In this document: positions 1 to 64,000 of the stretch, in pieces
Numbering within the stretch: the first letter of the stretch is position 1
Layout of the letters: each line of letters begins with the position of its first letter
NCBI GenBank assembly: GCA_030603665.1
Contig: JAUVXJ010000006.1
Span: 54,781 to 118,780 of the forward strand
Origin: Chloroflexota bacterium
Lineage (GTDB): Bacteria; Chloroflexota; Anaerolineae; UBA7937; B3-Chlor
Reading direction: 5' to 3'
Length of the DNA: 64,000 nucleotides
Translations under genes and position numbers: made by a program
Notes under the pieces: generated by a model
Told to the model about the DNA's origin: nothing
The model's database searches: none
Seen by the model: the letters and a program-made list of their open reading frames with translations, nothing else

Positions 1-1
1 G

Positions 2-550
2 GAGGACGTAGCCTTTGGGCCCGAGAACATGGGCCTACCGCTGCAGGAACTCAGGGCCCGAGTAGACGAGGCTCTCACCGTTGTGGACATGCTCGACCAC
101 CGTACCAGACCACCCCATATGCTGTCCGCAGGCCAGAAGCAGCGCGTGGTCATCGCGGGTGCCATAGCCATGCGGCCTGCCTGTCTGGTTCTCGACGAGG
201 CCACAGCCATGCTGGACCCACGCGGTCGCCGAGATGTGCTGGACACCATGCAGCAGCTACACGCCCAAGGGGTCACTATCATAGCCATCACCCACTTCAT
301 GCGCGAGGCCGTCGAAGGCACGAGGGTCATCGTCATGGACCAGGGCAACATCGCCATGGACGGTCCACCCCAGAGGATCTTCAGCCAGGCAGATGAGCTG
401 CGACAACTGGGCCTGGACCTCCCTCAGGTGACCCAGCTTGCCGAGCGCATCCATCGTAGAACGCCAGCCTTCCCCACACCGTTGCTGTCCGTCGAGGAAT
501 GTGTCGAGGAACTATGCCGCTTACCGCAGTCGGCGGTGGTGAGCTCATGA
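2..550 (+). CDS. ecfA: ECF transporter ATPase A component, 5'-truncated by window edge
   Basis: Frame open from base 2 (EDVAFGPENM...); signature LSAGQKQR, Walker B LVLDEAT and ITH switch motif; stop overlaps the next ATG (ATGA). Confidence 0.9.
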   Translation, partial: EDVAFGPENMGLPLQELRARVDEALTVVDMLDHRTRPPHMLSAGQKQRVVIAGAIAMRPACLVLDEATAMLDPRGRRDVLDTMQQLHAQGVTIIAITHFMREAVEGTRVIVMDQGNIAMDGPPQRIFSQADELRQLGLDLPQVTQLAERIHRRTPAFPTPLLSVEECVEELCRLPQSAVVSS

Positions 551-1425
551 CTCCTGTGCTGCGCGTGGAGGACCTCCATCACACCTATCTGCCGGGCACC
601 CCTTTTGAGGCGGTGTCCCTCCAGGGCGTGAATATGGAGGTGCAGGAAGGAGAGATCGTCGCCATCATCGGGCCCACCGGCTCCGGCAAATCCACCCTGA
701 TCCAGCACTTCAACGGGCTGATAAGCCCACAGAGGGGGAGCGTCACCGTTCTCGGACAGGATCTCCGTGACCACGACCTGGACATCAAGCGGTTGCGCCG
801 CCAGGTGGGAATGATCTTCCAGACCCCGGAGCAGCAGCTCTTCGAACAATACGTCGGGGATGACATCGCCTTCGGTCCCCGCAACTTCGGGCTGGATGCC
901 GCTGAGGTCCGTCAGCGTGTGAAGCGGGCTATGGAGATGGTGGGCCTCGGGTTTGAGGATTTCAAGGATCGGCTGACCTTCTCCCTCAGCGGCGGTGAGA
1001 TGCGTAAGGTGGCCATCGCCGGAGTCCTGGCCCTGGAACCAAGGATCCTCGTCTTCGACGAACCGACCTCCGGTCTGGATCCCGCGACTGCCAGCGAGTT
1101 TCTCGCCAAGATCAGGGAGCTACGCGATCTCGAAAAAGTGACCATCATCATCGTCTCTCATAACATGGAGAGTGTGGCCCAGCTAGCGGACCGCATCTAC
1201 GTCATCGTCCAGGGGCAAAGCGTCCTGGAAGGGACCCCTCAACAGATCTTCTCCCAGTCGGACCAGATACGCGACTACGGTCTCGATACCCCGCAGGTTA
1301 CCCAGGTGATGCAGGGTCTGCGCAGCTGTGGAAGGCCGGTCAGAGCGGACCTGCTCTCTGTTCGCGAGGCTGAAGAGGAGATATGTCGGTGTTTCGATCT
1401 CACCGAGCGTCAGGTGGACCACTGA
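547..1425 (+). CDS. ecfA: ECF transporter ATPase A' component
   Basis: Walker A GPTGSGKS, FQTPEQQLF Q-loop, LSGGEMRK, LVFDEPT. Start placed at ATG 547, coupled to the upstream stop. Confidence 0.92.
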   Translation: MTPVLRVEDLHHTYLPGTPFEAVSLQGVNMEVQEGEIVAIIGPTGSGKSTLIQHFNGLISPQRGSVTVLGQDLRDHDLDIKRLRRQVGMIFQTPEQQLFEQYVGDDIAFGPRNFGLDAAEVRQRVKRAMEMVGLGFEDFKDRLTFSLSGGEMRKVAIAGVLALEPRILVFDEPTSGLDPATASEFLAKIRELRDLEKVTIIIVSHNMESVAQLADRIYVIVQGQSVLEGTPQQIFSQSDQIRDYGLDTPQVTQVMQGLRSCGRPVRADLLSVREAEEEICRCFDLTERQVDH

Positions 1426-1426
1426 C

Positions 1427-2338
1427 ATGACAGACTACAGCGCTTTTGGGAACCTCACCATCGGTCAGTATCTACCCTACGGCTCTCTGGTGCACCACCT
1501 GGACCCGAGAGCGAAGATCGTGATGTTCTCACTCCTGGTCGCTGGGGTGACCTTCGCTAGCTCCTTCTCCGCCAGCGTCTTGTTGCTGGCAGCGCTGATG
1601 GGCATCGTGCGTCTCTCCCGCACGCCTCTGCGGTACGCGCTACAGGGTCTGCGACCAGCTCTGCCCTGGATCGCCATCTTCGCCACGTTGCAGCTACTCT
1701 TCTACCAAGGACAATACGGTTCAGATGTCTGTTCGACGATCTGGAGCTGGGGTTTCATCAACATCACCACCTGTAGCATCCGGCAGATAGGCCTCATGGT
1801 CCTTCGACTGCTGGAGTTCATGATCGTTATCAGCCTGCTCACCCTAACCACCACCACGGCGGAACTGACCCACGGCATGGACTTGCTGCTCAGCCCCCTC
1901 AGGCGGCTGAGGTTCCCAGCACACGAGCTGTCGCTGATCTTCGCCATCGCACTTCGCTTCGCCCCTACCCTGGCAGGGGAACTGGAAAGGATAATGAAAG
2001 CCCAGGCTTCGCGAGGGGCCGACTTCGGTGAGCAGGGGAGGCTGCGCTTCATTCAGCGCACACGGAACATGCTTCCCCTCATGGTACCTCTCTTCCTCAG
2101 CGCCTTGCGGCGCGCCGAAGATCTGACCCTGGCCATGGAGGCGCGAGGCTACACTGGGGGCAAAGGGAGGACAAGCTATGTGACGCTAAGCGCGCAGCCA
2201 GCGGACTATCTGGCTCTGGGGACGGTCTGTGTGTTCTGCGCGATACTCTTCTTCCTGCCGCTGGAGACGCTCGACACACTCATCGTCGCCACAGTCTCCC
2301 ACAATATGCAAGAGGTCTATTCCCTCATCGCACACTGA
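1427..2338 (+). CDS. ecfT: ECF transporter transmembrane T component
   Basis: IGQY..GSLVHHLDPRAK N-terminus, two conserved coupling motifs (ASRG and EARG), hydrophobic; follows two ECF ATPases. Confidence 0.92.
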   Translation: MTDYSAFGNLTIGQYLPYGSLVHHLDPRAKIVMFSLLVAGVTFASSFSASVLLLAALMGIVRLSRTPLRYALQGLRPALPWIAIFATLQLLFYQGQYGSDVCSTIWSWGFINITTCSIRQIGLMVLRLLEFMIVISLLTLTTTTAELTHGMDLLLSPLRRLRFPAHELSLIFAIALRFAPTLAGELERIMKAQASRGADFGEQGRLRFIQRTRNMLPLMVPLFLSALRRAEDLTLAMEARGYTGGKGRTSYVTLSAQPADYLALGTVCVFCAILFFLPLETLDTLIVATVSHNMQEVYSLIAH

Positions 2339-2370
2339 AGACTAAGAGGTTTTCGTGAAAGGAGAAAGAA

Positions 2371-3099
2371 ATGGAGAATAGAGGATCGCGCACTCTGGTG
2401 CGCAAGATCGTCGTTGCTGGCGTGTTGGGCGCCATCATTACCCTGCTGGGGTATCTGGGTCCGGCCGGTCCTGGCTTCATCCCAGTGCCCACCCCAGCCC
2501 AGCATGCCACCACGCTGCACGTGCCAGTCATCATCGGAGCCGTGCTGGAGGGACCCATCGTCGGGCTAGTGCTGGGGCTCATCTTTGGCGTCTTCAGCTG
2601 GTTCCAAGCCGGAGTCCTGGGTGTGGTGATGTTCCAGGACCCCCTGGTGGCCATACTGCCCCGTCTCTTCATCGGGGTCACAGCATGGGCCGCCTACGCC
2701 GCCTTTCGGAAGACGGGCAAGTACGCAGCGATGGGACTGGCTGGATGCATGTTGGTGATATGTGGAGCCTTCGTGTACTGGGTAGTTGCGGTGAACGTGC
2801 TGCTGTCAGCGGTGCTCGCCATAGTGCTGCTGGCCCTGATCGCGGGGTTCGTCTACCTGGCGCTGAGAGAGAACAGAGAGATTCAGGCGCTCATTCTCGC
2901 TGGAGCGGTGGGCACCCTGACCAACACCATCCTCGTCCTCACTATGCTGGTAGTACGGGGGTATCTCCCACCCGAAGCGGCGCTCGTGGCAGGCCTGACC
3001 AACGGCATACCTGAGGTAATCGTCGCCTGCATCATCGTCGTGGCCGTCGTGGGGGCCTGGAAGGGCATCGAGACAAGGAGGGCTGGTTCTACCGTCTGA
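2371..3099 (+). CDS. ECF transporter S component (PanT-like; substrate unconfirmed)
   Basis: GFIPVP...TTLHVPVIIGAVLEGP and LPRLFIG motifs, very hydrophobic; AAAGGAG RBS; last gene of the ECF operon. Confidence 0.8.
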   Translation: MENRGSRTLVRKIVVAGVLGAIITLLGYLGPAGPGFIPVPTPAQHATTLHVPVIIGAVLEGPIVGLVLGLIFGVFSWFQAGVLGVVMFQDPLVAILPRLFIGVTAWAAYAAFRKTGKYAAMGLAGCMLVICGAFVYWVVAVNVLLSAVLAIVLLALIAGFVYLALRENREIQALILAGAVGTLTNTILVLTMLVVRGYLPPEAALVAGLTNGIPEVIVACIIVVAVVGAWKGIETRRAGSTV

Positions 3100-3117
3100 G
3101 TCGGGGGGCGCGGCGAG

Positions 3118-4167
3118 CTATGTGCCCAGAACGAGCCTGAGGACAACAAACCCAAGCAAGGGGAGGGCCACGACACCGGCCAGCTTGAGCCACAGAACAA
3201 CCTGGTCGAGTGGAGTGCTACCTCCCTTGCGAAGGGCGCCCCATATGGGAGCATAGAAGCAGAGCACACTGATCACCAGATAGGCGGTCACCTTGAGGTA
3301 GTAATCGGGAGTGATGACCCCTGCGCGCTGGGGCAGTTCTATGGCCTCTATGCTCAACCGCAGTCCAAGAAGCGCAAACAGAAAGGCCCACCTCAATTGG
3401 TAGCCCGAGGCCGCCGTCAACGCGGTCGGCGACGAGGCGCCGGCCAGGAGCCGTCTCCACTCGAAAGTGGCTACGAACTGCCGCCCGGCTATCATACTCA
3501 TCATATAGAAGGAGAGCGCCAGGCTCGCCTCCCGCCCCAGGATGGTTAGCCAGTTCTGCACCATCCACCAGGATCCATAGCCGGCGACCATCTTGGGGCT
3601 GTCGAAGAGGACAATCCCTGCCGCCGCACCGAGGGATATCCACAGCCATACCCGGCTGCGATAGGCATTGCCGACCTCAGCGGACCTCCCTTGCAGACAC
3701 ATGGCCTCGTATACACCGGCGATGCCCCTCGGCTGCCATACATAGAAGGCGCATGTGGCCGGGAACACCAAGAGTAGCAGTAGCTGAGTATGCCAGTCCT
3801 GCAGACTACCCAGGTATCCTTCTCTGCTGTGTAGACCGCCGAAGACCGCGGGTAGCACAAACAGATAGACCACGCCCCAGGCTAGCCCGGCCAGCGCCAG
3901 GGTGTGTGCCCTCATGCCCAGTCTTGCCACCAGGAATTGTGCCAGAGGATCGGCTCTGTAGATCACTCTGTCCGTGGTCTCAGGGTTCTTTGGTGACCGT
4001 TCTCCGTTCACACTGCTCATGAACTGCGAACTCGACCTCCAGACGACTGATCTGATCTCCGCCGGTCCCAGCTTTGGTCTCGCGCCGACACTCAGCACAG
4101 ATCTCAGTGCCGAGGTATTAGAGCACAGACGCCGCCACATATCAAGGCCATGAGCCGGGACGCGCAT
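3118..4167 (-). CDS. Hypothetical multi-pass membrane protein (start uncertain, possibly ATG 4020)
   Basis: 349-aa ORF with about 7 hydrophobic segments filling the gap between recognised genes. Confidence 0.6.
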   Translation of the reverse strand: MRVPAHGLDMWRRLCSNTSALRSVLSVGARPKLGPAEIRSVVWRSSSQFMSSVNGERSPKNPETTDRVIYRADPLAQFLVARLGMRAHTLALAGLAWGVVYLFVLPAVFGGLHSREGYLGSLQDWHTQLLLLLVFPATCAFYVWQPRGIAGVYEAMCLQGRSAEVGNAYRSRVWLWISLGAAAGIVLFDSPKMVAGYGSWWMVQNWLTILGREASLALSFYMMSMIAGRQFVATFEWRRLLAGASSPTALTAASGYQLRWAFLFALLGLRLSIEAIELPQRAGVITPDYYLKVTAYLVISVLCFYAPIWGALRKGGSTPLDQVVLWLKLAGVVALPLLGFVVLRLVLGT

Positions 4168-4310
4168 GTCGAGTCGGGACGAGAGTTACGCCACAGCAGC
4201 CAGGTGCGGGTCGACCAGCTCACGTTCCGATCGCGCAGTGAGGACCCTACCATTGCACCAGCCGAGGCGCTACAATATACTAACTTGCGGGAGGAAATGA
4301 ACGATACCGC

Positions 4311-6251
4311 ATGCATGATGTTTACGACGTGATTGTGGTGGGTGCAGGCCACGCCGGGTGTGAGGCCGCTCTGGCAGCAGCCCGGCTGGGCTGTCGCACT
4401 CTGCTGCTCACCATCAGCCTCGACCACATCGCAGAGATGCCCTGCAATCCCAGCGTGGGCGGGCCGGCGAAAGGACATCTGACCCGCGAGATCGGGGCCC
4501 TAGGTGGGGAACAGGCGCGAAACATCGACCGCACCTTCATTCAGATTCGCCTCCTCAACCAGAGCAAGGGCCCTGCCGTGCATGCCCTACGGGCTCAGGC
4601 GGACAGGCGCCTCTATTCCGCCACCATGAGGACCACACTGGAGAGCACACCCAGCCTCCAGCTGAGGCAGGCAGTGGTGGAGAGGCTGCTCGTGAAACAT
4701 GACAAGGTCGAGGGCGTACAGGACAGCTCCGGGAGGCGGTACTCGGGCACAGCCGTGGTCTTGACCACAGGAACCTTCCTCAACGCCCGCCTGACTAGGG
4801 GCGCGCACACCTGGCCGGGTGGCAGAGATGGAGAGCAAGCGGCGACCGGCATGTCCCAATCCCTCAGAGACCTCGGTTTCTTCGTCGAACGTTTGAAGAC
4901 AGATACCCCTCCCCGCGTGGATGCTCGAACGATAGACTTCACCGAGACCGACGTCCAGCTGGGCAGCGCGGACCCTCTGTACTTCAGTTTCTCGTACGGC
5001 GATGTGGCTCCTGGACCTCCCGAACCGGTGATTCCTCGGCAACCGCCAGAAGCCGTATACCCCATCCCTTCACAGCTTGAGTGGCGTCATCAGATCCCCT
5101 GCTATCTGGTCCACACCAACCCGCACACCCACGACGTGATCATGTCCAACCTCCATCGCGCCCCTCTGTACGACGGAACGATCGACGCCGAGGGGCCTCG
5201 CTACTGCCCCAGCATAGAGATCAAGGTGCCCTCCTTCCCCGAGAAGCACTCCCACCAGTTCTTCCTCGCGCCTGAGGGCTGGCATACCAATCAGGTCTAC
5301 GTCCAGGGGGCGTATACCAGCCTCCCCGAAGACGTGCAACTCGCCATGCTGCGCACGATCCCTGCCCTGCAAAGGGTGGAGGTCTTGCGTTACGGATATG
5401 CCGTCGAGTACGACTACGTTCCCTCCTCTCAACTCTCCTCATCTCTGGAGACCAAACTTGTGGAGGGCCTGTTTCACGCGGGTCAGATCAACGGCTCCTC
5501 CGGCTATGAAGAGGCTGCCGCTCAGGGCATCATGGCTGGCATTAGCGCTGCTCGCAAGGTACGGGGCGAGCCTCCAATCATCGTGGGCCGTGACCAGGCG
5601 TACATAGGTGTCCTCATCGACGACCTCGTCACCAAGGACATCAATGAACCCTACCGCATGATGACTTCGCGCGCTGAGTACCGCCTTCTCCTGCGGCAGG
5701 ACAACGCGGATCTCCGCCTATCACCCATCGGCTACGATCTCGGGCTCCTGGATCGGCGGCGGTACGAGGCTGTCGAACGGAAGCGCAAGGCGATAGAGAC
5801 AGAACTGGCGCGCCTGAAGGAGACCTGGCTCCGTCCTACAGACGACACCAACCGGCAACTCGCGGCCTGGGACCTTCTGCCCCTGGACGATGGCGTCAAC
5901 GCCCTGCAATTCCTGCGTCGCCCGGAGATCACCTACGCCATGCTGGAGGCACTCGCCCCAAGCCGCGGCCGATTGGCGCCTGACGCAGCGCAACAGGTAG
6001 CCATCGAGGCCAAGTATGCGGGGTACATCGAGAAGCAACGAAAGCAGGTGGAGCGGATGCGTCGCCTGGAACAGCGCGCCATCCCGTCGACCTTCGACTA
6101 TGACCGGATAGTGGGCATGCGGAAGGAGGCCCAGGAGAAGCTGCGCCGCTTCTGCCCCGCCACGGTGGGCCAGGCCACCCGCATCAGCGGCGTCAACCCT
6201 GCCGATATCTCCATCCTCCTCATCTATCTGGAACGGTCTAGAGCACGGTAG
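4311..6251 (+). CDS. mnmG: tRNA uridine 5-carboxymethylaminomethyl modification enzyme MnmG (GidA)
   Basis: GAGHAGCEAA, MPCNPSVGGPAKG, GPRYCPSIE, AGQING..GYEEAAAQG, EPYRMMTSRAEYRL motifs. Confidence 0.95.
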   Translation: MHDVYDVIVVGAGHAGCEAALAAARLGCRTLLLTISLDHIAEMPCNPSVGGPAKGHLTREIGALGGEQARNIDRTFIQIRLLNQSKGPAVHALRAQADRRLYSATMRTTLESTPSLQLRQAVVERLLVKHDKVEGVQDSSGRRYSGTAVVLTTGTFLNARLTRGAHTWPGGRDGEQAATGMSQSLRDLGFFVERLKTDTPPRVDARTIDFTETDVQLGSADPLYFSFSYGDVAPGPPEPVIPRQPPEAVYPIPSQLEWRHQIPCYLVHTNPHTHDVIMSNLHRAPLYDGTIDAEGPRYCPSIEIKVPSFPEKHSHQFFLAPEGWHTNQVYVQGAYTSLPEDVQLAMLRTIPALQRVEVLRYGYAVEYDYVPSSQLSSSLETKLVEGLFHAGQINGSSGYEEAAAQGIMAGISAARKVRGEPPIIVGRDQAYIGVLIDDLVTKDINEPYRMMTSRAEYRLLLRQDNADLRLSPIGYDLGLLDRRRYEAVERKRKAIETELARLKETWLRPTDDTNRQLAAWDLLPLDDGVNALQFLRRPEITYAMLEALAPSRGRLAPDAAQQVAIEAKYAGYIEKQRKQVERMRRLEQRAIPSTFDYDRIVGMRKEAQEKLRRFCPATVGQATRISGVNPADISILLIYLERSRAR

Positions 6252-6430
6252 GACGCTCGCCCTCAGCAATCCAGCCCTCCACCTCTGCAACGGCCTTCTG
6301 CGCGGCCCGGTACTGTGTGCATTCTCCTCTGCGCTAAGGTGCCCCAGCGAAAGCAGCTTCCAAAGCCCACAACGCGCGCGACGGGACTCTTTGCCTGCGG
6401 AGCGACCAGCGGCTGACAGACCGGACACAC

Positions 6431-6462
6431 AAAGGGTGGAGGCGTTCCTCTGCCTCCACCCC
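6431..6462 (-). terminator. Probable intrinsic terminator between convergent genes
   Basis: 10-bp perfect stem GGGTGGAGGC/GCCTCCACCC with an 8-nt loop, followed by TTT on the minus strand, about 50 bp after the stop at 6511. Confidence 0.6.
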
Positions 6463-6510
6463 TGTTATCCAGGTTTTCGTACGCAGTACCCGAGACGGGC
6501 ACCGACGAAT

Positions 6511-7881
6511 CTAGGCTGACTCTCCCCCCTTTGGCTTGTAGAGGCGCACCCAGGCCAACATCCAGATTGCGCCCAGCCCAAAGATCGTCACCGCCACACT
6601 GAAGAACGCACCCAGGAAGGGGATGCTCCTCAGCAGCACAAAGATGGCCAAGCCTATGAGCAGCGGTACGATCCCCATCGCCTTATCCACCCACGCGGAA
6701 GCCGTGTTCTTCAAGATCAGCCACCCTATGAGATAGCAGAAGGCGACCTTGGTGATGTAGACGGAGACGATCCAGAACCCCACGACCAGGGCAGCCTCCA
6801 ACACCATGAACACGCCAGTGATGATTCCAACCAACCCACCCAAGGTGAGCACTCCAAGGATGATGTCGAGCATGATCATCACGAAGAACAGCAAGGGCAC
6901 GATCACCAGGAACGCCAGCAGGGCCGCCACACCCCAGCCCAGGCTGTGCAGTGGTTTCTCCTTCCAGTGCTGAACCACTTCCTTCAGCCATTTGGGTACG
7001 AGCCACAATAGAAGTACCCCGATGATGAGCAGTGTCAAGAAGTTGCGGATGGTGCCCACGATCCATCTGACCACCAAGGTCACGATGGCCACAGCCGTCA
7101 ATGCCCCAGTCGGGACCTCCGGGACCTCAACCTCTGAGGCCTCGACGTCATCAGGCACCGGCGTCTGATAGACTATGGCCCCACCGACGACCTCGTCCGG
7201 AATCTCCACTGTCGCCGGGCTGGTGTAGGTCAGCTTGCCATCTATCTGAGCTTCCTCCGTGATGGTCAGCCCGGGACCGACAAGGCGTGGCGGCATGTAC
7301 GGGTTCCACGTGCCCATGAAGACACTCCATTGTTCGAACTCGGGGTCTGGCTCCTCCACCTCCGCCTGGACGTCACCTGCTATGTGGCCCGAGATCTCCA
7401 GCGCGGCCGCCGCTACCTTCACATCTCCAGCGATGTCCCCGCCAAGCAGGGCCTGATACCCCGCAACGAATGTGTCACCCGCGATCGCACTGCCCGGCTC
7501 AGCGGCGAAACCGAAGCCAGCCGCAAACAGGTCATCGCCCACCTCGCCGCTGGGGCCAAGCTTCAAGTCGCTGCCCGCGAAACGTACATCATCGGTCACG
7601 GTGCCGTTGATGTGGATCTTTCCCCCTGCGGCCCACAGGTCGCCGTCAATGGTGCCATTGATGATTATGTCGCCACCCGCAGCGATCAGATCACCGTGGA
7701 CTGTCCCGTTGACGGTGATGGAACGCGCGAACAAATACAGGTCATCGTCGACGTCCTCATCGATGACAATGACGTCTGTGGTTCTGATATCGGCCGCCAG
7801 CGCAGGCGCTGCCAGAACCAGGGAGGCCAACAACAGTATGCCAAGCACGATCAGTGTCTTTCTTGTGCGGCCTTTCCTCAT
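6511..7881 (-). CDS. Polymer-forming cytoskeletal (bactofilin-like beta-helix) membrane protein
   Basis: Signal peptide, repeated (I/V)xGxVxGDLxAAGG units and a C-terminal multi-TM region; start at ATG 7881 behind AAGGAGG. Confidence 0.75.
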   Translation of the reverse strand: MRKGRTRKTLIVLGILLLASLVLAAPALAADIRTTDVIVIDEDVDDDLYLFARSITVNGTVHGDLIAAGGDIIINGTIDGDLWAAGGKIHINGTVTDDVRFAGSDLKLGPSGEVGDDLFAAGFGFAAEPGSAIAGDTFVAGYQALLGGDIAGDVKVAAAALEISGHIAGDVQAEVEEPDPEFEQWSVFMGTWNPYMPPRLVGPGLTITEEAQIDGKLTYTSPATVEIPDEVVGGAIVYQTPVPDDVEASEVEVPEVPTGALTAVAIVTLVVRWIVGTIRNFLTLLIIGVLLLWLVPKWLKEVVQHWKEKPLHSLGWGVAALLAFLVIVPLLFFVMIMLDIILGVLTLGGLVGIITGVFMVLEAALVVGFWIVSVYITKVAFCYLIGWLILKNTASAWVDKAMGIVPLLIGLAIFVLLRSIPFLGAFFSVAVTIFGLGAIWMLAWVRLYKPKGGESA

Positions 7882-7940
7882 CTCTATTCCTCCTTCTCCC
7901 TCGCGGGTTGTACTGAACTTGGGGTGAAGCCTCGGCACAT

Positions 7941-7970
7941 CGACCAAGCTCACCTGCCGCTTTGTTAGGC
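7941..7970 (-). repeat. Internally deleted attC remnant marking the distal end of the array
   Basis: Minus strand GCCTAAC-AAA-GCGGCAGGTGAGCTTGGTCG; the right arm matches the sites at 9021 and 16652. Confidence 0.7.
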
Positions 7971-8945
7971 TTTGTTATTATGTTCCAAAGTTATTACTAC
8001 ATTTCCCTTCTTGTGCCCTCTTTCAACATAGCTATGAGCCTCGGCAGTTTGTTCTAACGGATAGCGTCTATCTATGACCGATTTCATCTTCCCCGCCTCA
8101 ATAAGCTCTTTGAGGAAAACTACATCTTCGGTACTATTCTCTGCTATCGCGAATATCGCTTTCTTGCTGCTTGTCATCGAAGTCCATAGCCCTCGAACAA
8201 TCTGTGGCAGCCCAGGGCTAGCTAAAAGATAGCGTCCATTTTGCTTTAGCGATCTTATACTACCTGAAAACGAACTCTTGCCTACAGCGTCAAAAACAAT
8301 ATCATAGGTCTCACCGCCTTTGGTAAAATCCTCTTTAGTGTAATCAATTACCTTATCGGCTCCCAGAGATTTCACCAATTCCAAATTCGTGGTACTGCAT
8401 ACCCCGGTAACTTCTGCCCCAAAGTACTTGGCAAGCTGTACCGCAGCAGTACCTACACTTCCAGAAGCTCCATAGATAAGAACTTCTTGTCCGCTCTGGA
8501 TGTTACCCTTGTCTCTAAGGAAAAACAATGCGGATAATGCCCCAAAAGGAACAGCGGCGGCTTCCTCATAGGTCATATTGGCCGGTTTTATTGCCACCGT
8601 CCCTTCTTCAGGCAGACATTTGTACTCGGCATGAGTACCGATGTACTCGCCAACACCGGTAGATCCGAAAACTTGGTCACCTTTCCTAAATACCTTTACA
8701 TCTTTGCCTACTGCTTCAATCTCCCCGGCTAGGTCAGACCCTAGTATAGTATTCTTTGGCCTTGGGAAACCCATCATGATTCTTCCCCAAAATGGGTCAC
8801 CCTTTCGAGATCTCCAGTCCCCTGATGATACTGTTGTCGCATATACCTTTACCAGTATTTCATTGTCCTTGGGAGTAGGTCTTGCTACCTCTTTGAGCTG
8901 AAGAACATCCGGTGGTCCGTATCTTGTGTATACAATCGCTTTCAT
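7965..8945 (-). CDS. Zn-independent MDR family NAD(P)H oxidoreductase, copy 1
   Basis: MKAIV..YGPPDVL start, GASGSVG nucleotide-binding motif, C-terminal [17 protein letters not shown]; no structural-zinc 4-Cys cluster. Confidence 0.9.
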
Positions 8946-9020
8946 GAGTCTCCTCCTTATCTACTTTGATTTGGCCATTTTCAATGTAGTTCACTACCAT
9001 ACATCCTGCAAGCTAGCAAT
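8946..9020 (-). repeat. Conserved ~75-bp MDR-cassette leader (other copies: 12799-12874, 16595-16651, 20080-20155, 21294-21368, 30342-30416)
   Basis: Shared core like GATCCGGTCATTTTGCGTGTAGTTCACCA (+ strand), lying between the GTTRRRY-type box and the MDR start codon. Confidence 0.8.
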
Positions 9021-9091
9021 ACCCAACGACCAAGCCCACCTGCCGCTATTCCGCTGCACTTCATAGCGCCAACTGTAACGCTTTGTTAGGT
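9021..9091 (-). repeat. attC-like site (hybrid arms)
   Basis: Minus strand ACCTAAC AAAGCGTTACAGTTGG...CGCTATGAAGTGCAGCGGAATAGCG...GCTTGGTC GTTGGGT. Confidence 0.8.
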
Positions 9092-9155
9092 CCTGCTATT
9101 ATGCTCCACAGTTATGCCTACATTCCCCTCTTTATGGCCTTCTTCGACATACCTC
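9086..9155 (-). pseudogene. 3' remnant of an MDR gene
   Basis: Encodes YVEEGHKEGNVGITVEHNSRT*, the MDR C-terminus, ending in the attC box. Confidence 0.75.
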
Positions 9156-9205
9156 AAGACTCATTCTACTTCCTCCTTTTTCCTTTCAGTCCTGCTTGCC
9201 GAACA

Positions 9206-9889
9206 CTAATCTAGATGACTGCCGTCGCAAAAAGGTCTATTAGAGCTCTTCCCACATCCGCAGAGGGTTACACGATTGCGAACTTCATATGTTGTACCAT
9301 CTGCTGATTCGATAGGAATGCCGCCCCGGACCCAGATAGGGCCCGTCTTCCCTGACTGAGTGTCCCAAACCAGACCGATAGACGGTTCGAAGACAGGCTC
9401 GATAGCTGTGCCCCTTTCATCCCAGACTACCAGCCTTCCGGAAGGGCAATCACAGGCTTCCTCGATAGCTATTTCTCTGGCATCGAGATTATGGGATTCT
9501 TCGGTGAGTTGCCATATTCCCCCGGCGCGGTCGCAGAAACGGGCGGTGGCACAGAAATCCGGTGCGTCGGTGAGTATGAGGCCTGGACCGGTTATTTCGT
9601 CGGCTTGCTCTAGATAGGGAGTGCGGGCAGCTTCTTCTGTACCGTCGAACTTGATTCTAACGTGAGTACCATCGCAAAATGGCCGGTTACGGGAGCGACC
9701 GCACCGACAGAGAGCATAGTTCTCCAGCGTCGGATATTCTTTGCCTTCTTTCCAGCCATGACTCTGCCCATCGGCATCAACCCGGATGATCTGCTCCGAA
9801 AGTGGAATCCCTCCCGTTACGAGGTAAGGGCCGTTCTTGGATACCTTGATTCTGTATTTGGCTACTTCTTGAGGATTGATTTCTGACAT
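9206..9889 (-). CDS. CDGSH iron-sulfur domain protein (two CDGSH motifs)
   Basis: ALCRCGRSRNRPFCDGTH and TLCGCGKSSNRPFCDGSH plus a central CATARFC...CPSG domain; start placed at ATG 9889. Confidence 0.88.
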   Translation of the reverse strand: MSEINPQEVAKYRIKVSKNGPYLVTGGIPLSEQIIRVDADGQSHGWKEGKEYPTLENYALCRCGRSRNRPFCDGTHVRIKFDGTEEAARTPYLEQADEITGPGLILTDAPDFCATARFCDRAGGIWQLTEESHNLDAREIAIEEACDCPSGRLVVWDERGTAIEPVFEPSIGLVWDTQSGKTGPIWVRGGIPIESADGTTYEVRNRVTLCGCGKSSNRPFCDGSHLD

Positions 9890-9899
9890 TCCCGTGTAT

Positions 9900-10172
9900 C
9901 TACACCATGGCAATCTTGGTCTTATTGTCTTCGAATTCAACTTCAAAGACCGTCTCGTCTTTTGCTCTACCTCCAAGAAGACCTATTCTGGGGCCAGCGA
10001 TGCATTTGCCGGTTGGTACATTGAATTTGGCGCCGTGGTTGGGGCAAGTAATCACCTTCTTGTGTCCCTTTTCAACATACCTGTGAGCCTCGGCCATCTG
10101 TTCCAATGGATGGCGTCGATCTATGACCGCCTTTGGCTTTCCCGCCTCAATAAGCTCTTTGATGTGCTCCAT
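9900..10172 (-). pseudogene. Chimeric ORF: MDR C-terminus fused in frame to a Rieske ferredoxin C-terminal half
   Basis: [20 protein letters not shown] joined to [22 protein letters not shown] (second Rieske box CxxH only). Confidence 0.7.
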
Positions 10173-10193
10173 TTAACCAGTTTATGCCCGTCT

Positions 10194-10886
10194 TTACGAC
10201 TCGGAAACGACTGCAGATGAATTGAATCCTTTAACTATAAGCCATACCGCAAATGCCATTTCTTGCACGGCTATTGGAAGGAATAGAATGTCTAGATTGA
10301 TGCCGATAAACTGCAACAAGTAGGTTGCGAACGACAATGCGGCTCCAATAAGACCCCAACCTGATAACCATCGAGGAATGAGTCTTGTTCTATACAGTAT
10401 GTAGTTTAGCATCAGAGCAGACAGGGACCAAACGAGTCCAGGCCCAATCATAAAGGCCCATTCACGTGCTGCTAGTAACAAGGTGCCTAAGGTTTGAAAA
10501 TAGGAAGCATCCGGAGCTCCTGCTTTCACAAACTCCTGACTTAATGTCAACAGTGTTAGTAGGATGATACTGCCAACAATAGTGCTAAGACCCTCAATGA
10601 ACCTGAGACTGAAGAACCCAAGAGCTAAGGCTTCATTATGCCTTTTCAAGATTGGGAACAGCATAATTGGAATGCCAATAACTGCAAGGGCCCAAATTAA
10701 CTCGATGAGCATTCCTGTCAACACTTGGTTTTCATTTGCAGAAACACTGACAAGATAATCCGGGATAGGTTCCCCTATGATTCCTCCTCCCAAGAATCCC
10801 AAAAAAGGGGCAGTCATTATGGGCGCTGCCGTCGCAACTATGAATAATACTCCCACAATTCTTGCGGTCTTCTTGTCTGAATTCAT
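10194..10886 (-). CDS. DUF4386-like membrane protein
   Basis: MNSDKKTARIVGVLFI start, RLIPRWLSGWGLIG and E...AVWLIVKGF end, multi-TM. Confidence 0.8.
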   Translation of the reverse strand: MNSDKKTARIVGVLFIVATAAPIMTAPFLGFLGGGIIGEPIPDYLVSVSANENQVLTGMLIELIWALAVIGIPIMLFPILKRHNEALALGFFSLRFIEGLSTIVGSIILLTLLTLSQEFVKAGAPDASYFQTLGTLLLAAREWAFMIGPGLVWSLSALMLNYILYRTRLIPRWLSGWGLIGAALSFATYLLQFIGINLDILFLPIAVQEMAFAVWLIVKGFNSSAVVSES

Positions 10887-10919
10887 TTCTTCTTCCCTTT
10901 GTTTCTGCTGTTTGGATTG

Positions 10920-10943
10920 TCCTGTGCAGTTACCTTGTTAGGT
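10920..10943 (-). repeat. attC left-half remnant
   Basis: ACCTAAC AAGGTAACTGCAC on the minus strand, overlapping the stop codon of the MDR remnant. Confidence 0.5.
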
Positions 10944-11249
10944 TCTGTTATTATGCTCCACAGTTATTACCACATTTCCCTTCTTGTGCCCCTTATCAAC
11001 ATAGCTATGAGCCTCGGCAATCTGTTCGAGCGGATAGCGTCTATCTATGACCGATCTTATCTTTCCCGCCTCAATAAGCTCTTTGAGGGAGATTAGATCT
11101 TCAGGACTTTCGGTTGACAGCGCACATATTGCTTTCTTGCCTCCTATTATTGAAGTCCTTAGCATTCGAACAAGCTGTCTCATCCCAAAGCCGGCGGGGG
11201 CAGAGATGAGGGTCAGTTTGCGATGCGATCCGTTCGCCGAGCATGTCAC
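10938..11249 (-). pseudogene. Chimeric remnant: MalT/LuxR-type P-loop fragment fused to the C-terminal ~80 aa of an MDR
   Basis: [13 protein letters not shown] followed by [31 protein letters not shown]; preceded by a GTTGAGT box at 11248-11254. Confidence 0.7.
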
Positions 11250-11316
11250 TCAACGGCCCAATGGTCGCTTCCTCCAGAGCGAGGCTACACTGCCGCGTGC
11301 AGTCCGTGGCCGTCAA

Positions 11317-11643
11317 TCACGGCCGGCTCTTGAAGGCTTCCATAAGTGCGGGATAGAAGCCGCTCAGCGCAGCCACAAGCACGGCTAGTTTCACCGCAGC
11401 GAGCCATGTCAGGTTTGCGCTAATCAGACCCTGAGCGACCGCTCCGGGGAACAGGTCGGGAACGACCCACGCCCACACGAACTTGAACACGACCACCGAA
11501 ATGACAAAGGTCACGGCGACGGCGATGAGGATGGCGATCCCTATTGGCACCCCTTCAGTCACCCGTCTTTCTACTTCTTCAGCCACCCGCTTTTCTACTT
11601 CTTCAGCCATCCGCTTCTCTGCTTCGTCTCTTGACTCCTCCAT
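11317..11643 (-). CDS. Small membrane protein with N-terminal coiled-coil (108 aa), copy 1
   Basis: AAGGAGG RBS; near-identical to 21435-21761; EKRxAEEV repeats and two TM segments. Confidence 0.8.
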   Translation of the reverse strand: MEESRDEAEKRMAEEVEKRVAEEVERRVTEGVPIGIAILIAVAVTFVISVVVFKFVWAWVVPDLFPGAVAQGLISANLTWLAAVKLAVLVAALSGFYPALMEAFKSRP

Positions 11644-11811
11644 TGTAGTATCCTCCTTCATTTGATCCATAATATGCTCTAGTTGTACTCCTTCTAGGCG
11701 GCAACTTACAATACACAAGCGCATCCTTGATTGCCTGCGGCATCCGTCGCAGCCTCTACCCAGGCCGCCCCCTCCTGCTCACAGCCCCCAGCCGCCATCC
11801 GCGTCGCTTTG

Positions 11812-12798
11812 TTAGGTTTTGTTGTTATGCTCCACAGTTATGACTACATTTCCCTTCTTGTGCCCTTTGTCGACATACCTGTGAGCCTCGGGGATTTGGT
11901 CCAACGGATAGCGTCTATCTATGACCGACTTCATCTTCCCCGCCTCAATAAGCTCTTTGAGGAAAACCAAATCTTCCGTCCTAGAGGACGACGTCCCAGC
12001 TATTACTTTCTTGCCGCTTGTCATTGAAGTCCATAGCTTCTGAAGAAGTGGCAGCCCAGGGCCAGCTACAACATAGATTCCTTCTTTCTTTAGCGATCCT
12101 ATACAACCTGAGAGCGAACCCTTGCCCACCACGTCAAGAATGACATCATGGGTCTCACCGCTCTTGGTGAAATCTTCTTGAGTGTAGTCAATGACCTGGT
12201 CTGCACCAATCGAGCGCAGCATGTCCAATTTCGCCGTGCTGTCCACGCCAGTCACTTCAGCCCCAAAGTACTTGCCAAGCTGTATCGCCATAGTACCTAT
12301 ACTTCCGCCCGCACCATTAATCAGAAGCCTTTGTCCGCTCTGGATATCTCCTCTTCTAAGAAAGAACAATGCTTCAAGCCCCCCAACAGGAACGGCGGCT
12401 TCTTCTTCATAGGTCATATTGGCCGGCTTTGTTGCCAGCGCCCCTTCCTCAGGCAGGCATTTGTACTCGGCATAAGAACCAAAACTCATCCCGGTAGGTC
12501 CAAAAACTCGGTCACCTTTCCTAAATAGTTTTACGTCTTTGCCTACTGCTTCAATTCCTCCGGCTAACTCCTGCCCTAGTATAGTTATTCTCTTGGGTCT
12601 TCTGAGACCATTGTATATCCGCATGGGGAGCGATAAGAAGAGAGGGGATTTGAGACCTCGCATCTCACAGTCCCCTGCTGTTACTGTTGTCGCATATATC
12701 CTTATCAGTACTTCATTGTCCTTGGGAGTAGGTTTTTCTACCTCTTCGAGCTGAAGACCATCCGGCGGTCCGTATTCTCTCCATACAATTGCTTTCAT
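11812..12798 (-). CDS. MDR family oxidoreductase, copy 2
   Basis: Same motifs (GAGGSIG); the stop codon forms ACCTAAC at 11811-11817. Confidence 0.9.
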
Positions 12799-12874
12799 AG
12801 GTATTCCTCGACAGTTGCCTTGATCCGGTCATTTTGCGTGTAGTTCACCACAATCTATTCTATTGGTCTGCAAA

Positions 12875-12981
12875 GCCTAACGGTCGTGGCATAAGCGGCG
12901 CCCCACACATCTACATTAACCTCAGCTTCTCTCGGAGCGCATGCTATGCTCCTCCGCGTCCGCTTGATGCCATTGTTAGAC
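12875..12981 (-). repeat. Intact attC site (107 bp)
   Basis: Minus strand GTCTAAC AA TGGCATCAAGCGGACGCG ... GCGCCGCTTATGCCACGACC GTTAGGC; paired arms with the typical single unpaired base (GCATCAAGC vs GCTTATGC), which orients the site with the genes. Confidence 0.9.
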
Positions 12982-13044
12982 GGCTCATTGACCGATGATC
13001 TCAGGTTGCTCCAATACTCCCTAAGCTCAAAAGGTTCCTAAGCT

Positions 13045-13740
13045 CTAACTTACCGTATTGTTAGCTAGCGCCGAGGGCGCCTGGCAGCCAACAATCGCCG
13101 GGGCCTCGTGGATGAGCTCGTCATTCTCGAGAGCCTCCACCATGAACAGGGCAAAGTCCACGCGGCGCGTGATGTTGCTCTCCAGGATGGGGTCGCCCAC
13201 GTGCCTGCTCCACACCGGTAGGCCCTGGCTCTCACCCTCTTCGAGGTCGCTCCCACGCACGACCGTCCACAGGGTGTCGCTGGCAAACACCCGCCGGCAC
13301 GCTTCCACCTGATCGTCGATGTCCACGGCGCGAGCTAGCCGCCCGAGCCAGCCGAAGGCTTTCACGACCGCTCTGGAGGTCCACGAGTAGACGTCCTGGC
13401 CGTCCATCGTAATATGCCAGCCGCAAGAGAATATGAGGCGCGCGTCCGGGCGCGCGTGGTCGAGTACCGCCTGGGCCGTTCCCGACGAGTACTGGTGAAC
13501 GCCCCAAGGTACCAGCACGGTGAGCACCCCGTCACACCCGGCGACCGCCTTCTTGATGGCCTCGCGGTCGTTCGTCGCTCCGGGAATGACGGTGATGCGC
13601 CCCTTGAACGCGTCGAGTTTGCCTACGCTGCGCTCCCGACAAACGCCAACCACCTCGTAGCCCCGATCCAGCGCGTGCTGCACCATGTACTGCCCGAGCT
13701 TCCCCGATGCCCCCACGATACAGACCTTCTTCATATTCAT
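13045..13740 (-). CDS. NAD(P)H-binding oxidoreductase (atypical SDR / flavin reductase-like)
   Basis: KKVCIVGASGKLG Rossmann motif, WTVVRG and TRRVDFALFM; higher GC than its neighbours. Confidence 0.8.
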   Translation of the reverse strand: MNMKKVCIVGASGKLGQYMVQHALDRGYEVVGVCRERSVGKLDAFKGRITVIPGATNDREAIKKAVAGCDGVLTVLVPWGVHQYSSGTAQAVLDHARPDARLIFSCGWHITMDGQDVYSWTSRAVVKAFGWLGRLARAVDIDDQVEACRRVFASDTLWTVVRGSDLEEGESQGLPVWSRHVGDPILESNITRRVDFALFMVEALENDELIHEAPAIVGCQAPSALANNTVS

Positions 13741-13907
13741 CCTCTCGCGTCCTCTAGCTATGCGGCCATGGTTGTGGCGCGTGATCCGAGGGCTCCAATG
13801 GCGGGCGCCAAGATCCACCCTAGTCTTACAGCTCTTGTGAAGACAGTACTTGAAGAAGACATCTTACCTGGTCGCTATCTTAACCAACTATCCCGATTCG
13901 CAGTGGC

Positions 13908-14038
13908 AGATAACGGCCAAGCTCACCGGGCACGCGGCACAACGGGTTCAACGATTGAACAGCCAGAAGACCGAGGTGAAGGGGAATACGTCGAAAAGCC
14001 GAAAGACGAGCGTGCTCCGGTGCAACGCCTTGCTATGC
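13908..14038 (-). repeat. attC site with variant AGC inverse core
   Basis: Minus strand GCATAGC AAGGCGTTGCACCGGAGCACGC ... GCGTGCCCGGTGAGCTTGGCC GTTATCT. Confidence 0.82.
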
Positions 14039-14080
14039 GTCCGTTGCGGGGGATTCGACGTGAGTCCACTGTATCCCCAC

Positions 14081-14452
14081 TTAAACGTGCTGATCGACAA
14101 GAATTGGGTTCCCATCGGGGTCGACAGCGACAAAGCTCGCCGGTCCTGTGGTTGTCTCGTCGGCTTCGGTCACTAGCTGCACACCTTGCGCTTTCAACTG
14201 GCGCTGTAGATCACGAACGTCGGTGAATGTATCGAGCTTGCTTGCGTTGCTGTCCCAGCCCGGATTGAAGGTTAACATGTTCTTTTCGAACATGTCCTGA
14301 AAAAGACCGATTGCGTGATCGCCGTTCTTTAGAATTAGCCAGTTCTGTGAGGCATCTCCGCCGAAGACGCTGAAGCCAAACTTCTCGTAGAAAGCCCTCG
14401 AAGCTTCGATGTCTTTGACAGCCAAGCTGATCGAGAATGTACCGAGTTCCAT
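14081..14452 (-). CDS. VOC/glyoxalase family protein (complete single-gene cassette)
   Basis: [19 protein letters not shown] and GPASF...[12 protein letters not shown]; flanked by attC sites on both sides. Confidence 0.88.
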
Positions 14453-14491
14453 GATTCCCTCCCTTGGAAGACAACTCTGCCGGCGTCAGAC

Positions 14492-14584
14492 GCATAGCGG
14501 TCGGCGCTTAACCGGCGGCGTTCCTTGGCAGCTCTATTTCGCATGGTAGAGCTATAGCCGTCCGCGTTGGAGCGCTTGTTAGGC
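14492..14584 (-). repeat. attC site with variant GCT core
   Basis: Minus strand GCCTAAC AAGCGCTCCAACGCGGACGGC ... GCCGCCGGTTAAGCGCCGACC GCTATGC. Confidence 0.82.
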
Positions 14585-14692
14585 TTTGCTTTCATGTGCC
14601 AACGTGATTACTACGTGTCCCTTCTTGTGCCCCTTGTCGGCATACCTGTGAGCCTCGGCAATATGTTCAAAGGGATAGCGTCGATCAGCGAC
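14579..14692 (-). pseudogene. 3' remnant of an MDR gene
   Basis: [37 protein letters not shown], ending in GCCTAAC. Confidence 0.75.
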
Positions 14693-14727
14693 CGTCCGAC
14701 GGTGGCTCGAGCGCTACGGCTCCCTGA

Positions 14728-14913
14728 TTACGAGGTTTCCTTCAGCAGGTCCACCACCAGCCAGCAAGCTGCGCCGACCGCTAGAAAGCAGACCGCCTGG
14801 GGTGTGTCAGAGCTCCTGTACTGCTCGCGCCCCTCCTCCGTGCTCAGATCCGCCCCCGTCAATTCGCGGCACTTGATGGTCTCCATCTCGGCCTCGAAGC
14901 GGCGACGAAACAC
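14728..14913 (-). pseudogene. C-terminal fragment of a C-GCAxxG-C-C family putative redox protein
   Basis: RRFEAEMETIKCRELTGADLSTEEGR...C pattern; the N-terminal half is absent. Confidence 0.55.
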
Positions 14914-14965
14914 ATGTGAGAGAAAGACGAACAGGGCGGAGCCACCAGACGAGAATCCGCGGCCT

Positions 14966-15451
14966 CTACGTAGTTTCCCGCTTGGCTGTAAGGCTTCTTA
15001 TCAGTCTTACGAGCAGAACTAGTGCACTTACCCCATAGATAACCGCCATGAGGATCAAGAAGACGGTTACCACTCTTGGCACAACATCGACCGCAGTAGC
15101 ATTCGGTATTACACTGAAATCAAAGGGGAATATGAATAGTAGCGATCCGACCACAGCGATACCGATGATGATAATTATCAGCTGAGCTGTCGTGCGAAAC
15201 CAGTATCTATCGTAAAAAATCATTACAGTATAAGCTACTATGGCTAGAATTGATGCTGTAATCGGAATAGGAAGCCAAGTGAAATAGTCGTTAGTTAGCA
15301 TCGATAGTCGGGTAACACTTCCATCTGGTATGGTGGTGTACCATGCAAAATACTTATAGAAGACGGTAATAAGGATGAGATTACCCACAGTCACGAGGAT
15401 CATAAAAATGTGGCTGCTAATTTCACTCCTACTCTGGGGTGATGATTCCAT
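14966..15451 (-). CDS. Hypothetical 4-TM membrane protein
   Basis: AAGGAGG RBS, 161 aa, four hydrophobic helices, AT-rich. Confidence 0.65.
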   Translation of the reverse strand: MESSPQSRSEISSHIFMILVTVGNLILITVFYKYFAWYTTIPDGSVTRLSMLTNDYFTWLPIPITASILAIVAYTVMIFYDRYWFRTTAQLIIIIIGIAVVGSLLFIFPFDFSVIPNATAVDVVPRVVTVFLILMAVIYGVSALVLLVRLIRSLTAKRETT

Positions 15452-15679
15452 GCGTTTCCTCCTTGCCTTAAAGGATAAAGATACCGTTCATAGGAATCAG
15501 GATAATGCTAGAGCTCAATAAGGTTGTATTATATCTCAAATTGCCATCTAGGTAAATAGTCATTTCCTGTGAAAACCCCAATAGATTACGAACAATCGAA
15601 ACCACACTTACAGAAAAGCGGCACGCAGTGATTGAATCTCTGGGGCCCCGTCGTGTTTCCGTCAACTCCAAGAAAGGTG

Positions 15680-16591
15680 TCACCCTACCACAGTTATGAC
15701 GACATTTCCCTTCTTGTGTCCTTTGTCGACATACCTGTGAGCCTCGACGATCTGTTCCAACGGATAACGTCTATCTATGACCGCTTCTAGCTTTCCCGCC
15801 TCAACAAGCTCTTTGAGGAAGACCAGATCTTCAGTCTGCTCTTCGAAGCCTGAACCCCATACGGAAAGATAGTCACCTCCTTGTGTTAGCGAGCCTTTAC
15901 TCTGTGAAGACGAAATCTTGTTTACTGCGTCAAGAATAACATCGTAAGTCTCACCGCTTTGGGTAAAATCCTCTTCTGTGTAATCAATTACCTTGTCGGC
16001 TCCCAGAGATTTCACCCACCCTAGATTCGTGGTACTGCATACCCCGGTGACTTCTGCCCCAAAGTACTTGGCAAGCTGTACCGCATAGGTGCCTACACTT
16101 CCAGAAGCCCCATAGATCAGGACTTTCTGTCCGCTCTGGATATTCGCTTTTCTAATGAAAGACAATGCTGTAAGTCCCCCAATAGGAACGGCGGCGGCTT
16201 CCTCATAGGTCATATTGACGGGCCTTATTACCAGCACCCCGTCTTCAGGCAGACATATGTACTCGGCATAAGCACCCCCCCCAGAACCGGTAGGTCCACA
16301 AACTTGGTCACCTTTCTTAAACAGCCTCACATCTTTGCCTACCGCTTCAATCTCCCCGGCCAACTCATGCCCTAGTATTTCTTTTCTTGGTTTTCCAAAA
16401 CCCCATAATAATCGCAGGGGGAGCTGGAACAAGAGAGGGACTTTGAGACTTCGAATTCTCACATCCGCTGCTGCTACAGTTGCCGCATAAATCCTTACAA
16501 GTACTTCATTGTCCTTGGGAGTAGGCTTCTCTACCTCTTTGAGCTGAAGAACCTCCGGTGGTCCGTATTTCGTGCAAACAATCGCCTTCAT
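15680..16591 (-). CDS. MDR family oxidoreductase, copy 3 (short C-terminal variable region)
   Basis: [22 protein letters not shown]; GAGGAG RBS. Confidence 0.9.
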
Positions 16592-16651
16592 CATACTCCT
16601 CAAGAATCGCCTAAGTGTAGCTCATCACAATCTATGCTATGAATCTGCAAG

Positions 16652-16778
16652 ACCAAGCGACCAAGCTCACCTGCCGCTATGAAGCACAGCGGAATAGCGG
16701 TCGGGTGGTCCCTCCTGAGCGAAGTCGAAGGGCAGCGCCTTGACAAAGTACCCCGTGCCGGCATGTCCGCTGTTAGGT
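16652..16778 (-). repeat. attC site interrupted by two small insertions
   Basis: ACCTAAC..[insert]..AAGGCGCTG[CCCTTCGACTTCGCTCAGGAGGGAC]CACCCGACCGCTATTCCGCTGTGCTTCATAGCGGCAGGTGAGCTTGGTC GCTTGGT. Confidence 0.75.
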
Positions 16779-16863
16779 AGGAGAGTCCCCTTGGGGATGC
16801 GCGCGTGTCTGGGCGCGATCACTGGCGGCCGCCGTCCTGCCGACCCGTTTTCGGAGACCCTGA

Positions 16864-17880
16864 CTACGCGCTGGTAACGAGAACCACCTTGCCCGCGTAT
16901 CCGCCGCGCTCGAGTAGTTCGTGAGCACGAGCGGCCTCAGCCAACGGGAAACGCTCCGCCACGACCGGCTTGATACTGCCTGCCGCCAGTAGGTCGAGGA
17001 GTTCCGTCAGCGTTTCGCGGTACCAGGCGTTGTCCTTATCGAGATCCGGGGTCAAAGGCGCCGACTTGCCGTCCGGAATGAGTGCCAGCAGAGTCCGCAT
17101 CAGCAGGGTGAAGGGAATGACGCGCAGCCCCTCCTTCTTCGTGGCGGCCACACCGAACCACACCAACCGCCCGCCTTTGCGCAGGACCTGGTACGAGCGC
17201 CAGAGTTGCCTCGCGCCGCCGATGGGGTCGAACACGGCATCCACCCCGTCGCCGGTAAGACCACGGATCCGCTCGACGAAGTCCTCGGTGCGGTAGTCGA
17301 TCGGCGTGGCTCCGAGTGCGGACACGAGTTCGTGATTGTACTTGGACGCCGTGCCGTACATCTTGAGCTCTGCCAGCTTGCCAAGCCCGAGCAGAGCGGT
17401 CCCTACGCCTCCCGCCGCACCGTGGACGAGGATGCGCTCGCCGCTCCGGTTCTTGGAGGTTCGGTGCATGGCCATGTGGGCGGTGAGGTAGTTCACCACC
17501 ATGCAGACAGCTTCGGCAGGATCCACACCCGAGGGGACGGGCACCAACTCGCTGGCGGGCAGGCAGATGAACTCCGTGTAGCCGCCACCGGCGCCAAGTG
17601 AGAAGGTCGCGCCGGCAACCATCTGCCCCAGCTCGACGGTCGACACCTCCTCGCCCAACTTGTCCACCACGCCAGCGACGTCCTCGCCCAGGGTGAACGG
17701 CACGCTCGGAGTCCCGGGGAGCGAACCTGAACGTCGGAACATGAGATCGTAGCCGGAGATTCCGGCGGCCAGGACCTTCACCCGAACCTCGCCCGCCTGG
17801 GGTTCAGGGAGATCCTCTTCCACCACCTGCAACACGTCCGGCCCCCCATGCTGCGTAACGACGACGCGATGATGTTTCAT
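16864..17880 (-). CDS. MDR family oxidoreductase, second subfamily (MKHHRVVV type), copy 4
   Basis: GGPDVLQVVE, NYLTA, HGAAGGVG, GKVVLV; GC-rich; paralogue of 26598-27644. Confidence 0.9.
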   Translation of the reverse strand: MKHHRVVVTQHGGPDVLQVVEEDLPEPQAGEVRVKVLAAGISGYDLMFRRSGSLPGTPSVPFTLGEDVAGVVDKLGEEVSTVELGQMVAGATFSLGAGGGYTEFICLPASELVPVPSGVDPAEAVCMVVNYLTAHMAMHRTSKNRSGERILVHGAAGGVGTALLGLGKLAELKMYGTASKYNHELVSALGATPIDYRTEDFVERIRGLTGDGVDAVFDPIGGARQLWRSYQVLRKGGRLVWFGVAATKKEGLRVIPFTLLMRTLLALIPDGKSAPLTPDLDKDNAWYRETLTELLDLLAAGSIKPVVAERFPLAEAARAHELLERGGYAGKVVLVTSA

Positions 17881-17978
17881 GCCAGCACCTCCTTGTCTTT
17901 GGCTCTCGGCTTGCCGGTGCCCTGGAGTTCCAGGACACCATCAGGTGACCCGTAGTTGTGATAGACGATTGCTTTCAT
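17877..17978 (-). pseudogene. 33-codon 5' remnant of an MDR gene, translationally coupled to the downstream MDR
   Basis: MKAIVYHNYGSPDGVLELQGTGKPRAKDKEVLA*; its TGA overlaps ATG 17880. Confidence 0.75.
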
Positions 17979-18030
17979 CTGGGCCTTCCTTCTTGTTTGA
18001 ATGATCGCGAGGTTTCGGCGGTACGGATTG

Positions 18031-19029
18031 TCACTTGATAGTATGCTCCACAGTTATGACTACGTGTCCCTTTTTGTGCCCTGTTTCGACATACCTGTGA
18101 GCCTCGGGGACCTGGTCCAGCGGATAGCGTCTATCTATGACCGATTTCATCTCTCCCGCCTCAATAAGCTCCTTGAAGAAGATCAAGTCTTCAGTCTTTG
18201 GTTTTGCTGCCCCGAACATCACCTTCTTGCTGCTTGTCATTGAAGTCCATCGCCCCCGAACGAATTGTGCCGGCGCGGGGTTAGCTATAAGATAGCGTCC
18301 GTTTTGTTTCAGCGATCTTATGCTACCTGAAAACGAACTCTTGCTTACCACGTCAAGAACAAAATCATAGGTCTCACCGCTTTTGGTGAAATCTTCTTGA
18401 GTGTAATCAATGACCTGGTCTGCACTAATGGAGCGCAGCATGTCCAATTTCCCCGTGCTGTCCACGCCAGTCACTTCAGCCCCAAAGTACTTGGCAAGCT
18501 GGACCGCGAAAGTACCTATCGTTCCACCCGCACCATTGATCAGAACCCTTTGTCCGCTCTGGATACTTCCTTGTCTAAGAAAACACAATGCTTCATGTCC
18601 CCCAACAGGAACGGCGGCTGCTTCCTCATAGGTCATATTGGCCGGTTTTATGGCCAGTGCCCCTCCTTCAGGTTCTTCAGGCAGACATATGTACTCAGCA
18701 CAAGCACCCATACCAACAAAACCGGTAGCTGCAAAAACTTGGTCACCTTTGCTAAATCGCTTCACATCTTTGCCTACTGATTCAATTTCCCCGGCCAACT
18801 CCATCCCTAGTACAGTTACTCTCGTTGGTCTCTTGAGACCCACATATGCCCGCATGGGGAGCGCGTACCAGAATGGCAACTTGAGACTTCGTTGTTCACA
18901 GTCCCCGGCTGTTACTGTTGTCGCACGTATTCTGATCAGTACTTCGTTGTCCTTGGGAGTAGGTTTTTCCACCTCTCTGAGCTGAAGAACATCCGGTGGT
19001 CCGTATGCTGTCCAGACAATCGCTTTCAC
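18031..19029 (-). CDS. MDR family oxidoreductase, copy 5
   Basis: GTG start with GGAGGAG RBS; same motif set. Confidence 0.9.
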
Positions 19030-19033
19030 GCAT

Positions 19034-19083
19034 CTCCTCCAAGATTGCGCGGCCTATTGGTTGGGTCTGGCGCTTTGCCAGGT
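19034..19083 (-). repeat. Fused attC-half/RBS spacer (other copies 22808-22858, 26263-26313)
   Basis: Minus strand ACCT(GG/GA/AG)C..GC..(C/T)CCAACC.ATA.G..GCGCAATCT(T/C)GGAGGA, directly joining consecutive MDR genes. Confidence 0.7.
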
Positions 19084-20079
19084 CTTGCTGTTATGTTCCA
19101 CAGTGATGACTACATTTCCCTTCTTGCCCCCCCTTTCGACATACCTGTGAGCCTCGGCCATTTGCTCCAAGGGATAGCTTCTATCTATGACCGTTCTTAT
19201 CTTTCCCGCCTCGATAAGCTCTTTGAGGAAGACCAAATCTTCAGTTCCATAGGTTACATTCCCAACTATGGCTTTCTTGCTACCTCTGCTGGAAGTCCCT
19301 CCCCCTCGAAACATCTGCGACAGCCCAGGGTTAGCTGAAAGATAGCGTCCATTTTCCTTTAGCGCTCCTATACAACCTGAAAACGAGCTCACTCCTACCA
19401 CGTCAAAGATGACATCATAGGCCTCACCGGTCTTGGTGAAATCTTCTTGAGTGTAGTCAATGACCTGGTCTGCACCAATGGAGCGCAGCATGTCCAGTTT
19501 CCCCGTGCTGTCCACGGCAGTCACTTCAGCCCCAAAGTGCTTGGCAAGCTGTATCGCTATAGTACCTATACTTCCACCCGCACCATTAATCAGAAGCCTT
19601 TGTCCGCTCTGGACGTTTCCTTTTCTAAGATGATGCAATGCCTCAAGTCCCCCAAGGGGAACGGCGGCGGCTTCCTCATAGGTCATAATGGCCGGCTTCA
19701 TTGCCAGCAGCCCTTCAATCCCTTCAGGTTCTTCGGCCAGACATATGTACTCAGCATAAGCGCCCATACCAAAACCGGTATGTGCAAAGACTTGGTCACC
19801 TTCTTTGAACAGCTTCACATCTTTGCCTACTGATTCAATCTCCCCGGCCAACTCTTGCCCCAGTATCTTTCTCCTTGGTCCTCTGAGACCAAAGCCCATT
19901 CGCATGAGGAGCTGCAACATGAGAGGCTGCTTGAGACCTCGGAGTTCACAGTCCCCTGCTGTTACTGTTGTCGCATCTATTCTTATCAGTATTTCATTGT
20001 CCTTCGGGATAGGTTCTTCTACCTCTCTCAGTTCAAGAACGTCCGGTGATCCCCATTTGGTGCAGATGATCGCCTTCAT
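19054..20079 (-). CDS. MDR family oxidoreductase, copy 6 (stop lost, reads into attC remnant)
   Basis: Same motifs; ends EHNSKTWQSARPNQ, with TGG where paralogues have the stop codon. Confidence 0.9.
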   Translation of the reverse strand: MKAIICTKWGSPDVLELREVEEPIPKDNEILIRIDATTVTAGDCELRGLKQPLMLQLLMRMGFGLRGPRRKILGQELAGEIESVGKDVKLFKEGDQVFAHTGFGMGAYAEYICLAEEPEGIEGLLAMKPAIMTYEEAAAVPLGGLEALHHLRKGNVQSGQRLLINGAGGSIGTIAIQLAKHFGAEVTAVDSTGKLDMLRSIGADQVIDYTQEDFTKTGEAYDVIFDVVGVSSFSGCIGALKENGRYLSANPGLSQMFRGGGTSSRGSKKAIVGNVTYGTEDLVFLKELIEAGKIRTVIDRSYPLEQMAEAHRYVERGGKKGNVVITVEHNSKTWQSARPNQ

Positions 20080-20155
20080 GGTTTCCTCTCCAAGGTTGCC
20101 TTGATCCGGTCATTTTGCGTGTAGTTCACCATAACCTGGCCTGTAAGTCTGCCAA

Positions 20156-20285
20156 ACCTATCCACTTGGATTCAGTTGCGGCGGAGGTCTGCAAAAAGGC
20201 ATCCCACTAACCAAGACCCGCCGCAACCCAGAAACACTAATGGGAACCACAGCTCCCGGCCGTCAACTGTAACGCTTTGCTAGGT
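20156..20285 (-). repeat. Degenerate attC site
   Basis: ACCTAGC AAAGCGTTACAGTTGACGGC ... CCGCCGCAACTGAATCCAAGTG GATAGGT. Confidence 0.7.
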
Positions 20286-21293
20286 TTGGTTATTATGCTC
20301 CACCGTTATGACTATATGTCCCTTCTTGAGCCCTTCTTCAACATACCGGTGAGCCTCGGCAGTCTGTTCCAACGGAAAGCGTCTATCTATGACCGCTCTT
20401 ATCTTCCCCGCCTCAATCAGCTCTTTGACGGAAATCAAATCCTCAGTACTTCCTGGTGCAATCGCACATATTACTTTCTTGCTGCCTATCATTGAAGTCC
20501 ATAGCATTTGAAAAAGCTGTCTCATCTTAAAGCTGGCCAAGAGATAGCGCCCGTTTTGCGATAGCGATGTCTTGCATCGTGAAAACGAACTCTTGCCTAA
20601 TATGTCAAAAATAAGATCATAGGTCTCACCGCTTTTGGTAAAATCCTCCTTGGTGTAATCAATGACCTTATCAGCCCCCAGAGATTTCACAAATTCCAAT
20701 CTCGGGGTACCGCATACCCCGGTAACTTCTGCGCCAAAGTGCTTGGCAAGCTGTACCGCAGCTGAACCTATCGCTCCAGAAGCGCCATTGATGAGGACTT
20801 TTTGTCCGCTCTGAATATTCCCCTTCTCTCTAAGCAAATTCAACGCAACTATTGACCCCCATAGAACGACGACGGCTTCCTCATGGGTCATATTGGCCGG
20901 CTTTGTGGCCAACACCCCGTCTTCAGGCATACATACATACTCGGCATAAGCACCCATGATCTGACCACGATATCCAAAGACTTGGTCACCTTCTTTGAAT
21001 CGCTTTGCATCCTTGCCGGTTGCTTCAATTTCCCCGGCAAACTCACTCCCTAGTATAGCTATCTTTGGTTTTCTGAAACCAAAGAACATTCCTGTGACGA
21101 GCCAGAAGGGGAAAGGCATGTTGAATTTCCGAGGGGAGACTTCTTTGAAATTCCGAGCTACAATATCCCCGTAACTTACTGTTGCCGCATATACTTTTAT
21201 GAGTACTTCACTGTCCTTGGGAGTAGGTTTTTCTACCTCTTTGAGCTGAAGAACATCCGGTGGTCCGTATTCTGTGTATACAATCGCTTTCAT
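20280..21293 (-). CDS. MDR family oxidoreductase, copy 7
   Basis: Same motifs; longest N-terminal variable loop ([19 protein letters not shown]). Confidence 0.9.
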
Positions 21294-21368
21294 GAGCTTC
21301 CTCCTATACTGTTTTGATCCGGTGATTCTACCTGTAGTTCACCACAATCTAACCAATAGGTTTGCGGA

Positions 21369-21400
21369 ACCCAACGGCCCGCGCACCAGGCGCGCGGCGA
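21369..21400 (-). repeat. attC right-half remnant
   Basis: ...GGTGCGCGGGCC GTTGGGT immediately before the conserved MDR leader. Confidence 0.55.
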
Positions 21401-21434
21401 GGCTACACTGCTGGGTGCAGTCCGTGGCGAACGA

Positions 21435-21761
21435 TCACGGCCGGCTTCTGAAGGCTTCGATCAGTGCGGGATAGAAGCCGCTCAGCGCAGCCACAAGCAC
21501 GGCTAATTTGACCGTGGCGAACCAGGTCAGGTTTGCGCTAACCAGACCCTGAGCGACCGCCCCGGGGAACAGGTCGGGAACGACCCACGCCCATACGAAC
21601 TTGAACACGACCACCGAAATGACAAAGGTCACGGCGACGGCGATGAGGATGGCGATCCCTATTGGCACCCCTTCAGTCACCCGTCTTTCAACTTCTTCAG
21701 CCACCCGCTTTTCTAGTTCTTCAGCCATCCGTTTCTCTGCTTCGTCTTTTGACTCCTCCAT
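21435..21761 (-). CDS. Small membrane protein (108 aa), copy 2
   Basis: Near-identical to 11317-11643, including the RBS and downstream flank. Confidence 0.8.
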   Translation of the reverse strand: MEESKDEAEKRMAEELEKRVAEEVERRVTEGVPIGIAILIAVAVTFVISVVVFKFVWAWVVPDLFPGAVAQGLVSANLTWFATVKLAVLVAALSGFYPALIEAFRSRP

Positions 21762-21778
21762 TGTAGTATCCTCCTTGA

Positions 21779-21811
21779 GGAATAGCGGTAGGGTGTTGCG
21801 CTCTGTTAGGT
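21779..21811 (-). repeat. attC left-half remnant
   Basis: ACCTAAC AGAGCGCAACACCCTACCGCTATTCC, matching the left arm of the 16652 site family. Confidence 0.65.
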
Positions 21812-22804
21812 CTTGCTGTTATGTTCCACAGTGATGACTACATTTCCCTTCTTGCCCCCTTTTTCGACATACCTGTGGGCCTCGGCAGTCTGTTCCAGCG
21901 GATAGCTTCTATCGATGACCGGTTTTATCTTTCCCGCCTCAATAAGCTCTTTGAGGAAAACCAAATCTTCGGTCGTAGGTGACCCTGCCCCGAATATCAC
22001 CTTCTTGCTGCCGGTCATTGAAGTCCATCGCCCTCGAACCATCTGTGACAGCGGAGGGTTAGCTAAGAGATAGCGTCCGTTTTCCTCCAGCGATCTTACA
22101 CTGCCTGAAAACGGACTCTTCCCTACCACGTCAAGAATAGCGTCATAGGTCTCACCGCTCTTGGTGAAATCCTCTTGAGTGTAATCAATGACCTGGTCTG
22201 CACCAATGGAGCGCAACATGTCTAATTTCCCCGCGCTGTCCCCACCGGTCACTTGAGCCCCAAAGTACTTGGCAAGCTGTATCGCCATAGTACCTATACT
22301 TCCACCCGCACCATTAATCAACAGCTTCTGTCCGCTCTGGACATTTCCTTTTCTAAGAAAATGCAATGCTTCAAGTCCCCCGACAGGAACGGCGGCGGCT
22401 TCCTCATAGGTCATATTGGCCGGCTTTATTACCAGCACCCCTTCTCTAGGTTCTTCAGGCAGACATATGTACTCGGCATAAGCACCCAGACCAAAACCGG
22501 GAGTTCCAAAAACTTGGTCACCTTCTTTAAACAGTTTGACATCTCTTCCTACTGCTTCGATTTCCCCGGCTAGCTCCTGCCCTAGTATGGTCATTCTCCT
22601 TGGTTTTCTGAGACCCACATATGCTCGCATGGGGAGCGACAAGAAGAGAGGGAATTTGAGACTTCGCATCTCACAGTCCCCTGCTGTCACTGTTGTCGCA
22701 TATATTCTGATCAGTACTTCATTGTCCTTGGGAGTAGGTTTTTCCACCTCTTTGAGCTGAAGAACATCCGGTGGTCCGTATTCTGTCCATACTATTGCCT
22801 TCAT
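21806..22804 (-). CDS. MDR family oxidoreductase, copy 8
   Basis: Same motifs; GGAGG RBS. Confidence 0.9.
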   Translation of the reverse strand: MKAIVWTEYGPPDVLQLKEVEKPTPKDNEVLIRIYATTVTAGDCEMRSLKFPLFLSLPMRAYVGLRKPRRMTILGQELAGEIEAVGRDVKLFKEGDQVFGTPGFGLGAYAEYICLPEEPREGVLVIKPANMTYEEAAAVPVGGLEALHFLRKGNVQSGQKLLINGAGGSIGTMAIQLAKYFGAQVTGGDSAGKLDMLRSIGADQVIDYTQEDFTKSGETYDAILDVVGKSPFSGSVRSLEENGRYLLANPPLSQMVRGRWTSMTGSKKVIFGAGSPTTEDLVFLKELIEAGKIKPVIDRSYPLEQTAEAHRYVEKGGKKGNVVITVEHNSKT

Positions 22805-22852
22805 CAGTTTCCTCCAAGATTGCGCGGCATATTGGTTGGATGCAGCACTTTG

Positions 22853-23836
22853 TCAGGTCATGTTATGTGCCACAGTGATGACTGCTTTACCTAGGACGTG
22901 TCCTTCTTCAAGGTACCGGAAAGCTTGAGCGGCCTCGCTCAACGGGTAACATCTATCTATGACAGGTACGACCTTGCCGCTTTCGAAGAGCTCTGCCAAA
23001 AGAACCAAGTCTTCTCTATTGTTTGCATCCCAGGCATTGAGACCTATCTTCTTGCTCCCCATCCTGGATATCAGAGTCCCTAGGAATACGACTTGGAGAA
23101 GTGTGGCCAAGGAACCTCCGACCCAGACATAGACTCCCTCGGGACTCAAAGCACGCCGGTAATCGAGAACCGAACGATATGCCACAACATCAAAGATCAG
23201 ATCATAGCGTTGCCCACTCTTGGTGTAGTCCTCTTGGGTGTAATCAAGAACATGGTCAGCACCAATGGAGCGCAGCATGTCCAGTTTCATCGCGCTATCC
23301 ACGCCGGTCACTTCGGCCCCAAAGTACTTGGCCAACTGAACCGCAAACGTTCCCATACCACCGCCCGCACCATTGATCAGGACCTGTTGTCCTCGCTGAA
23401 TCTGTCCTTTGTCGCGAAGACTCTGCAGGGAGATGATTGCCGAGTGAGGATAGGTCGCTGCTTCCTCGAATGTCATACTGGCCGGTTTCAGCGCCAGTGC
23501 ATTCTCAGAAGCACACACATACTCAGCAAAGGTGCCATAACCATACGGATAAGATAAGTCCCCCCATACCTCATCACCTGGCTGAAACCGCTTTACGTTT
23601 CCGCCAACCGCCTCAACCCTCCCGGCCATGTCTGTACCGAGTATCTTGTACCTTGGTCTTATGGGCCCAACGAAGCGCGCGTGCCACTCACCTCTCAGGG
23701 TCTCCAGGTCACCTGCATTGACGGACACCGCATGAACTCTTACCAGTGCTTCATCGTCCTTGGGAGTGGGTCTTTCTACCTCTGTGAGCTGAAGGACATC
23801 CGGTGGTCCGTATTCTGTGCATACGATCGCCTTCAC
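22853..23836 (-). CDS. MDR family oxidoreductase, copy 9
   Basis: GTG start at 23836 (VKAIVCTEYGPP) behind GGAGG; GAGGGMG. Confidence 0.9.
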   Translation of the reverse strand: MKAIVCTEYGPPDVLQLTEVERPTPKDDEALVRVHAVSVNAGDLETLRGEWHARFVGPIRPRYKILGTDMAGRVEAVGGNVKRFQPGDEVWGDLSYPYGYGTFAEYVCASENALALKPASMTFEEAATYPHSAIISLQSLRDKGQIQRGQQVLINGAGGGMGTFAVQLAKYFGAEVTGVDSAMKLDMLRSIGADHVLDYTQEDYTKSGQRYDLIFDVVAYRSVLDYRRALSPEGVYVWVGGSLATLLQVVFLGTLISRMGSKKIGLNAWDANNREDLVLLAELFESGKVVPVIDRCYPLSEAAQAFRYLEEGHVLGKAVITVAHNMT

Positions 23837-24012
23837 GAGTTTCCTCCAAACTTGCTTTGAGGGGAAGCAGGCGAACACCCATCGCTCTTTCATCCTCAGA
23901 ATCCCATAGAGCGGGAGAGGATAAGTCCCCTGCGAATGACGCGGGCGCATCCACTCTTCCTTCCTCCATTGCCTTCAGCGGGCCCGCGTCATTCCCCTAT
24001 CGTCAAGACTCC

Positions 24013-24720
24013 CTACGAGGCCCTCGACAGACTGTAGACCTTCCATCCCAGGACGAAATAGAAGATGAGGCATGCGAAATAGCTGCCCGCGCCGATCATA
24101 GAGGAGGGATCGACCATTTGGAGGACTGCCGCTACGAGACCAACCACCCCGAGCAGCACGCTCACCCCGCCAAAGCCCTTGCCAAAGGCCGGGGCCCCGA
24201 GCATGGCCACTCCGAGGGCAATGAGACCTGTCGGCACGACAAAGAACCCTACGTAGAGCATCGCATCGAATACGCCCAACGTCGCCTGCCACAAGAGGGC
24301 GAGTGTCGCCTGCTCCCCGGGGGTCGCCCCAGGAGCGTGATAGAGGTCGGAGAGCGGAGCGTGAGCGACATGCGGGAGAGTTCCGGCCATGAGCACGGCG
24401 AGACCCAGAATGGCCAGGACGCTCCCGAAGAGGGCGGGCGCGAGGCTCGTCCTCCGGAGAGCCCGATACAAGGCAAGGAAGAGGGTGACCTCCAAGATGA
24501 GAGCCACCAGGTATATGCCATTCTCTACTATGCGGGCCGCTCTGATGTCGGGGAACCTCGTGACAAACCCCGCGAGGTCGACAGGATCCTCCATTCCCAC
24601 GGGACCCGCGAGTATTACGACCCAGGTGAGAATGAGGAGGATGCCACCCAGCATACCGGCCAGACCACCCCATCGCAGAACGCCTTTCTCCTCCTCCATC
24701 TTCTGCAAATCATTCATCAT
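24013..24720 (-). CDS. DUF4386-like multi-TM membrane protein
   Basis: 235 aa, about 6 TM segments, AAGGAG RBS, LRWGGLAG..GG N-terminal pattern. Confidence 0.65.
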   Translation of the reverse strand: MMNDLQKMEEEKGVLRWGGLAGMLGGILLILTWVVILAGPVGMEDPVDLAGFVTRFPDIRAARIVENGIYLVALILEVTLFLALYRALRRTSLAPALFGSVLAILGLAVLMAGTLPHVAHAPLSDLYHAPGATPGEQATLALLWQATLGVFDAMLYVGFFVVPTGLIALGVAMLGAPAFGKGFGGVSVLLGVVGLVAAVLQMVDPSSMIGAGSYFACLIFYFVLGWKVYSLSRAS

Positions 24721-24854
24721 TTATCTCCTTTGTTTTCGACATCTTTGATGAGTTTCATTGAATTGGACTTGACAAGACTGTGGTCGCCATCCTGTTCCTA
24801 AGAGCTGAAATGGGCTAGAAATGCTCTATAGGCAAACCTCCTTCTTAAATATCG

Positions 24855-25142
24855 CTATCGTGCCTCAATTTGCTGTTTGACATCTGACGCATCTGCCTGG
24901 CCGGGTTGAACGCGATTGATCGAAAGCAATGGCATTCCGAAACCACGCACTCTTCTTAGCAATCCATACAACGCGGCCTGATCGACCGCCGGGCCGGTCA
25001 AAAGCGTACCGCCGTCCTCTTCCAGCGTGATGGTCAGGCCCCAAAACCAGTCTGTTCATTGACGACCCAGATGGCCCTTGAGCCTGACTTGATAGATCAT
25101 TGCGGGCCTCGGATCAGTTTCTGGGTTGAGTTTGTTTGACAT
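24855..25142 (-). pseudogene. Small conserved hypothetical protein with an in-frame TGA
   Basis: MSNK..YQVRLKGHLGRQ*TDWFWGLTITLEEDGGTLLTGPAVDQAALYGLLRRVRGFGMPLLSINRV; the stop at 25056-25058 is at a position that I recall as Trp in this family. Confidence 0.75.
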
Positions 25143-25251
25143 TACCCTGTACCTGTTGTGGCCGGTCATAACAGCCTGTAACCTATGCCACTTGCGCGCA
25201 ACCCCGCGACTCTTGCACAAATGGGTGGCGATGTGTCTGCGGTACGGGTTG

Positions 25252-26259
25252 TCATTTGCCATTATCCCCCACAGTAATTACTATCTTCCCCAGGTGGGGT
25301 TCCTCTGAAAGATACCGGAGAGCTTCAGGGACCTCACTTAACGGGTACCGTCTATCTATGACAGGCACCACTTTGCCGGCTTCAAAAAGCTCCCCCAATA
25401 GAGCCAAATCCTCCTTCCTGTTTGGTTTCCAAATCACGACACCCATCTTCTTGCTCCCGCTCCTTGAAACCAATGGTCCTAGAAACATGGCTTGGAAAAT
25501 CCCAGCCGTGGAACCTCCGACAAAGACACAGATTCCCCCGGGATTCAAAGCACGCCTGTAAGCGAGAATCGAACGACGTGCCACAACATCAACAATCAGG
25601 TCATAACGCTGCCCACTCTTGGTGAAGTCTTCTTGAGTGTAATCAATGACATGGTCTGCACCAATCGAGCGCAGCATGTCCAGTTTCATCGTGCTGTCCA
25701 CGCCAGTCACTTCAGCCCCAAAGTGCTTGGCGATCTGCACCGCAAACGTACCCACACCACCACCCGCGCCATTGATCAGAACCTTTTGCCCTGACTGAAG
25801 CGGTCTCTTGTGCTCAGGCCTCACTCCCATAGGAGCCTCGCGAAGATTCTGCAGGGCGAGGACTGCCGCTTGAGGATAGGCCGCTGCTTCCTCCCATGTC
25901 ATACTGGCCGGTTTCGGCCTTAATGCGTCTTCAGGAACACGTACATACTCAGCAAGAGCGCCCCAACCATACTCCGTCAAATCCCCCCATATCTCATCAC
26001 CTGGCTGAAACTGCTTCACGCTTCTGCCAACCGCTTCAACCCGCCCGGCTATGTCAGTTCCGAGTATCTTGTACGTTGGTCGTAGAGGCGCCACCATGCG
26101 GACTATGAAGTCACCTCTCAGGGTTTCCAAGTCAGCTCCATTTAAGGATGACGCATGAACTCTTACCAGTACTTCCCCCTCCTTGGGGGTAGGTCTTTCT
26201 ACCTCCTTGAGCTGAAGAACATCCGGTGGGCCGTATTTCGTGCATACAATCGCTTTCAT
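25252..26259 (-). CDS. MDR family oxidoreductase, copy 10
   Basis: Same motifs; GAGGGVG; extra insert EAPMGVRPEHKRP. Confidence 0.9.
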   Translation of the reverse strand: MKAIVCTKYGPPDVLQLKEVERPTPKEGEVLVRVHASSLNGADLETLRGDFIVRMVAPLRPTYKILGTDIAGRVEAVGRSVKQFQPGDEIWGDLTEYGWGALAEYVRVPEDALRPKPASMTWEEAAAYPQAAVLALQNLREAPMGVRPEHKRPLQSGQKVLINGAGGGVGTFAVQIAKHFGAEVTGVDSTMKLDMLRSIGADHVIDYTQEDFTKSGQRYDLIVDVVARRSILAYRRALNPGGICVFVGGSTAGIFQAMFLGPLVSRSGSKKMGVVIWKPNRKEDLALLGELFEAGKVVPVIDRRYPLSEVPEALRYLSEEPHLGKIVITVGDNGK

Positions 26260-26307
26260 GAGTTTCCTCCGAGATTGCGCCCCATATCGGTTGGGTGCAG
26301 CGTTTCG

Positions 26308-26575
26308 CTAGGTTCTGCTGTTATGTTCCATAGTTATTAGGATCTTTCCTAGGTTGGGTTCTTCTTCAAGATACCGGAGAGCTTCAGGGACCTCACTCAA
26401 CGGGTAACGTCTATGAATTACAGGTACTACTTTGCTGGCTTCAAAAAGCTCTACCAAAAATGCCAAGTCTTCCTTATTGTTTGGTTTCCACGGCACTGCA
26501 CCCATTTTCTTACTCCCGGTCATAGAAATCAATGGTGCCAATTTCACCGCACGCGGTCTCTTTGCTTGAATTCAT
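26308..26575 (-). pseudogene. Chimeric remnant: DUF4386-type start (MNSSKETA) joined out of frame to an MDR C-terminus
   Basis: RBS and first codons match the gene starting at 10886; then PLISMTGSKKMG..VIHRRYPL..EHNSRT*. Confidence 0.7.
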
Positions 26576-26597
26576 TTTTCCTTCCCTTTGACCCTGG

Positions 26598-27644
26598 CTA
26601 CGCGCTGGCAACGAGAACCACCTTGCCCGCGTATCCGCCGCGCTCAAGCAGCTCGTGAGCACGAACGGCCTCAAGCAATGGAATGCGCTCCGCCACCACC
26701 GGCTTGATCCTGCCCGCTGCCAGCGAATCGAAGAGCTCCGTCAGCGTTTCGCGGTACCAAGCGTTGTGCGTGAGAGGAAACTTTAGTATGTTCGGGTCTA
26801 ACGGCACCCGCCTGCTGCCCGGAATGAGCTTAAGCAGAAAAGCCGCCAACCCGCTGAGTAGAATGGCCCCCATCCCCTTCTTGGATGTCGCGACATTGCC
26901 GAACATCACCAACCGTCCGCCTTTGCGCAGGGTTCGGTATGAACGCCAGAGTTGCCGTGCGCCGCCGATGGTGTCGAACACGGCATCCACCCCATCGCCG
27001 GTAAGAGTACGGATGCGCTCGACAAAGTCTTCAGTGCGGTAGTCGATCGGTGTGGCTCCGAGTGCGGACACGAGTTCGTGGTTGTACTTGGACGCCGTGC
27101 CGTACATCTCCAGCCCGGCCAGCTTGCCGAGCCCGAGCAGAGCGGTCCCTATGCCTCCCCCCGCACCGTGGACCAGGATGCGCTCGCCGCTCCGCACGCT
27201 GGCAGCCCGGTGCAGGTACAGGTGCGCGGTGAGGTAGTTCTCCACCATGCAGACGGCCTCGGCAGGATCCAGGCCCGAGGGGACGGGCACCAACTGGCTG
27301 GCGGGCCGGCATATGAACTCCGCGTAGCCACCGCCATCACCAAAGGTCCAGCCGGCAACCCTCTGCCCCGGCTCGACGGTTGACACTCCCTCGCCCAGCT
27401 TGTCCACTACACCAACGATGTCCCCGCCCGGTGTGAACGGCACGCGCGGAGTCCCGGGGACCGAAATCGAGCGGACCATGCGATCGAAGCCGGAGACTCC
27501 GGCGGCCACGACCTTCACCCGAACCTCGCCGGCCTGGGGTTCCGGGAGATCCTCTTCCACCACCTGCAACACGTCCGGCCCGCCATGCTGCGACACGACG
27601 ACGCGATGATGTTTCACTGCATTCGGTTCTTCTTTGGTAGTCAT
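26598..27644 (-). CDS. MDR family oxidoreductase, second subfamily, copy 11
   Basis: Paralogue of 16864-17880; AAAGGAG RBS. Confidence 0.9.
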   Translation of the reverse strand: MTTKEEPNAVKHHRVVVSQHGGPDVLQVVEEDLPEPQAGEVRVKVVAAGVSGFDRMVRSISVPGTPRVPFTPGGDIVGVVDKLGEGVSTVEPGQRVAGWTFGDGGGYAEFICRPASQLVPVPSGLDPAEAVCMVENYLTAHLYLHRAASVRSGERILVHGAGGGIGTALLGLGKLAGLEMYGTASKYNHELVSALGATPIDYRTEDFVERIRTLTGDGVDAVFDTIGGARQLWRSYRTLRKGGRLVMFGNVATSKKGMGAILLSGLAAFLLKLIPGSRRVPLDPNILKFPLTHNAWYRETLTELFDSLAAGRIKPVVAERIPLLEAVRAHELLERGGYAGKVVLVASA

Positions 27645-27785
27645 CGTTTCTTCTCCTTTTTGACTACTCCGAGATTGGTGAAATCTTACGCTTACAGGAT
27701 AGCAGCCAGGTGGTATTAGTATTATGCCCTGGTATGACCGCGAAAACGTTAGTTAGTGGGTTAACTCTATGGTTGTCACATCCAT

Positions 27786-28745
27786 TCACATAGTTATGAC
27801 CACTTTTCCTTTGGCGTGTCCTTCTTCAAGATACCGGAGAGCTTCAGGGACCTCACTTAACGGGTAACGTCGATCTATTACAGGTACTACTTTGCCGGCT
27901 TCAAAAAGCTCGTCCAAAAAAACCAAATCTTCCTTCTTGTTTGGCTTCCACATCACCATACCTATCTTCTTACTCCCGATCATTGAGATAAATAGTCCTA
28001 GAAGCACATTTAGAAACACTCGAGCCATGGGACCTCCGACCATGACACAAATTCCCTTGGGACTCAAGGCACGCTTATAATCGAAAATCGAACGATATGC
28101 CACAACATCAACAACCAGGTCATAACGCTGCCCACTTTTGGTGAAATCTTCTTCAGTGTAATCAATGACATGATCTGCACCAATCGAGCGCAGCATGTCC
28201 AGTTTCCCCGTGCTGTCCACGCCAGTCACTTCAGCCCCAAAGTACTTGGCGATCTGCACCGCAAACGTACCTACACCGCCCCCCGCACCATTGATCAAAA
28301 CCTTCTGTCCTGGCTGAATCTGTCTCTTATCGCGAAGACCCTGCAGGGCGAGGACTCCCGCTTGAGGATAGGTCGCTGCTTCTTCGAATGTCATACTGGC
28401 CGGTTTCGGCGCCAATTCCTTTTCAGGAACAGATACAGACTCGGCAAAAGCGCCGCAACCACACACGAATAGGTCCCCCCATACCTCATCACCTGGTTGA
28501 AACTGCTTTACGTTTCTGCCAACCGCCTCAACCCGCCCCGCTATGTCAGATCCGAGTATCTTGCTTTTTGGTTTTTGTTTCAGAGACCCCCCGTACGTCA
28601 CTCTCAGTGTTTCCAAGTCAGCCGCATTTAAGGATGCCGCATGAACTTCTACCAGTACTTCATTGTCCTTGGGAGTAGGTTTTGCTACCTCTTTGAGCTG
28701 AAGAACATCCGGTGGTCCGTATTTTGTGCAAACGATCGCTTTCAC
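27786..28745 (-). CDS. MDR family oxidoreductase, copy 12
   Basis: GTG start at 28745 behind GGAGG; same motifs. Confidence 0.9.
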   Translation of the reverse strand: MKAIVCTKYGPPDVLQLKEVAKPTPKDNEVLVEVHAASLNAADLETLRVTYGGSLKQKPKSKILGSDIAGRVEAVGRNVKQFQPGDEVWGDLFVCGCGAFAESVSVPEKELAPKPASMTFEEAATYPQAGVLALQGLRDKRQIQPGQKVLINGAGGGVGTFAVQIAKYFGAEVTGVDSTGKLDMLRSIGADHVIDYTEEDFTKSGQRYDLVVDVVAYRSIFDYKRALSPKGICVMVGGPMARVFLNVLLGLFISMIGSKKIGMVMWKPNKKEDLVFLDELFEAGKVVPVIDRRYPLSEVPEALRYLEEGHAKGKVVITM

Positions 28746-28862
28746 AGGTATTCCTCCGAGTTCGCTTCGCTCGCGAGCGATGGAGATATCTCCCGAAGTC
28801 GCCCTATCCAAGCAGTGACTTTGACTCTTTACACTGTACTTCGCAGCTCATGAGACTCAATC

Positions 28863-29231
28863 TCAGGCTACCCACTTCCATGCATACCAGACAGTCAGCA
28901 CATTGAACACAAGTCCTACAATGATTAAGAACTTGTCATACGCGGAAGGGTATGTTGGCAACCCAAAGAGATTAAAAAGAAAGAGGATAGTGGCTGCGAC
29001 GATGCTTACCCAGCGAATCGCGGGATACTTCAACGTCAGGGTCAGCACAACCATAACGATCGGAATCAACATGAAAACTGCGAGTCCCAACCACACTACC
29101 TGACTTGGTTGCGTACCCATGATCTCTCCCGGTTTGAAGTCACCAGCGAATATTCGCAGCACATCCCCCAGAAGATAGACCAACATCAAGACTACCCACA
29201 TTCCTGAAAGCACTATCCTCGTATCAACCAT
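28863..29231 (-). CDS. DUF6326-like small membrane protein
   Basis: R..LS..W...ML.YL.GDV, IPIVMVVLTL and terminal VWYAWKW pattern. Confidence 0.7.
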   Translation of the reverse strand: MVDTRIVLSGMWVVLMLVYLLGDVLRIFAGDFKPGEIMGTQPSQVVWLGLAVFMLIPIVMVVLTLTLKYPAIRWVSIVAATILFLFNLFGLPTYPSAYDKFLIIVGLVFNVLTVWYAWKWVA

Positions 29232-29366
29232 GATTCAATCTCCTCCCTTATGAATGAGAATAGACACTGTTACGTATCGGCTACTTCAACTTGTATCACT
29301 CGTGCCGTGCGCGCAACCGTGCGACTCCCACACTAATAGGTGGCGATGCTTCTGCAATAGGGGTTC

Positions 29367-30341
29367 TCATTTGGTGTTATGCTCCACAGTGATGACTACT
29401 TTGCCTTGGGCGTGTCCTTCTCCGTAATACCGGAAAGCTTCAGGGACCTCGCTCAACGGGTAACGTCTGTCTATTACAGACTTCACTTTGCCTGCTTCAA
29501 TAAGCTCCTTCATGAAGACTAGATCCTTCTGGTTTACGCTGTGGGACAATTGAACCACCTTCTTACTCCCGGTCATTGAAATCAATGGACCTCGGAACAG
29601 AGCACTCGCGGAAAATGCGCATGCAACATAAACCCCCTTGGGACTTAAAACACGCACATAATCTGAGACCGAGCGATTGGCCACAATGTCAAAAATCAGG
29701 TCATAACGCTGCTCACTTTGGGTGAAATCCTCTTGAGTGTAATCAATGACCTGGTCCGCACCAATCGATCGCACTAAGTCGACATTCCGCGTGCTGCACA
29801 CGCCAGCCACTTTAGCCCCGAACGATTTGGCGATCTGCACTGCAAACGTACCGTTACCCCCAGACGCACCATTAATCAAAATCCTCTGCCCTGGCTGAAT
29901 CTGTCCTTTGTCGCGAAGGCCCTGCAAGGCGGTGACTGCCGCTTGAGGTACAGCCGCTGCTTCCTCCCATGTCATATTGGCCGGTTTCGGGGCCAATGCA
30001 TATTCAGGAGCAGATACATATTCGGCAAAAGCTCCAAAACCATCGTCGCCCAGGTCCCCGAATACCTCATCACCTGGCTGAAACTGCTTTACGTTTCTGC
30101 CAACCGATTCAACCCGCCCCGCCACGTCACCTCCGGGTATCTTGTGTTTTGGGTTTAGAAGCCCTCCGCCCGCTAGGCGCACCAAGAACGGTTTGCCTCT
30201 CACGAGAGCCAGGTTAGCCCAGACTATCGATGCTGCGTGTATTCTTATCAGTACTTCGTTGTCTTTGGGAGTAGGTTCTTCTACCTCTTTGAGCTGAAGA
30301 ACATCCGGTGGTCCGTATTCTGTGTATACAATCCCTTTCAT
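29367..30341 (-). CDS. MDR family oxidoreductase, copy 13
   Basis: [31 protein letters not shown]. Confidence 0.9.
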   Translation of the reverse strand: MKGIVYTEYGPPDVLQLKEVEEPTPKDNEVLIRIHAASIVWANLALVRGKPFLVRLAGGGLLNPKHKIPGGDVAGRVESVGRNVKQFQPGDEVFGDLGDDGFGAFAEYVSAPEYALAPKPANMTWEEAAAVPQAAVTALQGLRDKGQIQPGQRILINGASGGNGTFAVQIAKSFGAKVAGVCSTRNVDLVRSIGADQVIDYTQEDFTQSEQRYDLIFDIVANRSVSDYVRVLSPKGVYVACAFSASALFRGPLISMTGSKKVVQLSHSVNQKDLVFMKELIEAGKVKSVIDRRYPLSEVPEAFRYYGEGHAQGKVVITVEHNTK

Positions 30342-30416
30342 GGGTTTCCTCCAAATTCACCCTGATCCGGTCATCTTACGTGTAGTTCACCACCACCTAA
30401 CCAGTAAGTCTGCAGA

Positions 30417-30443
30417 ACCTAGCGGCCCGCGCTGAGCGGCGCC
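30417..30443 (-). repeat. attC right half with variant GCT core
   Basis: GGCGCCGCTCAGCGCGGGCC GCTAGGT, followed by the conserved MDR leader. Confidence 0.65.
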
Positions 30444-30457
30444 TCTATCTCCCCGCT

Positions 30458-31099
30458 CTAGGGTGCGTCGTCAACCCAGGTGATCTCAGCCTCCGGTAGG
30501 TTCTTCGCCCGCCACATAAGGCACCGCTCTCCCAGTGCGCGAGCATGCTCGTAGTAATCGGGCTCTTGGCGGCGCTCGCCTTCATAGCGTACGTACGGCT
30601 CAAGCTTCGTCCACGCCTTTGATATCATCGGATTCATCCAGGGCATGACCATCTCTTCGGGAATCCAACCCGACTGTGTTAGGAACGCGACGCGGTCCAG
30701 CGAGTTGAGAACACGCTTGACATTGTCGCGCCCCTCAGGTGTAAGTGATGGAATGCCGCGTTCGGGATCTGGGGGCAAGTGCGCGTAGATCCACCGGCGG
30801 GCTTCGACGTTTTCCGGAGAATTCAGTTCAGCGAAAAGCCTATCTGCGATCTCGATATGTCGACTATTGGCAAGCTCGCCCAACTCACGGTATGCCACGA
30901 ATCCGGCTCCGAATACGGCCGCTGCGGCGACCGCAGTCGACACGGCCGCCATCATGTCCCAGAGATTCGATGAAATGCCTAAGGCCAGCAACAAGAGCCA
31001 CGCACCGACGATGGCACCAAAGAGCACAATGAGTCCAACTATGGTGACAGCGAGCATCATGAGCAACACCGGCACTCTTGGCCAGTCTACTTTGGGCAC
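30458..31099 (-). CDS. Hypothetical protein with two N-terminal TM helices (DUF4760-like)
   Basis: GTG start behind AGGAGGAG; 213 aa; VLNSLDRVAFL...W..L.PYV...R pattern. Confidence 0.6.
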   Translation of the reverse strand: MPKVDWPRVPVLLMMLAVTIVGLIVLFGAIVGAWLLLLALGISSNLWDMMAAVSTAVAAAAVFGAGFVAYRELGELANSRHIEIADRLFAELNSPENVEARRWIYAHLPPDPERGIPSLTPEGRDNVKRVLNSLDRVAFLTQSGWIPEEMVMPWMNPMISKAWTKLEPYVRYEGERRQEPDYYEHARALGERCLMWRAKNLPEAEITWVDDAP

Positions 31100-31605
31100 T
31101 CTGACTCCTCCTATAGAGCTCGCCCTACTCTCCCGATCCCGCAGGATGCACAGCGATGTGCTGACAGATCTGCAGCCACGGTCGGCGCACCGCGATCCGG
31201 AAGGAGAGGTAGCGAACTCTAGATTGATGCAATTCCAATAGCCACCCGCCTAGGTTCCCGTCCCCACATGCTATCAGAAACTAGATACTGTCAGATTGTC
31301 GAAACGGAACAGTGCGTGCTCGGGTTGCCACTACTTGCCGAGCAACAGTCTCATGTAGCCCGACGACCGGAGAACGACCTCAACTTCGCCTCTTGCCACT
31401 CTCACTCCGGAACCATCTCAGAAGTGAACAGCCGCTCGGCTTCACCAAAACGAGTCACAATCTCTGAAACGCGGCTCGCGAAGTTCATTCGTAAAGAGCA
31501 TTGTAGCACGGTACACAGCAGTTGGCAATGGCGGACGGGGGGCGGGCTAGCTGGTGGGCCGCTTCTGGTCCAGGAGGAGGAGCAGGGCGAGGGAGGCAGG
31601 CTCGT

Positions 31606-31647
31606 TGTCTGAATCAAGCTGCAGTACCGCGTTGAGGCAGCGGCGCT
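31606..31647 (+). repeat. 42-bp direct repeat, copy 1 (copy 2 at 37728-37769)
   Basis: TGTCTGAATCAAGCTGCAGTACCGCGT(T/G)GAGGCAGCGG(C/T)GCT, 40/42 identical. Confidence 0.85.
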
Positions 31648-31746
31648 CGTGGACACTCGTGAACGGCGCGTCCCTCTAGACCCGCGTCCAGCAGGCCCTC
31701 TATTGCCCCGGTGAGTCGCAATGCCTATCCCTCAACTAGAGAGCTA

Positions 31747-31775
31747 TTGAAGGGTCAAGTCAGATGTGCTATAAC
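31747..31775 (+). promoter_or_regulatory. Candidate sigma70 promoter
   Basis: TTGAAG-17 bp-TATAAC with an extended TG. Confidence 0.45.
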
Positions 31776-31849
31776 GGTATCAGCAAGAGGTGTTACCAAC
31801 CTCTGGGGCGGATGTTCTTAGACTAGGCGCAGACAGAATCGGTGTGCCC

Positions 31850-32029
31850 GACTCGAATATCCCTGCCGGTGGCTACATGGCGGAGGGTATCAGTGGGCAG
31901 AATACGATCATCATCCCCTCCAGGGATCTCGCCATCGTCAAGGTAGGCAACGCACAAGATAGAGCGACGGATCTGGTGAGCTTCCTCACACTGGTCCTTG
32001 ATGCGATTGAGGATGAGGACGAACCCTGA
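31850..32029 (+). pseudogene. C-terminal fragment of a beta-lactamase-family serine hydrolase
   Basis: IPAGGYMAEGISGQNTIIIPSRDLAIVKVG motif; the catalytic SxxK region is absent. Confidence 0.6.
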
Positions 32030-32060
32030 TTCGTCGTCAAGTTCCCATGAATAGAGAAGG

Positions 32061-33281
32061 ATGAATATGGATCAAGATAGTTCACAACCAACGGAGAAAT
32101 CCCGAGTACAGGCGGTAACCGGGAGAAATTCCCGCCTGTTCTTTATGGATCACTTGCGCGCTGCTCTGGTTATCCTCGTAGTGCTGCACCACCTTGCCCT
32201 CGTCTATGGAGGGATTCCGCCTTTCTATTACTTTGAACCCCCGTTTAACGATCCTCTCGCAGGACTGATGGCGTTAGTGTTCGTGCTCTTCAACCAGGCC
32301 TGGTTCATGGGAGCCCTCTTCTTGTTGGCGGGCTATTTCACGCCGGGATCATTTGATCGGAAGGGGCCAGGTTCCTTCCTTAAGGATCGGCTACTTCGTC
32401 TCGGCATTCCTCTCATCATATTCATATTCGTGCTCAGCCCGATCGCATCCATCGGTTACTTCCTGATGCCAGCTAGTCTGACCGGGATTACGGGCCCGCC
32501 AACCTGGCAAGAGTATCCCAACCTCATTGGCATTGGGCCTATGTGGTTCGTCGCGATGTTGCTCATCTTCAGCTTTGGTTATGCCGTATGGCGGACGCTG
32601 ACGAAGAACCGGACATCATCCTCGATGAGTGAACCTTCTTTGCCCAGCTACCTCCATATTGGCATCTTCATTCTGGCGTTGGCACTGGTGAGTTACCTGA
32701 TCCGGATCATTGTCCCGCTAGGCCAACCAGTTAGCCTGTTCGTGGATTTCCTCAGCTTTCCAACTATCGCCTACCTCCCGCAGTACCTCAGCTTCTTCGT
32801 ATTGGGTACCGTCGCATCCCGCCACGACTGGTTCCAAACGTTGCCCAACTCTATGGGCGTAGTAGGCTTTGTGATAGCGGCGGTAGCGGCAGTCGCGTTG
32901 TTTCCGATTGCGTTTATCAGCCTCCTAGTCTCGATAGAGAATGCCTCCCAGCAATTGCCCCCTTTCGGTTACGGGACATGGCAGTCTGCCGTATATGCGC
33001 TCTGGGACTCCATCTTCGCAGTCGGAATGTGCCTGGGCTTGATCCCACTCTTCCGCCGCTTCTTCAACGAGCGGGGAAGGTTCGGCAGGTTCCTGTCTCA
33101 ACATAGCTATGCTGTCTACATTATCCATATTCCAATCGTGGTCTTTCTTACGTTTGCGCTGAGGGGAATCGAGCTTGTGCCCTTGCTCAAATTCGGTATG
33201 GCGGCGGTTATCGTGGTCCCGACCTGCTTCGCCGTGGCCTACATACTCCGACGAATACCCGGTGTCTCGAGGATTCTCTAA
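32061..33281 (+). CDS. Acyltransferase 3 family membrane protein (OpgC/MdoC-like)
   Basis: FMDHLRA..LVVLHH, FNQAWFMGALFLLAGYF, DRLLRLG, GPMWF, SYAVYIIH. Confidence 0.88.
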   Translation: MNMDQDSSQPTEKSRVQAVTGRNSRLFFMDHLRAALVILVVLHHLALVYGGIPPFYYFEPPFNDPLAGLMALVFVLFNQAWFMGALFLLAGYFTPGSFDRKGPGSFLKDRLLRLGIPLIIFIFVLSPIASIGYFLMPASLTGITGPPTWQEYPNLIGIGPMWFVAMLLIFSFGYAVWRTLTKNRTSSSMSEPSLPSYLHIGIFILALALVSYLIRIIVPLGQPVSLFVDFLSFPTIAYLPQYLSFFVLGTVASRHDWFQTLPNSMGVVGFVIAAVAAVALFPIAFISLLVSIENASQQLPPFGYGTWQSAVYALWDSIFAVGMCLGLIPLFRRFFNERGRFGRFLSQHSYAVYIIHIPIVVFLTFALRGIELVPLLKFGMAAVIVVPTCFAVAYILRRIPGVSRIL

Positions 33282-33399
33282 ACTAAGGGCCTGGACAGAA
33301 ATAACTTGACATTGGTGCCAGTTTGGCCAGCCATACGATCAACCGTCTCGACGGGGGTTTCGCGAGACAGGCGGGTCCGTTCTCTGGGTCGAGGTGGAG

Positions 33400-33440
33400 G
33401 ACCCCGTCGAGGCGGCGTCCGCTCCAGCGGATTGCTAGGC
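33400..33440 (-). repeat. attC left half with variant AGC inverse core
   Basis: GCCTAGC AATCCGCTGGAGCGGACGCCGCC, about 11 bp after the serine hydrolase stop. Confidence 0.6.
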
Positions 33441-33451
33441 GCGCCGTCTAA

Positions 33452-34582
33452 TCACGACGTCATCCCACCTAGGATGCTTACCACCTTGAGCATCAATCGG
33501 AAGGGACGCCCCTGGTTCTGCAGTTGATTAAGAGTGCCGCCTATATACAGTTGGCCGACATCGCTGTGGAACAAGAATGCATTAGAGGCACCCGCATGTC
33601 CGATCAATTCGGCCGTTGGAGATAAGGGAGAGAACAGTCTCGGCAGCTTGAACCGCATCAATCCAAGTCCGTATTGCAGAGGGAAGGATAATCTCTTCCA
33701 GTTCTTCATCCGCTCCAATGTGGAAAGCTCCTCAAACAACTTCCCTTCCATCAAGTTCCTGAGAAACCTCAGGCTATCCTCCACATCTGAAACGATGCCA
33801 CCGTCAGGTCCAAAGGATCTCATCGCTTTGTCAAGGTAGAGAGGCTTTTCCTTGTAATAGATGTTCGCGGGAGAGCCTTCCTCAGGCGCCTCCGGTTTTC
33901 CGTGGCCGTATAGATATGTTGAGGAAAGCTTCAAGGGTTCGATGATGAGTTCATCGAACACCTCATGAAGGGGCTTCTCGGTCACCGATTCGATAATAGC
34001 TCCCAACAGCTGGTAGTTGGTATCGGAGTAATGTGCCTTCTTGCCAGACGTCTCCTGCCCCCTCGGTTCCGGCGGGAACTTCGGAGAGAGGCGACTCTTC
34101 GCCATGTCCACGACTGCTTCCACGTCCCACTCCTCATCGCTCCCCGCAACAATGAGGTCAAACATGCTCTTCCCACCTCTTGGTCTTGCCAAGAAATAGT
34201 CTGGCAACCCAGATGTTTGGCTTATCAAATGGTAGATCCTCAGTAGATCGCTGTAGTCACGGCCTTTGTAACGATGCAAACCTTCTACCAGCGAGCTTGG
34301 CAGGAACTTTGAGATGGGGTTATCCAAGGTTAGGAGTCCACGTTCCTCAAGGATCAACGTGGCCGCGGCGGTATACATCTTGGTAATGCTTGCAATGAAG
34401 ATCGGGGTATCGACCTTCATCACGTCACCCTTGTCTGCATGTGCAGTTCCGGCGGCTACTGACCAGTAGAAATCACCGTTCTTGGTCGCAACACCCAGGA
34501 CTGCACTGAAGACGTCCTTGCTCTTTCTTACCAACGCGTCGATCTCGCTCTGCAGCTTGTATCCGATAGCTGTGTGGTCCAT
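33452..34582 (-). CDS. Serine hydrolase, beta-lactamase/AmpC-like family
   Basis: IASITK (SxxK), YSDTNY, YGLG, GHAG motifs. Confidence 0.88.
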   Translation of the reverse strand: MDHTAIGYKLQSEIDALVRKSKDVFSAVLGVATKNGDFYWSVAAGTAHADKGDVMKVDTPIFIASITKMYTAAATLILEERGLLTLDNPISKFLPSSLVEGLHRYKGRDYSDLLRIYHLISQTSGLPDYFLARPRGGKSMFDLIVAGSDEEWDVEAVVDMAKSRLSPKFPPEPRGQETSGKKAHYSDTNYQLLGAIIESVTEKPLHEVFDELIIEPLKLSSTYLYGHGKPEAPEEGSPANIYYKEKPLYLDKAMRSFGPDGGIVSDVEDSLRFLRNLMEGKLFEELSTLERMKNWKRLSFPLQYGLGLMRFKLPRLFSPLSPTAELIGHAGASNAFLFHSDVGQLYIGGTLNQLQNQGRPFRLMLKVVSILGGMTS

Positions 34583-34839
34583 ACTGCGACCCTCGTTTTC
34601 TGTCGACAAGTCAGGAGCTCGCGCAGCTTTCGAGAATCCGGTTCGTGCGCCTCACCCATACCTCTACAATACTTTCCTGGATAGTGCCCACCACCGGGCG
34701 GTGCTGTGGGCCAGTAGCGGGGAGACGAGGAGGGTTCATTCGAGCCACAGGGGATTATAGCCCATCGACCCAGGCAGCTCATCCGTGATGAAGCCACAGT
34801 TGGCAGGGTGTGGCGTCGCCTCCGCATGTAGGGCCGGCG

Positions 34840-34911
34840 TGCCGAGCGAACAAACCATCCTGATCGAAGCCGCCGCCGCGGGCGCGAGTCGGCTGCACCC
34901 GCTTGTTAGCG
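34840..34911 (-). repeat. attC left part
   Basis: CGCTAAC AAGCGGGTGCAGCCGACTCGC...; no clear right arm. Confidence 0.6.
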
Positions 34912-35079
34912 GGCCCGCCTCCCCATGCAAGCACAATCCTCGGTTGCGGGCTTCTGCTGCTAGATCTCCGCGCAACTTGTCTCCCCACTCAATCTGCAAT
35001 GGAAACGCCATGTGCTGAGTCAGTGCCAGAGTGACACGCTGCAACCGGCCACAAGTCTTCATCCTTTACAAGATAGAAT

Positions 35080-36072
35080 TCACTCTTCAGATACCGCTTC
35101 GGATTCGGTAGTCTCGTGTTTTGGCTCTTGCATCTCCACGACGCGGCGATGAGGGGCCCGGTTGACGTGTAGTTGAAACACATCCGGCCGGGAATAATGC
35201 CCGGCCACGTCGCAACCGGCCTTAGCGGCAAAGATCTTCTCTTCTGAACAATCGGCGACGAGAATCTGCTCACCTTCCGCCGGTCCGGCGATGATTTCGC
35301 CCCGCGGATCGATGATGCTGCTCTCGCCGGGATACCCCCTGGCCACCCTCTTGGCCACCTCGCCGGTCTGCTCCTCTACCACTCTCCTGGCCACGCCGGT
35401 TACGTGCCCTGGCGCAAGAATGGCGCCCACATCGATCACATAAGCGGCGGCCTGAGAAGCGAAGGCCCGAGACAGAATCGAATGGCGGGACGCATTCGTT
35501 CCCGGCCAGGCCGCAATGTGGATCTGCGTGCCCTGGTCCATGAGTGTGTAGCCGGGCAGGACCATGTTGTGCTCCCAGCAGTTGAGGCCGCTGATCCGGC
35601 CGTAGGGCCGCTCATAGACCACCAGACTGCTGCCGTCCCCTTCGCCCCACGCGGTGCGTTCCCGGTCAGTGGGTTTGAGCTTGCGGTGGCGGCCCAGGAT
35701 CGCGCCATCGTTTCCGATGAAGAGCAACGTGCAGTAAACCGTGCCGCGAGAACGGGCGTCCCGCTCCGCCACGCCGATGACCACATCGATGTTGGCCCGG
35801 CGGACCGCGTCGCACAACTGCTCGGTGGTGGGACTGGGGATATCCACGGCGTTGGCCAGGTATTCGGGGGCCACTGCCTCAACGGTGGCACGCGCCCCCC
35901 AGACGTGGAACGGATAGCCGGGCAGCCAGCACTCGCCGAACGCGGCCAGGGTCGCCCTCTTTGCGCCCGCCTCCTGAATAAGTTTACACGCCTTTTCTGT
36001 TGATGCCTCCCGGTCGAAGTAGACTGGCGCGGCCTGTACCGCCGCCAGTTTGAATTGAGAATAAGCTGTCAT
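35080..36072 (-). CDS. Nitrilase (carbon-nitrogen hydrolase family); first cassette behind the candidate attI
   Basis: E-K-C triad contexts FGECWLPGYP, RHRKLKPT..ER, GLNCWEH; DVAGHYSRPDVF. Confidence 0.9.
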   Translation of the reverse strand: MTAYSQFKLAAVQAAPVYFDREASTEKACKLIQEAGAKRATLAAFGECWLPGYPFHVWGARATVEAVAPEYLANAVDIPSPTTEQLCDAVRRANIDVVIGVAERDARSRGTVYCTLLFIGNDGAILGRHRKLKPTDRERTAWGEGDGSSLVVYERPYGRISGLNCWEHNMVLPGYTLMDQGTQIHIAAWPGTNASRHSILSRAFASQAAAYVIDVGAILAPGHVTGVARRVVEEQTGEVAKRVARGYPGESSIIDPRGEIIAGPAEGEQILVADCSEEKIFAAKAGCDVAGHYSRPDVFQLHVNRAPHRRVVEMQEPKHETTESEAVSEE

Positions 36073-36112
36073 ACCTGCTAACCTCCCTAGAGTGCCAGTT
36101 TAGTGCAAGGCC

Positions 36113-36148
36113 GCCTAACATATACTTATGCAGTACTCTTCTGCATAA
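36113..36148 (-). promoter_or_regulatory. Candidate attI recombination site
   Basis: Minus strand TTATGCAG-AAGAGTA-CT GCATAAG-TATAT-GTTAGGC: degenerate L box, 5-bp spacer and perfect R box, plus an extra inverted box; no attC stem upstream. Confidence 0.6.
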
Positions 36149-36279
36149 TGTCCCCCACCCGGCCTTCTTGCGCAACCACCGGGATGAATCATCTTACAAT
36201 CGCCCCCAAGTACGGCTTCCGCGCCAGCCATTTCAAGCTCATCAGTTTGAGGGTTCCTCAGGCGGCGCGGCCACCCGAT

Positions 36280-36308
36280 TTGACACAAGGGCCATTTTCG
36301 GGTATAAT
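36280..36308 (+). promoter_or_regulatory. Consensus sigma70 promoter of the DEAD-box helicase gene
   Basis: TTGACA-17 bp-TATAAT, a perfect match. Confidence 0.8.
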
Positions 36309-36346
36309 GTTTGACGTTGGTCAAGTTAATCGGTTTGGCGTCTATT

Positions 36347-36383
36347 ACCGTTCCGATTCACCCAATCGGAGCGGTGTTTTTAT
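36347..36383 (+). terminator. Terminator-like hairpin within the helicase 5' leader
   Basis: ACCGTTCCGATT/AATCGGAGCGGT 12-bp stem (one G-U pair) followed by GTTTTTAT. Confidence 0.55.
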
Positions 36384-36474
36384 GCCAGTCTGGACCAATT
36401 CACAGGTATCCTAACTCAATCTATCGCAGAGTCAAGAGTGCGACTTGGCTCAATGCAGTCAAGGAGCACTGAAC

Positions 36475-37734
36475 TTGAATTTCGAACAATTCTCACTTGA
36501 TCCGCGCATCAACGCCGGCATCAAGGCACTTGGATACACCACGCCCACCCCAATTCAGCAGCAGGCGATCGGCGTCGTGCTGGAAGGGCGCGACGTGCTG
36601 GGGACAGCCCAAACCGGCACGGGGAAAACCGCGGCCTTTGTCCTGCCCATTCTCCAGCGCTTGACCACAGGCCCATTGGGTCACGTGCGTGCCCTCATCG
36701 TGGCGCCCACACGCGAGCTTGCCGAACAGATCCGGCAGGCGAGTGTGGATCTGGGCCAGAAAACGCGAGTTCGCAGCGTCGCCGTCTATGGCGGCGTCAG
36801 CAGGGGGCGTCAGGTTGAGGCCTTGAGGCGCGGCACAGAGATCGTCGTCGCCTGCCCGGGCCGCTTGCTTGACCTGGCTGGCGACCGTAGCATTGACCTG
36901 TCGCACGTCGAGGTGTTGGTCTTGGACGAAGCTGATCGCATGTGCGACATGGGATTCCTGCCCGACATTCGTCGCATTCTGAAGCTCGTGCCGGCGCGAC
37001 GTCAGACGCTGTTCTTCTCGGCCACAATGCCCGAGGGTATCCGCGACCTGGCCGACAGCATTCTCAAGGACCCCGTCACCGTGCAGATCGGCGCGATTGC
37101 CCCGGCCAAGACCGTTTCCCACACTCTTTATCCCGTATCGCAAGGCCTCAAGAAGACGCTGCTGCTGGCTACCCTGGAACAGACGGCTACGGGCCGCGTA
37201 CTAATCTTTACCCGGACCAAGTACCGCGCCCGCAACCTGGCCCGCGACCTGGGAAAACGGAGGTATCGCGTTGCGGCGCTGCAAGGCAACATGTCGCAGA
37301 ATCGGCGCCAGCAGTCGATCAATGGTTTTCGGGACGGCAAGTACGACATTCTCGTCGCCACCGACGTTGCTTCGCGCGGCATCGATGTTTCAGATATCTC
37401 GCACGTGATCAACTTTGATATGCCGGACACCGTGGACGCCTACACGCACCGCATCGGGCGCACCGGCCGCGTCTACAAGACCGGTGAAGCCTTCACCTTC
37501 GTGACTCACGGCGATGAGCCGCTGGTTCGCCAGATCGAAAAGGTGCTGGGCAAACAGATCGAACGGCGGCGCTTGCCCGGCTTCAACTATGGCGGCCTTG
37601 CACAGGAACGCCAGTCGCGAGGGAACCGCCCGAACCACGCGCAAAAGACACGATCAAACCACAAGCACAACCGACACCACAGTAGCCGCTACCCTCAGCG
37701 GCAGAATCCAAAGAACACCGCTGGTTCTGTCTGA
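36475..37734 (+). CDS. DEAD-box RNA helicase (RhlE-like)
   Basis: Q motif PTPIQ, AQTGTGKT, PTRELA, DEAD, SAT, YTHRIGRTGR and a basic tail; TTG start behind AAGGAG. Confidence 0.93.
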   Translation: MNFEQFSLDPRINAGIKALGYTTPTPIQQQAIGVVLEGRDVLGTAQTGTGKTAAFVLPILQRLTTGPLGHVRALIVAPTRELAEQIRQASVDLGQKTRVRSVAVYGGVSRGRQVEALRRGTEIVVACPGRLLDLAGDRSIDLSHVEVLVLDEADRMCDMGFLPDIRRILKLVPARRQTLFFSATMPEGIRDLADSILKDPVTVQIGAIAPAKTVSHTLYPVSQGLKKTLLLATLEQTATGRVLIFTRTKYRARNLARDLGKRRYRVAALQGNMSQNRRQQSINGFRDGKYDILVATDVASRGIDVSDISHVINFDMPDTVDAYTHRIGRTGRVYKTGEAFTFVTHGDEPLVRQIEKVLGKQIERRRLPGFNYGGLAQERQSRGNRPNHAQKTRSNHKHNRHHSSRYPQRQNPKNTAGSV

Positions 37735-37769
37735 ATCAAGCTGCAGTACCGCGTGGAGGCAGCGGTGCT
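37728..37769 (+). repeat. 42-bp direct repeat, copy 2 (helicase stop plus hairpin)
   Basis: Matches 31606-31647; contains an AGTACCGC/GCGGTGCT stem. Confidence 0.85.
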
Positions 37770-37979
37770 TCTGGTTTAGTGTTATCCGTCCCAGCGGCGA
37801 GCCAGAACCAGGCCTGGATAACCAGGGGGCGGGTGAGGTGGTTGACGATGAGTGTTGCCAGGCGGGTGCGAAATCGTTCGATCATTGGAGGGTCCCTGCG
37901 CTTGTCACGCTGGCGACCATGTGGTGTGGAGGTGGTGCATCAGTGAGCACGGGCATCACGGATATGGGAGATAGACACT

Positions 37980-40535
37980 TCACGGCTGTTGGGGGTTGAT
38001 GACCTCTATCGTGCCCAAGGGAAAGCGGTCCTCCCATGCACCGGACTCTGACCAGAAGGGTATCGCCCCCCTCGCCACGTTCGCTCTCACGGCCTGCAAA
38101 GTCAAGGTCAGTGTGTAGGTTCCCGATGAGATGCCTTCTGGGATCCTAGGACCGCGCACCTCACGTACAAGCTCTTCTCGTGCCCACAGAGTGCTCGGGT
38201 AGGCACCACCAAGGCCTCGCTCCTCCTTGGCTACCACTCGCCCCTCGGCGTCTCTCAACTCCAACGTGGACTTGATGACCGGCAAGGGCACGTCCCAGGC
38301 GCGCCACAGGAGCGTGACGCGCATTTCACCCCCCAGTTCCACGTCCAGCGCGGGTAGCTCATATCCCGTCAGTTGCAGCACGTCTCCGAAGTTGGCCCAG
38401 GGCTCGTGGGGCATCCGCGGAGTGGGAGCAGGCACCAAGGGCCTCATCACTGTGATTGTCCCTATCGTCGCCCGTCCCGCAAGAGGGCCAACGCTCTCGC
38501 TCGCAGAGGTCTCGTACACCTCAACGATCAGCTTGTACTCCAAGGGAGGTGTGCCCGGCAGTATGTGGAGGTCGATCTCCTGAGAGATAGACCCTCCTCC
38601 AGCCTCCAAGGCCGCCATCGCCGATGTGCCAGCAATCGTCCACTCGCCGAGATCCGCATCCTCCTCAATCGCCAGTCCCAGGTGAACGCCATAGTCAGTC
38701 TCTGCCTCGTCGCCGCGTTGCCAGTGAAGACTCACCTGCAACTCGTCCCCGGACCTGGCTGCTTGCGGGGCATCGTAGGCAACCAGCCTTAGTCCTTTGG
38801 CGACCTCCTCATTCAGCAAATGATGAACGGGTTCGGTGGAGTACTCCTCCTCTCTCGTGGTCAGGTGGCACTGCACGCGCATGTAGCTCTCTCCGGCAAA
38901 CTGCTCCTCCCCCAGCATGCGCCCCTGCTCCTCCAGCCACTGCCGGATGAAACCCCGAGGATCGGTGACGGTATCGTAGATGCGATACACCCATACGCGG
39001 TCATGATGGGCAAAAACACGCTCCAGGGCCTGCGCTGTCTCCTCCTCACTCGTGGCGTAGAAGTCCGAAGCGGGATCTCCCCAGCCGAGGCTCTCGTCCC
39101 CCCCAATGCTGCCCGTCTGCAAGAGGATTGCCCCATCTCGTCCATCGCCGTCAGGCGGGTAGTCCACCAAGCGTCCCCGCCAGGCGACCCCGCCTTCATA
39201 GTAGTACAGAAACGCAGGATAGCTGTACCCGGCATTGATGAGAACGGCGTCGCCGGGGGCCATCGTCTCCTCGATGTAGTTCACGGCCGCCCGGTGATCG
39301 TCAGATGCATACTGCGGGTCGAAATGAAAGCGGTGGATCGAATAACCACAGGCGATGGTGATGATCAGCAGACTCAGCGGCAGAGCGATGCGTCTGCTAC
39401 GCCCCAGTCGTATGAGGCCTAGCGCCAGGAGCAGATAGAAGGGTGGGGAGTAGGTGAACACATACCTCACGTGGAACAGGGGCGTTCGTAGCGATAGGAG
39501 GTAGATGATGAGCACGGGCAGGAAGGTGTGGCCGCACAGAAGGATGCTCTTCACTCGGCCCCGATTCCCGACGGCGGCTTCTCGAAGTCCCAATAGATAG
39601 AGAGCGAACATGAAGGAAAGCACGGGCCAGACCAGCAGGCTCTCCGGATTCACGGACTGTCCCAGCGAGAGGGCTGTCCAGGACTGTATGATCACCGTTC
39701 CCAGGTCGGTGAAGCCGCGCCAGGGAGGAACGGGAGGAAATAGCGCCTGGCGCAGCGCAACGGGCAGCCATGGCAGATAGAGCACCAAGACCAGGCCCTG
39801 CGCCGATACCCAGCGACGCAGCGATACCACCCCTTGCCTCCCCCTGGGCCTCATCGCCAACCACCAGCCAATGACCAGAAGGTTCTGGAACAATATGAGG
39901 AACGCGAAGTAGTACAGAGTGTAGAGGCCAGCTGCTGAGGAGAGGATGTACGCCAGCCAGAGCTTCCACGTCCCTCCGCCCTGGACTTCTGGAGGCGCTT
40001 CGGCGCCGTCCAGATGCTCCCCTCCCTCATTCCTCGTCAGGCCCGCAAGCCTGATCAGGCAATAGAGCGATACGAGGCCCAGCAATGCGCCCAGGGTGTA
40101 CATGCGGACCTCTTGGGAGTACCAGAGGTTGAATGGAGACACGGCCACGAGGAAGGCCGTCAGCAGGCCGGCCCGCCTGCCGTACAGCTCGGTCCCCAGG
40201 CGGTAGCACGCGGCGATGATCAGAGTCCCAAAGACCAGGGAGAAGAAGGCTGCGGAGAACTCGCTGCTACCGGCAGCCAGAATCCAGAAGTGAAGCAAGT
40301 AGTAGTAGAGAGGAGGGTGAATGTCCCTGGCGGTGTGGAGGGTGAGACTCCCGAGGTCCTTCATCGCCAGGTGCATGCTCACGGCTTCGTCGTACCACAG
40401 ACTCTGGTACCCCAGCCGATAGAACCGCAACGCGAAGGCGAGGAGCAAGAGGAGGACCAGCAGGGCCATCACGCCCCTTGGAGACTCCCATCTGACCAGA
40501 CCTCTCAACGAGTTCGCCCAACGGGTTGCACGCAC
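37980..40535 (-). CDS. GT-C fold membrane glycosyltransferase (ArnT/PMT-like) with C-terminal extracellular domains
   Basis: QSLWYDEA, DIHPPLYY, YSQEVRMY, multi-TM, then repeated L.GY...L.W / G.Y.L domains. Confidence 0.85.
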   Translation of the reverse strand: MRATRWANSLRGLVRWESPRGVMALLVLLLLLAFALRFYRLGYQSLWYDEAVSMHLAMKDLGSLTLHTARDIHPPLYYYLLHFWILAAGSSEFSAAFFSLVFGTLIIAACYRLGTELYGRRAGLLTAFLVAVSPFNLWYSQEVRMYTLGALLGLVSLYCLIRLAGLTRNEGGEHLDGAEAPPEVQGGGTWKLWLAYILSSAAGLYTLYYFAFLILFQNLLVIGWWLAMRPRGRQGVVSLRRWVSAQGLVLVLYLPWLPVALRQALFPPVPPWRGFTDLGTVIIQSWTALSLGQSVNPESLLVWPVLSFMFALYLLGLREAAVGNRGRVKSILLCGHTFLPVLIIYLLSLRTPLFHVRYVFTYSPPFYLLLALGLIRLGRSRRIALPLSLLIITIACGYSIHRFHFDPQYASDDHRAAVNYIEETMAPGDAVLINAGYSYPAFLYYYEGGVAWRGRLVDYPPDGDGRDGAILLQTGSIGGDESLGWGDPASDFYATSEEETAQALERVFAHHDRVWVYRIYDTVTDPRGFIRQWLEEQGRMLGEEQFAGESYMRVQCHLTTREEEYSTEPVHHLLNEEVAKGLRLVAYDAPQAARSGDELQVSLHWQRGDEAETDYGVHLGLAIEEDADLGEWTIAGTSAMAALEAGGGSISQEIDLHILPGTPPLEYKLIVEVYETSASESVGPLAGRATIGTITVMRPLVPAPTPRMPHEPWANFGDVLQLTGYELPALDVELGGEMRVTLLWRAWDVPLPVIKSTLELRDAEGRVVAKEERGLGGAYPSTLWAREELVREVRGPRIPEGISSGTYTLTLTLQAVRANVARGAIPFWSESGAWEDRFPLGTIEVINPQQP

Positions 40536-40633
40536 CTGACCTATCCACCCCTGCTACGCATCACTGTACTGCTATTTCGCTATCGTAACATACCTGGATT
40601 CGTACCACCAACTTTCGAATTCGAGGTATGATG

Positions 40634-40642
40634 TGCTATAAT
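40634..40642 (+). promoter_or_regulatory. Extended -10 promoter element
   Basis: TGcTATAAT about 45 bp upstream of 40687, in a divergent intergenic region. Confidence 0.5.
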
Positions 40643-40686
40643 GTCAACCTGCTCGGGAATCATCCGCAGTACCATCAGAGTGCACG

Positions 40687-41547
40687 GTGATACATCCACT
40701 CCTCGTAGGTTTGCTGCTTCTCATCTTTGTGGGCGGACTTGCGGCCTTGCTCTATCGGGGTCTGCTGATGAGCCTCGCTGTCAGGTTGCTGGCATCCCGC
40801 CTCTCAAATGCCGCCAAACGCCACCGCCTTGGGATTCACTTTGGTCATCACGAGGGGGGTTGGATCCGACTCACCCTTCAGGCCGATCTGAGAAAGGTTC
40901 TTTCACAAGTTCTGGGCTATCCCGCGGAGGGAGCGGCTTACTCCCGGTTTGGAGGCTTCAACCTCAGCCGACTATACTCGGACTTCATGAATCCAGACTC
41001 CCCCTACTACCAATGCTGGCTCGGGGCCTACGCAGTCTTCGATAGCGAATCCAGGAAGGCCTTCGGCTTCGATGCGCAGGGTGAGTTGGTGCATGAGGCC
41101 GCCCTCGCCGTTCTTGAGGCGGACCAGCGCCTTGTCTTTCGAAGCGCTGGTTGCTCCCACAGGTTCCCCAATGGCAACGCCGTCAGGCTCAAAGGCCAGC
41201 TGGAGGCAGAGGTCAGGGAGGAGAACGGATTGTCGTGGTGGTGCATCTGGGGCGAGGCAGACACCTGGTCTGCCTACCACAAGGGCCCCAGCCCCGGCGG
41301 CGGCCTTCGTAGCAGGGTGTACGGCGTAGTCCCACACTCAGCCACCCACGATGTGGACGACTACCATCCCCTTCGCTATCGAGGCGAATTCTGGATGCGC
41401 TATTTTCCCGAATACGGGGCTACCTGCGCCAAGTTCTATATCTGTCCTTCGTACGATGATCAGCGAGGTCAGAAAGTGACCCCGCAGCAGGAACTCATCG
41501 TCGAATGCCAACAGCTACTGAAGACAATCGCTTTCAGTCGAGACTAG
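40687..41547 (+). CDS. Hypothetical protein with N-terminal membrane anchor
   Basis: 286 aa; first gene of an apparent operon with cobO and the mutase; no recognised motif. Confidence 0.6.
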   Translation: MIHPLLVGLLLLIFVGGLAALLYRGLLMSLAVRLLASRLSNAAKRHRLGIHFGHHEGGWIRLTLQADLRKVLSQVLGYPAEGAAYSRFGGFNLSRLYSDFMNPDSPYYQCWLGAYAVFDSESRKAFGFDAQGELVHEAALAVLEADQRLVFRSAGCSHRFPNGNAVRLKGQLEAEVREENGLSWWCIWGEADTWSAYHKGPSPGGGLRSRVYGVVPHSATHDVDDYHPLRYRGEFWMRYFPEYGATCAKFYICPSYDDQRGQKVTPQQELIVECQQLLKTIAFSRD

Positions 41548-41552
41548 CAGGG

Positions 41553-42080
41553 ATGGACTCCAGGAAAGGTCTTATACAGGTTTACACCGGGCATGGCAAG
41601 GGCAAGACCACCGCTGCGCTGGGTCAGGCGATGCGCGCTGCGGGCCAGGGTCTGAAAGTATACATGGTGCAGTTCATGAAGGGCTGGCCCTACTATGGCG
41701 AACTGGACACGGTGGCCCATCACCCCAACATAACCCTCAAGCAGTTCGGTCGCCCGGACTATGTGAACAAGGAACATCCCGAGCCAGTTGACATCCGCAT
41801 GGCTCAAGAGGCCTTGACACACAGCGCAGAGATAGTGAAGAGTGGCCAGTACGATTTGGTGATCCTGGACGAGATCAACGTGGCTCTCGAATGGAACCTG
41901 ATCCAACTGGATGACGTGATATCACTCCTCGAGGCCAAGCCAGAGGAGGTGGAGTTGATCCTCACGGGGCGCTACGCTCATCCCGAGGTCATCGCTCGCG
42001 CCGATCTGGCGACGGAGATGAGGGAGATCAAACATCCCTACCAGAAGGGCATTGTCAGTCGCCGAGGCATAGAATACTGA
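41553..42080 (+). CDS. cobO: ATP:cob(I)alamin adenosyltransferase (CobO/BtuR/CobA type)
   Basis: VYTGHGKGKTTAALG, QFMKG, DLVILDEI, ILTGR, KHPY...GIEY. Confidence 0.93.
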   Translation: MDSRKGLIQVYTGHGKGKTTAALGQAMRAAGQGLKVYMVQFMKGWPYYGELDTVAHHPNITLKQFGRPDYVNKEHPEPVDIRMAQEALTHSAEIVKSGQYDLVILDEINVALEWNLIQLDDVISLLEAKPEEVELILTGRYAHPEVIARADLATEMREIKHPYQKGIVSRRGIEY

Positions 42081-42092
42081 GGGGATACGTAG

Positions 42093-43772
42093 ATGTTTGA
42101 CAAGGACACGCTTGAGTCAATCCGCGAAGGCCGCGAACGCTGGGAGGAAACTACCCTGCAGCAGCATCTCGCTCAGCACCCCGAACGAAAGGACAAGTTC
42201 ACCACGGTCTCTGGCGAGGAGATTCAACGGCTGTATACGCCGCTGGACATCGCTGATCTGGACTATGAGCGGGACCTGGGGATGCCAGGCGAATACCCCT
42301 ACACCAGAGGCGTCCACCCCACCATGTACCGGGGCCGGCCTTGGACGATGCGCATGTTCGCAGGCTATGGGACTGCTGAGGAGACCAACGCCCGCTTCAA
42401 GTACCTTCGGGAGCACGGCGAGACTGGGCTATCCGTGGCTTTCGACTACCCCACGCTCTACGGCTACGACGCGGACGACCCAGAAGCCATCGGTGAGTTC
42501 GGTAAGTGTGGGGTCGCCATCTCCTCTATCAAGGATATGCAAATACTATTCGACGGTATCCCTCTGGGCGACGTCACCACCTCCATGACCATCAATGGGC
42601 CCGCCGCCATCGTGTGGGCCATGTACATCGGCGCCGCCGAGAGACAGGGATACACCCCACAGCAGTTGGGCGGCACCATTCAGAACGATATCTTGAAAGA
42701 ATACATCGCTCAGAAATCCTTCATCTTCCCGCCGCAGCCTTCCATGCGCCTCATCGTGGACACCTTCGAGTACGGCTCCAAACACCTGCCCAGGTGGAAC
42801 ACAATCTCCATTAGCGGTTACCACATCCGAGAAGCAGGCGCCACCGCGGTCCAGGAACTGGCCTTCACCCTGGCCGATGGCCTGGCCTACGTGCAGGCCG
42901 CCATCGAGCGCGGACTGGACGTCGATGAGTTTGCGCCGCGCCTGTCCTTCTTCTTCAACGCCCACAATGACTTTTTCGAGGAGATAGCTAAATACCGGGC
43001 GGCTCGTCGCATCTGGGCCCGGGAGATGCGCGGGCGGTTCAAGCCCAAGGACCCTCGGTCTTCGTGGATGCGTTTCCATACTCAAACCGCGGGTGTCAGC
43101 CTCACCGCCCAGCAACCGGAGAACAACGTCGCCCGCGTCGCCATCCAGGCCCTGGCCGCCGTTCTCGGAGGCACCCAATCCCTCCACACCTGCTCCATGG
43201 ACGAGGCTCTCGCTCTACCCAGCGAACTCGCGGCGCGCATCGCCCTGAGAACCCAACAGATCATCGACCACGAGAGCGGCGTCGCCAACACCGTAGATCC
43301 GCTGGGGGGCAGCTTTCTCCTGGAGAGCCTCACCAACCAGATGGAGGAGGAGACCTACGAGATCTTTGCCAAGATAGAAGATTTCGGAGGGGTAATACCC
43401 GCCATTGAAGCAGGCTACTTCCAGAACGAAATCGCCCAGAGCGCATATCGCTACCAACGGGAGGTCGACACACAGCGACGGATTATCGTGGGCGTTAACG
43501 ATTACCAGCTTGACGAGCCCCTGACCGTTCCACTGCTCAAGATGGATCTCGAGGGGTATGAGCGACAGCTGAACCGCCTGAACAAGCTCAAGCAAGAGCG
43601 CGACAACGACGAAGTAAGAGGGCGATTGGATGCTCTGCGTGAGACTGCTGAGGGCACTGAGAACCTCATGCCGCCTATCCTCGATGCCGTGCGAGCACAC
43701 GCCACCCTGGGTGAGACCTGCGGCGTCTTGAGAGAGGTCTTCGGCGAGTATCGGGAGCCGATCATCATCTGA
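42093..43772 (+). CDS. B12-dependent acyl-CoA mutase large subunit, isobutyryl-CoA-mutase type
   Basis: [45 protein letters not shown]; lacks the DxHxxG B12-binding domain. Confidence 0.9.
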
Positions 43773-44095
43773 GCTGACCCACCCCCACCACGGCGCACCT
43801 TCTCCCCCACTTTGGAAACCTGACGGGGTTGGCCATCCAGTTCCCGATCAATCCGCGTCGCCAGCATCAGCGAGGGTCATCCAGGCGCTCAAGTTGCCTC
43901 GCTTGCTCCGGTAGAACAGGTGGATTATCATACTCACCAAATCCGGACCGCTACCTGGTGAGCAGCATCAGTCCGCAGGCAACGTGCCATCCCGAGCATG
44001 GAACTGCATGGTCCTGAGGCTGCGCGCCGATCCGATCCTGAGGAGAAGCAGCGCCAGAACGGTCATGCTATGCTGGACGAGAAGGAGACAAGGAA

Positions 44096-45568
44096 ATGAA
44101 AACAAAGAGCTTCACCATCTTGCACTCCAACGACATGCACGGAGACTTCCTGGCGGAAGTTCAGGGCGCCGAAGGTAATCTGATCGGGGGACTGGCCCTG
44201 CTCTCGAGCTATATCAACAAGGTTCGACAAGAGGAGGAAAACGTTCTTTACGTCATCTCCGGGGATATGCTCCAGGGGTCCATGATCGACTCAGAATACA
44301 GAGGCATATCCACAATCGAGATCATGAACTATCTGTCCCCGGACGTCGTCACTCTCGGCAACCACGAAGTGGACTACGGTCTGCCTCACCTCCTCTTTCT
44401 GGAGAAGATGGCCAACTTCCCCATCGTCAACGCCAACCTCTACATCAGCAAGTACAACAGACGGCTGATGCGACCTTACGTCGTCCTGAACGTGGCCGGG
44501 TTCGACATCATGTTCATCGGCATCATCACCGAAGCTGTCCTTCAATCATTGAGAACTGACCAGCAGATTGCCACCTTCATCTCGTTGGAGGACGCAAGCC
44601 AGGAAGTGGGCAAGATCTGCAACGCGTACAAAGGCGAGGATATCGATCTGACCGTTCTGCTCACACACATAGGGTTCGAATCCGACCAGGAACTCGCAGC
44701 GCTCCTCAGGCCAGAATGGGGGGTTGACATGATCATCGGCGGTCACTCGCACACCATTCTGGAACAGCCCGCCCTGGTCGATGACATCCTGATTGCGCAG
44801 GCGGGCACAGGTACTGATCAGATCGGCCGTTTCGATATCGTCGTAGATGACGACACCAACAGCATCGTGGAGTGGAAGTGGCAACTCATCCCCATCGACA
44901 GCAGCATCGCGGAGCCGGATGAAGATCTACGGCGGTTCATCGACTCGTTCAAGACGGAGGTGGACAGGAAATACAACGTGGTGGTCTGCCGGTTTGCCCA
45001 GAAGCTGACCCATCCCCGGCGAGAGGAAGAAACAGCCTTGGGGAACCTGTTTGCCGACATCTTCGCTCAGCGAGCCCAGGCCGACGCCATGTTCCTGGGC
45101 AGCGGCTCGATCCGGGGGAAAGAGCTGGGCCCCTTGGTCACGCTGGGGGACCTCAGGAGCATTTTCGCTTTCGACGATACCCTCTTCAAACTCACCGTCA
45201 CCGGTGCCCAGCTCAAGAAGATCTTCTCCCACATCATGCGGGCAGAAAACAGAAACAGCGAGGGCGAGTGCTACCAGGTCAACCAGGGAGTGAAGGCGGT
45301 CTACCTGGATGCTTCTGGCGAGCTGGAGTCTCTGGCCATACGGGGGCAGCCGGTGATGGACGATGGGGGGTATACTATCTGCCTGCAGGGGTACCACTAC
45401 ACCAACAGCGAGCCCAATCTCGGATTGACCGACGAGGAACTCACTGCAATCCACTCCCCAAAGGTGGTCACCACCTCAGCCCAAGACGTTCTCGAAGAGC
45501 ACCTGAGGGGAATCCAAAATCTCAGCAGCAAAGTGGAGGGGAGACTCGTATTCAAGGCCACCCCATGA
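44096..45568 (+). CDS. Bifunctional metallophosphatase / 5'-nucleotidase (cytoplasmic)
   Basis: NDMHG, GD, GNHE, THIG, GGHSH motifs plus a C-terminal nucleotidase domain; no signal peptide. Confidence 0.88.
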   Translation: MKTKSFTILHSNDMHGDFLAEVQGAEGNLIGGLALLSSYINKVRQEEENVLYVISGDMLQGSMIDSEYRGISTIEIMNYLSPDVVTLGNHEVDYGLPHLLFLEKMANFPIVNANLYISKYNRRLMRPYVVLNVAGFDIMFIGIITEAVLQSLRTDQQIATFISLEDASQEVGKICNAYKGEDIDLTVLLTHIGFESDQELAALLRPEWGVDMIIGGHSHTILEQPALVDDILIAQAGTGTDQIGRFDIVVDDDTNSIVEWKWQLIPIDSSIAEPDEDLRRFIDSFKTEVDRKYNVVVCRFAQKLTHPRREEETALGNLFADIFAQRAQADAMFLGSGSIRGKELGPLVTLGDLRSIFAFDDTLFKLTVTGAQLKKIFSHIMRAENRNSEGECYQVNQGVKAVYLDASGELESLAIRGQPVMDDGGYTICLQGYHYTNSEPNLGLTDEELTAIHSPKVVTTSAQDVLEEHLRGIQNLSSKVEGRLVFKATP

Positions 45569-45624
45569 TCTTGATGAGGGGAACTCGATGGCCAGGTTGA
45601 ATGGCATGATAGTCAAACAGCTCG

Positions 45625-46863
45625 GTGCCCGGAGTACAGCCCATGCCTGTTGAAAACGTCCAAGCGTTGCTGGACCTGGATCCAACACTGATGCCCTGGG
45701 CGCTGGGCGGCGCTCTGGTTGTCTTGTGCGTGCCAGTGTTCCTGATCGCCCGCTATTTCGTCGCCCGAGGCCTGGTGTACCTGTCCGTGCGCACCAAGAA
45801 CAGGTACGACGATGTTATCGTGGACAAGCTGCGGCCGTTCCGTTTTGCCTGGGTCGCGCCGCTGCTGGTGATCTACTACCTCGCGGGCATGCTACCGGAG
45901 AGCGCCTAATTCATCCGCCAAATCGTGTTACTGCTCATCCTCTGGCTGGTGGTGCTCACCATCAACTCGATTCTCAACGGACTGAACGCGATTTACGAAG
46001 CCAGCGACCTCTTCCGCGGCGTGTCCATCCAGGGCTACCTCGATCTGGCCAAGCTTGGTTTGATCGTGGGCACCCTCATCGTGACGGCTTCGGTGTTTAC
46101 CGGCCAGTCGCCGGTGGTGCTGCTGAGCGGGCTGGGCGTGGTGATGGCACTGCTGGTCCTCATGTTCCGTGACACAATGCTCTCGTTCGTGGCCAGCGTG
46201 CAGATCAGCTCCAGCGACCTGGTAAGGGAGGGTGACTGGATCGAGGTGCCATCCTATGAGGCGGACGGGACCGTAATGAACATCTCTCTCCATAGGGTGA
46301 AGGTCCGGAACTGGGACAAGACCATTACGGTGATCCCAACGCACAAGCTGATGGAGGCCCCCTTCAAGAATTGGCGGGGCATGCAAGAGAGCGGCGGACG
46401 ACGTATCAAGCGCGCCATCTACGTCGACCTGAACAGCATCAGGTTCTGTGACCGAGAGACGCTCGAGCGATTCAAGGACATCGATTTGATCAAGGACTAC
46501 TTGGAAGCCAAGTTGTCTGGAGTCGAGCAAACGGGTTCTGTGCCCGTGAGCGTGGATGGTTCACCCACCGCGCCGCAGCTCACCAACATGGAAGTATTCC
46601 AGGCCTACGTCACCAACTACCTGAAAGGTCGTGCGGACCTCCATCAAGAGGGCATGACCCTACTCGTGCGCCAACTGGCCCCCGGTCCAACCGGCCTGCC
46701 GCTAGAGATCTATCCGTTCACAAAGACGGTGGACTGGGTCGAATACGAAGCCATCCATGCCGAGATTCTTGATCACCTAGTGGGGGCGATGCCGCAATTC
46801 GACCTGCGCGTGTTCCAGGAACCCACCGGGGCGGATTTCCGAGCTTTGGTCAAGCTGCCGTAG
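45625..46863 (+). pseudogene. MscS-family (YbdG-like) mechanosensitive channel interrupted by an in-frame TAA at 45907-45909
   Basis: ORFs 45625-45909 and 45925-46863 are in the same frame; GDWIE..ADG.V, KVRNWDKTI, NWRGMQESGGRRIKR, GLPLEIY. Confidence 0.8.
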
Positions 46864-46970
46864 GCAGCCCAATATTGGCTAGCAGCGATCAGCGCCGTGC
46901 TCCGGTGGCACATGGGGACACGCCGGTGATGTGACCGCTGGGGTGGATCATCGGCGCTTCGTACACGACT

Positions 46971-47849
46971 TCATAGACTCTGTCGTTTGCTGGGCTCGGC
47001 GCGGAGACCAGCACTGAGGAAATCCAATACCAGTTCATTCAGCTCCTCTGGGCGCTCCACCTGAGGTAGGTGACCACAGCGCTCCAGCACGCGTAGCTCA
47101 GAGTTGGGGATCAGGTCTCTGGCGCGGTAGGCATGGGCCAGGGGTATTGCCGCATCCTGACGCCCCCAGATGATGAGAGTTGGCACCTCCATCACCGCCA
47201 GCTCCCGACGCAACTCGCTCAGCATCTCCTCGCGCTGGCCCCGCAGATTGACGCCCATTCTGGCCACTTTGAGCGTGTTCTTTCTCACCGCTGGTGATCT
47301 CAGGACCACGGCGGCATCCGAGAACCATTGGTCGTCTATGGAGTCAGGACGGCAAAACGTCCACCTCTTGAGCGAGGGGAAAAGCCTCTGATAGCTCCTG
47401 AACACCAGATCTCCCAGCACGGGAACCGACCACAGCCGCAGATGCGCGCTTAGCTCTCGACCGAACCCAGCGCTGCCCACCAATACCAGATTCCTCACCC
47501 GCTCGGGGAACTGCACAGCGGTCTGCGCGCATACGACGCCACCGAGGGAGTTCCCCGCCAGGCTTGCCCGCTCTATCCCCACCGCGTCCATGAAGTCCGC
47601 CATGAACGCTGCCCCGTTGACCAGCGAGAAATCCTCGATCTCCTTATCCGATTTGCCAAAGCCGGGGAGATCCAGCGCATACACGCGATGCCGTGCCGCT
47701 AGCGGTCTAACGTTGTACTGCCAGAATTCCACCGAGGCGGCAAGGCCAGGCACCAGAATCAATGCAGGACCGTCGCCCTCCACCCAGAAGCGGATTCCAC
47801 GGCCGCCCACGTGGACGTACTGATCGTCATACCTCGGAAGATCCACCAC
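46971..47849 (-). CDS. Alpha/beta fold hydrolase
   Basis: DLPGFGKS, GNSLGG nucleophile elbow, WGRQD, CGHLPQVE. Confidence 0.9.
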   Translation of the reverse strand: MVDLPRYDDQYVHVGGRGIRFWVEGDGPALILVPGLAASVEFWQYNVRPLAARHRVYALDLPGFGKSDKEIEDFSLVNGAAFMADFMDAVGIERASLAGNSLGGVVCAQTAVQFPERVRNLVLVGSAGFGRELSAHLRLWSVPVLGDLVFRSYQRLFPSLKRWTFCRPDSIDDQWFSDAAVVLRSPAVRKNTLKVARMGVNLRGQREEMLSELRRELAVMEVPTLIIWGRQDAAIPLAHAYRARDLIPNSELRVLERCGHLPQVERPEELNELVLDFLSAGLRAEPSKRQSL

Positions 47850-48213
47850 AATACTTCGCGCCTAGTGCGGACATTGCGCACACGAGTTGATTAGCGACCT
47901 GGTGCCAACCCCCGCCACCAGACCGGCCGCGCTCCTGATCGGCGAAGTCGATGATGGTAGTGGTGCCACCACTGGCCGCCTCCACTGTGCCTGTGACGAG
48001 GTGATCACTGGACACGGTCCCACCGACCGGAAGCTGCATATGTGTATGTACATCCACCCCGCCGGGAAAAACGTAGTGCCCTTCCGCATCTATGACCTCG
48101 TTGCCCTCGAGGTCCTTGCCAATGCGGGCGATCTTGCCGCTCATGATCGCTATGTCCGCCTTGTAGGTTTCGCCGGCGGATACTACGGTGCCGTTCCGAA
48201 CGACAGTTTCCAT
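47827..48213 (-). pseudogene. Truncated dihydropyrimidinase/cyclic amidohydrolase (N-terminal ~95 aa only)
   Basis: VFPGGVDVHTH and AASGGTTTIIDF, after which similarity ends; full-length enzymes are much longer. Confidence 0.75.
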
Positions 48214-49277
48214 CAGACTAGCATCCTGTTGAGCTCTGCCACCAGTTGCCTCGACCTGCCCGGTTGTTCCTCCTCCAGATCCTCTATCACCGCCGCGACC
48301 GCCTCCTTCCTGGCAGGCACCAAGAAGTCACGGAAAGACCCGTAATTGGGCTCGTAACCAAAGTACCGGAACAGCGTCCCCAGCCTGAAATTGACCTGCT
48401 CATCCTCTGACAGTGCTAGATACTGGTCCATCACCGAGAGCATCGACGCTTTGTCTTCTGGCAGCTGTCCTCGCACATCCATCAGGACATTCGTGGAATG
48501 GTCGCTGGCGAAGTAGCTGGTGACCTCCAGCTCCTCGATCAGCTGGCGCTCCTCCCTGACCTTCTCCGCGTCGCTCGACTCCTCGAACTCCCCATTCTCA
48601 AGTTTCTCCTGCAGGGGCATGCCCTGTCTGATAGTCAGCGTCCTCACCCTGATGTAGTGGGGGTTCACCTCGTTCAGAACCCTGGCTGTTTCCAGCGCAT
48701 GGTTCCGCCAGGTCTCCTCACCCTCCAGCCTCAGCCTGCCCCCCAGGCCCAGGACCACGTAGAAGCTCAGGGAAATGCCCGAATCCACGACTTTCTCCCC
48801 TCCACTCACCACCAGGTCCGATGTCACGCCCTTCTTCATGTACTCGAGGAGAGGGTCATAGCCAGATTCCAGCCCTATGTGCAATCTGCTCAGTCCAGCC
48901 TCATGAAGCTCGCGTAGCTCCGCCACCGACTTTCTGGCCACTGTTCTGGCCCTGGCGTAGCTCGTCACGCGCTGCACGCTGGGGAACTTCTCCTTCAAGC
49001 GGGAGAGCACCCGGACCAGGTCGCCCGTCTTCATCACCAGGCTGTTGGCATCCTGAATGAAGGCGGTTCTATAGATATCACCGTGGAACTCAGCGGCTTC
49101 GTCTATGTCTTTGAGGATCTCCTCAATTGGCCGCCTTTCGAACCGCGTCCCTTTGTAGGTGGGGCAGAACTCGCACTTGTTCCACGGACAGTTCCTGGTA
49201 GCCCTGACGAGCAAGCTCCCCGCTTCGCTAGGGGGCCTAATGGGACCAACTTCGTAGGGTTGTCCGATAACCGTCAT
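48213..49277 (-). CDS. Radical SAM protein
   Basis: PIRPPSEA then CPWNKCEFC (CxxxCxxC-like), GLESG, SDH. Confidence 0.88.
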   Translation of the reverse strand: MTVIGQPYEVGPIRPPSEAGSLLVRATRNCPWNKCEFCPTYKGTRFERRPIEEILKDIDEAAEFHGDIYRTAFIQDANSLVMKTGDLVRVLSRLKEKFPSVQRVTSYARARTVARKSVAELRELHEAGLSRLHIGLESGYDPLLEYMKKGVTSDLVVSGGEKVVDSGISLSFYVVLGLGGRLRLEGEETWRNHALETARVLNEVNPHYIRVRTLTIRQGMPLQEKLENGEFEESSDAEKVREERQLIEELEVTSYFASDHSTNVLMDVRGQLPEDKASMLSVMDQYLALSEDEQVNFRLGTLFRYFGYEPNYGSFRDFLVPARKEAVAAVIEDLEEEQPGRSRQLVAELNRMLV

Positions 49278-49456
49278 ATCTGTATCTTGACTCCCCTTCC
49301 TTGCGCTCCACCTACATTATACAGAGGATGGGCACTGTGGGGAAAACGAGTGGGATAAAGAGGGGGAGCCGCGAACCAGACCATCAGCGACGGATGGGCC
49401 CCCAGAGAACAACTCCATGCAGGCACGCAACGAGGCACCGACCTACCACGACGATC

Positions 49457-50290
49457 TCAGTTGTCTAGGTCGTCAAAGTAGGCGCGCAGAGCCTCCTGCC
49501 AGGGGCGCAAGGTGATACCGAACCGAGTGGAGGCTGAGGTATTGCGTAACGCGGCATTGGCCGGCACAGTCGCCAGTCGCTCATAGTGCTCCACGCGGCG
49601 CAAAGCCAAGTGGCTCTTCCCGGCAAACTCCAGGATCCTCTCAGCGAACTCGAACCGAGAGCAACTCCCCTCATTGACAAAGTGATAGGTATCATAGAGA
49701 GGATACTCTATCAAACGAGCTATGGCGGCTGCCAGATCCGGCGCGTAAGTAGGTGAACCAACCTCGGTCGTAACAACCGATAGCTCGTCACGATGAGCAG
49801 CTAACTCAAGTATCTTGGCGACGAAGTTTCGACCGCCTTGGCCGTACAGCCACGCGGTGCGCACGATGTAGCAGTCGGTCAGCAAGTCGCGGACGAGAAG
49901 CTCTCCAGCCAGCTTGGACCTGCCATAGACACAGATGGGGTTTGGCTCATCCAACTCAAGATATGGCTCTCCCTTGGTGCCATCGAAGACGTAATCGGTG
50001 CTCACGTAGAGAAGGGCCGCATCGCAGAGCCGGCAGGTGTCGGCCACATTCCTGGTCCCGACCGCGTTGACCTTGAACGCGGAGTCAGGATCCCGCTCGC
50101 ATCCATCTACGTCCGTCATTGCCGCTGCATGAACTACGAGGTCAGGTTGGAACTCTGCTATGGTTCCAACGATCCGGCGTTCCGTCACGTCATGCTCGGG
50201 CAGGTCGACGAGGAAGAGGTCGAGCCGTTGGAGAACCTCCTGCAAAGCCCTCCCCAATTGTCCGCGCGCTCCAGTGATGACTACACGCAT
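49457..50290 (-). CDS. rfbD: dTDP-4-dehydrorhamnose reductase
   Basis: ITGARGQLG, VDGCE, STDYVFDG, YGRSK, GSPT; start at ATG 50290. Confidence 0.92.
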   Translation of the reverse strand: MRVVITGARGQLGRALQEVLQRLDLFLVDLPEHDVTERRIVGTIAEFQPDLVVHAAAMTDVDGCERDPDSAFKVNAVGTRNVADTCRLCDAALLYVSTDYVFDGTKGEPYLELDEPNPICVYGRSKLAGELLVRDLLTDCYIVRTAWLYGQGGRNFVAKILELAAHRDELSVVTTEVGSPTYAPDLAAAIARLIEYPLYDTYHFVNEGSCSRFEFAERILEFAGKSHLALRRVEHYERLATVPANAALRNTSASTRFGITLRPWQEALRAYFDDLDN

Positions 50291-50832
50291 CCGGTTCCTC
50301 ACGCTCAGATGGACTGCTCCTGGTTCCCTGCCGTCATTGTATTCGCTTCCGCTTGAGACTGCTAAGGGACGTCCCTGCGCAAAGCCGTCACGCTCATGCG
50401 GCAGCCACCATCCCCTCTTTTTGATCTCATCTGTAGCGCGCTGCGAACATGTGCCGTGATCGTCGTTGCTGAACGGTCGCCTGGCGCCCCCTAGTGGGTC
50501 ACTGGCGTATCGCCCCGGAGATCGGCTACCTTCAATTCTGACGGGCTCTGACAACCACTCTCCCAGTCGTCGTTGACGCTGGCGATAGGCCAGCAGGAGC
50601 GATAGAATGAGCTGAACATGGCCCTTCAAGCTGACAGTAGCATTCCGCACACCGCGGTGGATAGTACTCCCCCCGCGACTATAGCCCAGATACTGCCCGT
50701 GTCGGGACACACTGTGCCTCGCCCTCCAGCATCTGCTCGGCCGTCTGGGGAGATCGAGAAGTGATGTCCACTGGGCTTGTCATGCGACGCCGCAGAGGCG
50801 GAGACATGGAGTCCGCCTCTTAGCACGAAACT

Positions 50833-52707
50833 ATGTCCGGATACTTCCCGAGTATGTCTGACCACCGCCGCGGATTCCTCATCGGTCTCTTCGCGCTCAC
50901 ACTGGTGAGGGGAATCCTGTACAGCGTGATCATACCACCTTGGCAAGCCCCCGACGAGCCTGGTCACGTCGAGTACGCAGCTCTCCTAGCAGAGAAACGC
51001 CGGTACCTCAACAGAGAGGACTCATCCCCCGCGTTGCAGCAGCAGATTCTGTCGTCCATGGAAGAGTTCGACTTTTGGAGGCAACTTGGTGGAGAGGAAC
51101 CACAGACCATGCCACAATCCTTCCCTCAAGATTCCTCCATGGTGCTCTCGGGCACTCAACTGGGAGATGAGAGTCCACTGTACTATCTGATTCCTGCCCT
51201 CGTCTTCATCTTGGCTGGCATTCGAGAAACTCTGCTGCAGCTCTACATTCTTCGCTGGTTCTCTGTCGTTCTCGGAAGCGCAACGGTGGCCGTATCCTAC
51301 CTAGTCGCGGCGGAGCTGTTCCCCGACGATCGTTTCATGAGGACTGCCGTTCCTGCCTTCGTGCTCTTCTTGCCCATGTTAGCCTACATGGGTTCCGCCG
51401 CCAACAGCGACGCCCTGGCTATACTGGTCTCCTCACTCTTCTTCTGGCAATTGGTCATCCTATTCAAGAGGGGTGCGGATTGGCGCTCCGTGTCGGCTGT
51501 CGTGAGTCTGGCCTGCCTCGCAGTGGTCGCCAAGAAGACCGCCTTGTTCGCGGCGCCTCTTCTACTCGTCGCGGTGCCCGTGTACCTTGGGGGGCGCCGG
51601 ACCAGAGTAGAAGAGCCTGTTAGACAGGCGGTGGTAGGATCTGTCCTCCTCATCGCTCTACTCCTGGGCGTGTTCCTGAGCTGGGCCAGCGGCGACGCCG
51701 CTGGATGGGTCGAGCGACCACCGTCCTCGGCGAGCACGCGAAGTGACCATACAGCGAGGTCGGGCAGCTACGCTCTGCGTATCGCAGAAGACAGAGGCGA
51801 CGCGTGCCAGCGGCTAGTGCAGACTCTCTCCTACAACTCGGTGCGAGAGCTGCGTGGCAGAACAGTGGAGTTTAGCGCCTGGATCAGAAGCCCGGATGCG
51901 CATGGCAGAGGTCGTCTCGTGATCGCAGACAATGAGGGCCGGGCCACTCAGATCTTTACTGCGACCGACACCTGGAGTCTCCAAAGTGTGACACGCGCTG
52001 TATCCCCCGAAGCTACTTCCATCAGGATAGTATTGAGTCCCTCCAGGTGTCGCGGTACTGGGACTGGCGAACTGTTCTTCGACGACGTGTTCCTGGGGGA
52101 CAGCCAAGGTCAGGGGCGTAACCTCGTGGCCAATGGTTCTGGGGAGACCCCTGCCCTCAGGATCTGGGACCGCCTTGAGAACATCGCGCCACATCTGTCC
52201 CTCAGCCGCTTGTTTGATGGCCGAAGTTACGACACCAATTCGGCCAAGCGATACAGTCTCTATGCCCTGCTCACGTTTGCGGGATTCTGGGCAAATTTCG
52301 GCTGGCTTACTCTTCCACTGGATCCCGTGTGGTACGCCATGCTAGCCCTGCTTTGCCTGGCCCTGGTCGTTGGTCTGGGCTTCTGCTATACCGATGCGTT
52401 GACTCTGTGGAGGCGGAGCACAGATTATCGACCTACGTGGCGGAACAAATCCCTGTTGTTGCTCCTTGTGGCCTTATGTCTTATACTCTTCCAGACGTTT
52501 CTCCCCATGATAGGCCGACATTGGCAGCCGCAGGGGAGGTATCTGTTTCCAGCAATCATCCCCATAGCTACGCTCCTTAGCCTTGGCTGGCGCCGACTCC
52601 ACGGGAGATGGAGGAGCGACGTCGGTTTAGTTGCCTGGGTGATGTTTCTCTTTCTATTGCACGTCCTCTGCGTTTTCCGTTATATTATCCCTCACTACTA
52701 TGGATGA
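50833..52707 (+). CDS. GT-C-like membrane protein (DUF2142-like) with an inserted carbohydrate-binding-type domain
   Basis: PPWQAPDEPGH, PLYY, ANSD, FWANFGW, QGRYLFP; central beta-rich insert (ARSGSYAL..FSAWI..FDDV). Confidence 0.7.
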   Translation: MSGYFPSMSDHRRGFLIGLFALTLVRGILYSVIIPPWQAPDEPGHVEYAALLAEKRRYLNREDSSPALQQQILSSMEEFDFWRQLGGEEPQTMPQSFPQDSSMVLSGTQLGDESPLYYLIPALVFILAGIRETLLQLYILRWFSVVLGSATVAVSYLVAAELFPDDRFMRTAVPAFVLFLPMLAYMGSAANSDALAILVSSLFFWQLVILFKRGADWRSVSAVVSLACLAVVAKKTALFAAPLLLVAVPVYLGGRRTRVEEPVRQAVVGSVLLIALLLGVFLSWASGDAAGWVERPPSSASTRSDHTARSGSYALRIAEDRGDACQRLVQTLSYNSVRELRGRTVEFSAWIRSPDAHGRGRLVIADNEGRATQIFTATDTWSLQSVTRAVSPEATSIRIVLSPSRCRGTGTGELFFDDVFLGDSQGQGRNLVANGSGETPALRIWDRLENIAPHLSLSRLFDGRSYDTNSAKRYSLYALLTFAGFWANFGWLTLPLDPVWYAMLALLCLALVVGLGFCYTDALTLWRRSTDYRPTWRNKSLLLLLVALCLILFQTFLPMIGRHWQPQGRYLFPAIIPIATLLSLGWRRLHGRWRSDVGLVAWVMFLFLLHVLCVFRYIIPHYYG

Positions 52708-53500
52708 TCCTCACCGATCAAGCACCAAGATCTACGGGAGGGAGGGTACATTGGCGGGCAACAGGCGCAACACTTGCCTCGTGGCTATGCTACTTCTGGG
52801 CCCGGCTCTGGTCCTGGCCTGGATGCTGATTCAGGGACCGGTCATCACCTACCTGCGAGAGTCGCTATCGCCTGCACCCGTGGCGGACCCGCTCAGACCC
52901 ACAACGCCTGAAGCGAACGACGACCAGCGCGACGCCATGGCCTTCCTGCCTCCAGGAGCGGTAATCTTCGACACGCTCCAAGCCGACTTGGATGGTGATG
53001 GCTCGTCCGAGAGAGTGCTGGTCTTCAATGATGAGGAAAGCCCTCACGGGCCTGGCATGGGTGGAGTGGTGGTACTTGACGATAAGCCTGATGATTCCTC
53101 GGAAGCGTATGAATTTAGGCCACCATCGGAGGGGAAAGTGACTGATGCGGCCGTTCGCGACATCAACGTCGACAGGGTCCTGGAGTTGCTGGTTTACAAG
53201 AGTTCTGAGGACGGAACTGCCCAGTACCTCCACATTGGCCAGTGGGACGGCTCGGCCTTTGTCACTCTGGCTCCACATGGCGGGCCGCTTGACGGTGCAC
53301 AGGCCTTCGCGTCGGCCTACTATCCCCCGGAGTTCAAGGATCTCGACATGGACGGTGACAAGGAATTGGTGGCTTATGAAGATCAGCCAGCTTACGAGCG
53401 TCTGAAGGTCTCGGTCTACGTGTGGAATGGCGAGGCTTTTATCTATGACAATCTATACATCATTCTGGGTCCTCAGCGCCCGCCTACTGAGAGCAGGTAG
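52700..53500 (+). CDS. Membrane-anchored protein with FG-GAP/VCBS-like Ca-binding repeats
   Basis: DLDGDG..E, DINVDR..E and DLDMDGD.E motifs after one TM helix. Confidence 0.6.
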   Translation: MDDPHRSSTKIYGREGTLAGNRRNTCLVAMLLLGPALVLAWMLIQGPVITYLRESLSPAPVADPLRPTTPEANDDQRDAMAFLPPGAVIFDTLQADLDGDGSSERVLVFNDEESPHGPGMGGVVVLDDKPDDSSEAYEFRPPSEGKVTDAAVRDINVDRVLELLVYKSSEDGTAQYLHIGQWDGSAFVTLAPHGGPLDGAQAFASAYYPPEFKDLDMDGDKELVAYEDQPAYERLKVSVYVWNGEAFIYDNLYIILGPQRPPTESR

Positions 53501-53578
53501 TGCTATCTGACGGGGTAACGAGCTAGCTCCGCAGCGCTGAGGTGCGGCCACAGTGCGTGCCAAAGGGGAGGAGAGCTG

Positions 53579-55153
53579 TTGCAGACCCCCCGTGTCAGAG
53601 GGGAAGCGGTCCTTCGGGACTCCGTCGTCATATCCGGTTTCAACGCGCTGGGAGTGGGCGGGGCGCTACTTGTTGACGTGGCGCTGGCGGCCAAGTACGG
53701 TCTGGGCGCTAACACAGACGCCCTATTCCTCGCCTTAACAATCCCACAGCTGCTTACGACTGTTCTTGGAGCGGCGACGAATCCGGTGGTGGTGCCGCTT
53801 CTCTCTGGAACCAGAGTCAACTCTGGAGAGAAAGAGAGCTGGAGGCTGTTCAGCAATCTCCTCAACCTGAGCATGATCTCCTTGGCTCTGATCGCTGCGG
53901 CCGGCACGGTTTGCTCTGGCGCACTGATCTCGGTCAGCGCACCTGGACTTTCCAGCGAGTCGCGGCAGATTGCCATCGGCCTCAGTCGCATCCTGTTTGC
54001 CATCGTCGCGCTGGCGGGATTGTCAGAAGTAATGAAGGCGATGTTGAACTCCTATCGTCGTTTCGCGGTTCCGTCAGCCGCCTATTCGGTGCAGTACGTT
54101 GTTGTGTTCTTGGGCGTCGTGCTCTTACCACGCAACTTGGGCATACAAGCCGTCGCCGTCAGCTATGTGGTAGGTTACGCGGTGCAGGTTCTAGTCCTGT
54201 CTGGCGGACTTATCGCCCTGGGAGGTCGTTACTACCCCGTGCTGCAACCACGCCACCCAGCTGTAAGAGAGGCAGGGCGTCTGTTTGCACCGCTTGTCAT
54301 GAGCCAATTGTTGGGCCAGAGCAACATCTGGCTGGAGCGGTTTCTGGCGTCGTTCCTGCCGCCGGGCAGCGTGTCGGCACTCGTCTATGCTCGCCGCGTC
54401 CTGCGTGCCCTAACGCTGGCCCTGGTTAATAGTGTCTCCAAGGCATTGCTGCCCAGGTTTTCGGAACTGGCCAGCCGGGCGAATCTGGAGGAAATGCGGC
54501 GATCCGTGAGCCTTGGACTGAAGCTGACCCTGGGCATCTGTCTTCCCGTGGCAGCTGGAGTAATGGTGACCAGCACTCCGCTGATGACCTTGCTCTTCCG
54601 AAGGGGAGCCTTCGGCGCGGAAGCGGTATCGGTTGCCGCCACGGCGCTGGTCTTCTACATGCCCGGCTTGCCTCTTATGGCCATGTGGCAGACTCAAATG
54701 GCTCCTTTCTATGCGATGCGCGATACGAAGACCCCAGTACTGATCATCACGATGTCATTGGCGATTCTGGCGACGCTGCAACTCGCCTTACTGGGGGTAG
54801 CCGGCCTCTATGGGCTAGCCCTGGCGCTGTCTCTGAGTCGGGCCGCCAGTGTCACCGCCGCGTATCTGCTTCTCCGAAGAAAGATCGGAGAATTCGATGG
54901 AGACCTCTGGCGCTACGGCCTCAAGACGGGAATCGCAGCGGCAGCAATGGCGGTGGTCGTTCTTATCTCCACACGGTTAGTAGAGACCCAAATTGCCCTT
55001 TCCCAGACCGTCGAGTCGCTCGTCATATTGGCCGTGGCCGGCATACTAGGATCAGTAGTGTATGTCGGAGCCTTGCTTCTCCTGCGCGTTAGGGAAGTAA
55101 CTGAGGGCATCCGTCTGTTGAGGAAGAGGACAGTCGGCAGCTCTTGTAGCTAG
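53579..55153 (+). CDS. MurJ/MviN-like MOP flippase
   Basis: DALFLA..IP, LASFL..GSVSALVYA.R, LLPRFS, LFRRGAF, FYA.RDTKTP; about 14 TM segments; start uncertain. Confidence 0.85.
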   Translation: MQTPRVRGEAVLRDSVVISGFNALGVGGALLVDVALAAKYGLGANTDALFLALTIPQLLTTVLGAATNPVVVPLLSGTRVNSGEKESWRLFSNLLNLSMISLALIAAAGTVCSGALISVSAPGLSSESRQIAIGLSRILFAIVALAGLSEVMKAMLNSYRRFAVPSAAYSVQYVVVFLGVVLLPRNLGIQAVAVSYVVGYAVQVLVLSGGLIALGGRYYPVLQPRHPAVREAGRLFAPLVMSQLLGQSNIWLERFLASFLPPGSVSALVYARRVLRALTLALVNSVSKALLPRFSELASRANLEEMRRSVSLGLKLTLGICLPVAAGVMVTSTPLMTLLFRRGAFGAEAVSVAATALVFYMPGLPLMAMWQTQMAPFYAMRDTKTPVLIITMSLAILATLQLALLGVAGLYGLALALSLSRAASVTAAYLLLRRKIGEFDGDLWRYGLKTGIAAAAMAVVVLISTRLVETQIALSQTVESLVILAVAGILGSVVYVGALLLLRVREVTEGIRLLRKRTVGSSCS

Positions 55154-55214
55154 TCTGGATTGAGCCGATGGCGACCCGGACATCGAAGTGGATGTATCAT
55201 GCGGCAGAAGGTGA

Positions 55215-56954
55215 GTGACAACCATGAGTACTCATGATAGGATATTGGTCATTGGTGTAGACGCAGGGACGATGGACCTGATAGAAGGCTGGAGCGACCA
55301 GGGGAGACTGCCCGGCTTCAAGCGTTTCTTCGAAGATGGTGTGCACGGAAAGCTTCATTCGGTTCCCAACATGTGCAGCGCTTCTGCATGGTCTTCCATG
55401 GTGACAGGCGTGAACCCCGGAAAGCATGGCATCTACTGGTTCGGGGAATATGCCCCTGACAGTTATGAGTATCGCTACATAAACGCCTCCTACCGGAATG
55501 CCGACACCCTGTGGGACATCATGAGCGCGTCTGGTAGGAGGGTCGGAGTGATCAACGTCCCGATAAGCTACCCAGCGGCGGAAGTCAATGGTTTTCTCAT
55601 TGCAGGCCTGGATGCGCCGCATGCCGATGACAAGCGATTCACCTACCCTCCCGGCCTACTTTCGGAGTTGCGCGGCCAACTTGGGGAGTACGACATTGAG
55701 CCAGGAATGCCTGGCTTCTACAAGGCGGGCCGACTGGACGATGGCGTACGCAAGCTTCACTCGACCATGGACAGTCGCCTAGCCTACGCCTCCCACCTCA
55801 TGAAGACGAATCCCTGGGATTTTCTCATGGTGGTCTTCACCACCGTGGATTCGGCGCAGCATTTCTTCTGGAAGTACATGAAGCCAAAAGACTTCACGTT
55901 GACAGACGACGAGCTTCATAGGTACCAACACGTCATCCGAGATGTCTACGTGCACCAAGACAACGCAATACGACAGCTCATCGAACTGGCGGGTCCCGAC
56001 ACCACGGTTTTCATAGTTTCTGACCACGGTGGCGATCTCGGGGGCAAGGGCCCCCTGCTGCCACTGTGGCTGGAGCACATGGGAATGCTGCGCTATGGGA
56101 AGCGTGGCCGGAGGAATGAGCCGCATCGCGGCATGGCCAGAGAGTTGATCCTCAGACTGCTAGCTGGCGGCTATAGGCGCGTGGACAGGTACTTTGGCCG
56201 TGACTTCAAGTTGCGTTTGGCGAAGATGTTCCCCGATCTGCGACAGAAGGTGGAAGCGCACATCCACTTCTCCCAGATTGACTGGGCAGCCACGAAGGCC
56301 TTCACCGATGGAGTGAGGCCGGACATCTGGATCAACCTCAAGGGGCGCTTCCCCCAGGGGACTGTTGAGCCCGGCGAAGAGTATAATGCCGTCTGCGAGA
56401 CAATTAGGGCCCAGTTCCTAGCCATGCGTGACACCCGCACCGACGAACGGGCTGTGAACGCTGTGTTCAGGAAAGAAGAGGTGTACCATGGTCCCTATCT
56501 CGACCGCGCTCCGGATCTGGTCGTCCAGTGGAAACCGGACTTGCCTGCAACAGCAGTGGCCCTGGGAGACACCACGGCGACCGATCTACAGCGCATAAGG
56601 GTGAAGCTGACCGACGGTGTCGGTATCGGTACCGGTCCCCGTGGCGGCACCGGCATGCACAGCCCGCATGGCATCTTGTTCGCCAAGGGTCCCCAGCTCA
56701 GGAGAGGCGCACAGATAGAGGCTGCAGAAATCGTGGATGTGGCTCCCACACTCCTGCATCTGGCCGGGCTTCCTGTTCCCGGCTACATGGACGGTAGAGT
56801 CATCGAGGAGGTGTTCACTGACAAGTTCCTATCGGAGAATCCAGTCCGGACAACGGAGCACGCTCTTGATTCGGGGGATGAGCCGGCGCCCTATTCTGCC
56901 GAGGAGAGAGAGATAATCGGTGATCGTCTGCGCGGCATGGGGTACGTGGAATGA
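55215..56954 (+). CDS. Alkaline phosphatase superfamily (NPP/phosphodiesterase-type) protein 1
   Basis: IGVDA, SAWSS..TG.NPGKHG, SDHG, C-terminal RLRGMGY. Confidence 0.85.
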   Translation: MTTMSTHDRILVIGVDAGTMDLIEGWSDQGRLPGFKRFFEDGVHGKLHSVPNMCSASAWSSMVTGVNPGKHGIYWFGEYAPDSYEYRYINASYRNADTLWDIMSASGRRVGVINVPISYPAAEVNGFLIAGLDAPHADDKRFTYPPGLLSELRGQLGEYDIEPGMPGFYKAGRLDDGVRKLHSTMDSRLAYASHLMKTNPWDFLMVVFTTVDSAQHFFWKYMKPKDFTLTDDELHRYQHVIRDVYVHQDNAIRQLIELAGPDTTVFIVSDHGGDLGGKGPLLPLWLEHMGMLRYGKRGRRNEPHRGMARELILRLLAGGYRRVDRYFGRDFKLRLAKMFPDLRQKVEAHIHFSQIDWAATKAFTDGVRPDIWINLKGRFPQGTVEPGEEYNAVCETIRAQFLAMRDTRTDERAVNAVFRKEEVYHGPYLDRAPDLVVQWKPDLPATAVALGDTTATDLQRIRVKLTDGVGIGTGPRGGTGMHSPHGILFAKGPQLRRGAQIEAAEIVDVAPTLLHLAGLPVPGYMDGRVIEEVFTDKFLSENPVRTTEHALDSGDEPAPYSAEEREIIGDRLRGMGYVE

Positions 56955-58630
56955 CAGGGACTCCGGTGCGACCGACGTCACCCGAACTTGGCAAAGGCCG
57001 ACCAGTATTCGTGATTGGGCTGGACGGGGCAACGTTCGACTTGCTGCTCCCCTGGATGGATGAGCAGCGTCTGCCACACTTGGCGGCGATCTTCAGGAAA
57101 AGTGCCCACGGACAGCTGCGCTCCACCATCCCTCCCGTTACCGCCCCGGCCTGGGCCTCGTTTCAGACCGGCAAGAACCCTGGCAAGCACGGCCTCTTCC
57201 ACTTCACACGCTACCAGCAAGGCACCTATGAAACTCCGCTAGTGGACGCCAGCAGCATAAGATCGAGAACCATCTGGCAGATCCTGAGCGATCACGGCAA
57301 GCGGGTGGGAATCATCAACGTACCTCTTACCTATCCCCCCAGGCCAGTCAACGGATTCATGATTTCGGGAATGCTGACCCCAGAACCGGCGAAGGGTTTC
57401 TACCCTCCGGAGTTGTATCACGAGCTAACCTCGCAAGTTGGAGACTATGAGATCTTCGTTCCCGTGCGCACCAGGGACTATCTGGGTGTACGGGATTTCG
57501 TGAAAGCCGTCACACGTCTGGCCGAAAAGCGCGCCCAGGCGGCTTTGTACATGCTCTCCAGGGAAAAGTGGGACTTCTTCATGGTGCATTTTCAAAGCAG
57601 TGACATACTGCAGCACAGTCTGTGGTCCCACCTCGATCCAGGCCACCCTGATTTTCTGACCAACGACCACCAAGAGAGAGAATGCGTTATGGGCTTCTAT
57701 GAGCGCCTGGATGAGCTCATCGGAGATCTCGTGCAACAGATGGATCAGAAAGGTATCCTGGTCGTCATGTCCGACCACGGATTCGGGCCAGCTCTCCGGC
57801 GAGTGTATTTGAACAGCTGGCTGCTGAACCAGGGCCTGATGGCCGCATCGTGGGGCTCCGCAAGGAGACGAGCTATTCAGCTGGCAGAGTCACTGGTGAG
57901 ATCCGTCGATGTCCTGAAGATACGGCGACGCATCATCAAGCCTCGGAGCCGCAGTGAGAGGCTGGTGAACCACCTCACTCGAGACATGCTCATCGATTGG
58001 GACCGCACGAAAGCGTTTGCACTATCTGGGCCCTTCTTTGGGCGCGTGTACGTGAACTGCAGGGGAAGGGAGGCCAGGGGCATTGTAGAGCCAGGCACCC
58101 AAATAGAAGCGCTGCGGGACGAGATCGCTGAAGCATTGTTGGAGCTCAGGGATCCGGATACGGACGCGAAGGTCATCAAGAACGTCTTCAGGCGCGAAGA
58201 TATCTACCATGGCGGCCTTCTCGAGACCATGCCGGACTTGGTGGTGGAACCCACCGATGGATACATGATTGCCACCGCCTTCAGGGGAGAGAAGCTGGTG
58301 GAACCTGTGCCGCGATTCATGACGGGCACTCACCGCATGCATGGCATACTGATGCTTAGAGGGGAGCCCTTCCCTGAAAACACCCAGATCGAGAATGCGC
58401 AGATCACAGACGTGGCACCGACAATCCTCCACTTGATGGGGGTACCGATACCTAGTGACATGGATGGAAGGGCATTGCACAAAGCAATGGCGCCTTCCTA
58501 TCTCAGCGAACACCCGATCCAGTACGAAGAGGCAAGTGTCTCCACAGCTGCCGAAGGTGGCGATGCCTATTCAGCCGAGGAGACAGAGAACGTACGCGAA
58601 CGTCTGCGGGGGCTAGGCTATCTGGGCTGA
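56951..58630 (+). CDS. Alkaline phosphatase superfamily protein 2
   Basis: IGLDGAT, PPVTAPAW..F.TGKNPGKHG, SDHGF, RLRGLGY. Confidence 0.87.
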   Translation: MTGTPVRPTSPELGKGRPVFVIGLDGATFDLLLPWMDEQRLPHLAAIFRKSAHGQLRSTIPPVTAPAWASFQTGKNPGKHGLFHFTRYQQGTYETPLVDASSIRSRTIWQILSDHGKRVGIINVPLTYPPRPVNGFMISGMLTPEPAKGFYPPELYHELTSQVGDYEIFVPVRTRDYLGVRDFVKAVTRLAEKRAQAALYMLSREKWDFFMVHFQSSDILQHSLWSHLDPGHPDFLTNDHQERECVMGFYERLDELIGDLVQQMDQKGILVVMSDHGFGPALRRVYLNSWLLNQGLMAASWGSARRRAIQLAESLVRSVDVLKIRRRIIKPRSRSERLVNHLTRDMLIDWDRTKAFALSGPFFGRVYVNCRGREARGIVEPGTQIEALRDEIAEALLELRDPDTDAKVIKNVFRREDIYHGGLLETMPDLVVEPTDGYMIATAFRGEKLVEPVPRFMTGTHRMHGILMLRGEPFPENTQIENAQITDVAPTILHLMGVPIPSDMDGRALHKAMAPSYLSEHPIQYEEASVSTAAEGGDAYSAEETENVRERLRGLGYLG

Positions 58631-58740
58631 TGGGTTCAGCCCAACGAATCCGTCCAGAAGAGCAGCTCTTGACACGCGATCAGCAACACGCTGGTGGCCT
58701 GAGACACTGGGCCATTCTTCGTGTCGGCACTTGAGAGACT

Positions 58741-60243
58741 ATGCAAAGCAACCAGACCTCGAATAGAGGCATTCGCGAGGCGTGGGCCTTGCGGCCCGAG
58801 GGGTCCATAGCCATCGTCGCCTTGATTTGCTTCCTGGTGGTGACGCTGACCCTAGTCTCGTCGTGGGCTTCCTATGAACTGGGGCAACTGTTCGGCGCCA
58901 TGACCACCGCCGCGCTGTCAGGGCTACTTGTCATCGCAGCCCTTACGCTGGCGGGTGGCTATGACCTGCTCGTGCCGGCGCTTTGTCTCTGTCTTCTCTT
59001 TCCCCTCAACAAGAGCCTGGGATCCAGCGGTATGGTCATCTACACCTTTGACATCATGCTGATCTCCCTGTACGCCGTGTGGGTTTATCGGGCAGCCACC
59101 GGCAGAATCGCCCCGATCAGGGTATCGTACGTAGAGATACTGGCCCTGGCGCTGATCAGTTGGCTCTTTGTGTCTGCGGCATTCGGCACCGACCCCTCAA
59201 ACAGCCTGAACGGAGCCCTCTATTTCCTGCGCCTGTACCTTCTGTATCTCTACGTGGCCAACAACATCAACAGCAGCAGGGCCGTCAAATGGGTGTTGTT
59301 GTCGTTGCTCTTCCTGCTCACAGTTCAGTCTTCGGTGGCGTTGGTGCAATATGTCACCAAGACTAATGTGGGGTCACTCTCTGATTTGGTGGGCGAGACT
59401 ATCGGCTCTGTCAGGGAGATTGAGGTTGCCACCGGCTATTTGTTCAGAGTACGTGGAACGTTGACCACGGATACCGCGCTTGCACAGTGGTTTGACCTGC
59501 TCTTGCCTTTCACCTTCAGTCTATTGCTGGCCAGGAGGATCAACCGGACGACGCGCACGTTCCTCTTGCTCGTACTGGTTATGGGCCTGGTTACCCTCAT
59601 CCTGACCTTCACCCGCGGGGCCTGGGTGGGGTCGCTCGCTGGGATGGCGGCAGTTGTAGGCCTGTGGCTCCGCAATAGATGGTTCAGGGTCACTAATCTC
59701 CTTTTCGTGCTGGGCCTAGCCGCGGTTGCCGGCACTGTCATGCTCCCGCTGTCAGGACTTGTTCTAACACGGTGGTCCGGGACCGCAGAGGACAGCCTGA
59801 TGGTAAGGAAGAACCTCGATACCGCAGCCCTGGGGATGATCTCGCAGTACCCTATCTTCGGAGTTGGGTGGGACAATTTCGCCGACAAGGCTCCAGATTT
59901 CGGCGTGGGTTTCTCCTGGCAACGGGAAGGCGCTATTCACAAAGCTCACAACCTTTACCTCGCTGTTGCTTCCGAGGCGGGTCTACCTGGCCTGATCATC
60001 TTCATGAGTCTGCTACTGATGCTGTTTCACGTCGGATGGAATACGTTGCAGGTGAACGATCCTTGGTCAGAGACACTCACCATTGGTATCCTGGGGAGTT
60101 TCGTGGCTGTGCTTGTACATGGTCTCGTGGCTTGGGGCCTGATCACGTACTCCGTCTTCCCTCTGTTCTGGGTGCTGATGGGTCTGCTCGTCGCGCTGAA
60201 CAGGCTCTCGAAAGCAAGTGATCCCGTCTGTGAGACAGGTTGA
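58741..60243 (+). CDS. O-antigen ligase/polymerase-like (Wzy_C) membrane protein
   Basis: R..GT, LTFTRGAW, PIFGVGWDNF, AHNLYL....E.G..G. Confidence 0.85.
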   Translation: MQSNQTSNRGIREAWALRPEGSIAIVALICFLVVTLTLVSSWASYELGQLFGAMTTAALSGLLVIAALTLAGGYDLLVPALCLCLLFPLNKSLGSSGMVIYTFDIMLISLYAVWVYRAATGRIAPIRVSYVEILALALISWLFVSAAFGTDPSNSLNGALYFLRLYLLYLYVANNINSSRAVKWVLLSLLFLLTVQSSVALVQYVTKTNVGSLSDLVGETIGSVREIEVATGYLFRVRGTLTTDTALAQWFDLLLPFTFSLLLARRINRTTRTFLLLVLVMGLVTLILTFTRGAWVGSLAGMAAVVGLWLRNRWFRVTNLLFVLGLAAVAGTVMLPLSGLVLTRWSGTAEDSLMVRKNLDTAALGMISQYPIFGVGWDNFADKAPDFGVGFSWQREGAIHKAHNLYLAVASEAGLPGLIIFMSLLLMLFHVGWNTLQVNDPWSETLTIGILGSFVAVLVHGLVAWGLITYSVFPLFWVLMGLLVALNRLSKASDPVCETG

Positions 60244-60453
60244 GCGCCAGCTGGGGATCCCTGGCCGTTGACAGTGGCGAGGGAAGACGTCGCCGACTCG
60301 CCCACCCTTGAACCAGGCCTGCATCAAAGAGGGGGCGCAGTCTGACTATCGCAGTGCAACGGATCCCACGGGTCCGAGGATGGGAGGGCATGGCTTGCGA
60401 TTCGGACCAAGGGTGCCGGGCCGCGCTCGTGGAACCCTCGGAGTAAGAGACAG

Positions 60454-62103
60454 ATGGACATGTTGATCGTAGGCCTTGATGGTGCCACTTTCGACATCAT
60501 CAGGCCTCTAGTCCACAAGGGTAAACTTCCGCATCTACAGCGACTGATCGAGACAGGCACAAGTGCCTCCCTCCGGTCTACCCTACCGCCGGTGACTGCC
60601 CCTGCCTGGAGTTCCTTCATGACGGGCACCAACCCGGGCAAGCACGGCATCTTCCAGTGGCGAACTTATGATCCCACCAAGTACACATGCGTCGATGAAA
60701 GTGTAGTGACGGCAGCTCGGCTTGTTGGCACCACATTCTGGGACATGCTCGGTTCCCACGGGTTCAAGGTGGGCATTCTCACCGTGCCGGTGACCTATCC
60801 CCCTTGGCCGGTCAATGGCTTCATGCTCTCTGGCTATCCCTGCCCGGATGCGCGCAAGAACTACACTTACCCTTCAGTGTACGCGGACAGCCTCTCCGAG
60901 AGCTACAACTTCTCCGCGGACTACTACCTGGGTGCATCCGAAGAGGAAATCTGGAGCAACGGGCTGGAAATGTTGCGGAAGCGAACGTCCTTGGCTATGG
61001 AGCTGATTAGTGAAGAGAATCTGGATGTGTGCGTCCTCGTCCTGGGTGAGATCGATCGGGCCCAGCACGACTTCTGGAAGTACCGTGATCCTAGCTTCCC
61101 TGCCTATCACAGCGAGAAAGGACGCACGTTCCGTCACGTCATCGCCGAACACTATGAGGTATCAGATGCTCAGGTCGGCAGATTGCTAGAACTCGCAAGT
61201 GAGGAGACCACTGTGATCGTCATGTCCGATCATGGGGCAGGCCCTCACCCACCCACGTATTTTCACACGAATTCATGGCTCAAGAGCCTAGGATTGCTGG
61301 AGATGAGGCCATACCGGCCCGACCCCTTCGTTGGAGGCCTGCGCCGCGGATTGGAGATCGTCAGATCTATCCTGCCCTTCGAGGAGCAGGTTCGAAGGAT
61401 GCTCCCGGCCGGCGTGGTCGATAGGGCTCGTCGGATCACCCTCAACATCTCCAATGTGGACTGGTCGCGCACCAAAGCGTACAGATTCCCGATGTACCAT
61501 CCCGCTGAGGGCATCGAGATCAATCTGCGGGGAAGGCAGCCTCAAGGGGTAGTTGAACCTGGGGCAGACTACGAGGAAGTGCGAGATCGCATCATCGGAC
61601 AGCTGCGACAAGCGAAGGACCCGCTAACTGGAATCCACATCGTGGAAGAGGTGTACAAGCGCGAAGACATATACTCTGGTCCCTACCTGGAGATTGCCCC
61701 AGACATCGTCTTCGTCACCTCATCCCGGTTCAGGGCCGAGAGGGAGATCGGACAAGACTACGTCGTCCCAGTCCCCTTGAAGCAACTGGAGACATACAAC
61801 GGGCTTCACCAGATGGACGGCATCTTCATCGCCCGGGGCCGGAACATCAAGGCAGCAAGCACCTTCGAGGGCGCCCGCATAATGGATGTCGCACCCACGG
61901 TTCTCTACACCATGGGCCTGCCCGTCCCTGAAGAGATGGACGGACGCGTGTTGGTGGACGCATTCCTTCCATCCCACGTAGAAGCGCAGCCCCCAGAGTA
62001 CAGTGACGTGCCTGTCCAGGCCGAGGGTGCCGACCTGAGTCTTTCGCCAGAGGACGAGCGAGCTATGAGAGACAAACTGCGCGGCCTGGGGTATCTCTCG
62101 TGA
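60454..62103 (+). CDS. Alkaline phosphatase superfamily protein 3
   Basis: VGLDGAT, PPVTAPAWSSF.TG.NPGKHG, SDHG, KLRGLGY. Confidence 0.87.
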   Translation: MDMLIVGLDGATFDIIRPLVHKGKLPHLQRLIETGTSASLRSTLPPVTAPAWSSFMTGTNPGKHGIFQWRTYDPTKYTCVDESVVTAARLVGTTFWDMLGSHGFKVGILTVPVTYPPWPVNGFMLSGYPCPDARKNYTYPSVYADSLSESYNFSADYYLGASEEEIWSNGLEMLRKRTSLAMELISEENLDVCVLVLGEIDRAQHDFWKYRDPSFPAYHSEKGRTFRHVIAEHYEVSDAQVGRLLELASEETTVIVMSDHGAGPHPPTYFHTNSWLKSLGLLEMRPYRPDPFVGGLRRGLEIVRSILPFEEQVRRMLPAGVVDRARRITLNISNVDWSRTKAYRFPMYHPAEGIEINLRGRQPQGVVEPGADYEEVRDRIIGQLRQAKDPLTGIHIVEEVYKREDIYSGPYLEIAPDIVFVTSSRFRAEREIGQDYVVPVPLKQLETYNGLHQMDGIFIARGRNIKAASTFEGARIMDVAPTVLYTMGLPVPEEMDGRVLVDAFLPSHVEAQPPEYSDVPVQAEGADLSLSPEDERAMRDKLRGLGYLS

Positions 62104-62188
62104 GCACGAACCAGATCGCTTTGAGGCGGCGTCCACCAACGAGGCCACGAATGGCGGCGGCGCCTCGCACGTAGGAGGCATTGGTTAC

Positions 62189-63346
62189 GTGAGTCGAATG
62201 AAGGTCCTCTTCGTTGAGCCAGTGGGCGGTCATAGAGGCATGCACTACTACGATTTTGGACTGTGTGCCGCTCTGAGTGACCTGGATGTCCACCCCACTC
62301 TGGTGACCAGCGATGAGACCGCAGCCCATAGTCCTCCAGTTCCGTTGGATATCCGTTTCCTATTCAGGGAGATCTACGGTGAGCGGAATGTGGCAAGGCG
62401 AGCCGCGAACTACCTGTATGCCTTGTTCCAGACCGCCAAGCTGGCTCGTGAGGGCGGGTTCAGCATCGTTCACTGCCACTACTTCCTCATCCCTCCTGCT
62501 GACTATTTGTTCCTGCTAGGGCTCAAGACCGCCGGGGTGAAAATCGTGATCACCGCCCATGACGTGATGCCATTCGATGCCAAATCGTACACTCATTTTG
62601 CACTCCCTCGGATATACGGGCTCGCCGACAAGATCATCGTTCATGCCGAGGACAACAAGAGGCGGATGTGCGACCAGTTTGGCGTGCAAGCCCGCAAAGT
62701 AGACGTGATCCGCCACGGAAACTACATGCCCTACGTGGAAGAGGGTCGCCGCCCCCGCGAACTGCTGAGGGAGGAGATCGGGGTCAAGGGTTTCGCCAAC
62801 GTCGTCCTCTTCTTCGGCCAGATAAAGAAGGTGAAGGGGCTCGACCACCTGATAAGAGCATTCCCCGCTGTCGTGGAGCAGCATCCCAGCACCGTGCTAC
62901 TGGTCGCCGGCCAAGCCTGGAAGGATGACTTCTCCTCCTACGAGTGCCTGGTCAAGCTGCTCGAACTCGAAGGGAACTTCATATCGCGAATAGAACACAT
63001 TCCAGACGAGGACGTCGCAGCCTACTTCGAATCGGCAGACGTGGTCGCTCTGCCATATGTCGAGGTCTATCAAAGCGGAGTACTGCTCATGGCCTGCTCC
63101 TACGGTAGGCCGGTCGTGGCGACTGCCGTAGGAGGCATGAAGGAGGTGATCCAGGACGGGGTATCGGGTTACCTGGTGCCGGCCGGCGACGAAGAGAGGC
63201 TGGCGGAGGCGATCGGTAAGTTGCTGTCCGACAGGGAGAAGGCTGAGGAGATGGGCCACAGAGCCAGACAGATGATGCAAGAGCACTACAGCTGGGAGAG
63301 CGCAGCCCAGGGCACCAAGCAGATCTACTCGGAAGCTCTGGGCTAG
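62189..63346 (+). CDS. Glycosyltransferase family 4
   Basis: FFGQIKKVKG, ADVVALPY...QSGV, PVVAT.VGG..E. Confidence 0.9.
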   Translation: MSRMKVLFVEPVGGHRGMHYYDFGLCAALSDLDVHPTLVTSDETAAHSPPVPLDIRFLFREIYGERNVARRAANYLYALFQTAKLAREGGFSIVHCHYFLIPPADYLFLLGLKTAGVKIVITAHDVMPFDAKSYTHFALPRIYGLADKIIVHAEDNKRRMCDQFGVQARKVDVIRHGNYMPYVEEGRRPRELLREEIGVKGFANVVLFFGQIKKVKGLDHLIRAFPAVVEQHPSTVLLVAGQAWKDDFSSYECLVKLLELEGNFISRIEHIPDEDVAAYFESADVVALPYVEVYQSGVLLMACSYGRPVVATAVGGMKEVIQDGVSGYLVPAGDEERLAEAIGKLLSDREKAEEMGHRARQMMQEHYSWESAAQGTKQIYSEALG

Positions 63347-63412
63347 CCTGCAGGCTCCACGCCCGTGGAGACGTAATACCATCGAATTGTGCCCAATAAC
63401 CCAAAGGTATTA

Positions 63413-63442
63413 TTGACACAGGTCATGACTATGCTATATGAT
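63413..63442 (+). promoter_or_regulatory. Candidate sigma70 promoter
   Basis: TTGACA followed 16-18 bp later by TGcTATATGAT. Confidence 0.5.
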
Positions 63443-63492
63443 GGTACACAGCAGCAAAGAACCGTATTCTGAGGTCGATAGGGAGGGATCAA

Positions 63493-64000
63493 ATGACCGG
63501 GAAGAAACCGTTGCTTCGTGCGCTTGTGGCGTATTGTGGCATAGCGTTGCTGGTGGTACTGCCCGTACTGGCGGCTCCACCTGATGCGGGCCAGGGACAG
63601 AACACCACCATCTACGCCATGAACACCTCGAAGACAGACGAAGCAAATCTGGTGGTGAGCTTTGTGTCGCCGGACGGGAGCCCTGCCTCCAGCGCCGGTG
63701 CCACCATGAACCCCATGGGCTCTGCCTTGGTAAGCGCCGCGGACGAAGGCGTGCAGTCCAATTGGGTCGGCTCAGCCGTGCTCTACTCAGACCAGGAGCT
63801 GGCCACTGTGGCCAAGATCAACTGGTCAGGGGGGACGGCCCACGATGGGATAACCCAGGCAGCGTACACTGGCAGCGCTGAAGGCTCGATGGAGATCTTC
63901 GTGCCCAACCTGTTCAGGCGGGAATGGATGTACTCCACCATCGCCGTGCAGAACGTCAGCACAGAGGAGTCTGATTTCACCGTCGACTACTACACCAGGG
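63493..64000 (+). CDS. Secreted/surface protein, 3'-truncated by window edge
   Basis: GGGAGG RBS; MTGKKPLLRALVAYCGIALLVVLPVLAAPP signal peptide; frame appears open to the window end. Confidence 0.65.
   Translation, partial: MTGKKPLLRALVAYCGIALLVVLPVLAAPPDAGQGQNTTIYAMNTSKTDEANLVVSFVSPDGSPASSAGATMNPMGSALVSAADEGVQSNWVGSAVLYSDQELATVAKINWSGGTAHDGITQAAYTGSAEGSMEIFVPNLFRREWMYSTIAVQNVSTEESDFTVDYYTR

Follow-up and report, generated by a model that had tools for sequence, protein, structure and literature searches.

A chromosomal, integrase-less array of diverse MDR reductase genes in a Chloroflexota bacterium, probably a fossilising sedentary integron array

Introduction

How did thirteen genes for one enzyme family come to lie side by side on the chromosome of a Chloroflexota bacterium from sediment? 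The window analysed in this study, a 64,000-nucleotide stretch of contig JAUVXJ010000006.1 (assembly GCA_030603665.1), carries on its minus strand, between 7965 and 30341, 13 MDR oxidoreductase genes (11 MKAIV-type and 2 MKHH-type) and 6 MDR fragments, and about half of the genes of this array belong to that one family, with diverged copies. A sequence-only reading of the window had proposed that these are intact paralogues in an integron-type cassette array, that one cassette lineage had been repeatedly captured or duplicated and diversified there, and that the enzymes possibly detoxify quinones, enones or other electrophiles; integron arrays, it noted, usually hold unrelated genes with little family redundancy. 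The data reported here suggest that the region is probably a chromosomal, integrase-less CALIN array, that is, a fossilising sedentary integron array rich in diverse MDR reductases.

Results

The open reading frames of all 13 co-oriented full-length genes were confirmed, and a six-frame HMM search found exactly six MDR fragments, all on the minus strand, as are all of the array's genes and sites described below. Pfam was run on 2 of the 13 genes and NCBIfam on 4, and the others were assigned by alignment and HMM; ADH_N and ADH_zinc_N_2 were present in every MDR gene tested with Pfam. A tblastn search of the 4.19-Mb assembly found no MKAIV-type gene outside the array. Four MKAIV-type genes fall in clade A: 29367-30341, which starts MKGIV (ORF, tree, HMM 551 bits, GC3 0.51), 27786-28745 with a GTG start (ORF, alignment, tree, HMM), 25252-26259 (ORF, NCBIfam, tree, HMM) and 22853-23836 (alignment, tree, HMM). 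Another four fall in clade E: 21806-22804 (ORF, tree), 19054-20079 (ORF, alignment, tree), 18031-19029, which has a GTG start and is 86% identical to a Promineifilaceae MAG protein (ORF, tree), and 11812-12798 (ORF, NCBIfam, tree). Gene 20280-21293 belongs to clade C with a Bathyarchaeota homologue (L038; ORF, tree), and 7965-8945, the last gene of the array, belongs to clade F with cyanobacterial and Clostridia homologues and has the lowest GC3, 0.41 (ORF, Pfam, tree). The two MKHH-type genes are 16864-17880 (ORF, Pfam, NCBIfam; GC3 0.80) and 26598-27644, which is 77% identical to it, PIG3-like below the cut-off, and host-like in GC3 (0.77).

Two caveats apply to the word "intact". Gene 15680-16603 (about 304 aa; ORF, alignment, tree) lacks about 40 residues and has a different C-terminus; the proteins from other genomes with which it clusters in the tree (L027, L028) are comparably short, which makes a natural short subtype probable. 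Gene 19054-20079 has lost its usual stop, and its reading frame extends by 8 codons. The fragments comprise an N-terminal piece at 17883-17978 (profile positions 1-31; HMM) and five others at 26317-26541 (positions 254-327; HMM), 14585-14698 (HMM), 10944-11195 (positions 245-328; tblastn, HMM), 10056-10163 (positions 281-316; tblastn, HMM) and 9095-9157 (HMM).

The claim of a single lineage that diversified in place was contradicted by phylogeny. In a tree of 120 rows, with SH-aLRT support of 97-100 for several clades holding window copies, the 11 MKAIV paralogues fell into at least five separate old clades, each common to other phyla, Asgard archaea included, and their pairwise protein identity was 49-78%. 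On this phylogenetic evidence, the MKAIV copies were shown not to be a local radiation and not to have been duplicated in place. Their composition is foreign (GC3 0.41-0.55 vs 0.75-0.76 in flanking genes), and they are less ameliorated than the MKAIV-type genes of the relatives G005 and G002 (0.58-0.73). Judged by the nearest homologues, the genome is probably Anaerolineae-like.

Unrelated genes lie among the MDR genes, as would fit the integron-type reading. Pfam identified a CDGSH iron-sulfur gene with Fer4_19 (9206-9976), a DUF4386 membrane protein gene (10194-10886, 132 bits), an NmrA-like NAD(P)H-binding gene (13045-13818, GC3 0.80), an 81% homologue of which adjoins an MDR homologue at another locus (L061), and a glyoxalase/bleomycin-resistance (VOC) family gene (14081-14452). 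A small membrane protein gene with a weak Pfam match to DUF6326 (28863-29231) is the 3' neighbor of MDR gene 29367, and a distant DUF4386-like membrane protein gene lies at 24013-24720 (Pfam E 1e-4, below cut-off; host-like GC3 0.75). A small membrane ORF of 108 aa with no Pfam family (21435-21761) forms a two-gene unit with MDR gene 21806 and has a second copy at 11317-11724 that is 94% identical over 108 aa; its homologue lies behind an MDR gene at locus L027. Another membrane ORF (14966-15451, 161 aa), with no family in Pfam or NCBIfam, is also found in the G005 array. The upstream end of the array is a DUF4760 gene (30458-31099, Pfam), as it is in G005.

An attC covariance-model check had been suggested, and it was carried out with models of our own. 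Model R1 was built from four non-window sites, two beside an intact intI in a class relative (G030) and two lying immediately 3' of MDR homologues, from a Bathyarchaeota and an Obscuribacter MAG; R2 and R3 comprise 20 and 30 non-window sites, and the models are narrow in that all descend from four seed sequences. Their validity is indicated by attC arrays that they detect, oriented as expected, next to intI in G040 (3 sites) and G007 (1-2 sites), and by 12 sites at E <= 5e-4 in G041, the first of which lies 1.1 kb away from intI; 10 of the 12 were outside the training set. In the window, R1 picked out 16652-16720 (E 6e-13) and 9021-9091 (E 4.5e-8). Five confident attC-like sites (E <= 1.3e-3 with R2, <= 4e-4 with R3) were found between 9021 and 20285, all on the gene strand: 20156-20285 behind MDR gene 20280 (R2 2.7e-4, R3 1.1e-4), 14492-14584 attached to an MDR C-terminal fragment (together 14492-14698; R2 1.3e-3, R3 2.6e-4), 13909-14038 behind the glyoxalase gene (the best match; R2 1.2e-8, R3 1.3e-8), 12875-12981 (R2 2.8e-6, R3 2.3e-8) and 9021-9091 (R2 1.1e-4, R3 3.6e-4), which with the fragment beside it spans 9021-9157. 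Three to four further matches in the window were marginal. Among the weaker sites are 16652-16720 (R2 0.04, R3 2), whose 3' half is typical of MDR cassettes; 21369-21416 (R3 8.5), a 48-nt hairpin with ACCCAGC...GTTGGGT ends; a truncated 36-nt terminal relic at 7935-7970 (R1 0.1, R2 0.32; an L104 match at 9.7e-5); and, beyond the array, 34849-34910 on the minus strand behind a nitrilase-family gene (R2 0.15, R3 0.17). All 8 R2 matches with E < 1 were on the minus strand. Neither R2 nor R3 matched anything in 21.4-30.4 kb, home to 6 of the 13 MDR genes, and this half may never have been built of single cassettes. Elsewhere in the genome, a second attC cluster (C5:29777-32304, 3 matches) and a lone site on C26 were seen.

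Bottom-strand DNA folds of eight window sites were no better than shuffles, with z of +1.23 (34849), +0.67 (9021), -0.69 (21369), -0.70 (13909), -1.04 (20156), -1.09 (16652) and -1.58 (12875) among them, whereas ten integrase-adjacent control sites gave z of -1.38 to -5.53, and for 7 of the 10 no more than 3 of 200 shuffles did as well. Only 12875-12981 has a canonical fold, with paired R boxes, an unpaired spacer, a long stem and one bulged base. What identifies the window's candidate attC sites is homology, in sequence and structure together, to sites in relatives' genomes, and not present-day hairpins.

The proposed cassette unit (box, leader, gene, and a stop codon within RYYTAAC) was recognizable in part of the MKAIV set and not in the remainder. 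A conserved leader of about 75 nt directly follows a GTTRRRY-like box in 6 of the 11 genes (starts at 8945, 12798, 16603, 20079, 21293 and 30341). Alignment of upstream regions placed a GCTAGGT box (30423-30417) and the 75-nt leader of gene 29367 at 30342-30423, and the R' boxes of the attC-like sites open the other leaders: that of 21369-21416 for gene 20280, GATAGGT of 20156-20285 for 19054, GCTTGGT of 16652-16720 for the shortened leader of 15680, GTTAGGC of 12875-12981 for 11812 and GTTGGGT of 9021-9091 for 7965. Upstream of the box the copies are unrelated, and downstream the leader is kept in the six window copies as well as in L029 and G002; conservation stops at the R' box GTT, which is where a cassette boundary would put the break. 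Several boundaries have degenerate R' boxes (GCTAGGT, GATAGGT, GCTTGGT, GTTATCT). TAA inside RYYTAAC closes 3 of the 11 full-length genes (7965, and 11812 and 21806 with ACCTAAC), TAG or TGA occupies that position in two more (20280, 22853), and among the five C-terminal fragments three have TAA there and one has TAG. Three short fused junctions of 24-57 nt occur, at 26260-26316 between gene 25252 and the fragment 26317-26541, at 22805-22852 (48 nt) between genes 22853 and 21806, and as a 24-nt junction between 19054 and 18031. At their start, these junctions retain the MDR attC's 5' half (match to L038:7006-7040), which suggests that they are what deletions left of cassette boundaries. A different conserved 3' element ends genes 25252, 29367 and 18031; sequence comparison identified it at 25194-25254 as an imperfect palindrome (CAACCC...GGGTTG), with similar copies at about 29309-29369 and, partly, after 18031, and R2 and R3 gave no match to the 25194-25254 element. 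A promoter scan of the array found 11 promoter-like sites against 13.1 +/- 3.9 expected, which is no excess, and one of the six leaders scored.

No intI was found in the window or the assembly (best TIGR02249 score 69 bits vs a cut-off of 265), and tblastn with a congener IntI gave nothing better than E 3.7 in the window. An intI above cut-off was present in 8 of 41 genomes (this genome and 40 relatives). Among congeners, intI is intact in G007, where one or more attC sites adjoin it, and a pseudogene in another; the intI locus of G004 and G007 corresponds to C7:39465-39626 of this genome, where the 1.8 kb with intI are cleanly missing. The assembly is 91% complete, and an integrase may lie on the missing DNA. 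Because neither window nor assembly holds an integrase, the element is by definition a CALIN-type array and not an integron.

Comparison with relatives, also suggested beforehand, located the array at the same place in congener G005. Judged by alignment, the array is at a fixed locus, common to both, with a bactofilin-like gene on one side and a PMT_2 glycosyltransferase gene on the other. The flanks in G005 align with window 2371-7961 and 37970-43772 at 74-77%, and the G005 array blocks match at 75-85% in permuted order. The array end is orthologous by alignment, and a 72-nt attC site persists there in G005. A 6.8-kb stretch (31134-37970) containing the nitrilase-family gene (35080-36072) is absent from G005. 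Multi-gene blocks are kept between congeners (MKHH+18031; 27786+DUF6326+29367), and the G005 and G002 arrays have one recognizable attC site each.

Discussion

The array is read here as an eroding CALIN-type array because it has no intI and its sites fold no better than shuffles. Its cassettes would once have been inserted by an integron integrase, an origin that the data mostly show. Since then the attC hairpins would have eroded and several cassettes would have been fused or truncated by deletions, while the array would have been inherited at a fixed locus with blocks gained, lost and permuted between species.

The strongest competitor, a credible one though clearly less probable, is an ordinary tandem multigene MDR cluster, operon-like with its membrane partners, that was built and kept by duplication, homologous recombination and block transfer and in or beside which a few cassettes landed and left attC relics. 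The half of the array that lacks attC matches fits this, as do the conserved multi-gene blocks and the short MDR-MDR junctions (24-57 nt here, -1 to 186 nt in 24 adjacent pairs elsewhere). Redundancy of the family is also seen beyond this array: 23 of 72 other loci carry 2-7 full-length copies, mostly without detectable attC, and among the 80 loci that have MDR homologues only 7 gave attC matches (R2, E <= 0.1). Locus L027 has seven copies and the same accessory genes with no R2 match. However, six MDR genes begin exactly at an R'-type box with the common leader, C-terminal MDR pieces are joined to attC-like sites in two places (9021-9157 and 14492-14698), and the short junctions resemble cassette-boundary deletion products. 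The same MDR gene also has the same attC in the Bathyarchaeota and Obscuribacter MAGs, and the complete integron of the Anaerolineae MAG G041 holds an attC-bounded tandem MDR pair as a cassette. L027 itself shows attC 3'-end-like relics by eye, which have no model score.

It is unlikely that the array is the working part of an integron whose integrase lies elsewhere, on unassembled DNA or an incoming mobile element, and reshuffles the cassettes in trans. The incompleteness of the genome, the intact intI of G007, the attC sites on C5 and C26, the variable cassette order between congeners and the low GC3 of the MKAIV genes, which could mean recent uptake, would agree with this, and in-trans mobilization of CALIN cassettes is discussed by Cury et al. 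2016 (PMC4889954). Against it stand the cleanly empty syntenic intI site, the 4.19 Mb with no intI above cut-off, hairpins eroded compared to integrase-adjacent controls, degenerate R' boxes and the single recognizable sites of the G005 and G002 arrays. An assembly artefact, in which variants of a single MDR gene or of a few from different strains were stacked, is very improbable: the source is a metagenome-assembled genome, and marine-sediment metagenomes are evidently rich in related sequences, since thousands of their short contigs hit the MDR genes at 90-99% and show many alternative joints, but the protein sequences of the copies are 22-51% different, far past strain variation or assembler stacking, and spread over different old clades, the array sits on a 219-kb contig, and a comparable array with the same flanking genes occurs in an independent congeneric assembly, with further arrays in G002, G032 and G034.

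For the MDR enzymes, the best NCBIfam match was PIG3 quinone oxidoreductase, below its cut-off, and the closest solved structures are enone oxidoreductase 4IDA, quinone oxidoreductases 3TQH and 1YB5, RTN4IP1 and ceQORH. The zinc motif GHE is not conserved in the MDR alignment. By homology, the members of the family were shown to be MDR oxidoreductases without zinc that belong to the quinone/enone-reductase type. Each enzyme would use NAD(P)H to reduce its own range of quinones or alpha,beta-unsaturated carbonyls, and with their different ranges the set may therefore act as a broad-range reductase battery; a role in detoxification, as the earlier reading put forward, is an inference. The integron Pc promoter would be absent, and expression may start from a promoter in the conserved leader of about 75 nt at the cassette boundary.

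Similar gene sets are known from other genomes. At least 19 of the 24 adjacent pairs elsewhere join different clades, DUF4386 adjoins the family at 9 of 80 loci and DUF6326 at 7 of 80, and one Omnitrophota locus has the order DUF6326-DUF6326-DUF4386-like-MDR. These comparisons show that MDR subfamilies circulate among many bacterial and archaeal phyla, typically as tandem sets of different members, in some cases as integron cassettes and often with small membrane proteins (DUF6326, DUF4386, the unnamed 108-aa protein) behind them.

Gene content and setting of the array

The expansion of one enzyme family that had been read from the sequence proved real when gene calls were combined with a profile search. 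All sizeable genes called between 7965 and 31099 lie on the minus strand; eleven ORFs have MKAIV-like starts, including two with a GTG start and one that reads MKGIV, and two further ORFs are of the MKHH type. A profile built from the 11 MKAIV copies recovered every one of them (512-598 bits) and also both MKHH genes, at a lower 130-132 bits, along with six fragments on the minus strand. MDR oxidoreductases make up 13 of the approximately 24 genes, meaning that about half of the array belongs to one enzyme family. By tblastn against the whole assembly (4.19 Mb in 32 contigs, 91% complete), the MKAIV type was confined to this array and the MKHH type had one extra relative, on contig C9 (53% identity).

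The other array genes encode a CDGSH/Fer4_19 protein, an NmrA-like protein, a glyoxalase-family protein, a DUF6326 membrane protein and a DUF4760 protein and, on the membrane side, two DUF4386-like proteins, a 161-aa ORF and two copies of a 108-aa ORF without family, which matched uncharacterised clusters only in a protein-cluster search. The flanks are ordinary chromosomal DNA, with MnmG and a bactofilin-like gene below 7953 and a PMT_2 glycosyltransferase and methylmalonyl-CoA mutase above 37980. The array has a G+C content of 0.48-0.59, compared with about 0.60 for its flanks, and GC3 is 0.41-0.55 in the MKAIV genes versus 0.75-0.76 in four genes of the flanks. A native-looking GC3 of 0.75-0.80 is seen in the MKHH genes, the NmrA-like gene and the second DUF4386-like gene.

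Sequence of the window was shared by 20 sequencing runs from 12 studies, each at no more than 0.16 of the sampled words. When four runs were compared with the array, only short Logan contigs were obtained (119-712 nt among the pieces listed), at 90-99% identity, and they bridged none of the junctions. Thousands of short metagenome contigs labelled marine sediment or marine (runs X1, X3, X5 and X10) matched the MDR genes of window 11200-31199 at 90-99%, and many of them carried alternative joints between MDR paralogues. The family seems to be abundant and very diverse in such samples.

The paralogues belong to separate, widespread clades

The sequence-only reading attributed the paralogues to one cassette lineage that had been repeatedly captured or duplicated and had diversified at this locus. 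The 11 MKAIV copies share 49-78% pairwise identity, and their history was examined in a tree of 120 rows that held 107 full-length homologues from 72 of the 80 related loci, the 11 window copies and the two MKHH proteins as outgroup (IQ-TREE quick mode, LG+G4, SH-aLRT support only; partial HSPs, those below 40% identity and those with internal stops were excluded). Window copies fell into at least five separate clades. Named by their lower coordinate, the genes 29367, 27786, 25252 and 22853 are in the basal clade A, and clade E (support 99) takes in 21806, 19054, 18031 and 11812. Each of the other three copies joins proteins from elsewhere: 20280 a Bathyarchaeota protein (support 100), 7965 cyanobacterial and Clostridia-labelled ones, and 15680 short ones from two Chloroflexota MAGs. 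Phyla are mixed within each clade, Asgard archaea included, and the nearest relative of 18031 is a protein of a Promineifilaceae MAG at 86% identity. Because the copies are spread over at least five clades and each clade is of mixed phyla, the array represents an accumulation of pre-existing subfamilies and not a local radiation, and that part of the earlier reading has to be given up.

Mixed sets of this kind are found elsewhere. At least two full-length copies occur within about 6 kb in 23 of 72 loci, and an Anaerolineales MAG (L027:236-9393) carries seven copies in 9.4 kb that occupy seven tree positions, together with DUF4386, DUF6326 and the 108-aa ORF. Adjacent MDR pairs (n=24), spaced by -1 to 186 nt, join different clades in at least 19 cases, and 14 of the 24 consist of a clade A member and a partner from another clade. 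The redundancy of the family in the window reflects, on these comparisons, a widespread habit of the MDR family to occur in mixed sets. Some of the accompanying genes recur as well, since DUF4386 genes lie beside the family in 9 of 80 loci, DUF6326 genes in 7 of 80, and an 81% identical NmrA-like gene in locus L061. The clearest recurrent neighborhood is in an Omnitrophota MAG (L092:537-3209), where two DUF6326 genes, a DUF4386-like gene and an MDR gene follow one another with gaps of 16-35 nt. By tblastn, the other DUF6326 and DUF4386 homologues of the assembly under study, on contigs C21 and C28, had no adjoining MDR gene of the family.

Models built outside the window recover attC-like sites in part of the array

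An Rfam gathering search of the whole window gave no matches, which is uninformative because Rfam apparently has no attC family. A scan for R''/R' pairs with a folding-energy cut-off was also set aside, as its 35 minus-strand and 33 plus-strand candidates did not separate the array from its GC-rich flanks. Covariance models were therefore made from sites outside the window. In a relative from the same class (G030), three palindromes ending in RYYYAAC and GTTRRRY lie beside an intact intI, and their 3' halves resemble those of the window; a site of the same type lies directly 3' of MDR homologues in a Bathyarchaeota MAG and an Obscuribacter MAG. Four sites, from G030 and from MDR-adjacent palindromes outside the window, were used for the first model (R1). 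Within the window it had two matches, one at 16652-16720 with E 6e-13 and one at 9021-9091 with E 4.5e-8; elsewhere, it found sites beside intI in G040 and in the congener G007 and beside MDR homologues in five more loci. With filters off, R1 dropped long sites that had been seen under default filters, so the second model (R2) was built from another alignment, A3, in which one locus is present twice (L009 = L021) and one site is entered for both strands. R2 comprises 20 non-window sites and a third model, R3, comprises 30.

R2 and R3 consistently matched five minus-strand sites, at 13909-14038, 12875-12981, 20156-20285, 14492-14584 and 9021-9091, with E values of 1e-8 to 1e-3. These five confident sites, all between 9021 and 20285, have R3 E values of at most 4e-4 and R2 E values of at most 1.3e-3; matches at 16652, 7935, 34849 and 21369 were marginal. 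All eight R2 matches at E < 1 are on the gene strand. As a positive control, 12 sites were found at E <= 5e-4 in an Anaerolineae MAG (G041), the first of them 1.1 kb from an intact intI, and 10 of the 12 were absent from the training set. The R'' and R' boxes (RYYYAAC and GTTRRRY) are mutually complementary at 12875-12981, 9021-9091 and 14492-14584, and boxes with one- or two-base departures are present at 20156-20285, 16652-16720, 13909-14038 and 30417-30423. Every attC match in the window follows an ORF or ORF fragment on the minus strand, and conservation between copies starts at the R' box. Neither R2 nor R3 matched anything in 21.4-30.4 kb, which leaves half of the array without a detectable site. 

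The sites that were found are eroded. Bottom-strand ssDNA folds of eight window sites were no better than those of shuffled sequences (z +1.23 to -1.58); the canonical fold was seen only at 12875-12981 (z -1.58), with the other seven at z +1.23 to -1.09. In contrast, 10 integrase-adjacent control sites all adopted the canonical fold with the bulged base (z -1.38 to -5.53), and 7 of the 10 were equalled by no more than 3 of 200 shuffles. The window attC sites are therefore relics that are recognizable by descent, and by their predicted folds they are probably poor or dead substrates for recombination.

Some further sites were noted in passing. A second attC cluster in the same genome, at C5:29777-32304 on the minus strand, has three R2 matches within 2.5 kb, interspersed with three ORFs (277, 214 and 141 aa). 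By its N-terminus, the 214-aa ORF resembles a chloramphenicol-acetyltransferase-type protein. A single R2 match is present at C26:108878-108947. In L027, sequences resembling attC 3' ends can be seen by eye, and no model match was obtained there. In locus L023 (G037:C74), two attC matches at 5545-6520 lie downstream of intI and convergent with it, not upstream and divergent, so that the integron may have another layout or may have been rearranged. Among the 80 related loci, 7 have attC matches (R2, E <= 0.1), two cyanobacteria among them.

The cassette unit is preserved in a subset of genes

A cassette in which a core box and a leader of about 75 nt precede the ORF, and its stop codon forms part of the attC, had been described for the MKAIV type as a whole. 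The leader is conserved before 6 of the 11 MKAIV genes, where it begins directly at a GTTRRRY-like box, and the sequence upstream of that box has nothing in common among the six copies. The same leader and box type precede homologues in an Anaerolineales MAG (L029) and in the congener G002. The stop codon falls inside RYYTAAC in 3 of the 11 MKAIV genes, two more have TAG or TGA at the same position, and 4 of 5 C-terminal MDR fragments have a stop at this place (three TAA, one TAG). The described anatomy thus holds for a subset of the genes and not for the rest.

Different junctions are seen in other parts of the array. Three MDR-MDR junctions are only 24-57 nt long; their 5' part resembles the 5' half of an MDR gene's attC, with a match to locus L038, and their 3' part resembles the ribosome-binding end of the leader. 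From this resemblance, the short junctions would be deletions that took out the R' box and most of the leader. The genes at 25252, 29367 and 18031 close with another conserved imperfect palindrome, perhaps a diverged attC, that the attC models do not recognize. Searches of 103 loci for this second-type 3' element and for the leader gave no match by exact IUPAC pattern, and blastn-short against the same loci returned only a 22-nt leader match (L025) and the short-junction match (L038). Several multi-gene units in the array have no internal attC sites.

At 9021-11250, CDGSH and DUF4386 genes sit between MDR C-terminal fragments that still carry the MDR attC, an arrangement that looks as if unrelated genes had taken the place of the greater part of the MDR gene within its cassette. 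This pattern may reflect deletions only, or it may be a route by which new cassettes arise.

A promoter/terminator scan of the array found no excess over shuffled sequences. In several leaders (e.g. 12799-12881 and 20080-20162) a TAGATT-like hexamer is separated from the R' box by a 17-nt spacer, and this pair could form a promoter straddling the cassette boundary, an idea based on leader conservation and on the one leader copy that scored in a consensus scan (20155-20128). A leader hairpin is visible by eye in one copy and is not kept in the others.

No integrase was found in the assembly

The best TIGR02249 match in the whole assembly was Xer-like and scored 69 bits against a cut-off of 265, and a tblastn search of the window for an intI remnant with the IntI of a congener gave at best E 3.7. 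Over the cut-off, TIGR02249 matched in 8 of the 41 genomes searched, including the congener G007 (477 bits), whose intact intI has at least one cassette and attC; another congener, G004, has an intI pseudogene with stops. The gene adjoining intI in G007 and G004 has an orthologue in the genome under study at C7:39630-40502 (87% protein and 81-83% nucleotide identity). Next to it, the 1.8-kb stretch that holds the pseudogene in G004 (L018 3598-5369) is reduced to about 160 bp (C7:39465-39626), with both sides syntenic.

We know of no attI consensus for this lineage, and inspection of the sequence at the upstream array end (DUF4760 gene, 31.1-32.1 kb) revealed no recognizable feature. At least two clustered attC sites on one strand are present by our own models R2 and R3, and no integron integrase is nearby, which makes the array a CALIN as that term is defined by Cury et al. 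2016 (PMC4889954). The integron reading was right in kind, though the locus is integrase-less and decaying and its relics occupy only part of the array.

The locus is shared with congeners

In the congener G005, six family members lie between the same flanking genes as the window array. Nucleotide identity with the window is 74-77% in the flanks and 75-85% in array blocks, which are in another order. The 3' terminus of the array is orthologous, including a common departure from GTT in the last box, and the terminal site is 72 nt in G005 compared with a 36-nt stump in the window. G005 lacks the 6.8 kb of window 31134-37970, which encodes an acyltransferase_3 protein (plus strand), a beta-lactamase-fold protein (minus), a CN_hydrolase/nitrilase-family protein (minus) and a DEAD-box helicase (plus). 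Within this stretch, the marginal attC-like site at 34849-34910 follows the nitrilase-family gene.

G002 has five family copies and two class relatives have four each. Counting the genome under study, 9 of 41 genomes carry the family, and very fragmented assemblies mostly have none. GC3 of the G005 and G002 copies (L104, L106) is 0.58-0.73, nearer the host value than that of the window copies, and the lower GC3 of the window copies may reflect later uptake in the lineage of the window.

Enzyme type and possible function

Pfam identified ADH_N and ADH_zinc_N_2 in 7965-8945 and 16864-17880, and the other genes were assigned through the alignment of the 11 MKAIV copies (A1) and the 11-copy profile. 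The best NCBIfam model was TIGR02824 (PIG3 NAD(P)H quinone oxidoreductase), whose cut-off of 296.8 bits was not reached by three MKAIV copies (148-176 bits) or by the MKHH gene at 16864 (207 bits). The nearest structures (E 1e-25 to 1e-32) are the strawberry enone oxidoreductase (4IDA), Coxiella QOR (3TQH), a zeta-crystallin-type quinone oxidoreductase (1YB5), RTN4IP1 (2VN8) and chloroplast ceQORH (5A3J). The GHE motif is the catalytic-zinc signature of zinc ADHs, and the glycine-rich stretch is the dinucleotide motif. At the zinc-ligand position the 11 copies have Q, S, H, M, Q, S, Q, T, T, S and G, meaning that histidine is not conserved, and the glycine-rich motif is invariant in all 11. 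The least conserved columns of A1 are about 41-80 and 261-310, which presumably contribute to the substrate pocket and domain interface in the MDR fold.

The array enzymes may act as a reductase battery for quinones or unsaturated carbonyls. This reading fits the evidence and is based on the structure and family matches together with the redox and detoxification flavor of the neighboring genes (NmrA-like, glyoxalase-family and CDGSH, with nitrilase and beta-lactamase-fold genes upstream). A complex prediction for MDR 29367-30341 and the DUF6326 protein, both entered as alignments, scored 0.00 against a mark of 0.32, which speaks neither for nor against binding.

Meaning and comparison with known systems

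Integrase-less cassette arrays are common and their biology is poorly understood. The array described here is a datable example of the aftermath of integrase loss, in which sites erode, cassettes fuse and the locus is kept through speciation with its genes intact. It also shows that an array can be dominated by a single enzyme family, with members that were gathered in and did not arise by duplication on the spot, and its 13 enzymes would provide a natural panel for how paralogues divide substrate range. Multi-copy sets of the family, accompanied by the same small membrane proteins, recur in numerous phyla of Bacteria and Archaea, which points to a functional module for which no experimental description was found. 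As a broader and rather doubtful proposal, the window would be one case of a widespread, undescribed mobile module, in which anciently diverged MDR paralogue sets, typically clade A beside another clade, act with dedicated DUF6326/DUF4386 membrane proteins as a combinatorial battery of reductases against electrophiles that are membrane-soluble or environmental. Such a module would have travelled, in part as integron cassettes, through both Bacteria and Archaea (Asgard archaea among them), and would accumulate and become fixed in integrase-less arrays.

Literature searches returned no paper on DUF4386 or DUF6326, and the full-text literature yielded no description of MDR-dominated integron arrays, though the supplementary cassette lists of Cury et al. 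2016 and Ghaly et al. 2022 might include MDR cassettes. As far as searches show, neither a solved structure nor a tested activity exists for any protein of the MKAIV clade. The MKAIV proteins share the ADH_N and ADH_zinc_N_2 pair, full-length alignment and glycine-rich motif with zinc-free MDR quinone/enone oxidoreductases; however, they are distant from these, and no NCBIfam equivalog or subfamily cut-off was reached.

Paralogous cassettes are known from Vibrio arrays. Like a Vibrio superintegron, the array is a fixed locus inherited within a genus, with many co-oriented cassettes, related attC sites and content that varies by species. Unlike one, it has no integrase and no recognizable attI or Pc, and it consists of large enzyme genes (about 330 aa), 13 of about 24 from one family, whereas superintegrons hold mostly small ORFs.

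Another close counterpart is the complete integron of G041 (contig C145), which comes from the same phylum-level neighborhood and has the same attC type. One of its cassettes, bounded by an attC site on either side, is a tandem MDR pair of this family, with one gene from clade A and one from clade E. It differs in having an intact intI (474 bits), sites that fold well (z -4.4 to -5.5 in 4 of 5 tested) and only two MDR genes in the 34 kb examined.

The literature consulted included Nemergut 2008 (PMC2426708) and Ghaly and colleagues 2021 (PMC8618304), and integrons in Chloroflexi are treated by Cury et al. 2016 (PMC4889954). The array resembles the CALINs in the available text of the latter in its two or more co-oriented attC-type sites, its promoterless-looking cassettes and the lack of intI nearby or in the genome, and loss of intI is one origin proposed there for CALINs. 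It differs from them in that its sites are eroded, half of the array is siteless and about half of its genes belong to one enzyme family. Ghaly et al. 2022 (PMC9668308) describe most integrons of archaea as CALINs and report attC sites shared across domains; the text of that study, as searched, does not mention the MDR family. Homologues of the window MDR proteins are present in Asgard, Bathyarchaeota and Thaumarchaeota MAGs, and L038 has the same attC type as the window, which fits the cross-domain cassette transfer proposed in that study.

Follow-up and report, generated by a model that had tools for sequence, protein, structure and literature searches.

True zinc-dependent alcohol dehydrogenases (ADHs) carry a catalytic triad, made up of a Cys, the His of a 'GHE' motif and a Cys or Glu, along with a four-Cys structural-zinc lobe, and in Rossmann folds the choice between NADH and NADPH usually depends on whether strand beta2 ends in Asp or in Cys. 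For ceQORH, the structural study describes a mobile ligand site: Asn46-Leu61 and Ile250-Lys269 shift upon ligand binding, the loop Leu97-Gly103 moves onto the ligand, Thr251 contacts the nicotinamide ribose, Arg58, Arg63, Leu100, Ile265 and Thr266 contact 13-KOTE, and Asn46, in ceQORH as in Zta1, is a substrate-stabilising position (PMC5343027). In the AtAOR/FaEO group, the loop equivalent to what we call segment 3 below has been proposed, according to the same source, to set substrate length (PMC5343027). Expansions of catabolic-enzyme paralogues are described for SAR202 Chloroflexota, where many old paralogues are said to broaden the range of organic compounds (PMC10444878), and paralogues in prokaryotic genomes have likewise been described to undergo concerted evolution and ectopic gene conversion (PMC6053082).

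The window analysed here, 64,000 nucleotides of a Chloroflexota bacterium genome available as a 32-contig draft assembly, contains at 7965-30341, on the minus strand, 11 paralogues of one zinc-free MDR/quinone-oxidoreductase-like family (family A), all with intact ORFs. The same region carries two genes of a second MDR family (family B, about 33% identical to family A) and six gene relics. All 11 copies and one relic returned by a search of the 4.19-Mb genome fall within the array, which forms a low-GC island (GC 0.49-0.55, versus 0.58-0.62 in the flanks). The copies, named here by their first coordinate, are at most 85% identical to one another overall and fall into three old classes: 1a (7965, 15680, 20280), 1b (11812, 18031, 19054, 21806) and 2 (22853, 25252, 27786, 29367). 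The features are as follows.

7965..8945, minus strand: MDR paralogue, class 1a, 326 aa, beta2 end GVCSTTN
9080..9154, minus strand: MDR gene relic retaining 25 C-terminal aa, tblastn E 8e-6, family D10
10056..10163, minus strand: MDR gene relic retaining 36 C-terminal aa, E 7e-14
10194..10886, minus strand: DUF4386 membrane protein within the array
10941..11195, minus strand: MDR gene relic retaining 85 C-terminal aa, frame open but the first ~250 codons missing, E 3e-35
11812..12798, minus strand: MDR paralogue, class 1b, 328 aa, beta2 end GVDSTAK
14582..14788, minus strand: degraded C-terminal relic with an internal stop and a frame break, E 3e-13
15680..16591, minus strand: MDR paralogue, class 1a, segment 2 about 25 residues shorter
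16864..17880, minus strand: family-B MDR, 338 aa
17793..17978, minus strand: weak N-terminal family-A relic with an internal stop, overlapping the family-B gene start, E 1e-5
18031..19029, minus strand: MDR paralogue, class 1b, GTG start, separated by 24 nt from 19054, which lies upstream
19054..20079, minus strand: MDR paralogue, class 1b
20280..21293, minus strand: MDR paralogue, class 1a, whose segment 1 is the longest at 36 residues
21435..21761, minus strand: small membrane protein that follows 21806 and shares 94% identity with its counterpart behind 11812 (within 11317-11724; family D16)
21806..22804, minus strand: MDR paralogue, class 1b, reference copy
22715-22804, within 21806: N-terminal block
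22589-22675, within 21806: segment 1 (residues 44-72)
22478-22510, within 21806: segment 3 (residues 99-109)
22223-22255, within 21806: beta2 block (residues 184-194)
21971-22069, within 21806: segment 2 (residues 246-278)
22853..23836, minus strand: MDR paralogue, class 2, GTG start, GGAGG 7 nt upstream
24013-24720: second, weaker DUF4386 match within the array
25252..26259, minus strand: MDR paralogue, class 2, with orthologues in genomes G005, G002 and G004
26314..26553, minus strand: class-2 C-terminal relic, 80 aa, directly upstream of 25252, E 2e-32
26598..27644, minus strand: family-B MDR, 348 aa
27786..28745, minus strand: MDR paralogue, class 2, GTG start
29367..30341, minus strand: MDR paralogue whose body belongs to class 2 while its leader and first ~90 nt resemble class 1
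30349..30421, minus strand: shared leader/promoter block of ~73 nt, family D20
8953-9025, 12807-12879, 20088-20160 and 21301-21373: other copies of the leader block, with a partial copy at 16615-16628

By sequence and fold, the array proteins are members of the MDR superfamily, nearest to zinc-free QOR-type enzymes. The Pfam models ADH_N, ADH_zinc_N and ADH_zinc_N_2 score above their gathering thresholds in all 13 full-length MDR genes of the two families; the closest solved relatives by sequence are 3tqh (E 8e-35), ceQORH 5a3j (E 1e-33) and FaEO 4ida; and a Foldseek search with an AF2 model of an array MDR (pLDDT 92.2) returns ceQORH and the Coxiella QOR at TM-scores of 0.87-0.88. The dinucleotide glycine motif (GxGxxG or AxxGxxG) reads GAGGSIG, GASGSVG or GAGGGVG in every copy. 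The family is abundant, with at least 8000 close database matches and 55,032 representatives at E<=0.001; an NCBIfam scan of four of the MDR proteins yielded no model at cut-off (best scores 159.7-206.7 bits versus 296.8, with the PIG3-type TIGR02824 tested). The initial annotation held that the zinc ligands of true ADHs are lacking, and the individual positions bear this out: Cys is found in none of the 11 copies at the position aligned to ceQORH Asn46, the 'GHE' site reads GQE, GSD, GME, GTD or GGD and is GHE in 15680 only, and there are 0-2 Cys residues in the lobe (95-112) and 2-4 in the whole protein. Judged by these residues, neither the zinc triad nor the structural lobe of a zinc-dependent ADH appears to be in place. 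The Asn46 position itself is Asn in three copies (22853, 25252, 27786) and T, S, A or V in the rest, and beta2 ends in Asp in 7 of the 11.

A constant scaffold interrupted by two hypervariable segments had been described for these genes at the outset. The scaffold stands, and the five loop peptides quoted in its support all occur in the translations. The recurring 33-mer is exact at its five sites (8889, 21237, 22748, 28689 and 30285), and another five carry it with 1-3 mismatches (12742, 16535, 18973, 23780 and 26203), the N-terminal block being present in 10 copies rather than five; at up to three mismatches, there are 10 matches versus none in 100 shuffles. The variable segments, however, number three, and they are not hypervariable in the sense of an omega above 1, which lies near 1 between paralogues, with loops that are stable across species. 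Most of the divergence sits in residues 44-72, 99-109 and 246-278 (21806 numbering), where amino acid identity among the seven class-1 copies is 36%, 46% and 37%, compared with 80% in residues 1-30, 74% in 153-228 and 78% in 279-326. The segments align to ceQORH 50-67, 94-105 and 248-280, and thus appear to correspond to parts of the ligand and cofactor sites in the closest solved homologue, a placement made through alignment to the single ceQORH study that agrees with the original suggestion of proximity to the substrate cleft. The accompanying idea of local diversification fared worse. The same segments are the most variable, over the same length range, in 127 unclustered representatives of the family (Spearman 0.69), an outcome that the initial annotation had itself named as evidence against its reading, so that the array samples family-wide loop diversity rather than the product of a local diversification process, and the variation has no array-specific feature.

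The age of the copies becomes apparent from their orthologues. Among the 31 genomes searched, seven, counting the host, have a match at E<=1e-60, and in the same genus there are six matches in G005, five in G002 and two in G004, all arranged in arrays; these three independent assemblies share the same orthologues, with the order partly kept. Orthologue pairs cluster at 96-100% bootstrap outside the 5' end and at 97-100% in a tree built from third positions only, and every class and most single copies have same-genus orthologues with conserved loops. Therefore, the copies are older than the species, and their loops differ by signatures that have become fixed and stay stable within lineages. By NG86, in pairwise counts that are not independent of one another, 18 orthologue pairs give omega values of 0.35, 0.29 and 0.45 in segments 1, 3 and 2 (amino acid identity 72, 66 and 68%), and the host's own class-1 pairs give 1.02, 1.24 and 0.83. 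Maximum likelihood estimates with the GY94 codon model on fixed trees are 0.19-0.50 for the segments and 0.18-0.24 for the scaffold within four orthogroups, and 0.95 and 0.405, respectively, across the 11 paralogues. A scaffold omega of 0.40 among paralogues is high for an enzyme, and neutral drift, too, would be expected to yield a value of about 1 between paralogues.

It appears likely, with a probability of roughly 0.7, that the locus is a tandem array evolving by birth and death, made up of zinc-free MDRs of the QOR/ceQORH/alkenal-reductase kind that depend on NAD(P)H, in which old classes with distinct ligand-site loops are subject to short-tract gene conversion. Under this scenario, old copies would duplicate and decay, with the six relics recording the turnover; the three segments would line the ligand and nicotinamide site, such that each copy may accept a different substrate spectrum, with alpha,beta-unsaturated carbonyls or quinones the probable compounds if homologues at ~30% identity are a guide; and the array would work as a reductase battery. 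Exchange of the beta2 block would shift the Asp-versus-Cys site and hence, by the Rossmann rules, the predicted choice between NADH and NADPH. The loops, kept inside orthogroups yet differing between paralogues, are consistent with such putative specialisation for substrates. A doubtful alternative is that the copies are redundant and under relaxed constraint, backing each other up while the loops drift neutrally and the array decays. The paralogue segment omega (0.95 by ML, 0.83-1.24 by NG86, with the scaffold at 0.405), the relics and the low-GC island would all be expected in that case, but not that every family-A ORF is intact, that orthogroup loops are conserved (omega 0.19-0.50, amino acid identity 66-72%), that the short segment 2 of 15680 is retained in its G005 and G002 orthologues or that the loop motif of 21806 is kept by its top 120 database homologues.

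The other element of the initial annotation, recombination between the constant blocks that yields mosaics, draws support from three tests in our own implementations: PHI, run lengths and a scan for breakpoints. For PHI, none of 2000 permutations attains the statistic of the real alignment, either with all 11 copies (z -6.0) or with third positions only (z -3.9), and likewise none of 2000 for class 1; class 2 alone gives no signal (1369 of 2000 permutations). Run lengths remain significant after Bonferroni correction in 11 of 55 pairs, every one of them between class 1 and class 2 and located at nt 9-93 and nt 605-675, although conserved stretches lengthen runs as well; the longest identical run between copies is 55 nt. 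The best position in the one-breakpoint scan is nt 90, with a delta AICc of 102, a measure that also rewards differences in branch length. Over the first 99 nt, identity is 84.7% for paralogue pairs of the host, 79.1% for orthologue pairs and 72.7% and 73.9% for paralogues within G005 and G002; over the remaining coding sequence, orthologue pairs reach 80.0% and the host's paralogue pairs 67.7%. In codons 1-30, synonymous pS between classes 1 and 2 is 0.28, compared with 0.58-0.72 elsewhere and 0.51 between orthologues, the latter inflated by the GC3 gap between genomes (0.41-0.55 in host copies versus 0.58-0.73 in relatives), which makes the age comparison uncertain. In the beta2 block, classes 1b and 2 have a third-position identity of 65% between genomes and 77% within the host (40% between 1a and 2), and the mosaic of this block is seen in all same-genus assemblies examined. 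The copies have been remodelled by exchange between their conserved blocks, through short-tract ectopic conversion or unequal crossing-over: in the host genome, the first ~90 nt have been homogenised across all classes, with the leader carried along in some copies, and, in an older event, classes 1b and 2 exchanged the Rossmann beta2 block. Whole-gene concerted evolution was considered and rejected, third-position trees still tracking orthology.

The shared block continues from the ~73-nt leader into the coding region in five to six copies. A further reading, tentative at best, is that of a combinatorial battery under one control, with conversion maintaining a common module of promoter, leader and first 30 codons and beta2 exchange moving NADH/NADPH preference between substrate classes. 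If so, recombination in the constant blocks would be a source of new cofactor-substrate combinations rather than noise, and differently specialised copies would respond to one signal. The 12-mer core of the leader has six exact occurrences in the genome, four of them inside the array; with one mismatch allowed, the genome-wide count is 42 versus 22 in the control, about twofold, and a wider regulon is unsupported.

It is less likely still that the 5' sameness of the DNA stems from nucleotide-level selection on a leader, a translation start region or a regulator site rather than from conversion. Such selection would explain the continuity of leader and coding block, the leader core that also precedes array genes in G002 and G005, and the third-position identity between genomes, which at the 5' end is raised to 61-63% versus 39-48% in other regions, so that part of the sameness is indeed old or selected. 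It would not explain why the G005 and G002 paralogues have escaped the homogenisation seen in the host, why the leaderless copies 18031, 21806, 25252, 27786 and 22853 have the coding block too, or why the 5' end of 29367 is 93-94% identical to that of its class-1 neighbour 20280 but only 72% to its own orthologue. Nor did the leaders reveal a conserved RNA fold: the consensus of seven leaders has five weak pairs, no compensatory changes and -0.66 kcal/mol, and gives no support for an RNA element. An Rfam scan of 7000-32000 at E<=1 gave zero matches.

Programmed diversification, with the constant blocks as recombination handles and the relics as silent donor cassettes in the manner of antigenic variation or DGRs, is very improbable. 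Conversion tracts do fall in constant blocks, several relics are promoterless, and the 5' block is common to copies at the DNA level; yet the loops are stable across species and vary in the same way in unclustered homologues, the relics hold the constant C-terminus without the variable loops, none of the 27 ORFs scanned (6511-33281) contains a reverse transcriptase or recombinase domain, and the proteins are cytoplasmic-type enzymes, not surface proteins. Of 24 public runs listed, 20 contain at most 0.16 of the sampled words; four of the listed runs gave contigs over these genes by the thousand, with lengths of 115-475 nt among those listed and 90-99% likeness. None of the pieces bridges genes, and there are many ambiguous joints, so that the runs offer no long piece to confirm the array and bear on neither its contiguity, its expression nor its habitat. 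That the mosaics are chimeras from short-read joining of close paralogues is the least probable reading, since, for all the draft state of the genome and the numerous, very short public-run contigs, identical runs do not exceed 55 nt between copies at most 85% identical, and three independent same-genus assemblies have the same orthologues, partly in the same order, and all have the beta2 mosaic.

Taken together, these observations bespeak ordinary enzyme-family evolution rather than a special diversity-generating system: the locus is an array of a known kind, in which birth-and-death enzymes are combined with short-tract gene conversion, and no new mechanism of variation is indicated. Its 11 related reductases form a compact natural collection that, with the differences focused in three ligand-site segments and one cofactor block, suits the mapping of specificity determinants in a poorly characterised branch of the MDRs. 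The array is also a clear bacterial case of short-tract concerted evolution within otherwise orthologous genes and poses the ecological question of the role of such an array in sediment Chloroflexota.

Compared with diversity-generating and cassette systems, the array differs on two counts, the conserved loops of the orthologues and the gene content of the 27 scanned ORFs, with neither reverse transcriptase nor recombinase among them. The best matches in sequence and fold, ceQORH, the Arabidopsis chloroplast envelope gamma-ketol/oxoene reductase (PDB 5A3J/5A4D), and the Coxiella burnetii QOR (3TQH), are zinc-free MDRs like the array copies. The array model and ceQORH share the loop-helix-loop after beta-E (helix 252-264 and 254-267, respectively), and the ligand site of ceQORH is formed by the same three regions that, by alignment, would form it in the array copies. 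However, identity to ceQORH is only ~30%, segment 1 of the array has a 12-residue insertion (predicted helix 53-63) absent from ceQORH, and the Asp that ends beta2 in seven copies is replaced in ceQORH by Cys followed by Arg190. The plant alkenal/enone reductases AtAOR and FaEO (PDB 4IDA-4IDF) have the same fold as the array MDR (TM 0.80) but are single plant genes, whereas here the genes form a bacterial array. The SAR202 expansions come from the same phylum, judged by homologue names, and embody the same idea of a broadened range, although apparently with enzyme families other than the array MDRs. Finally, in prokaryotic concerted evolution, paralogues within a genome are closer to each other than to their orthologues; in the array, this holds over the 5' ~90 nt, and the effect is confined to short tracts, the remainder of each gene tracking orthology.

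The family-A array, a series of zinc-free MDR/QOR-like paralogues on the minus strand at 7965-30341, comprises 11 intact genes, named here by their left coordinates, plus two genes of a second MDR family, family B; Pfam ADH_N, ADH_zinc_N and ADH_zinc_N_2 are all matched in 13 of the 13 full-length MDR genes. All family-A matches in the 4.19-Mb, 32-contig genome fall inside this array, and a tblastn search of the window with the 11 family-A proteins yielded six relics, five C-terminal and one weak N-terminal. Comparison of these sequences suggests that the array evolved by birth and death, its reductase paralogues being old and specialised and having exchanged short tracts by gene conversion, a reading to which we assign a probability of about 0.7. 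Such evolution is of a known kind, here in a functionally uncharacterised family; a literature search on tandem MDR arrays with conversion and on QOR paralogues in Chloroflexi showed no such array among the matches listed, although one may have been described.

Table. MDR genes and relics (relics from the tblastn search).
7965-8945, minus, family-A gene, intact ORF, class 1a
11812-12798, minus, family-A gene, intact ORF, class 1b
15680-16591, minus, family-A gene, intact ORF, class 1a
18031-19029, minus, family-A gene, intact ORF, class 1b
19054-20079, minus, family-A gene, intact ORF, class 1b
20280-21293, minus, family-A gene, intact ORF, class 1a
21806-22804, minus, family-A gene, intact ORF, class 1b
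22853-23836, minus, family-A gene, intact ORF, class 2
25252-26259, minus, family-A gene, intact ORF, class 2
27786-28745, minus, family-A gene, intact ORF, class 2
29367-30341, minus, family-A gene, intact ORF, class 2
16864-17880, minus, family-B gene, ~33% identical to family A
26598-27644, minus, family-B gene, ~33% identical to family A
9080-9154, minus, C-terminal relic
10056-10163, minus, C-terminal relic
10941-11195, minus, C-terminal relic
14582-14788, minus, C-terminal relic, stop and frame break inside
26314-26553, minus, C-terminal relic
17793-17978, minus, weak N-terminal relic

Interspersed are genes for CDGSH iron-sulfur, NmrA-like, glyoxalase-fold and DUF6326-like proteins, two DUF4386-type membrane proteins (10194-10886 and 24013-24720, minus strand, each immediately 3' of a reductase gene or relic) and a small membrane protein present twice, 3' of both 11812 and 21806 (within 11317-11724 and 21435-21761, minus strand), whose N-terminus is charged and repeat-like and which matches no Pfam family. 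Identity between its two copies is 94% at the protein level and 93% at the DNA level (300 nt), compared with only 84% in nucleotides for the adjoining reductase genes. The CDGSH protein is encoded at 9206-9976 (minus strand), between two reductase relics, and combines a pair of CDGSH iron-sulfur domains with a divergent 4Fe-4S mono-cluster domain; adjoining the array, 6511-7953 (minus strand) encodes a 480-aa protein with a multi-pass membrane C-terminus and weak, below-cut-off bactofilin/FapA-like beta-solenoid matches at its N-terminus. The array (8000-30000) is a low-GC island (0.49-0.55 versus 0.58-0.62 in the flanks), and the family-B genes have GC near the flank value.

The family-A copies fall into classes 1a (7965, 15680, 20280), 1b (11812, 18031, 19054, 21806) and 2 (22853, 25252, 27786, 29367). 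Amino acid identities are 60-78% among class-1 copies, 62-76% among class-2 copies and 49-56% from one class to the other; nucleotide identity exceeds amino acid identity in every comparison. The near-invariant blocks that the initial annotation saw recurring at the DNA level are genuine: a 33-mer occurs five times exactly and five more times with 1-3 mismatches, compared to zero in 100 shuffles, and all the loop peptides quoted there were found in the translations. The two variable segments it described are both real, but the count is three, most of the divergence being concentrated in residues 44-72 (segment 1), 99-109 (segment 3) and 246-278 (segment 2) of the 21806 protein, where class-1 amino acid identity is 36, 46 and 37%, respectively, and the N-terminus, Rossmann core and C-terminus show 74-80%.

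The closest solved sequences are Coxiella QOR 3TQH (8e-35), the Arabidopsis chloroplast envelope oxoene reductase ceQORH (5A3J, 1e-33) and strawberry enone oxidoreductase 4IDA (2.5e-32), the AlphaFold model of the 21806 protein (pLDDT 92.2, 41-row alignment) matches ceQORH and 3TQH with TM 0.87-0.88, and no NCBIfam model reaches its cut-off; the family-A proteins are, for these reasons, predicted to form an uncharacterised branch of zinc-free QOR-type reductases. The names of the best database homologues indicate Anaerolineae or Promineifilaceae, Chloroflexota. At what we take to be the zinc-binding positions of true ADHs, the ligands are lacking, as proposed: Cys is absent from all 11 copies where they align with ceQORH Asn46, 'GHE' is present in 15680 only, and none of the 11 has a four-Cys lobe.

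HMMER alignment to ceQORH, with numbering consistent with the residues named in PMC5343027, places segment 1 at ceQORH 50-67 plus a 12-residue insertion (a predicted helix, 53-63, in the 21806 model), segment 3 at 94-105, and segment 2 at 248-280, in which model helix 252-264 corresponds to ceQORH helix 254-267. According to PMC5343027, ceQORH Asn46-Leu61 and Ile250-Lys269 are displaced upon ligand binding, loop Leu97-Gly103 shifts onto the ligand (its AtAOR/FaEO counterpart being a proposed limit on substrate length), the Thr251 loop touches the nicotinamide ribose, 13-KOTE is contacted by Arg58, Arg63, Leu100, Ile265 and Thr266, and helix 254-267 sets the oligomeric state. Given these ligand and cofactor contacts, homology supports the suggested location of the variable parts near the substrate cleft; segment 2 would double as a subunit-contact element.

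The characterization of the segments as hypervariable does not withstand comparison with other genomes. The family-A copies are old, as the 120 closest homologues found for the 21806 protein in other samples show: they retain its loop motif and are 79-95% identical to it, versus a maximum of 78% for array neighbours. Matches at E<=1e-60 occur in 7 of the 31 genomes searched (including the source genome), and the related arrays of the same-genus genomes G005, G002 and G004, with six, five and two matches, respectively, provide recognisable orthologues for seven of the 11 copies. Outside the 5' end, orthologues cluster at 96-100% bootstrap, except for the weak 7965/G2_2054 pair, and cluster also in a tree from third positions alone; inside orthogroups, the loops are visibly alike, and segment 2 of 15680, shorter by ~25 residues, is short in its orthologues as well. 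The source assembly is a draft whose contiguity the short contigs of public runs do not confirm; three independent same-genus assemblies share orthologues and part of the order.

The selection pattern, too, fits conservation within orthogroups. NG86 omega in segments 1, 3 and 2 is 0.35, 0.29 and 0.45 for 18 orthologue pairs and 1.02, 1.24 and 0.83 for class-1 pairs of the source genome; with trees held fixed, ML GY94 estimates of omega within four orthogroups are 0.19-0.50 in the segments and 0.18-0.24 in the scaffold, and those across the 11 paralogues are 0.95 and 0.405, respectively. In sliding windows, pN/pS is nowhere far above 1, except in one short stretch of class 2 where pS is very low. 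Segment variability is a family-wide pattern. Of the 150 best 50%-cluster representatives, the 127 with lengths of 300-350 aa were retained and the other 23 excluded; per-position entropy in this set and in the array is correlated (Spearman 0.69), the most variable regions are the array's own three segments (3.08, 2.47 and 2.37 bits versus 1.57-1.93 in the scaffold), and segment length ranges agree with those of the array. Equal variability in unclustered homologues was among the outcomes that the initial annotation had named as speaking against its interpretation. In the public marine-sediment and marine metagenomes X1, X5, X10 and X20, thousands of short contigs align to the reductase genes (17900-27800) at 90-99% likeness, which shows very high microdiversity of the family in these data sets.

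Recombination among the copies, also anticipated in the initial annotation, is borne out by several tests and by orthologue comparison. In a PHI test, none of 2000 permutations was as low as the observed statistic when all 11 copies were analysed (z -6.0), when the data were restricted to third positions (z -3.9) or when class 1 was taken by itself; class 2 by itself gave no significant signal (1369/2000). In segment trees, the branch separating classes 1 and 2 varies in length from ~0 in nt 1-105 to 1.04 substitutions per site in nt 766-930. The best-supported position in a one-breakpoint scan is nt 90 (delta AICc 102), and in a run-length test on polymorphic sites 11 of 55 pairs, all class 1 versus class 2, pass Bonferroni, with tracts at nt 9-93 and 605-675; the PHI, breakpoint and run-length tests are our own implementations and can be inflated by conserved stretches and branch-length differences, so that the orthologue comparison carries more weight. 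Identity over the first 99 nt is 84.7% for paralogue pairs within the source genome and 79.1% for orthologue pairs; for cross-genome paralogues it is 76.8%, and for paralogues inside G005 and G002 72.7 and 73.9%, respectively. Over the remainder of the gene, orthologues are 80.0% identical and the source genome's own paralogues 67.7%. Synonymous pS between classes 1 and 2 is 0.28 in codons 1-30 and 0.58-0.72 elsewhere, versus 0.51 for orthologues, a distance inflated by the GC3 gap (0.41-0.55 in array genes, 0.57-0.73 in the relatives' orthologues), which makes relative ages uncertain. Third-position identity between genomes is raised at the 5' end (61-63% versus 39-48% elsewhere), and part of its sameness is thus old or selected. 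The clearest single case of 5' exchange is 29367, a class-2 gene with a class-1-type leader, whose 5' end is 93-94% identical to class-1 20280 and only 72% to its own orthologue.

This leader is a ~73-nt block just 5' of five or six array genes, with copies 62-100% identical.

Table. Leader blocks upstream of array genes, and a further site.
8953-9025, minus, leader block
12807-12879, minus, leader block
20088-20160, minus, leader block
21301-21373, minus, leader block
30349-30421, minus, leader block
16615-16628, minus, partial leader block
L008 10873-10886, leader site outside the window

The block's GTGAACTAC core is invariant and is accompanied by a GGATCA box; the core also precedes the first array gene of G002, and the exact 12-mer has only two further sites elsewhere in the source genome. 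A search of Rfam and one for a conserved fold were both negative for the block, which therefore probably serves as a common promoter or operator. No MalT-like regulator is encoded by the ORFs of 200 aa or more in the window.

The older of the two exchanged tracts is codons 186-212. Here, classes 1b and 2 agree at 65% of third positions across genomes and at 77% inside the source genome, and classes 1a and 2 at 40%; on either side of the tract, it is 1a and 1b that are closest to each other. This block covers the end of Rossmann beta2, at which, in Rossmann folds generally, an acidic residue tends to favour NADH. The beta2 end reads GVD-S-T-G-K in seven of the 11 copies and GVC-S-T-T/R-N in the other four. 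The latter form resembles the beta2 end of ceQORH, where, according to PMC5343027, Arg190 holds the 2'-phosphate.

Follow-up and report, generated by a model that had tools for sequence, protein, structure and literature searches.

The integron gene cassette at 13914-14497 of the window, by which we mean the whole 64,000-nt stretch of DNA analysed here, carries a non-canonical core at both of its ends. The preliminary description had pointed to a change of GTT/AAC to GCT/AGC in the two boxes that bound a VOC gene, and this holds: the middle base of the triplet is altered at each end, the two alterations are complementary, and comparison with two homologous copies of the cassette (L155 and L156) marks them as derived. 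The GTT/AAC triplet is, to our knowledge, the sole sequence common to all integron recombination sites. We think it an even call that the double transition arose by coincidence, at a tolerant triplet position and within an array that lacks an integrase, and coincidence is in our assessment slightly more likely than selection for the switch to GCT/AGC.

Ends of the VOC cassette

On the minus strand GCTATGC occupies 14498-14492, 39 nt upstream of an ORF of 123 aa, and GCATAGC occupies 14038-14032, 42 nt past the stop codon of that ORF. The two are exact reverse complements, as had been claimed, and the pairing extends beyond the boxes to 10 exact bp (14498-14489 with 14041-14032), or to 12 bp if one G-T pair is included. 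The 7-mer itself is not over-represented in the window (8 occurrences against 7.85 expected, with at least 8 in 60 of 100 shuffles), and its significance thus rests on the position of the boxes. As the two inverted 7-bp boxes of an attC site, R' GCTATGC and R'' GCATAGC pair at 7/7 positions, with the triplets AGC and GCT standing where AAC is conserved in R'' and GTT in R'. The features concerned are as follows.

13914..14497, minus strand: VOC cassette, a mobile unit of 584 nt consisting of a leader, one ORF and the attC up to the G of R'
14081..14452, minus strand: VOC gene, 123 aa (glyoxalase / bleomycin-resistance / dioxygenase superfamily; PF00903, E 3e-10)
14492..14498, minus strand: R' box GCTATGC, of which the G belongs to the upstream attC and CTATGC forms the first six bases of the cassette
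14492..14584, minus strand: attC A5, on the upstream side of the VOC cassette (score in the covariance model 16.0 bits, E 0.012)
13908..14038, minus strand: attC A6, of the VOC cassette (covariance model 22.9 bits, E 1e-4)
12875..12981, minus strand: attC A7, canonical, GTCTAAC ... GTTAGGC (74.1 bits; a seed of the model)
7960..30470, minus strand: cassette array without an integrase, CALIN-like, dominated by paralogous genes for zinc-dependent alcohol dehydrogenase (ADH), with many truncated or degenerate attC sites

The unit has the form of one ORF followed by one attC, the ORF being preceded by a ribosome-binding site and beginning 45 nt after the cassette start. The cassettes adjoining it all lie on the minus strand in the same orientation, and A7 closes the cassette of an NmrA-like NAD(P)H-binding protein (13818-13045). 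Among the 27 genomes of the order the VOC gene is present in only one, that of the window, and relatives of its product at 76-89% amino-acid identity are spread over many phyla.

For the calling of attC sites a covariance model was made from seven seeds, six from outside the window together with A7, and neither of the sites that flank the VOC cassette was a seed. Four further sites (G030_a, G030_c, ownC5_a and ownC2), short or deleted and misplaced by MAFFT, were left out of the seeds. The model was run unfiltered over 6000-33000 of the window; attC sites outside the seed set score 28-51 bits with it, and it also yields an apparent false positive of 16.5 bits inside mnmG (6122-6215), so that the A5 call, at its lower score, is weak by itself. 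Twelve attC sites were also aligned by hand: eight that adjoin integrase genes (in G040, G030 and G007), three from contigs C5 and C2 of the same genome as the window, and A7. In these R'' is followed by 14-15 nt and then by a bulged A inside a helix of 6+6 bp, and the distance from the helix to R' is 15-17 nt in 11 of the 12, and 8 nt in the site at C5:32183-32304. From its R'' box GCATAGC, A6 runs through 15 nt, 6 bp, a bulged A (14016), 6 bp and another 15 nt to the hybrid R' box GTTATCT (13914-13908), and thus possesses the L''/L' helix with its extrahelical base; the helix is formed by 14022-14010 with 13935-13924, and 12 of its 12 pairs are Watson-Crick in the window. In A5, R'' is GCCTAAC (14584-14578) and shares bases with the stop codon that ends a C-terminal fragment of ADH, and R' is GCTATGC; the L helix of this site has bulged bases, and it has 16 nt between R'' and the bulged A and 17 nt between helix and R', as compared with 14-15 and 15-17 nt in the other sites. 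Simple scans for R boxes and pairing arms were too permissive, every hairpin qualifying and many hits being false, and were used only for picking seeds; single-sequence DNA folds of eight candidate sites were barely better than those of shuffled sequences (z from +0.05 to -2.0).

Two of the 80 metagenome loci that encode VOC relatives, L155 and L156, carry the cassette itself. The homology of L156 to the window spans 14501-13911 only, at 82% identity, with unrelated sequence upstream, and that of L155 spans 14647-13911, at 88% identity, so that the end of the upstream ADH gene and the A5 attC are common to L155 and the window (A5 is identical at 70/85 positions). Beyond the G of the downstream R' box the window, L155 and L156 are mutually unrelated; in L155 the next unit downstream is an ADH cassette with a leader that is also found in the window. 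There are thus three downstream and two upstream contexts with breaks at the G of R', where a crossover between the G and the TT of that box would place them. The covariance model finds nothing above 6.2 bits in the L155 and L156 copies, whose L helices are decayed, and for this reason their boxes were read from the alignment. In 80 genome loci with VOC relatives nucleotide homology is confined to 14479-14059, that is, to the coding sequence and its ribosome-binding site, and gives no boundary information; of eight other genomes of the genus, four match parts of the region and none of them there has the VOC gene, the arrays being too diverged. Among the contigs listed for four public runs, the best of which hold only 10-15% of the sampled words, there was no excision joint and no contig across 14498 or 13914, a result that carries no information on excision.

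From the placement by the covariance model and the homology breakpoints of L155 and L156, both boxes are true cassette ends, the R' and R'' of an integron gene cassette extending from 14497 to 13914, which supports the proposal that they are partners that pair only in the excised circle. A canonical GTTAAGC nevertheless lies close by, at 14512-14506, and if it were the true R' then the inverted repeat of GCTATGC with GCATAGC would be fortuitous; we consider this very improbable. GTTAAGC does pair with the R'' of A5 in a simple box search (6/7 complementary), and the unremarkable frequency of the GCTATGC 7-mer, like an A5 score no better than that of the mnmG match, would sit well with it. However, only 3 nt separate it from the L helix, and the minimum-free-energy fold includes it in that helix, the covariance model chooses GCTATGC despite the penalty for its C, and the L156 homology begins at 14501, not at 14511, with unrelated sequence upstream; moreover L155 and L156 have GTT exactly where the window has GCT. 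We rejected GTTAAGC as R' on its spacing, the model and the L156 breakpoint.

A derived change at one base pair

The homologous boxes are GTTATAT and GCATAAC in L155 and GTTATGC and GCGTAAC in L156, the middle base of the R' triplet being C in the window (14497) and T in both relatives. Identity to the window in the VOC coding sequence is 349/372 for L155 and 329/372 for L156; the window is therefore nearer to L155, L156 serves as the outgroup, and both changes are polarised to the window lineage. Since L155 and L156 both read GTT/AAC, GCT/AGC is, on the alignment of these copies, a derived double change at a single base pair, from T-A to C-G. The comparison comprises three copies of the cassette in all.

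At paired sites the window lineage has undergone T>C at 14497 (R'), A>G at 14033 (R'') and T>C at 13934 (L helix). Across the 217 non-coding cassette sites that can be aligned there are 15 window-specific changes, of which seven are T>C, six are A>G and two are of other types. The AT>GC bias of the lineage is thus strong over these segments (14498-14453 and 14080-13908), and we note that the substitutions of L155 look biased in the opposite direction.

These observations can be accommodated by two independent transitions, GTT>GCT in R' and AAC>AGC in R'', which would have turned the middle pair from T-A to C-G in place, after the cassette had settled at its present upstream junction. They would have been driven by a strong AT>GC drift acting at the position of the triplet where integron integrases are most tolerant of change, and the complementarity of GCT and AGC would be largely fortuitous. 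Because L155 has the same upstream junction and reads GTT, the changes probably postdate the arrival of the cassette at that junction. While the cassette stays in the array, its hybrid attC sites would contain the mismatches AAC/GCT in A5 and AGC/GTT in A6, and excision would be hindered; an excised circle, by contrast with these, would carry a perfectly paired attC that an ordinary integrase could presumably recombine, going by the data for IntI1, and an integrase of changed specificity would not be needed. In favour of coincidence, both changes belong to the commonest class in this lineage (13/15 are AT>GC transitions). Against it stands the fully paired state of the circle-form attC. Of the 24 pairs counted, 12 each for the L helix and the extended R helix, 23 are Watson-Crick and one is G-T in the window, as compared with 15 and three wobble pairs in L155 and 18 and two wobble pairs in L156.

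The same pairing invites an explanation by selection, in which the cassette stayed competent for recombination and the second change was favoured once the first had occurred, re-insertion being confined to cassettes in which the cleavage triplet of the excised attC is paired. GCT/AGC would then be a working natural core used by an ordinary integron integrase. We regard selected compensation as possible though somewhat doubtful, and we are equally tentative about its corollary, that the cassette has been excised and inserted again while bearing a non-canonical core. All three window-lineage changes at paired sites (14497, 14033 and 13934) keep or restore pairing, the R helix is perfect over 10-12 bp, and a second two-step compensation is seen in the L helix, where the pair 14011/13934 is A-T in L156, G-T in L155 and G-C in the window. 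The hairpins of the window are intact and those of the relatives decayed, and A6 scores 22.9 bits where the L155 and L156 copies give nothing above 6.2 bits; the A5 hairpin folds at -16.5 kcal/mol in the window and at -9.1 kcal/mol in L155, and there is one further two-sided change between the two.

How readily such pairing arises by chance was simulated by placing 15 window-lineage substitutions randomly on the 217 non-coding sites in 200,000 trials. In 11% of trials at least one of the 24 pairs undergoes a two-sided compensated change, and in 4.1% there is one that is accompanied by no mismatch elsewhere; at the GCT/AGC pair specifically the figure is 1.7% (P = 0.017), and at least 23 Watson-Crick pairs are obtained in 2.5% (P = 0.025). 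The last two values count in favour of selection, but they are modest and partly post hoc, and since the pair was chosen after the fact among many cassette junctions, we take the simulation as suggestive, offering hints on complementarity that fall short of decisive. The earlier argument that random decay is unlikely to hit both complementary positions is accordingly overstated, given 13 AT>GC transitions among 15 changes, the frequency of single variants in the array (below) and simulated values that run from 1.7% to 11% with the way the question is put.

The experiments on IntI1 bear on both explanations. In the work of Frumerie et al. (2010, PMC2811028), a compensated GCT mutant of attCaadA7 recombines with wild-type attI1 about 6-fold below the wild type, a wild-type attC with attI1-GCT is unaffected, GCT in both partners brings a drop of about 30-fold, and a non-complementary triplet one of about 370-fold. 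IntI1 thus requires complementarity and tolerates the compensated GCT, as selection would have it, and the view that GTT/AAC is essential for IntI is, on these data, outdated; nor do the two boxes imply an integrase of altered or relaxed specificity, as had been proposed, if IntI1 already accepts such a site. The same numbers also weigh against selection, because each of the two changes adds a mismatch to a flanking attC (A5 and A6), and a mismatched triplet cost IntI1 about 370-fold. More directly, L155 has GTT at the upstream junction that it has in common with the window, and the window copy has needed no circle since its changes; selection for pairing acts only on re-inserted circles, and a copy that stays in place would not experience it. 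For the suggestion that the cassette had been mobile with a GCT core we thus have no evidence from the three copies, L155 reading GTT at the same junction.

Triplet variation in the array and the search for an integrase

The VOC cassette is part of an array in which 13 of 27 scanned ORFs carry the domains ADH_zinc_N_2, ADH_N and ADH_zinc_N. Thirteen full-length zinc-ADH paralogues and several C-terminal fragments lie on the minus strand in this one array (7965-30341), the ADH 3' end is repeated in up to 15 copies, and unrelated small genes lie between them. Several of the intergenic regions contain attC-like sites and many contain only remnants. The ADH stop codons sit within the R'' box, TAA, TAG and TGA corresponding to AAC, AGC and GAC, such that a coding constraint overlaps the constraint on the recombination site.

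Triplets were counted by reading the intergenic sequences by eye together with the covariance-model calls. The 14 R'' triplets are AAC in eight, AGC in four, GAC in one and GGC in one, and the ten R' triplets are GTT in five, GCT in three and GAT in two, with positions 1 and 3 invariant. Restriction of the R' variation to position 2 (5 of the 10 boxes) looks like functional constraint and not free decay, and position 2 is also the one that IntI1 tolerates, which is in favour of selection. On the other side, uncompensated single variants are frequent in the array: A3 has AGC with GAT and A2 has AGC with GTT as in-place mismatches, and single variants outnumber doubles by roughly five to one, as under independence. 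For the class as a whole, 53 distinct attC sites from 37 loci gave an R'' triplet of AAC in 50 and of GAC, CAC and AAT in one each, and an R' triplet of GTT in 47, GTG in two, TTT in two, GAT in one and GCT in one, a census that is skewed toward canonical sites, these having been the basis of the model. The preliminary description had proposed such a count in this genome and its relatives, with frequent changes uncorrelated between cassette ends speaking against its reading; the array variants, frequent and approximately independent, come close to that outcome, and the class census is mostly canonical.

Individual sites of the census deserve mention. At L148 (G076:C17:1369-1496) GCCTCAC is found with GTGAGAG, so that CAC faces GTG and the two are complementary in place, and at L136 (G043:C114:318-437) GCCTAAC is found with GCTTGCC, a GCT that is uncompensated in place. 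The genome of the window has a second integrase-less cluster (G000:C5:29777-32304) with three attC sites of 78.6, 48.0 and 35.2 bits, in which one R' is TTTAGGC and one site has a shortened 3' spacer, as well as a lone attC with AAT and TTT (G000:C13:34084-34173). A further match of 18.1 bits lies on the minus strand of the window outside the array, near a carbon-nitrogen hydrolase gene (34849-34911), and may be an isolated attC or a false hit of the model.

Other peculiarities of the array concern the sites and leaders of neighbouring cassettes. The R' box of A4, GCTTGGT, might be taken for a second independent T>C, since the L155 homologue of the cassette that adjoins A4 begins with GTTAGGT; we did not count it, because this apparent GCT box is the second copy of an 8-mer repeated in tandem (GCTTGGTC twice, at 16666-16651). 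The central stem-loop of A4 (16700-16675) matches that of A9 (9043-9068) in the opposite orientation over 26 nt at 92% identity, and it appears from this alignment that the loop has been inverted between otherwise homologous attC sites. Between R' and many of the ADH cassettes there is a conserved leader of about 70 nt that contains TTGCAGA, TAGATTGTGGTGAACTACA and GACCGGATCAA in this order (approximately 12870-12800, 9015-8946, 30400-30342, 21330-21294 and 20150-20080, and L155:2043-2175), which may serve as a promoter or as a regulatory RNA. A cassette for a small membrane protein occurs twice, at 11279-11578 and 21397-21696, with 93% identity at a distance of 10 kb, and the attC sites of the two copies differ, ACCCAGC with GTTGGGT in one and a degenerate box with GTTGAGT in the other.

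The source assembly consists of 32 contigs and is 91% complete. None of its ten matches to tyrosine recombinases passes the 265-bit cut-off for IntI (TIGR02249), the best scoring 68.9 bits, and contig C8 has no such match; the cognate integrase that the preliminary description expected elsewhere in the genome was thus not found in this assembly, nor does it contain a complete integron with intI and attI beside the array. Because no integron integrase is present in the assembly, and with A5, A6 and A7 lying within 1.7 kb, we class the array as CALIN-like. An integrase may be encoded in the portion of the genome missing from the assembly. Its absence from the assembly is a further point against selection, although IntI genes do exist in the relatives, with matches over the cut-off in 8 of 41, among them an intact gene in the same genus (G007:C210, 476.7 bits).

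The lineage could also have, or have had, an integrase of altered core preference that pushed its cassettes toward GCT/AGC. The array does have GCT in 3 of 10 R' boxes and AGC in 4 of 14 R'' boxes, as compared with 1 of 53 and 0 of 53 in the class, but the class census is skewed toward canonical sites by its model, and the array is mixed, with GTT and AAC still the commonest triplets and GAT present too. The A4 GCT box (16658-16652) lies within an 8-nt tandem duplication and may not reflect a point change, and the A1 GCT box is part of a degenerate site whose 5' half is truncated. Furthermore, the genome assembly has no IntI, the sole IntI of the same genus (G007) is flanked by canonical attC sites in two out of two cases, and IntI1 in the work cited above already tolerates GCT. 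We therefore regard an altered preference as improbable, and continue to favour two in-place transitions.

Relation to known integron systems

The VOC locus provides a natural cassette, with ends fixed by two relatives, in which the base pair that is tolerated in the laboratory has been switched. If the switch was selected, it would be field evidence for the laboratory pairing rule and would indicate that attC cores can drift, the middle triplet position evolving freely in environmental integrons within the constraint of pairing. From it lineage-specific attC dialects might then even arise that keep cassette pools partly separate, as could follow from the drop of about 30-fold that IntI1 shows when both partners are GCT. 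If the switch was instead a coincidence, the locus would illustrate how cassettes become locked into integrase-less arrays, and would advise caution in inferring compensation when two common transitions happen to pair. In both cases such sites will be under-called by detection models that insist on AAC/GTT.

A narrow full-text literature search, with subscription journals outside its coverage, found no printed account of a natural GCT/AGC cassette, and the GTT triplet was termed absolutely conserved in all integrons characterised by 2010 in PMC2811028. The closest counterparts are the GCT mutants of attCaadA7 and attCVCRd in that paper (Frumerie, Ducos-Galand, Gopaul and Mazel 2010, NAR 38:559), which resemble the VOC attC in having T>C at the second position together with its complement. 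These mutants, however, were engineered and assayed with IntI1, whereas the VOC site is natural and is known from the sequence of an uncultured environmental genome.

The array as a whole resembles the CALIN of Cury et al. (2016, NAR 44:4539, PMC4889954), defined there as at least two attC sites within 4 kb with no integrase nearby. As in those elements, attC sites less than 4 kb apart are co-oriented in the absence of an integrase (A5, A6 and A7 are spaced by 0.45-1.1 kb), and the cassettes are of unknown or accessory function, the array sites having been called with our home-made covariance model. Unlike the CALIN described there, the array is made up largely of tandem ADH paralogues with truncated attC remnants.

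Sedentary chromosomal arrays in relatives (G007:C210, G040:C97 and G030:C7) offer a third comparison. Their attC sites have the architecture of those in the window array, with 7-bp R boxes, 14-15 nt to a bulged A, an L helix of 6+6 bp and 15-17 nt to R'; but they adjoin an IntI gene and carry AAC/GTT, whereas the window array is without IntI and is variable at the middle position of the triplet.
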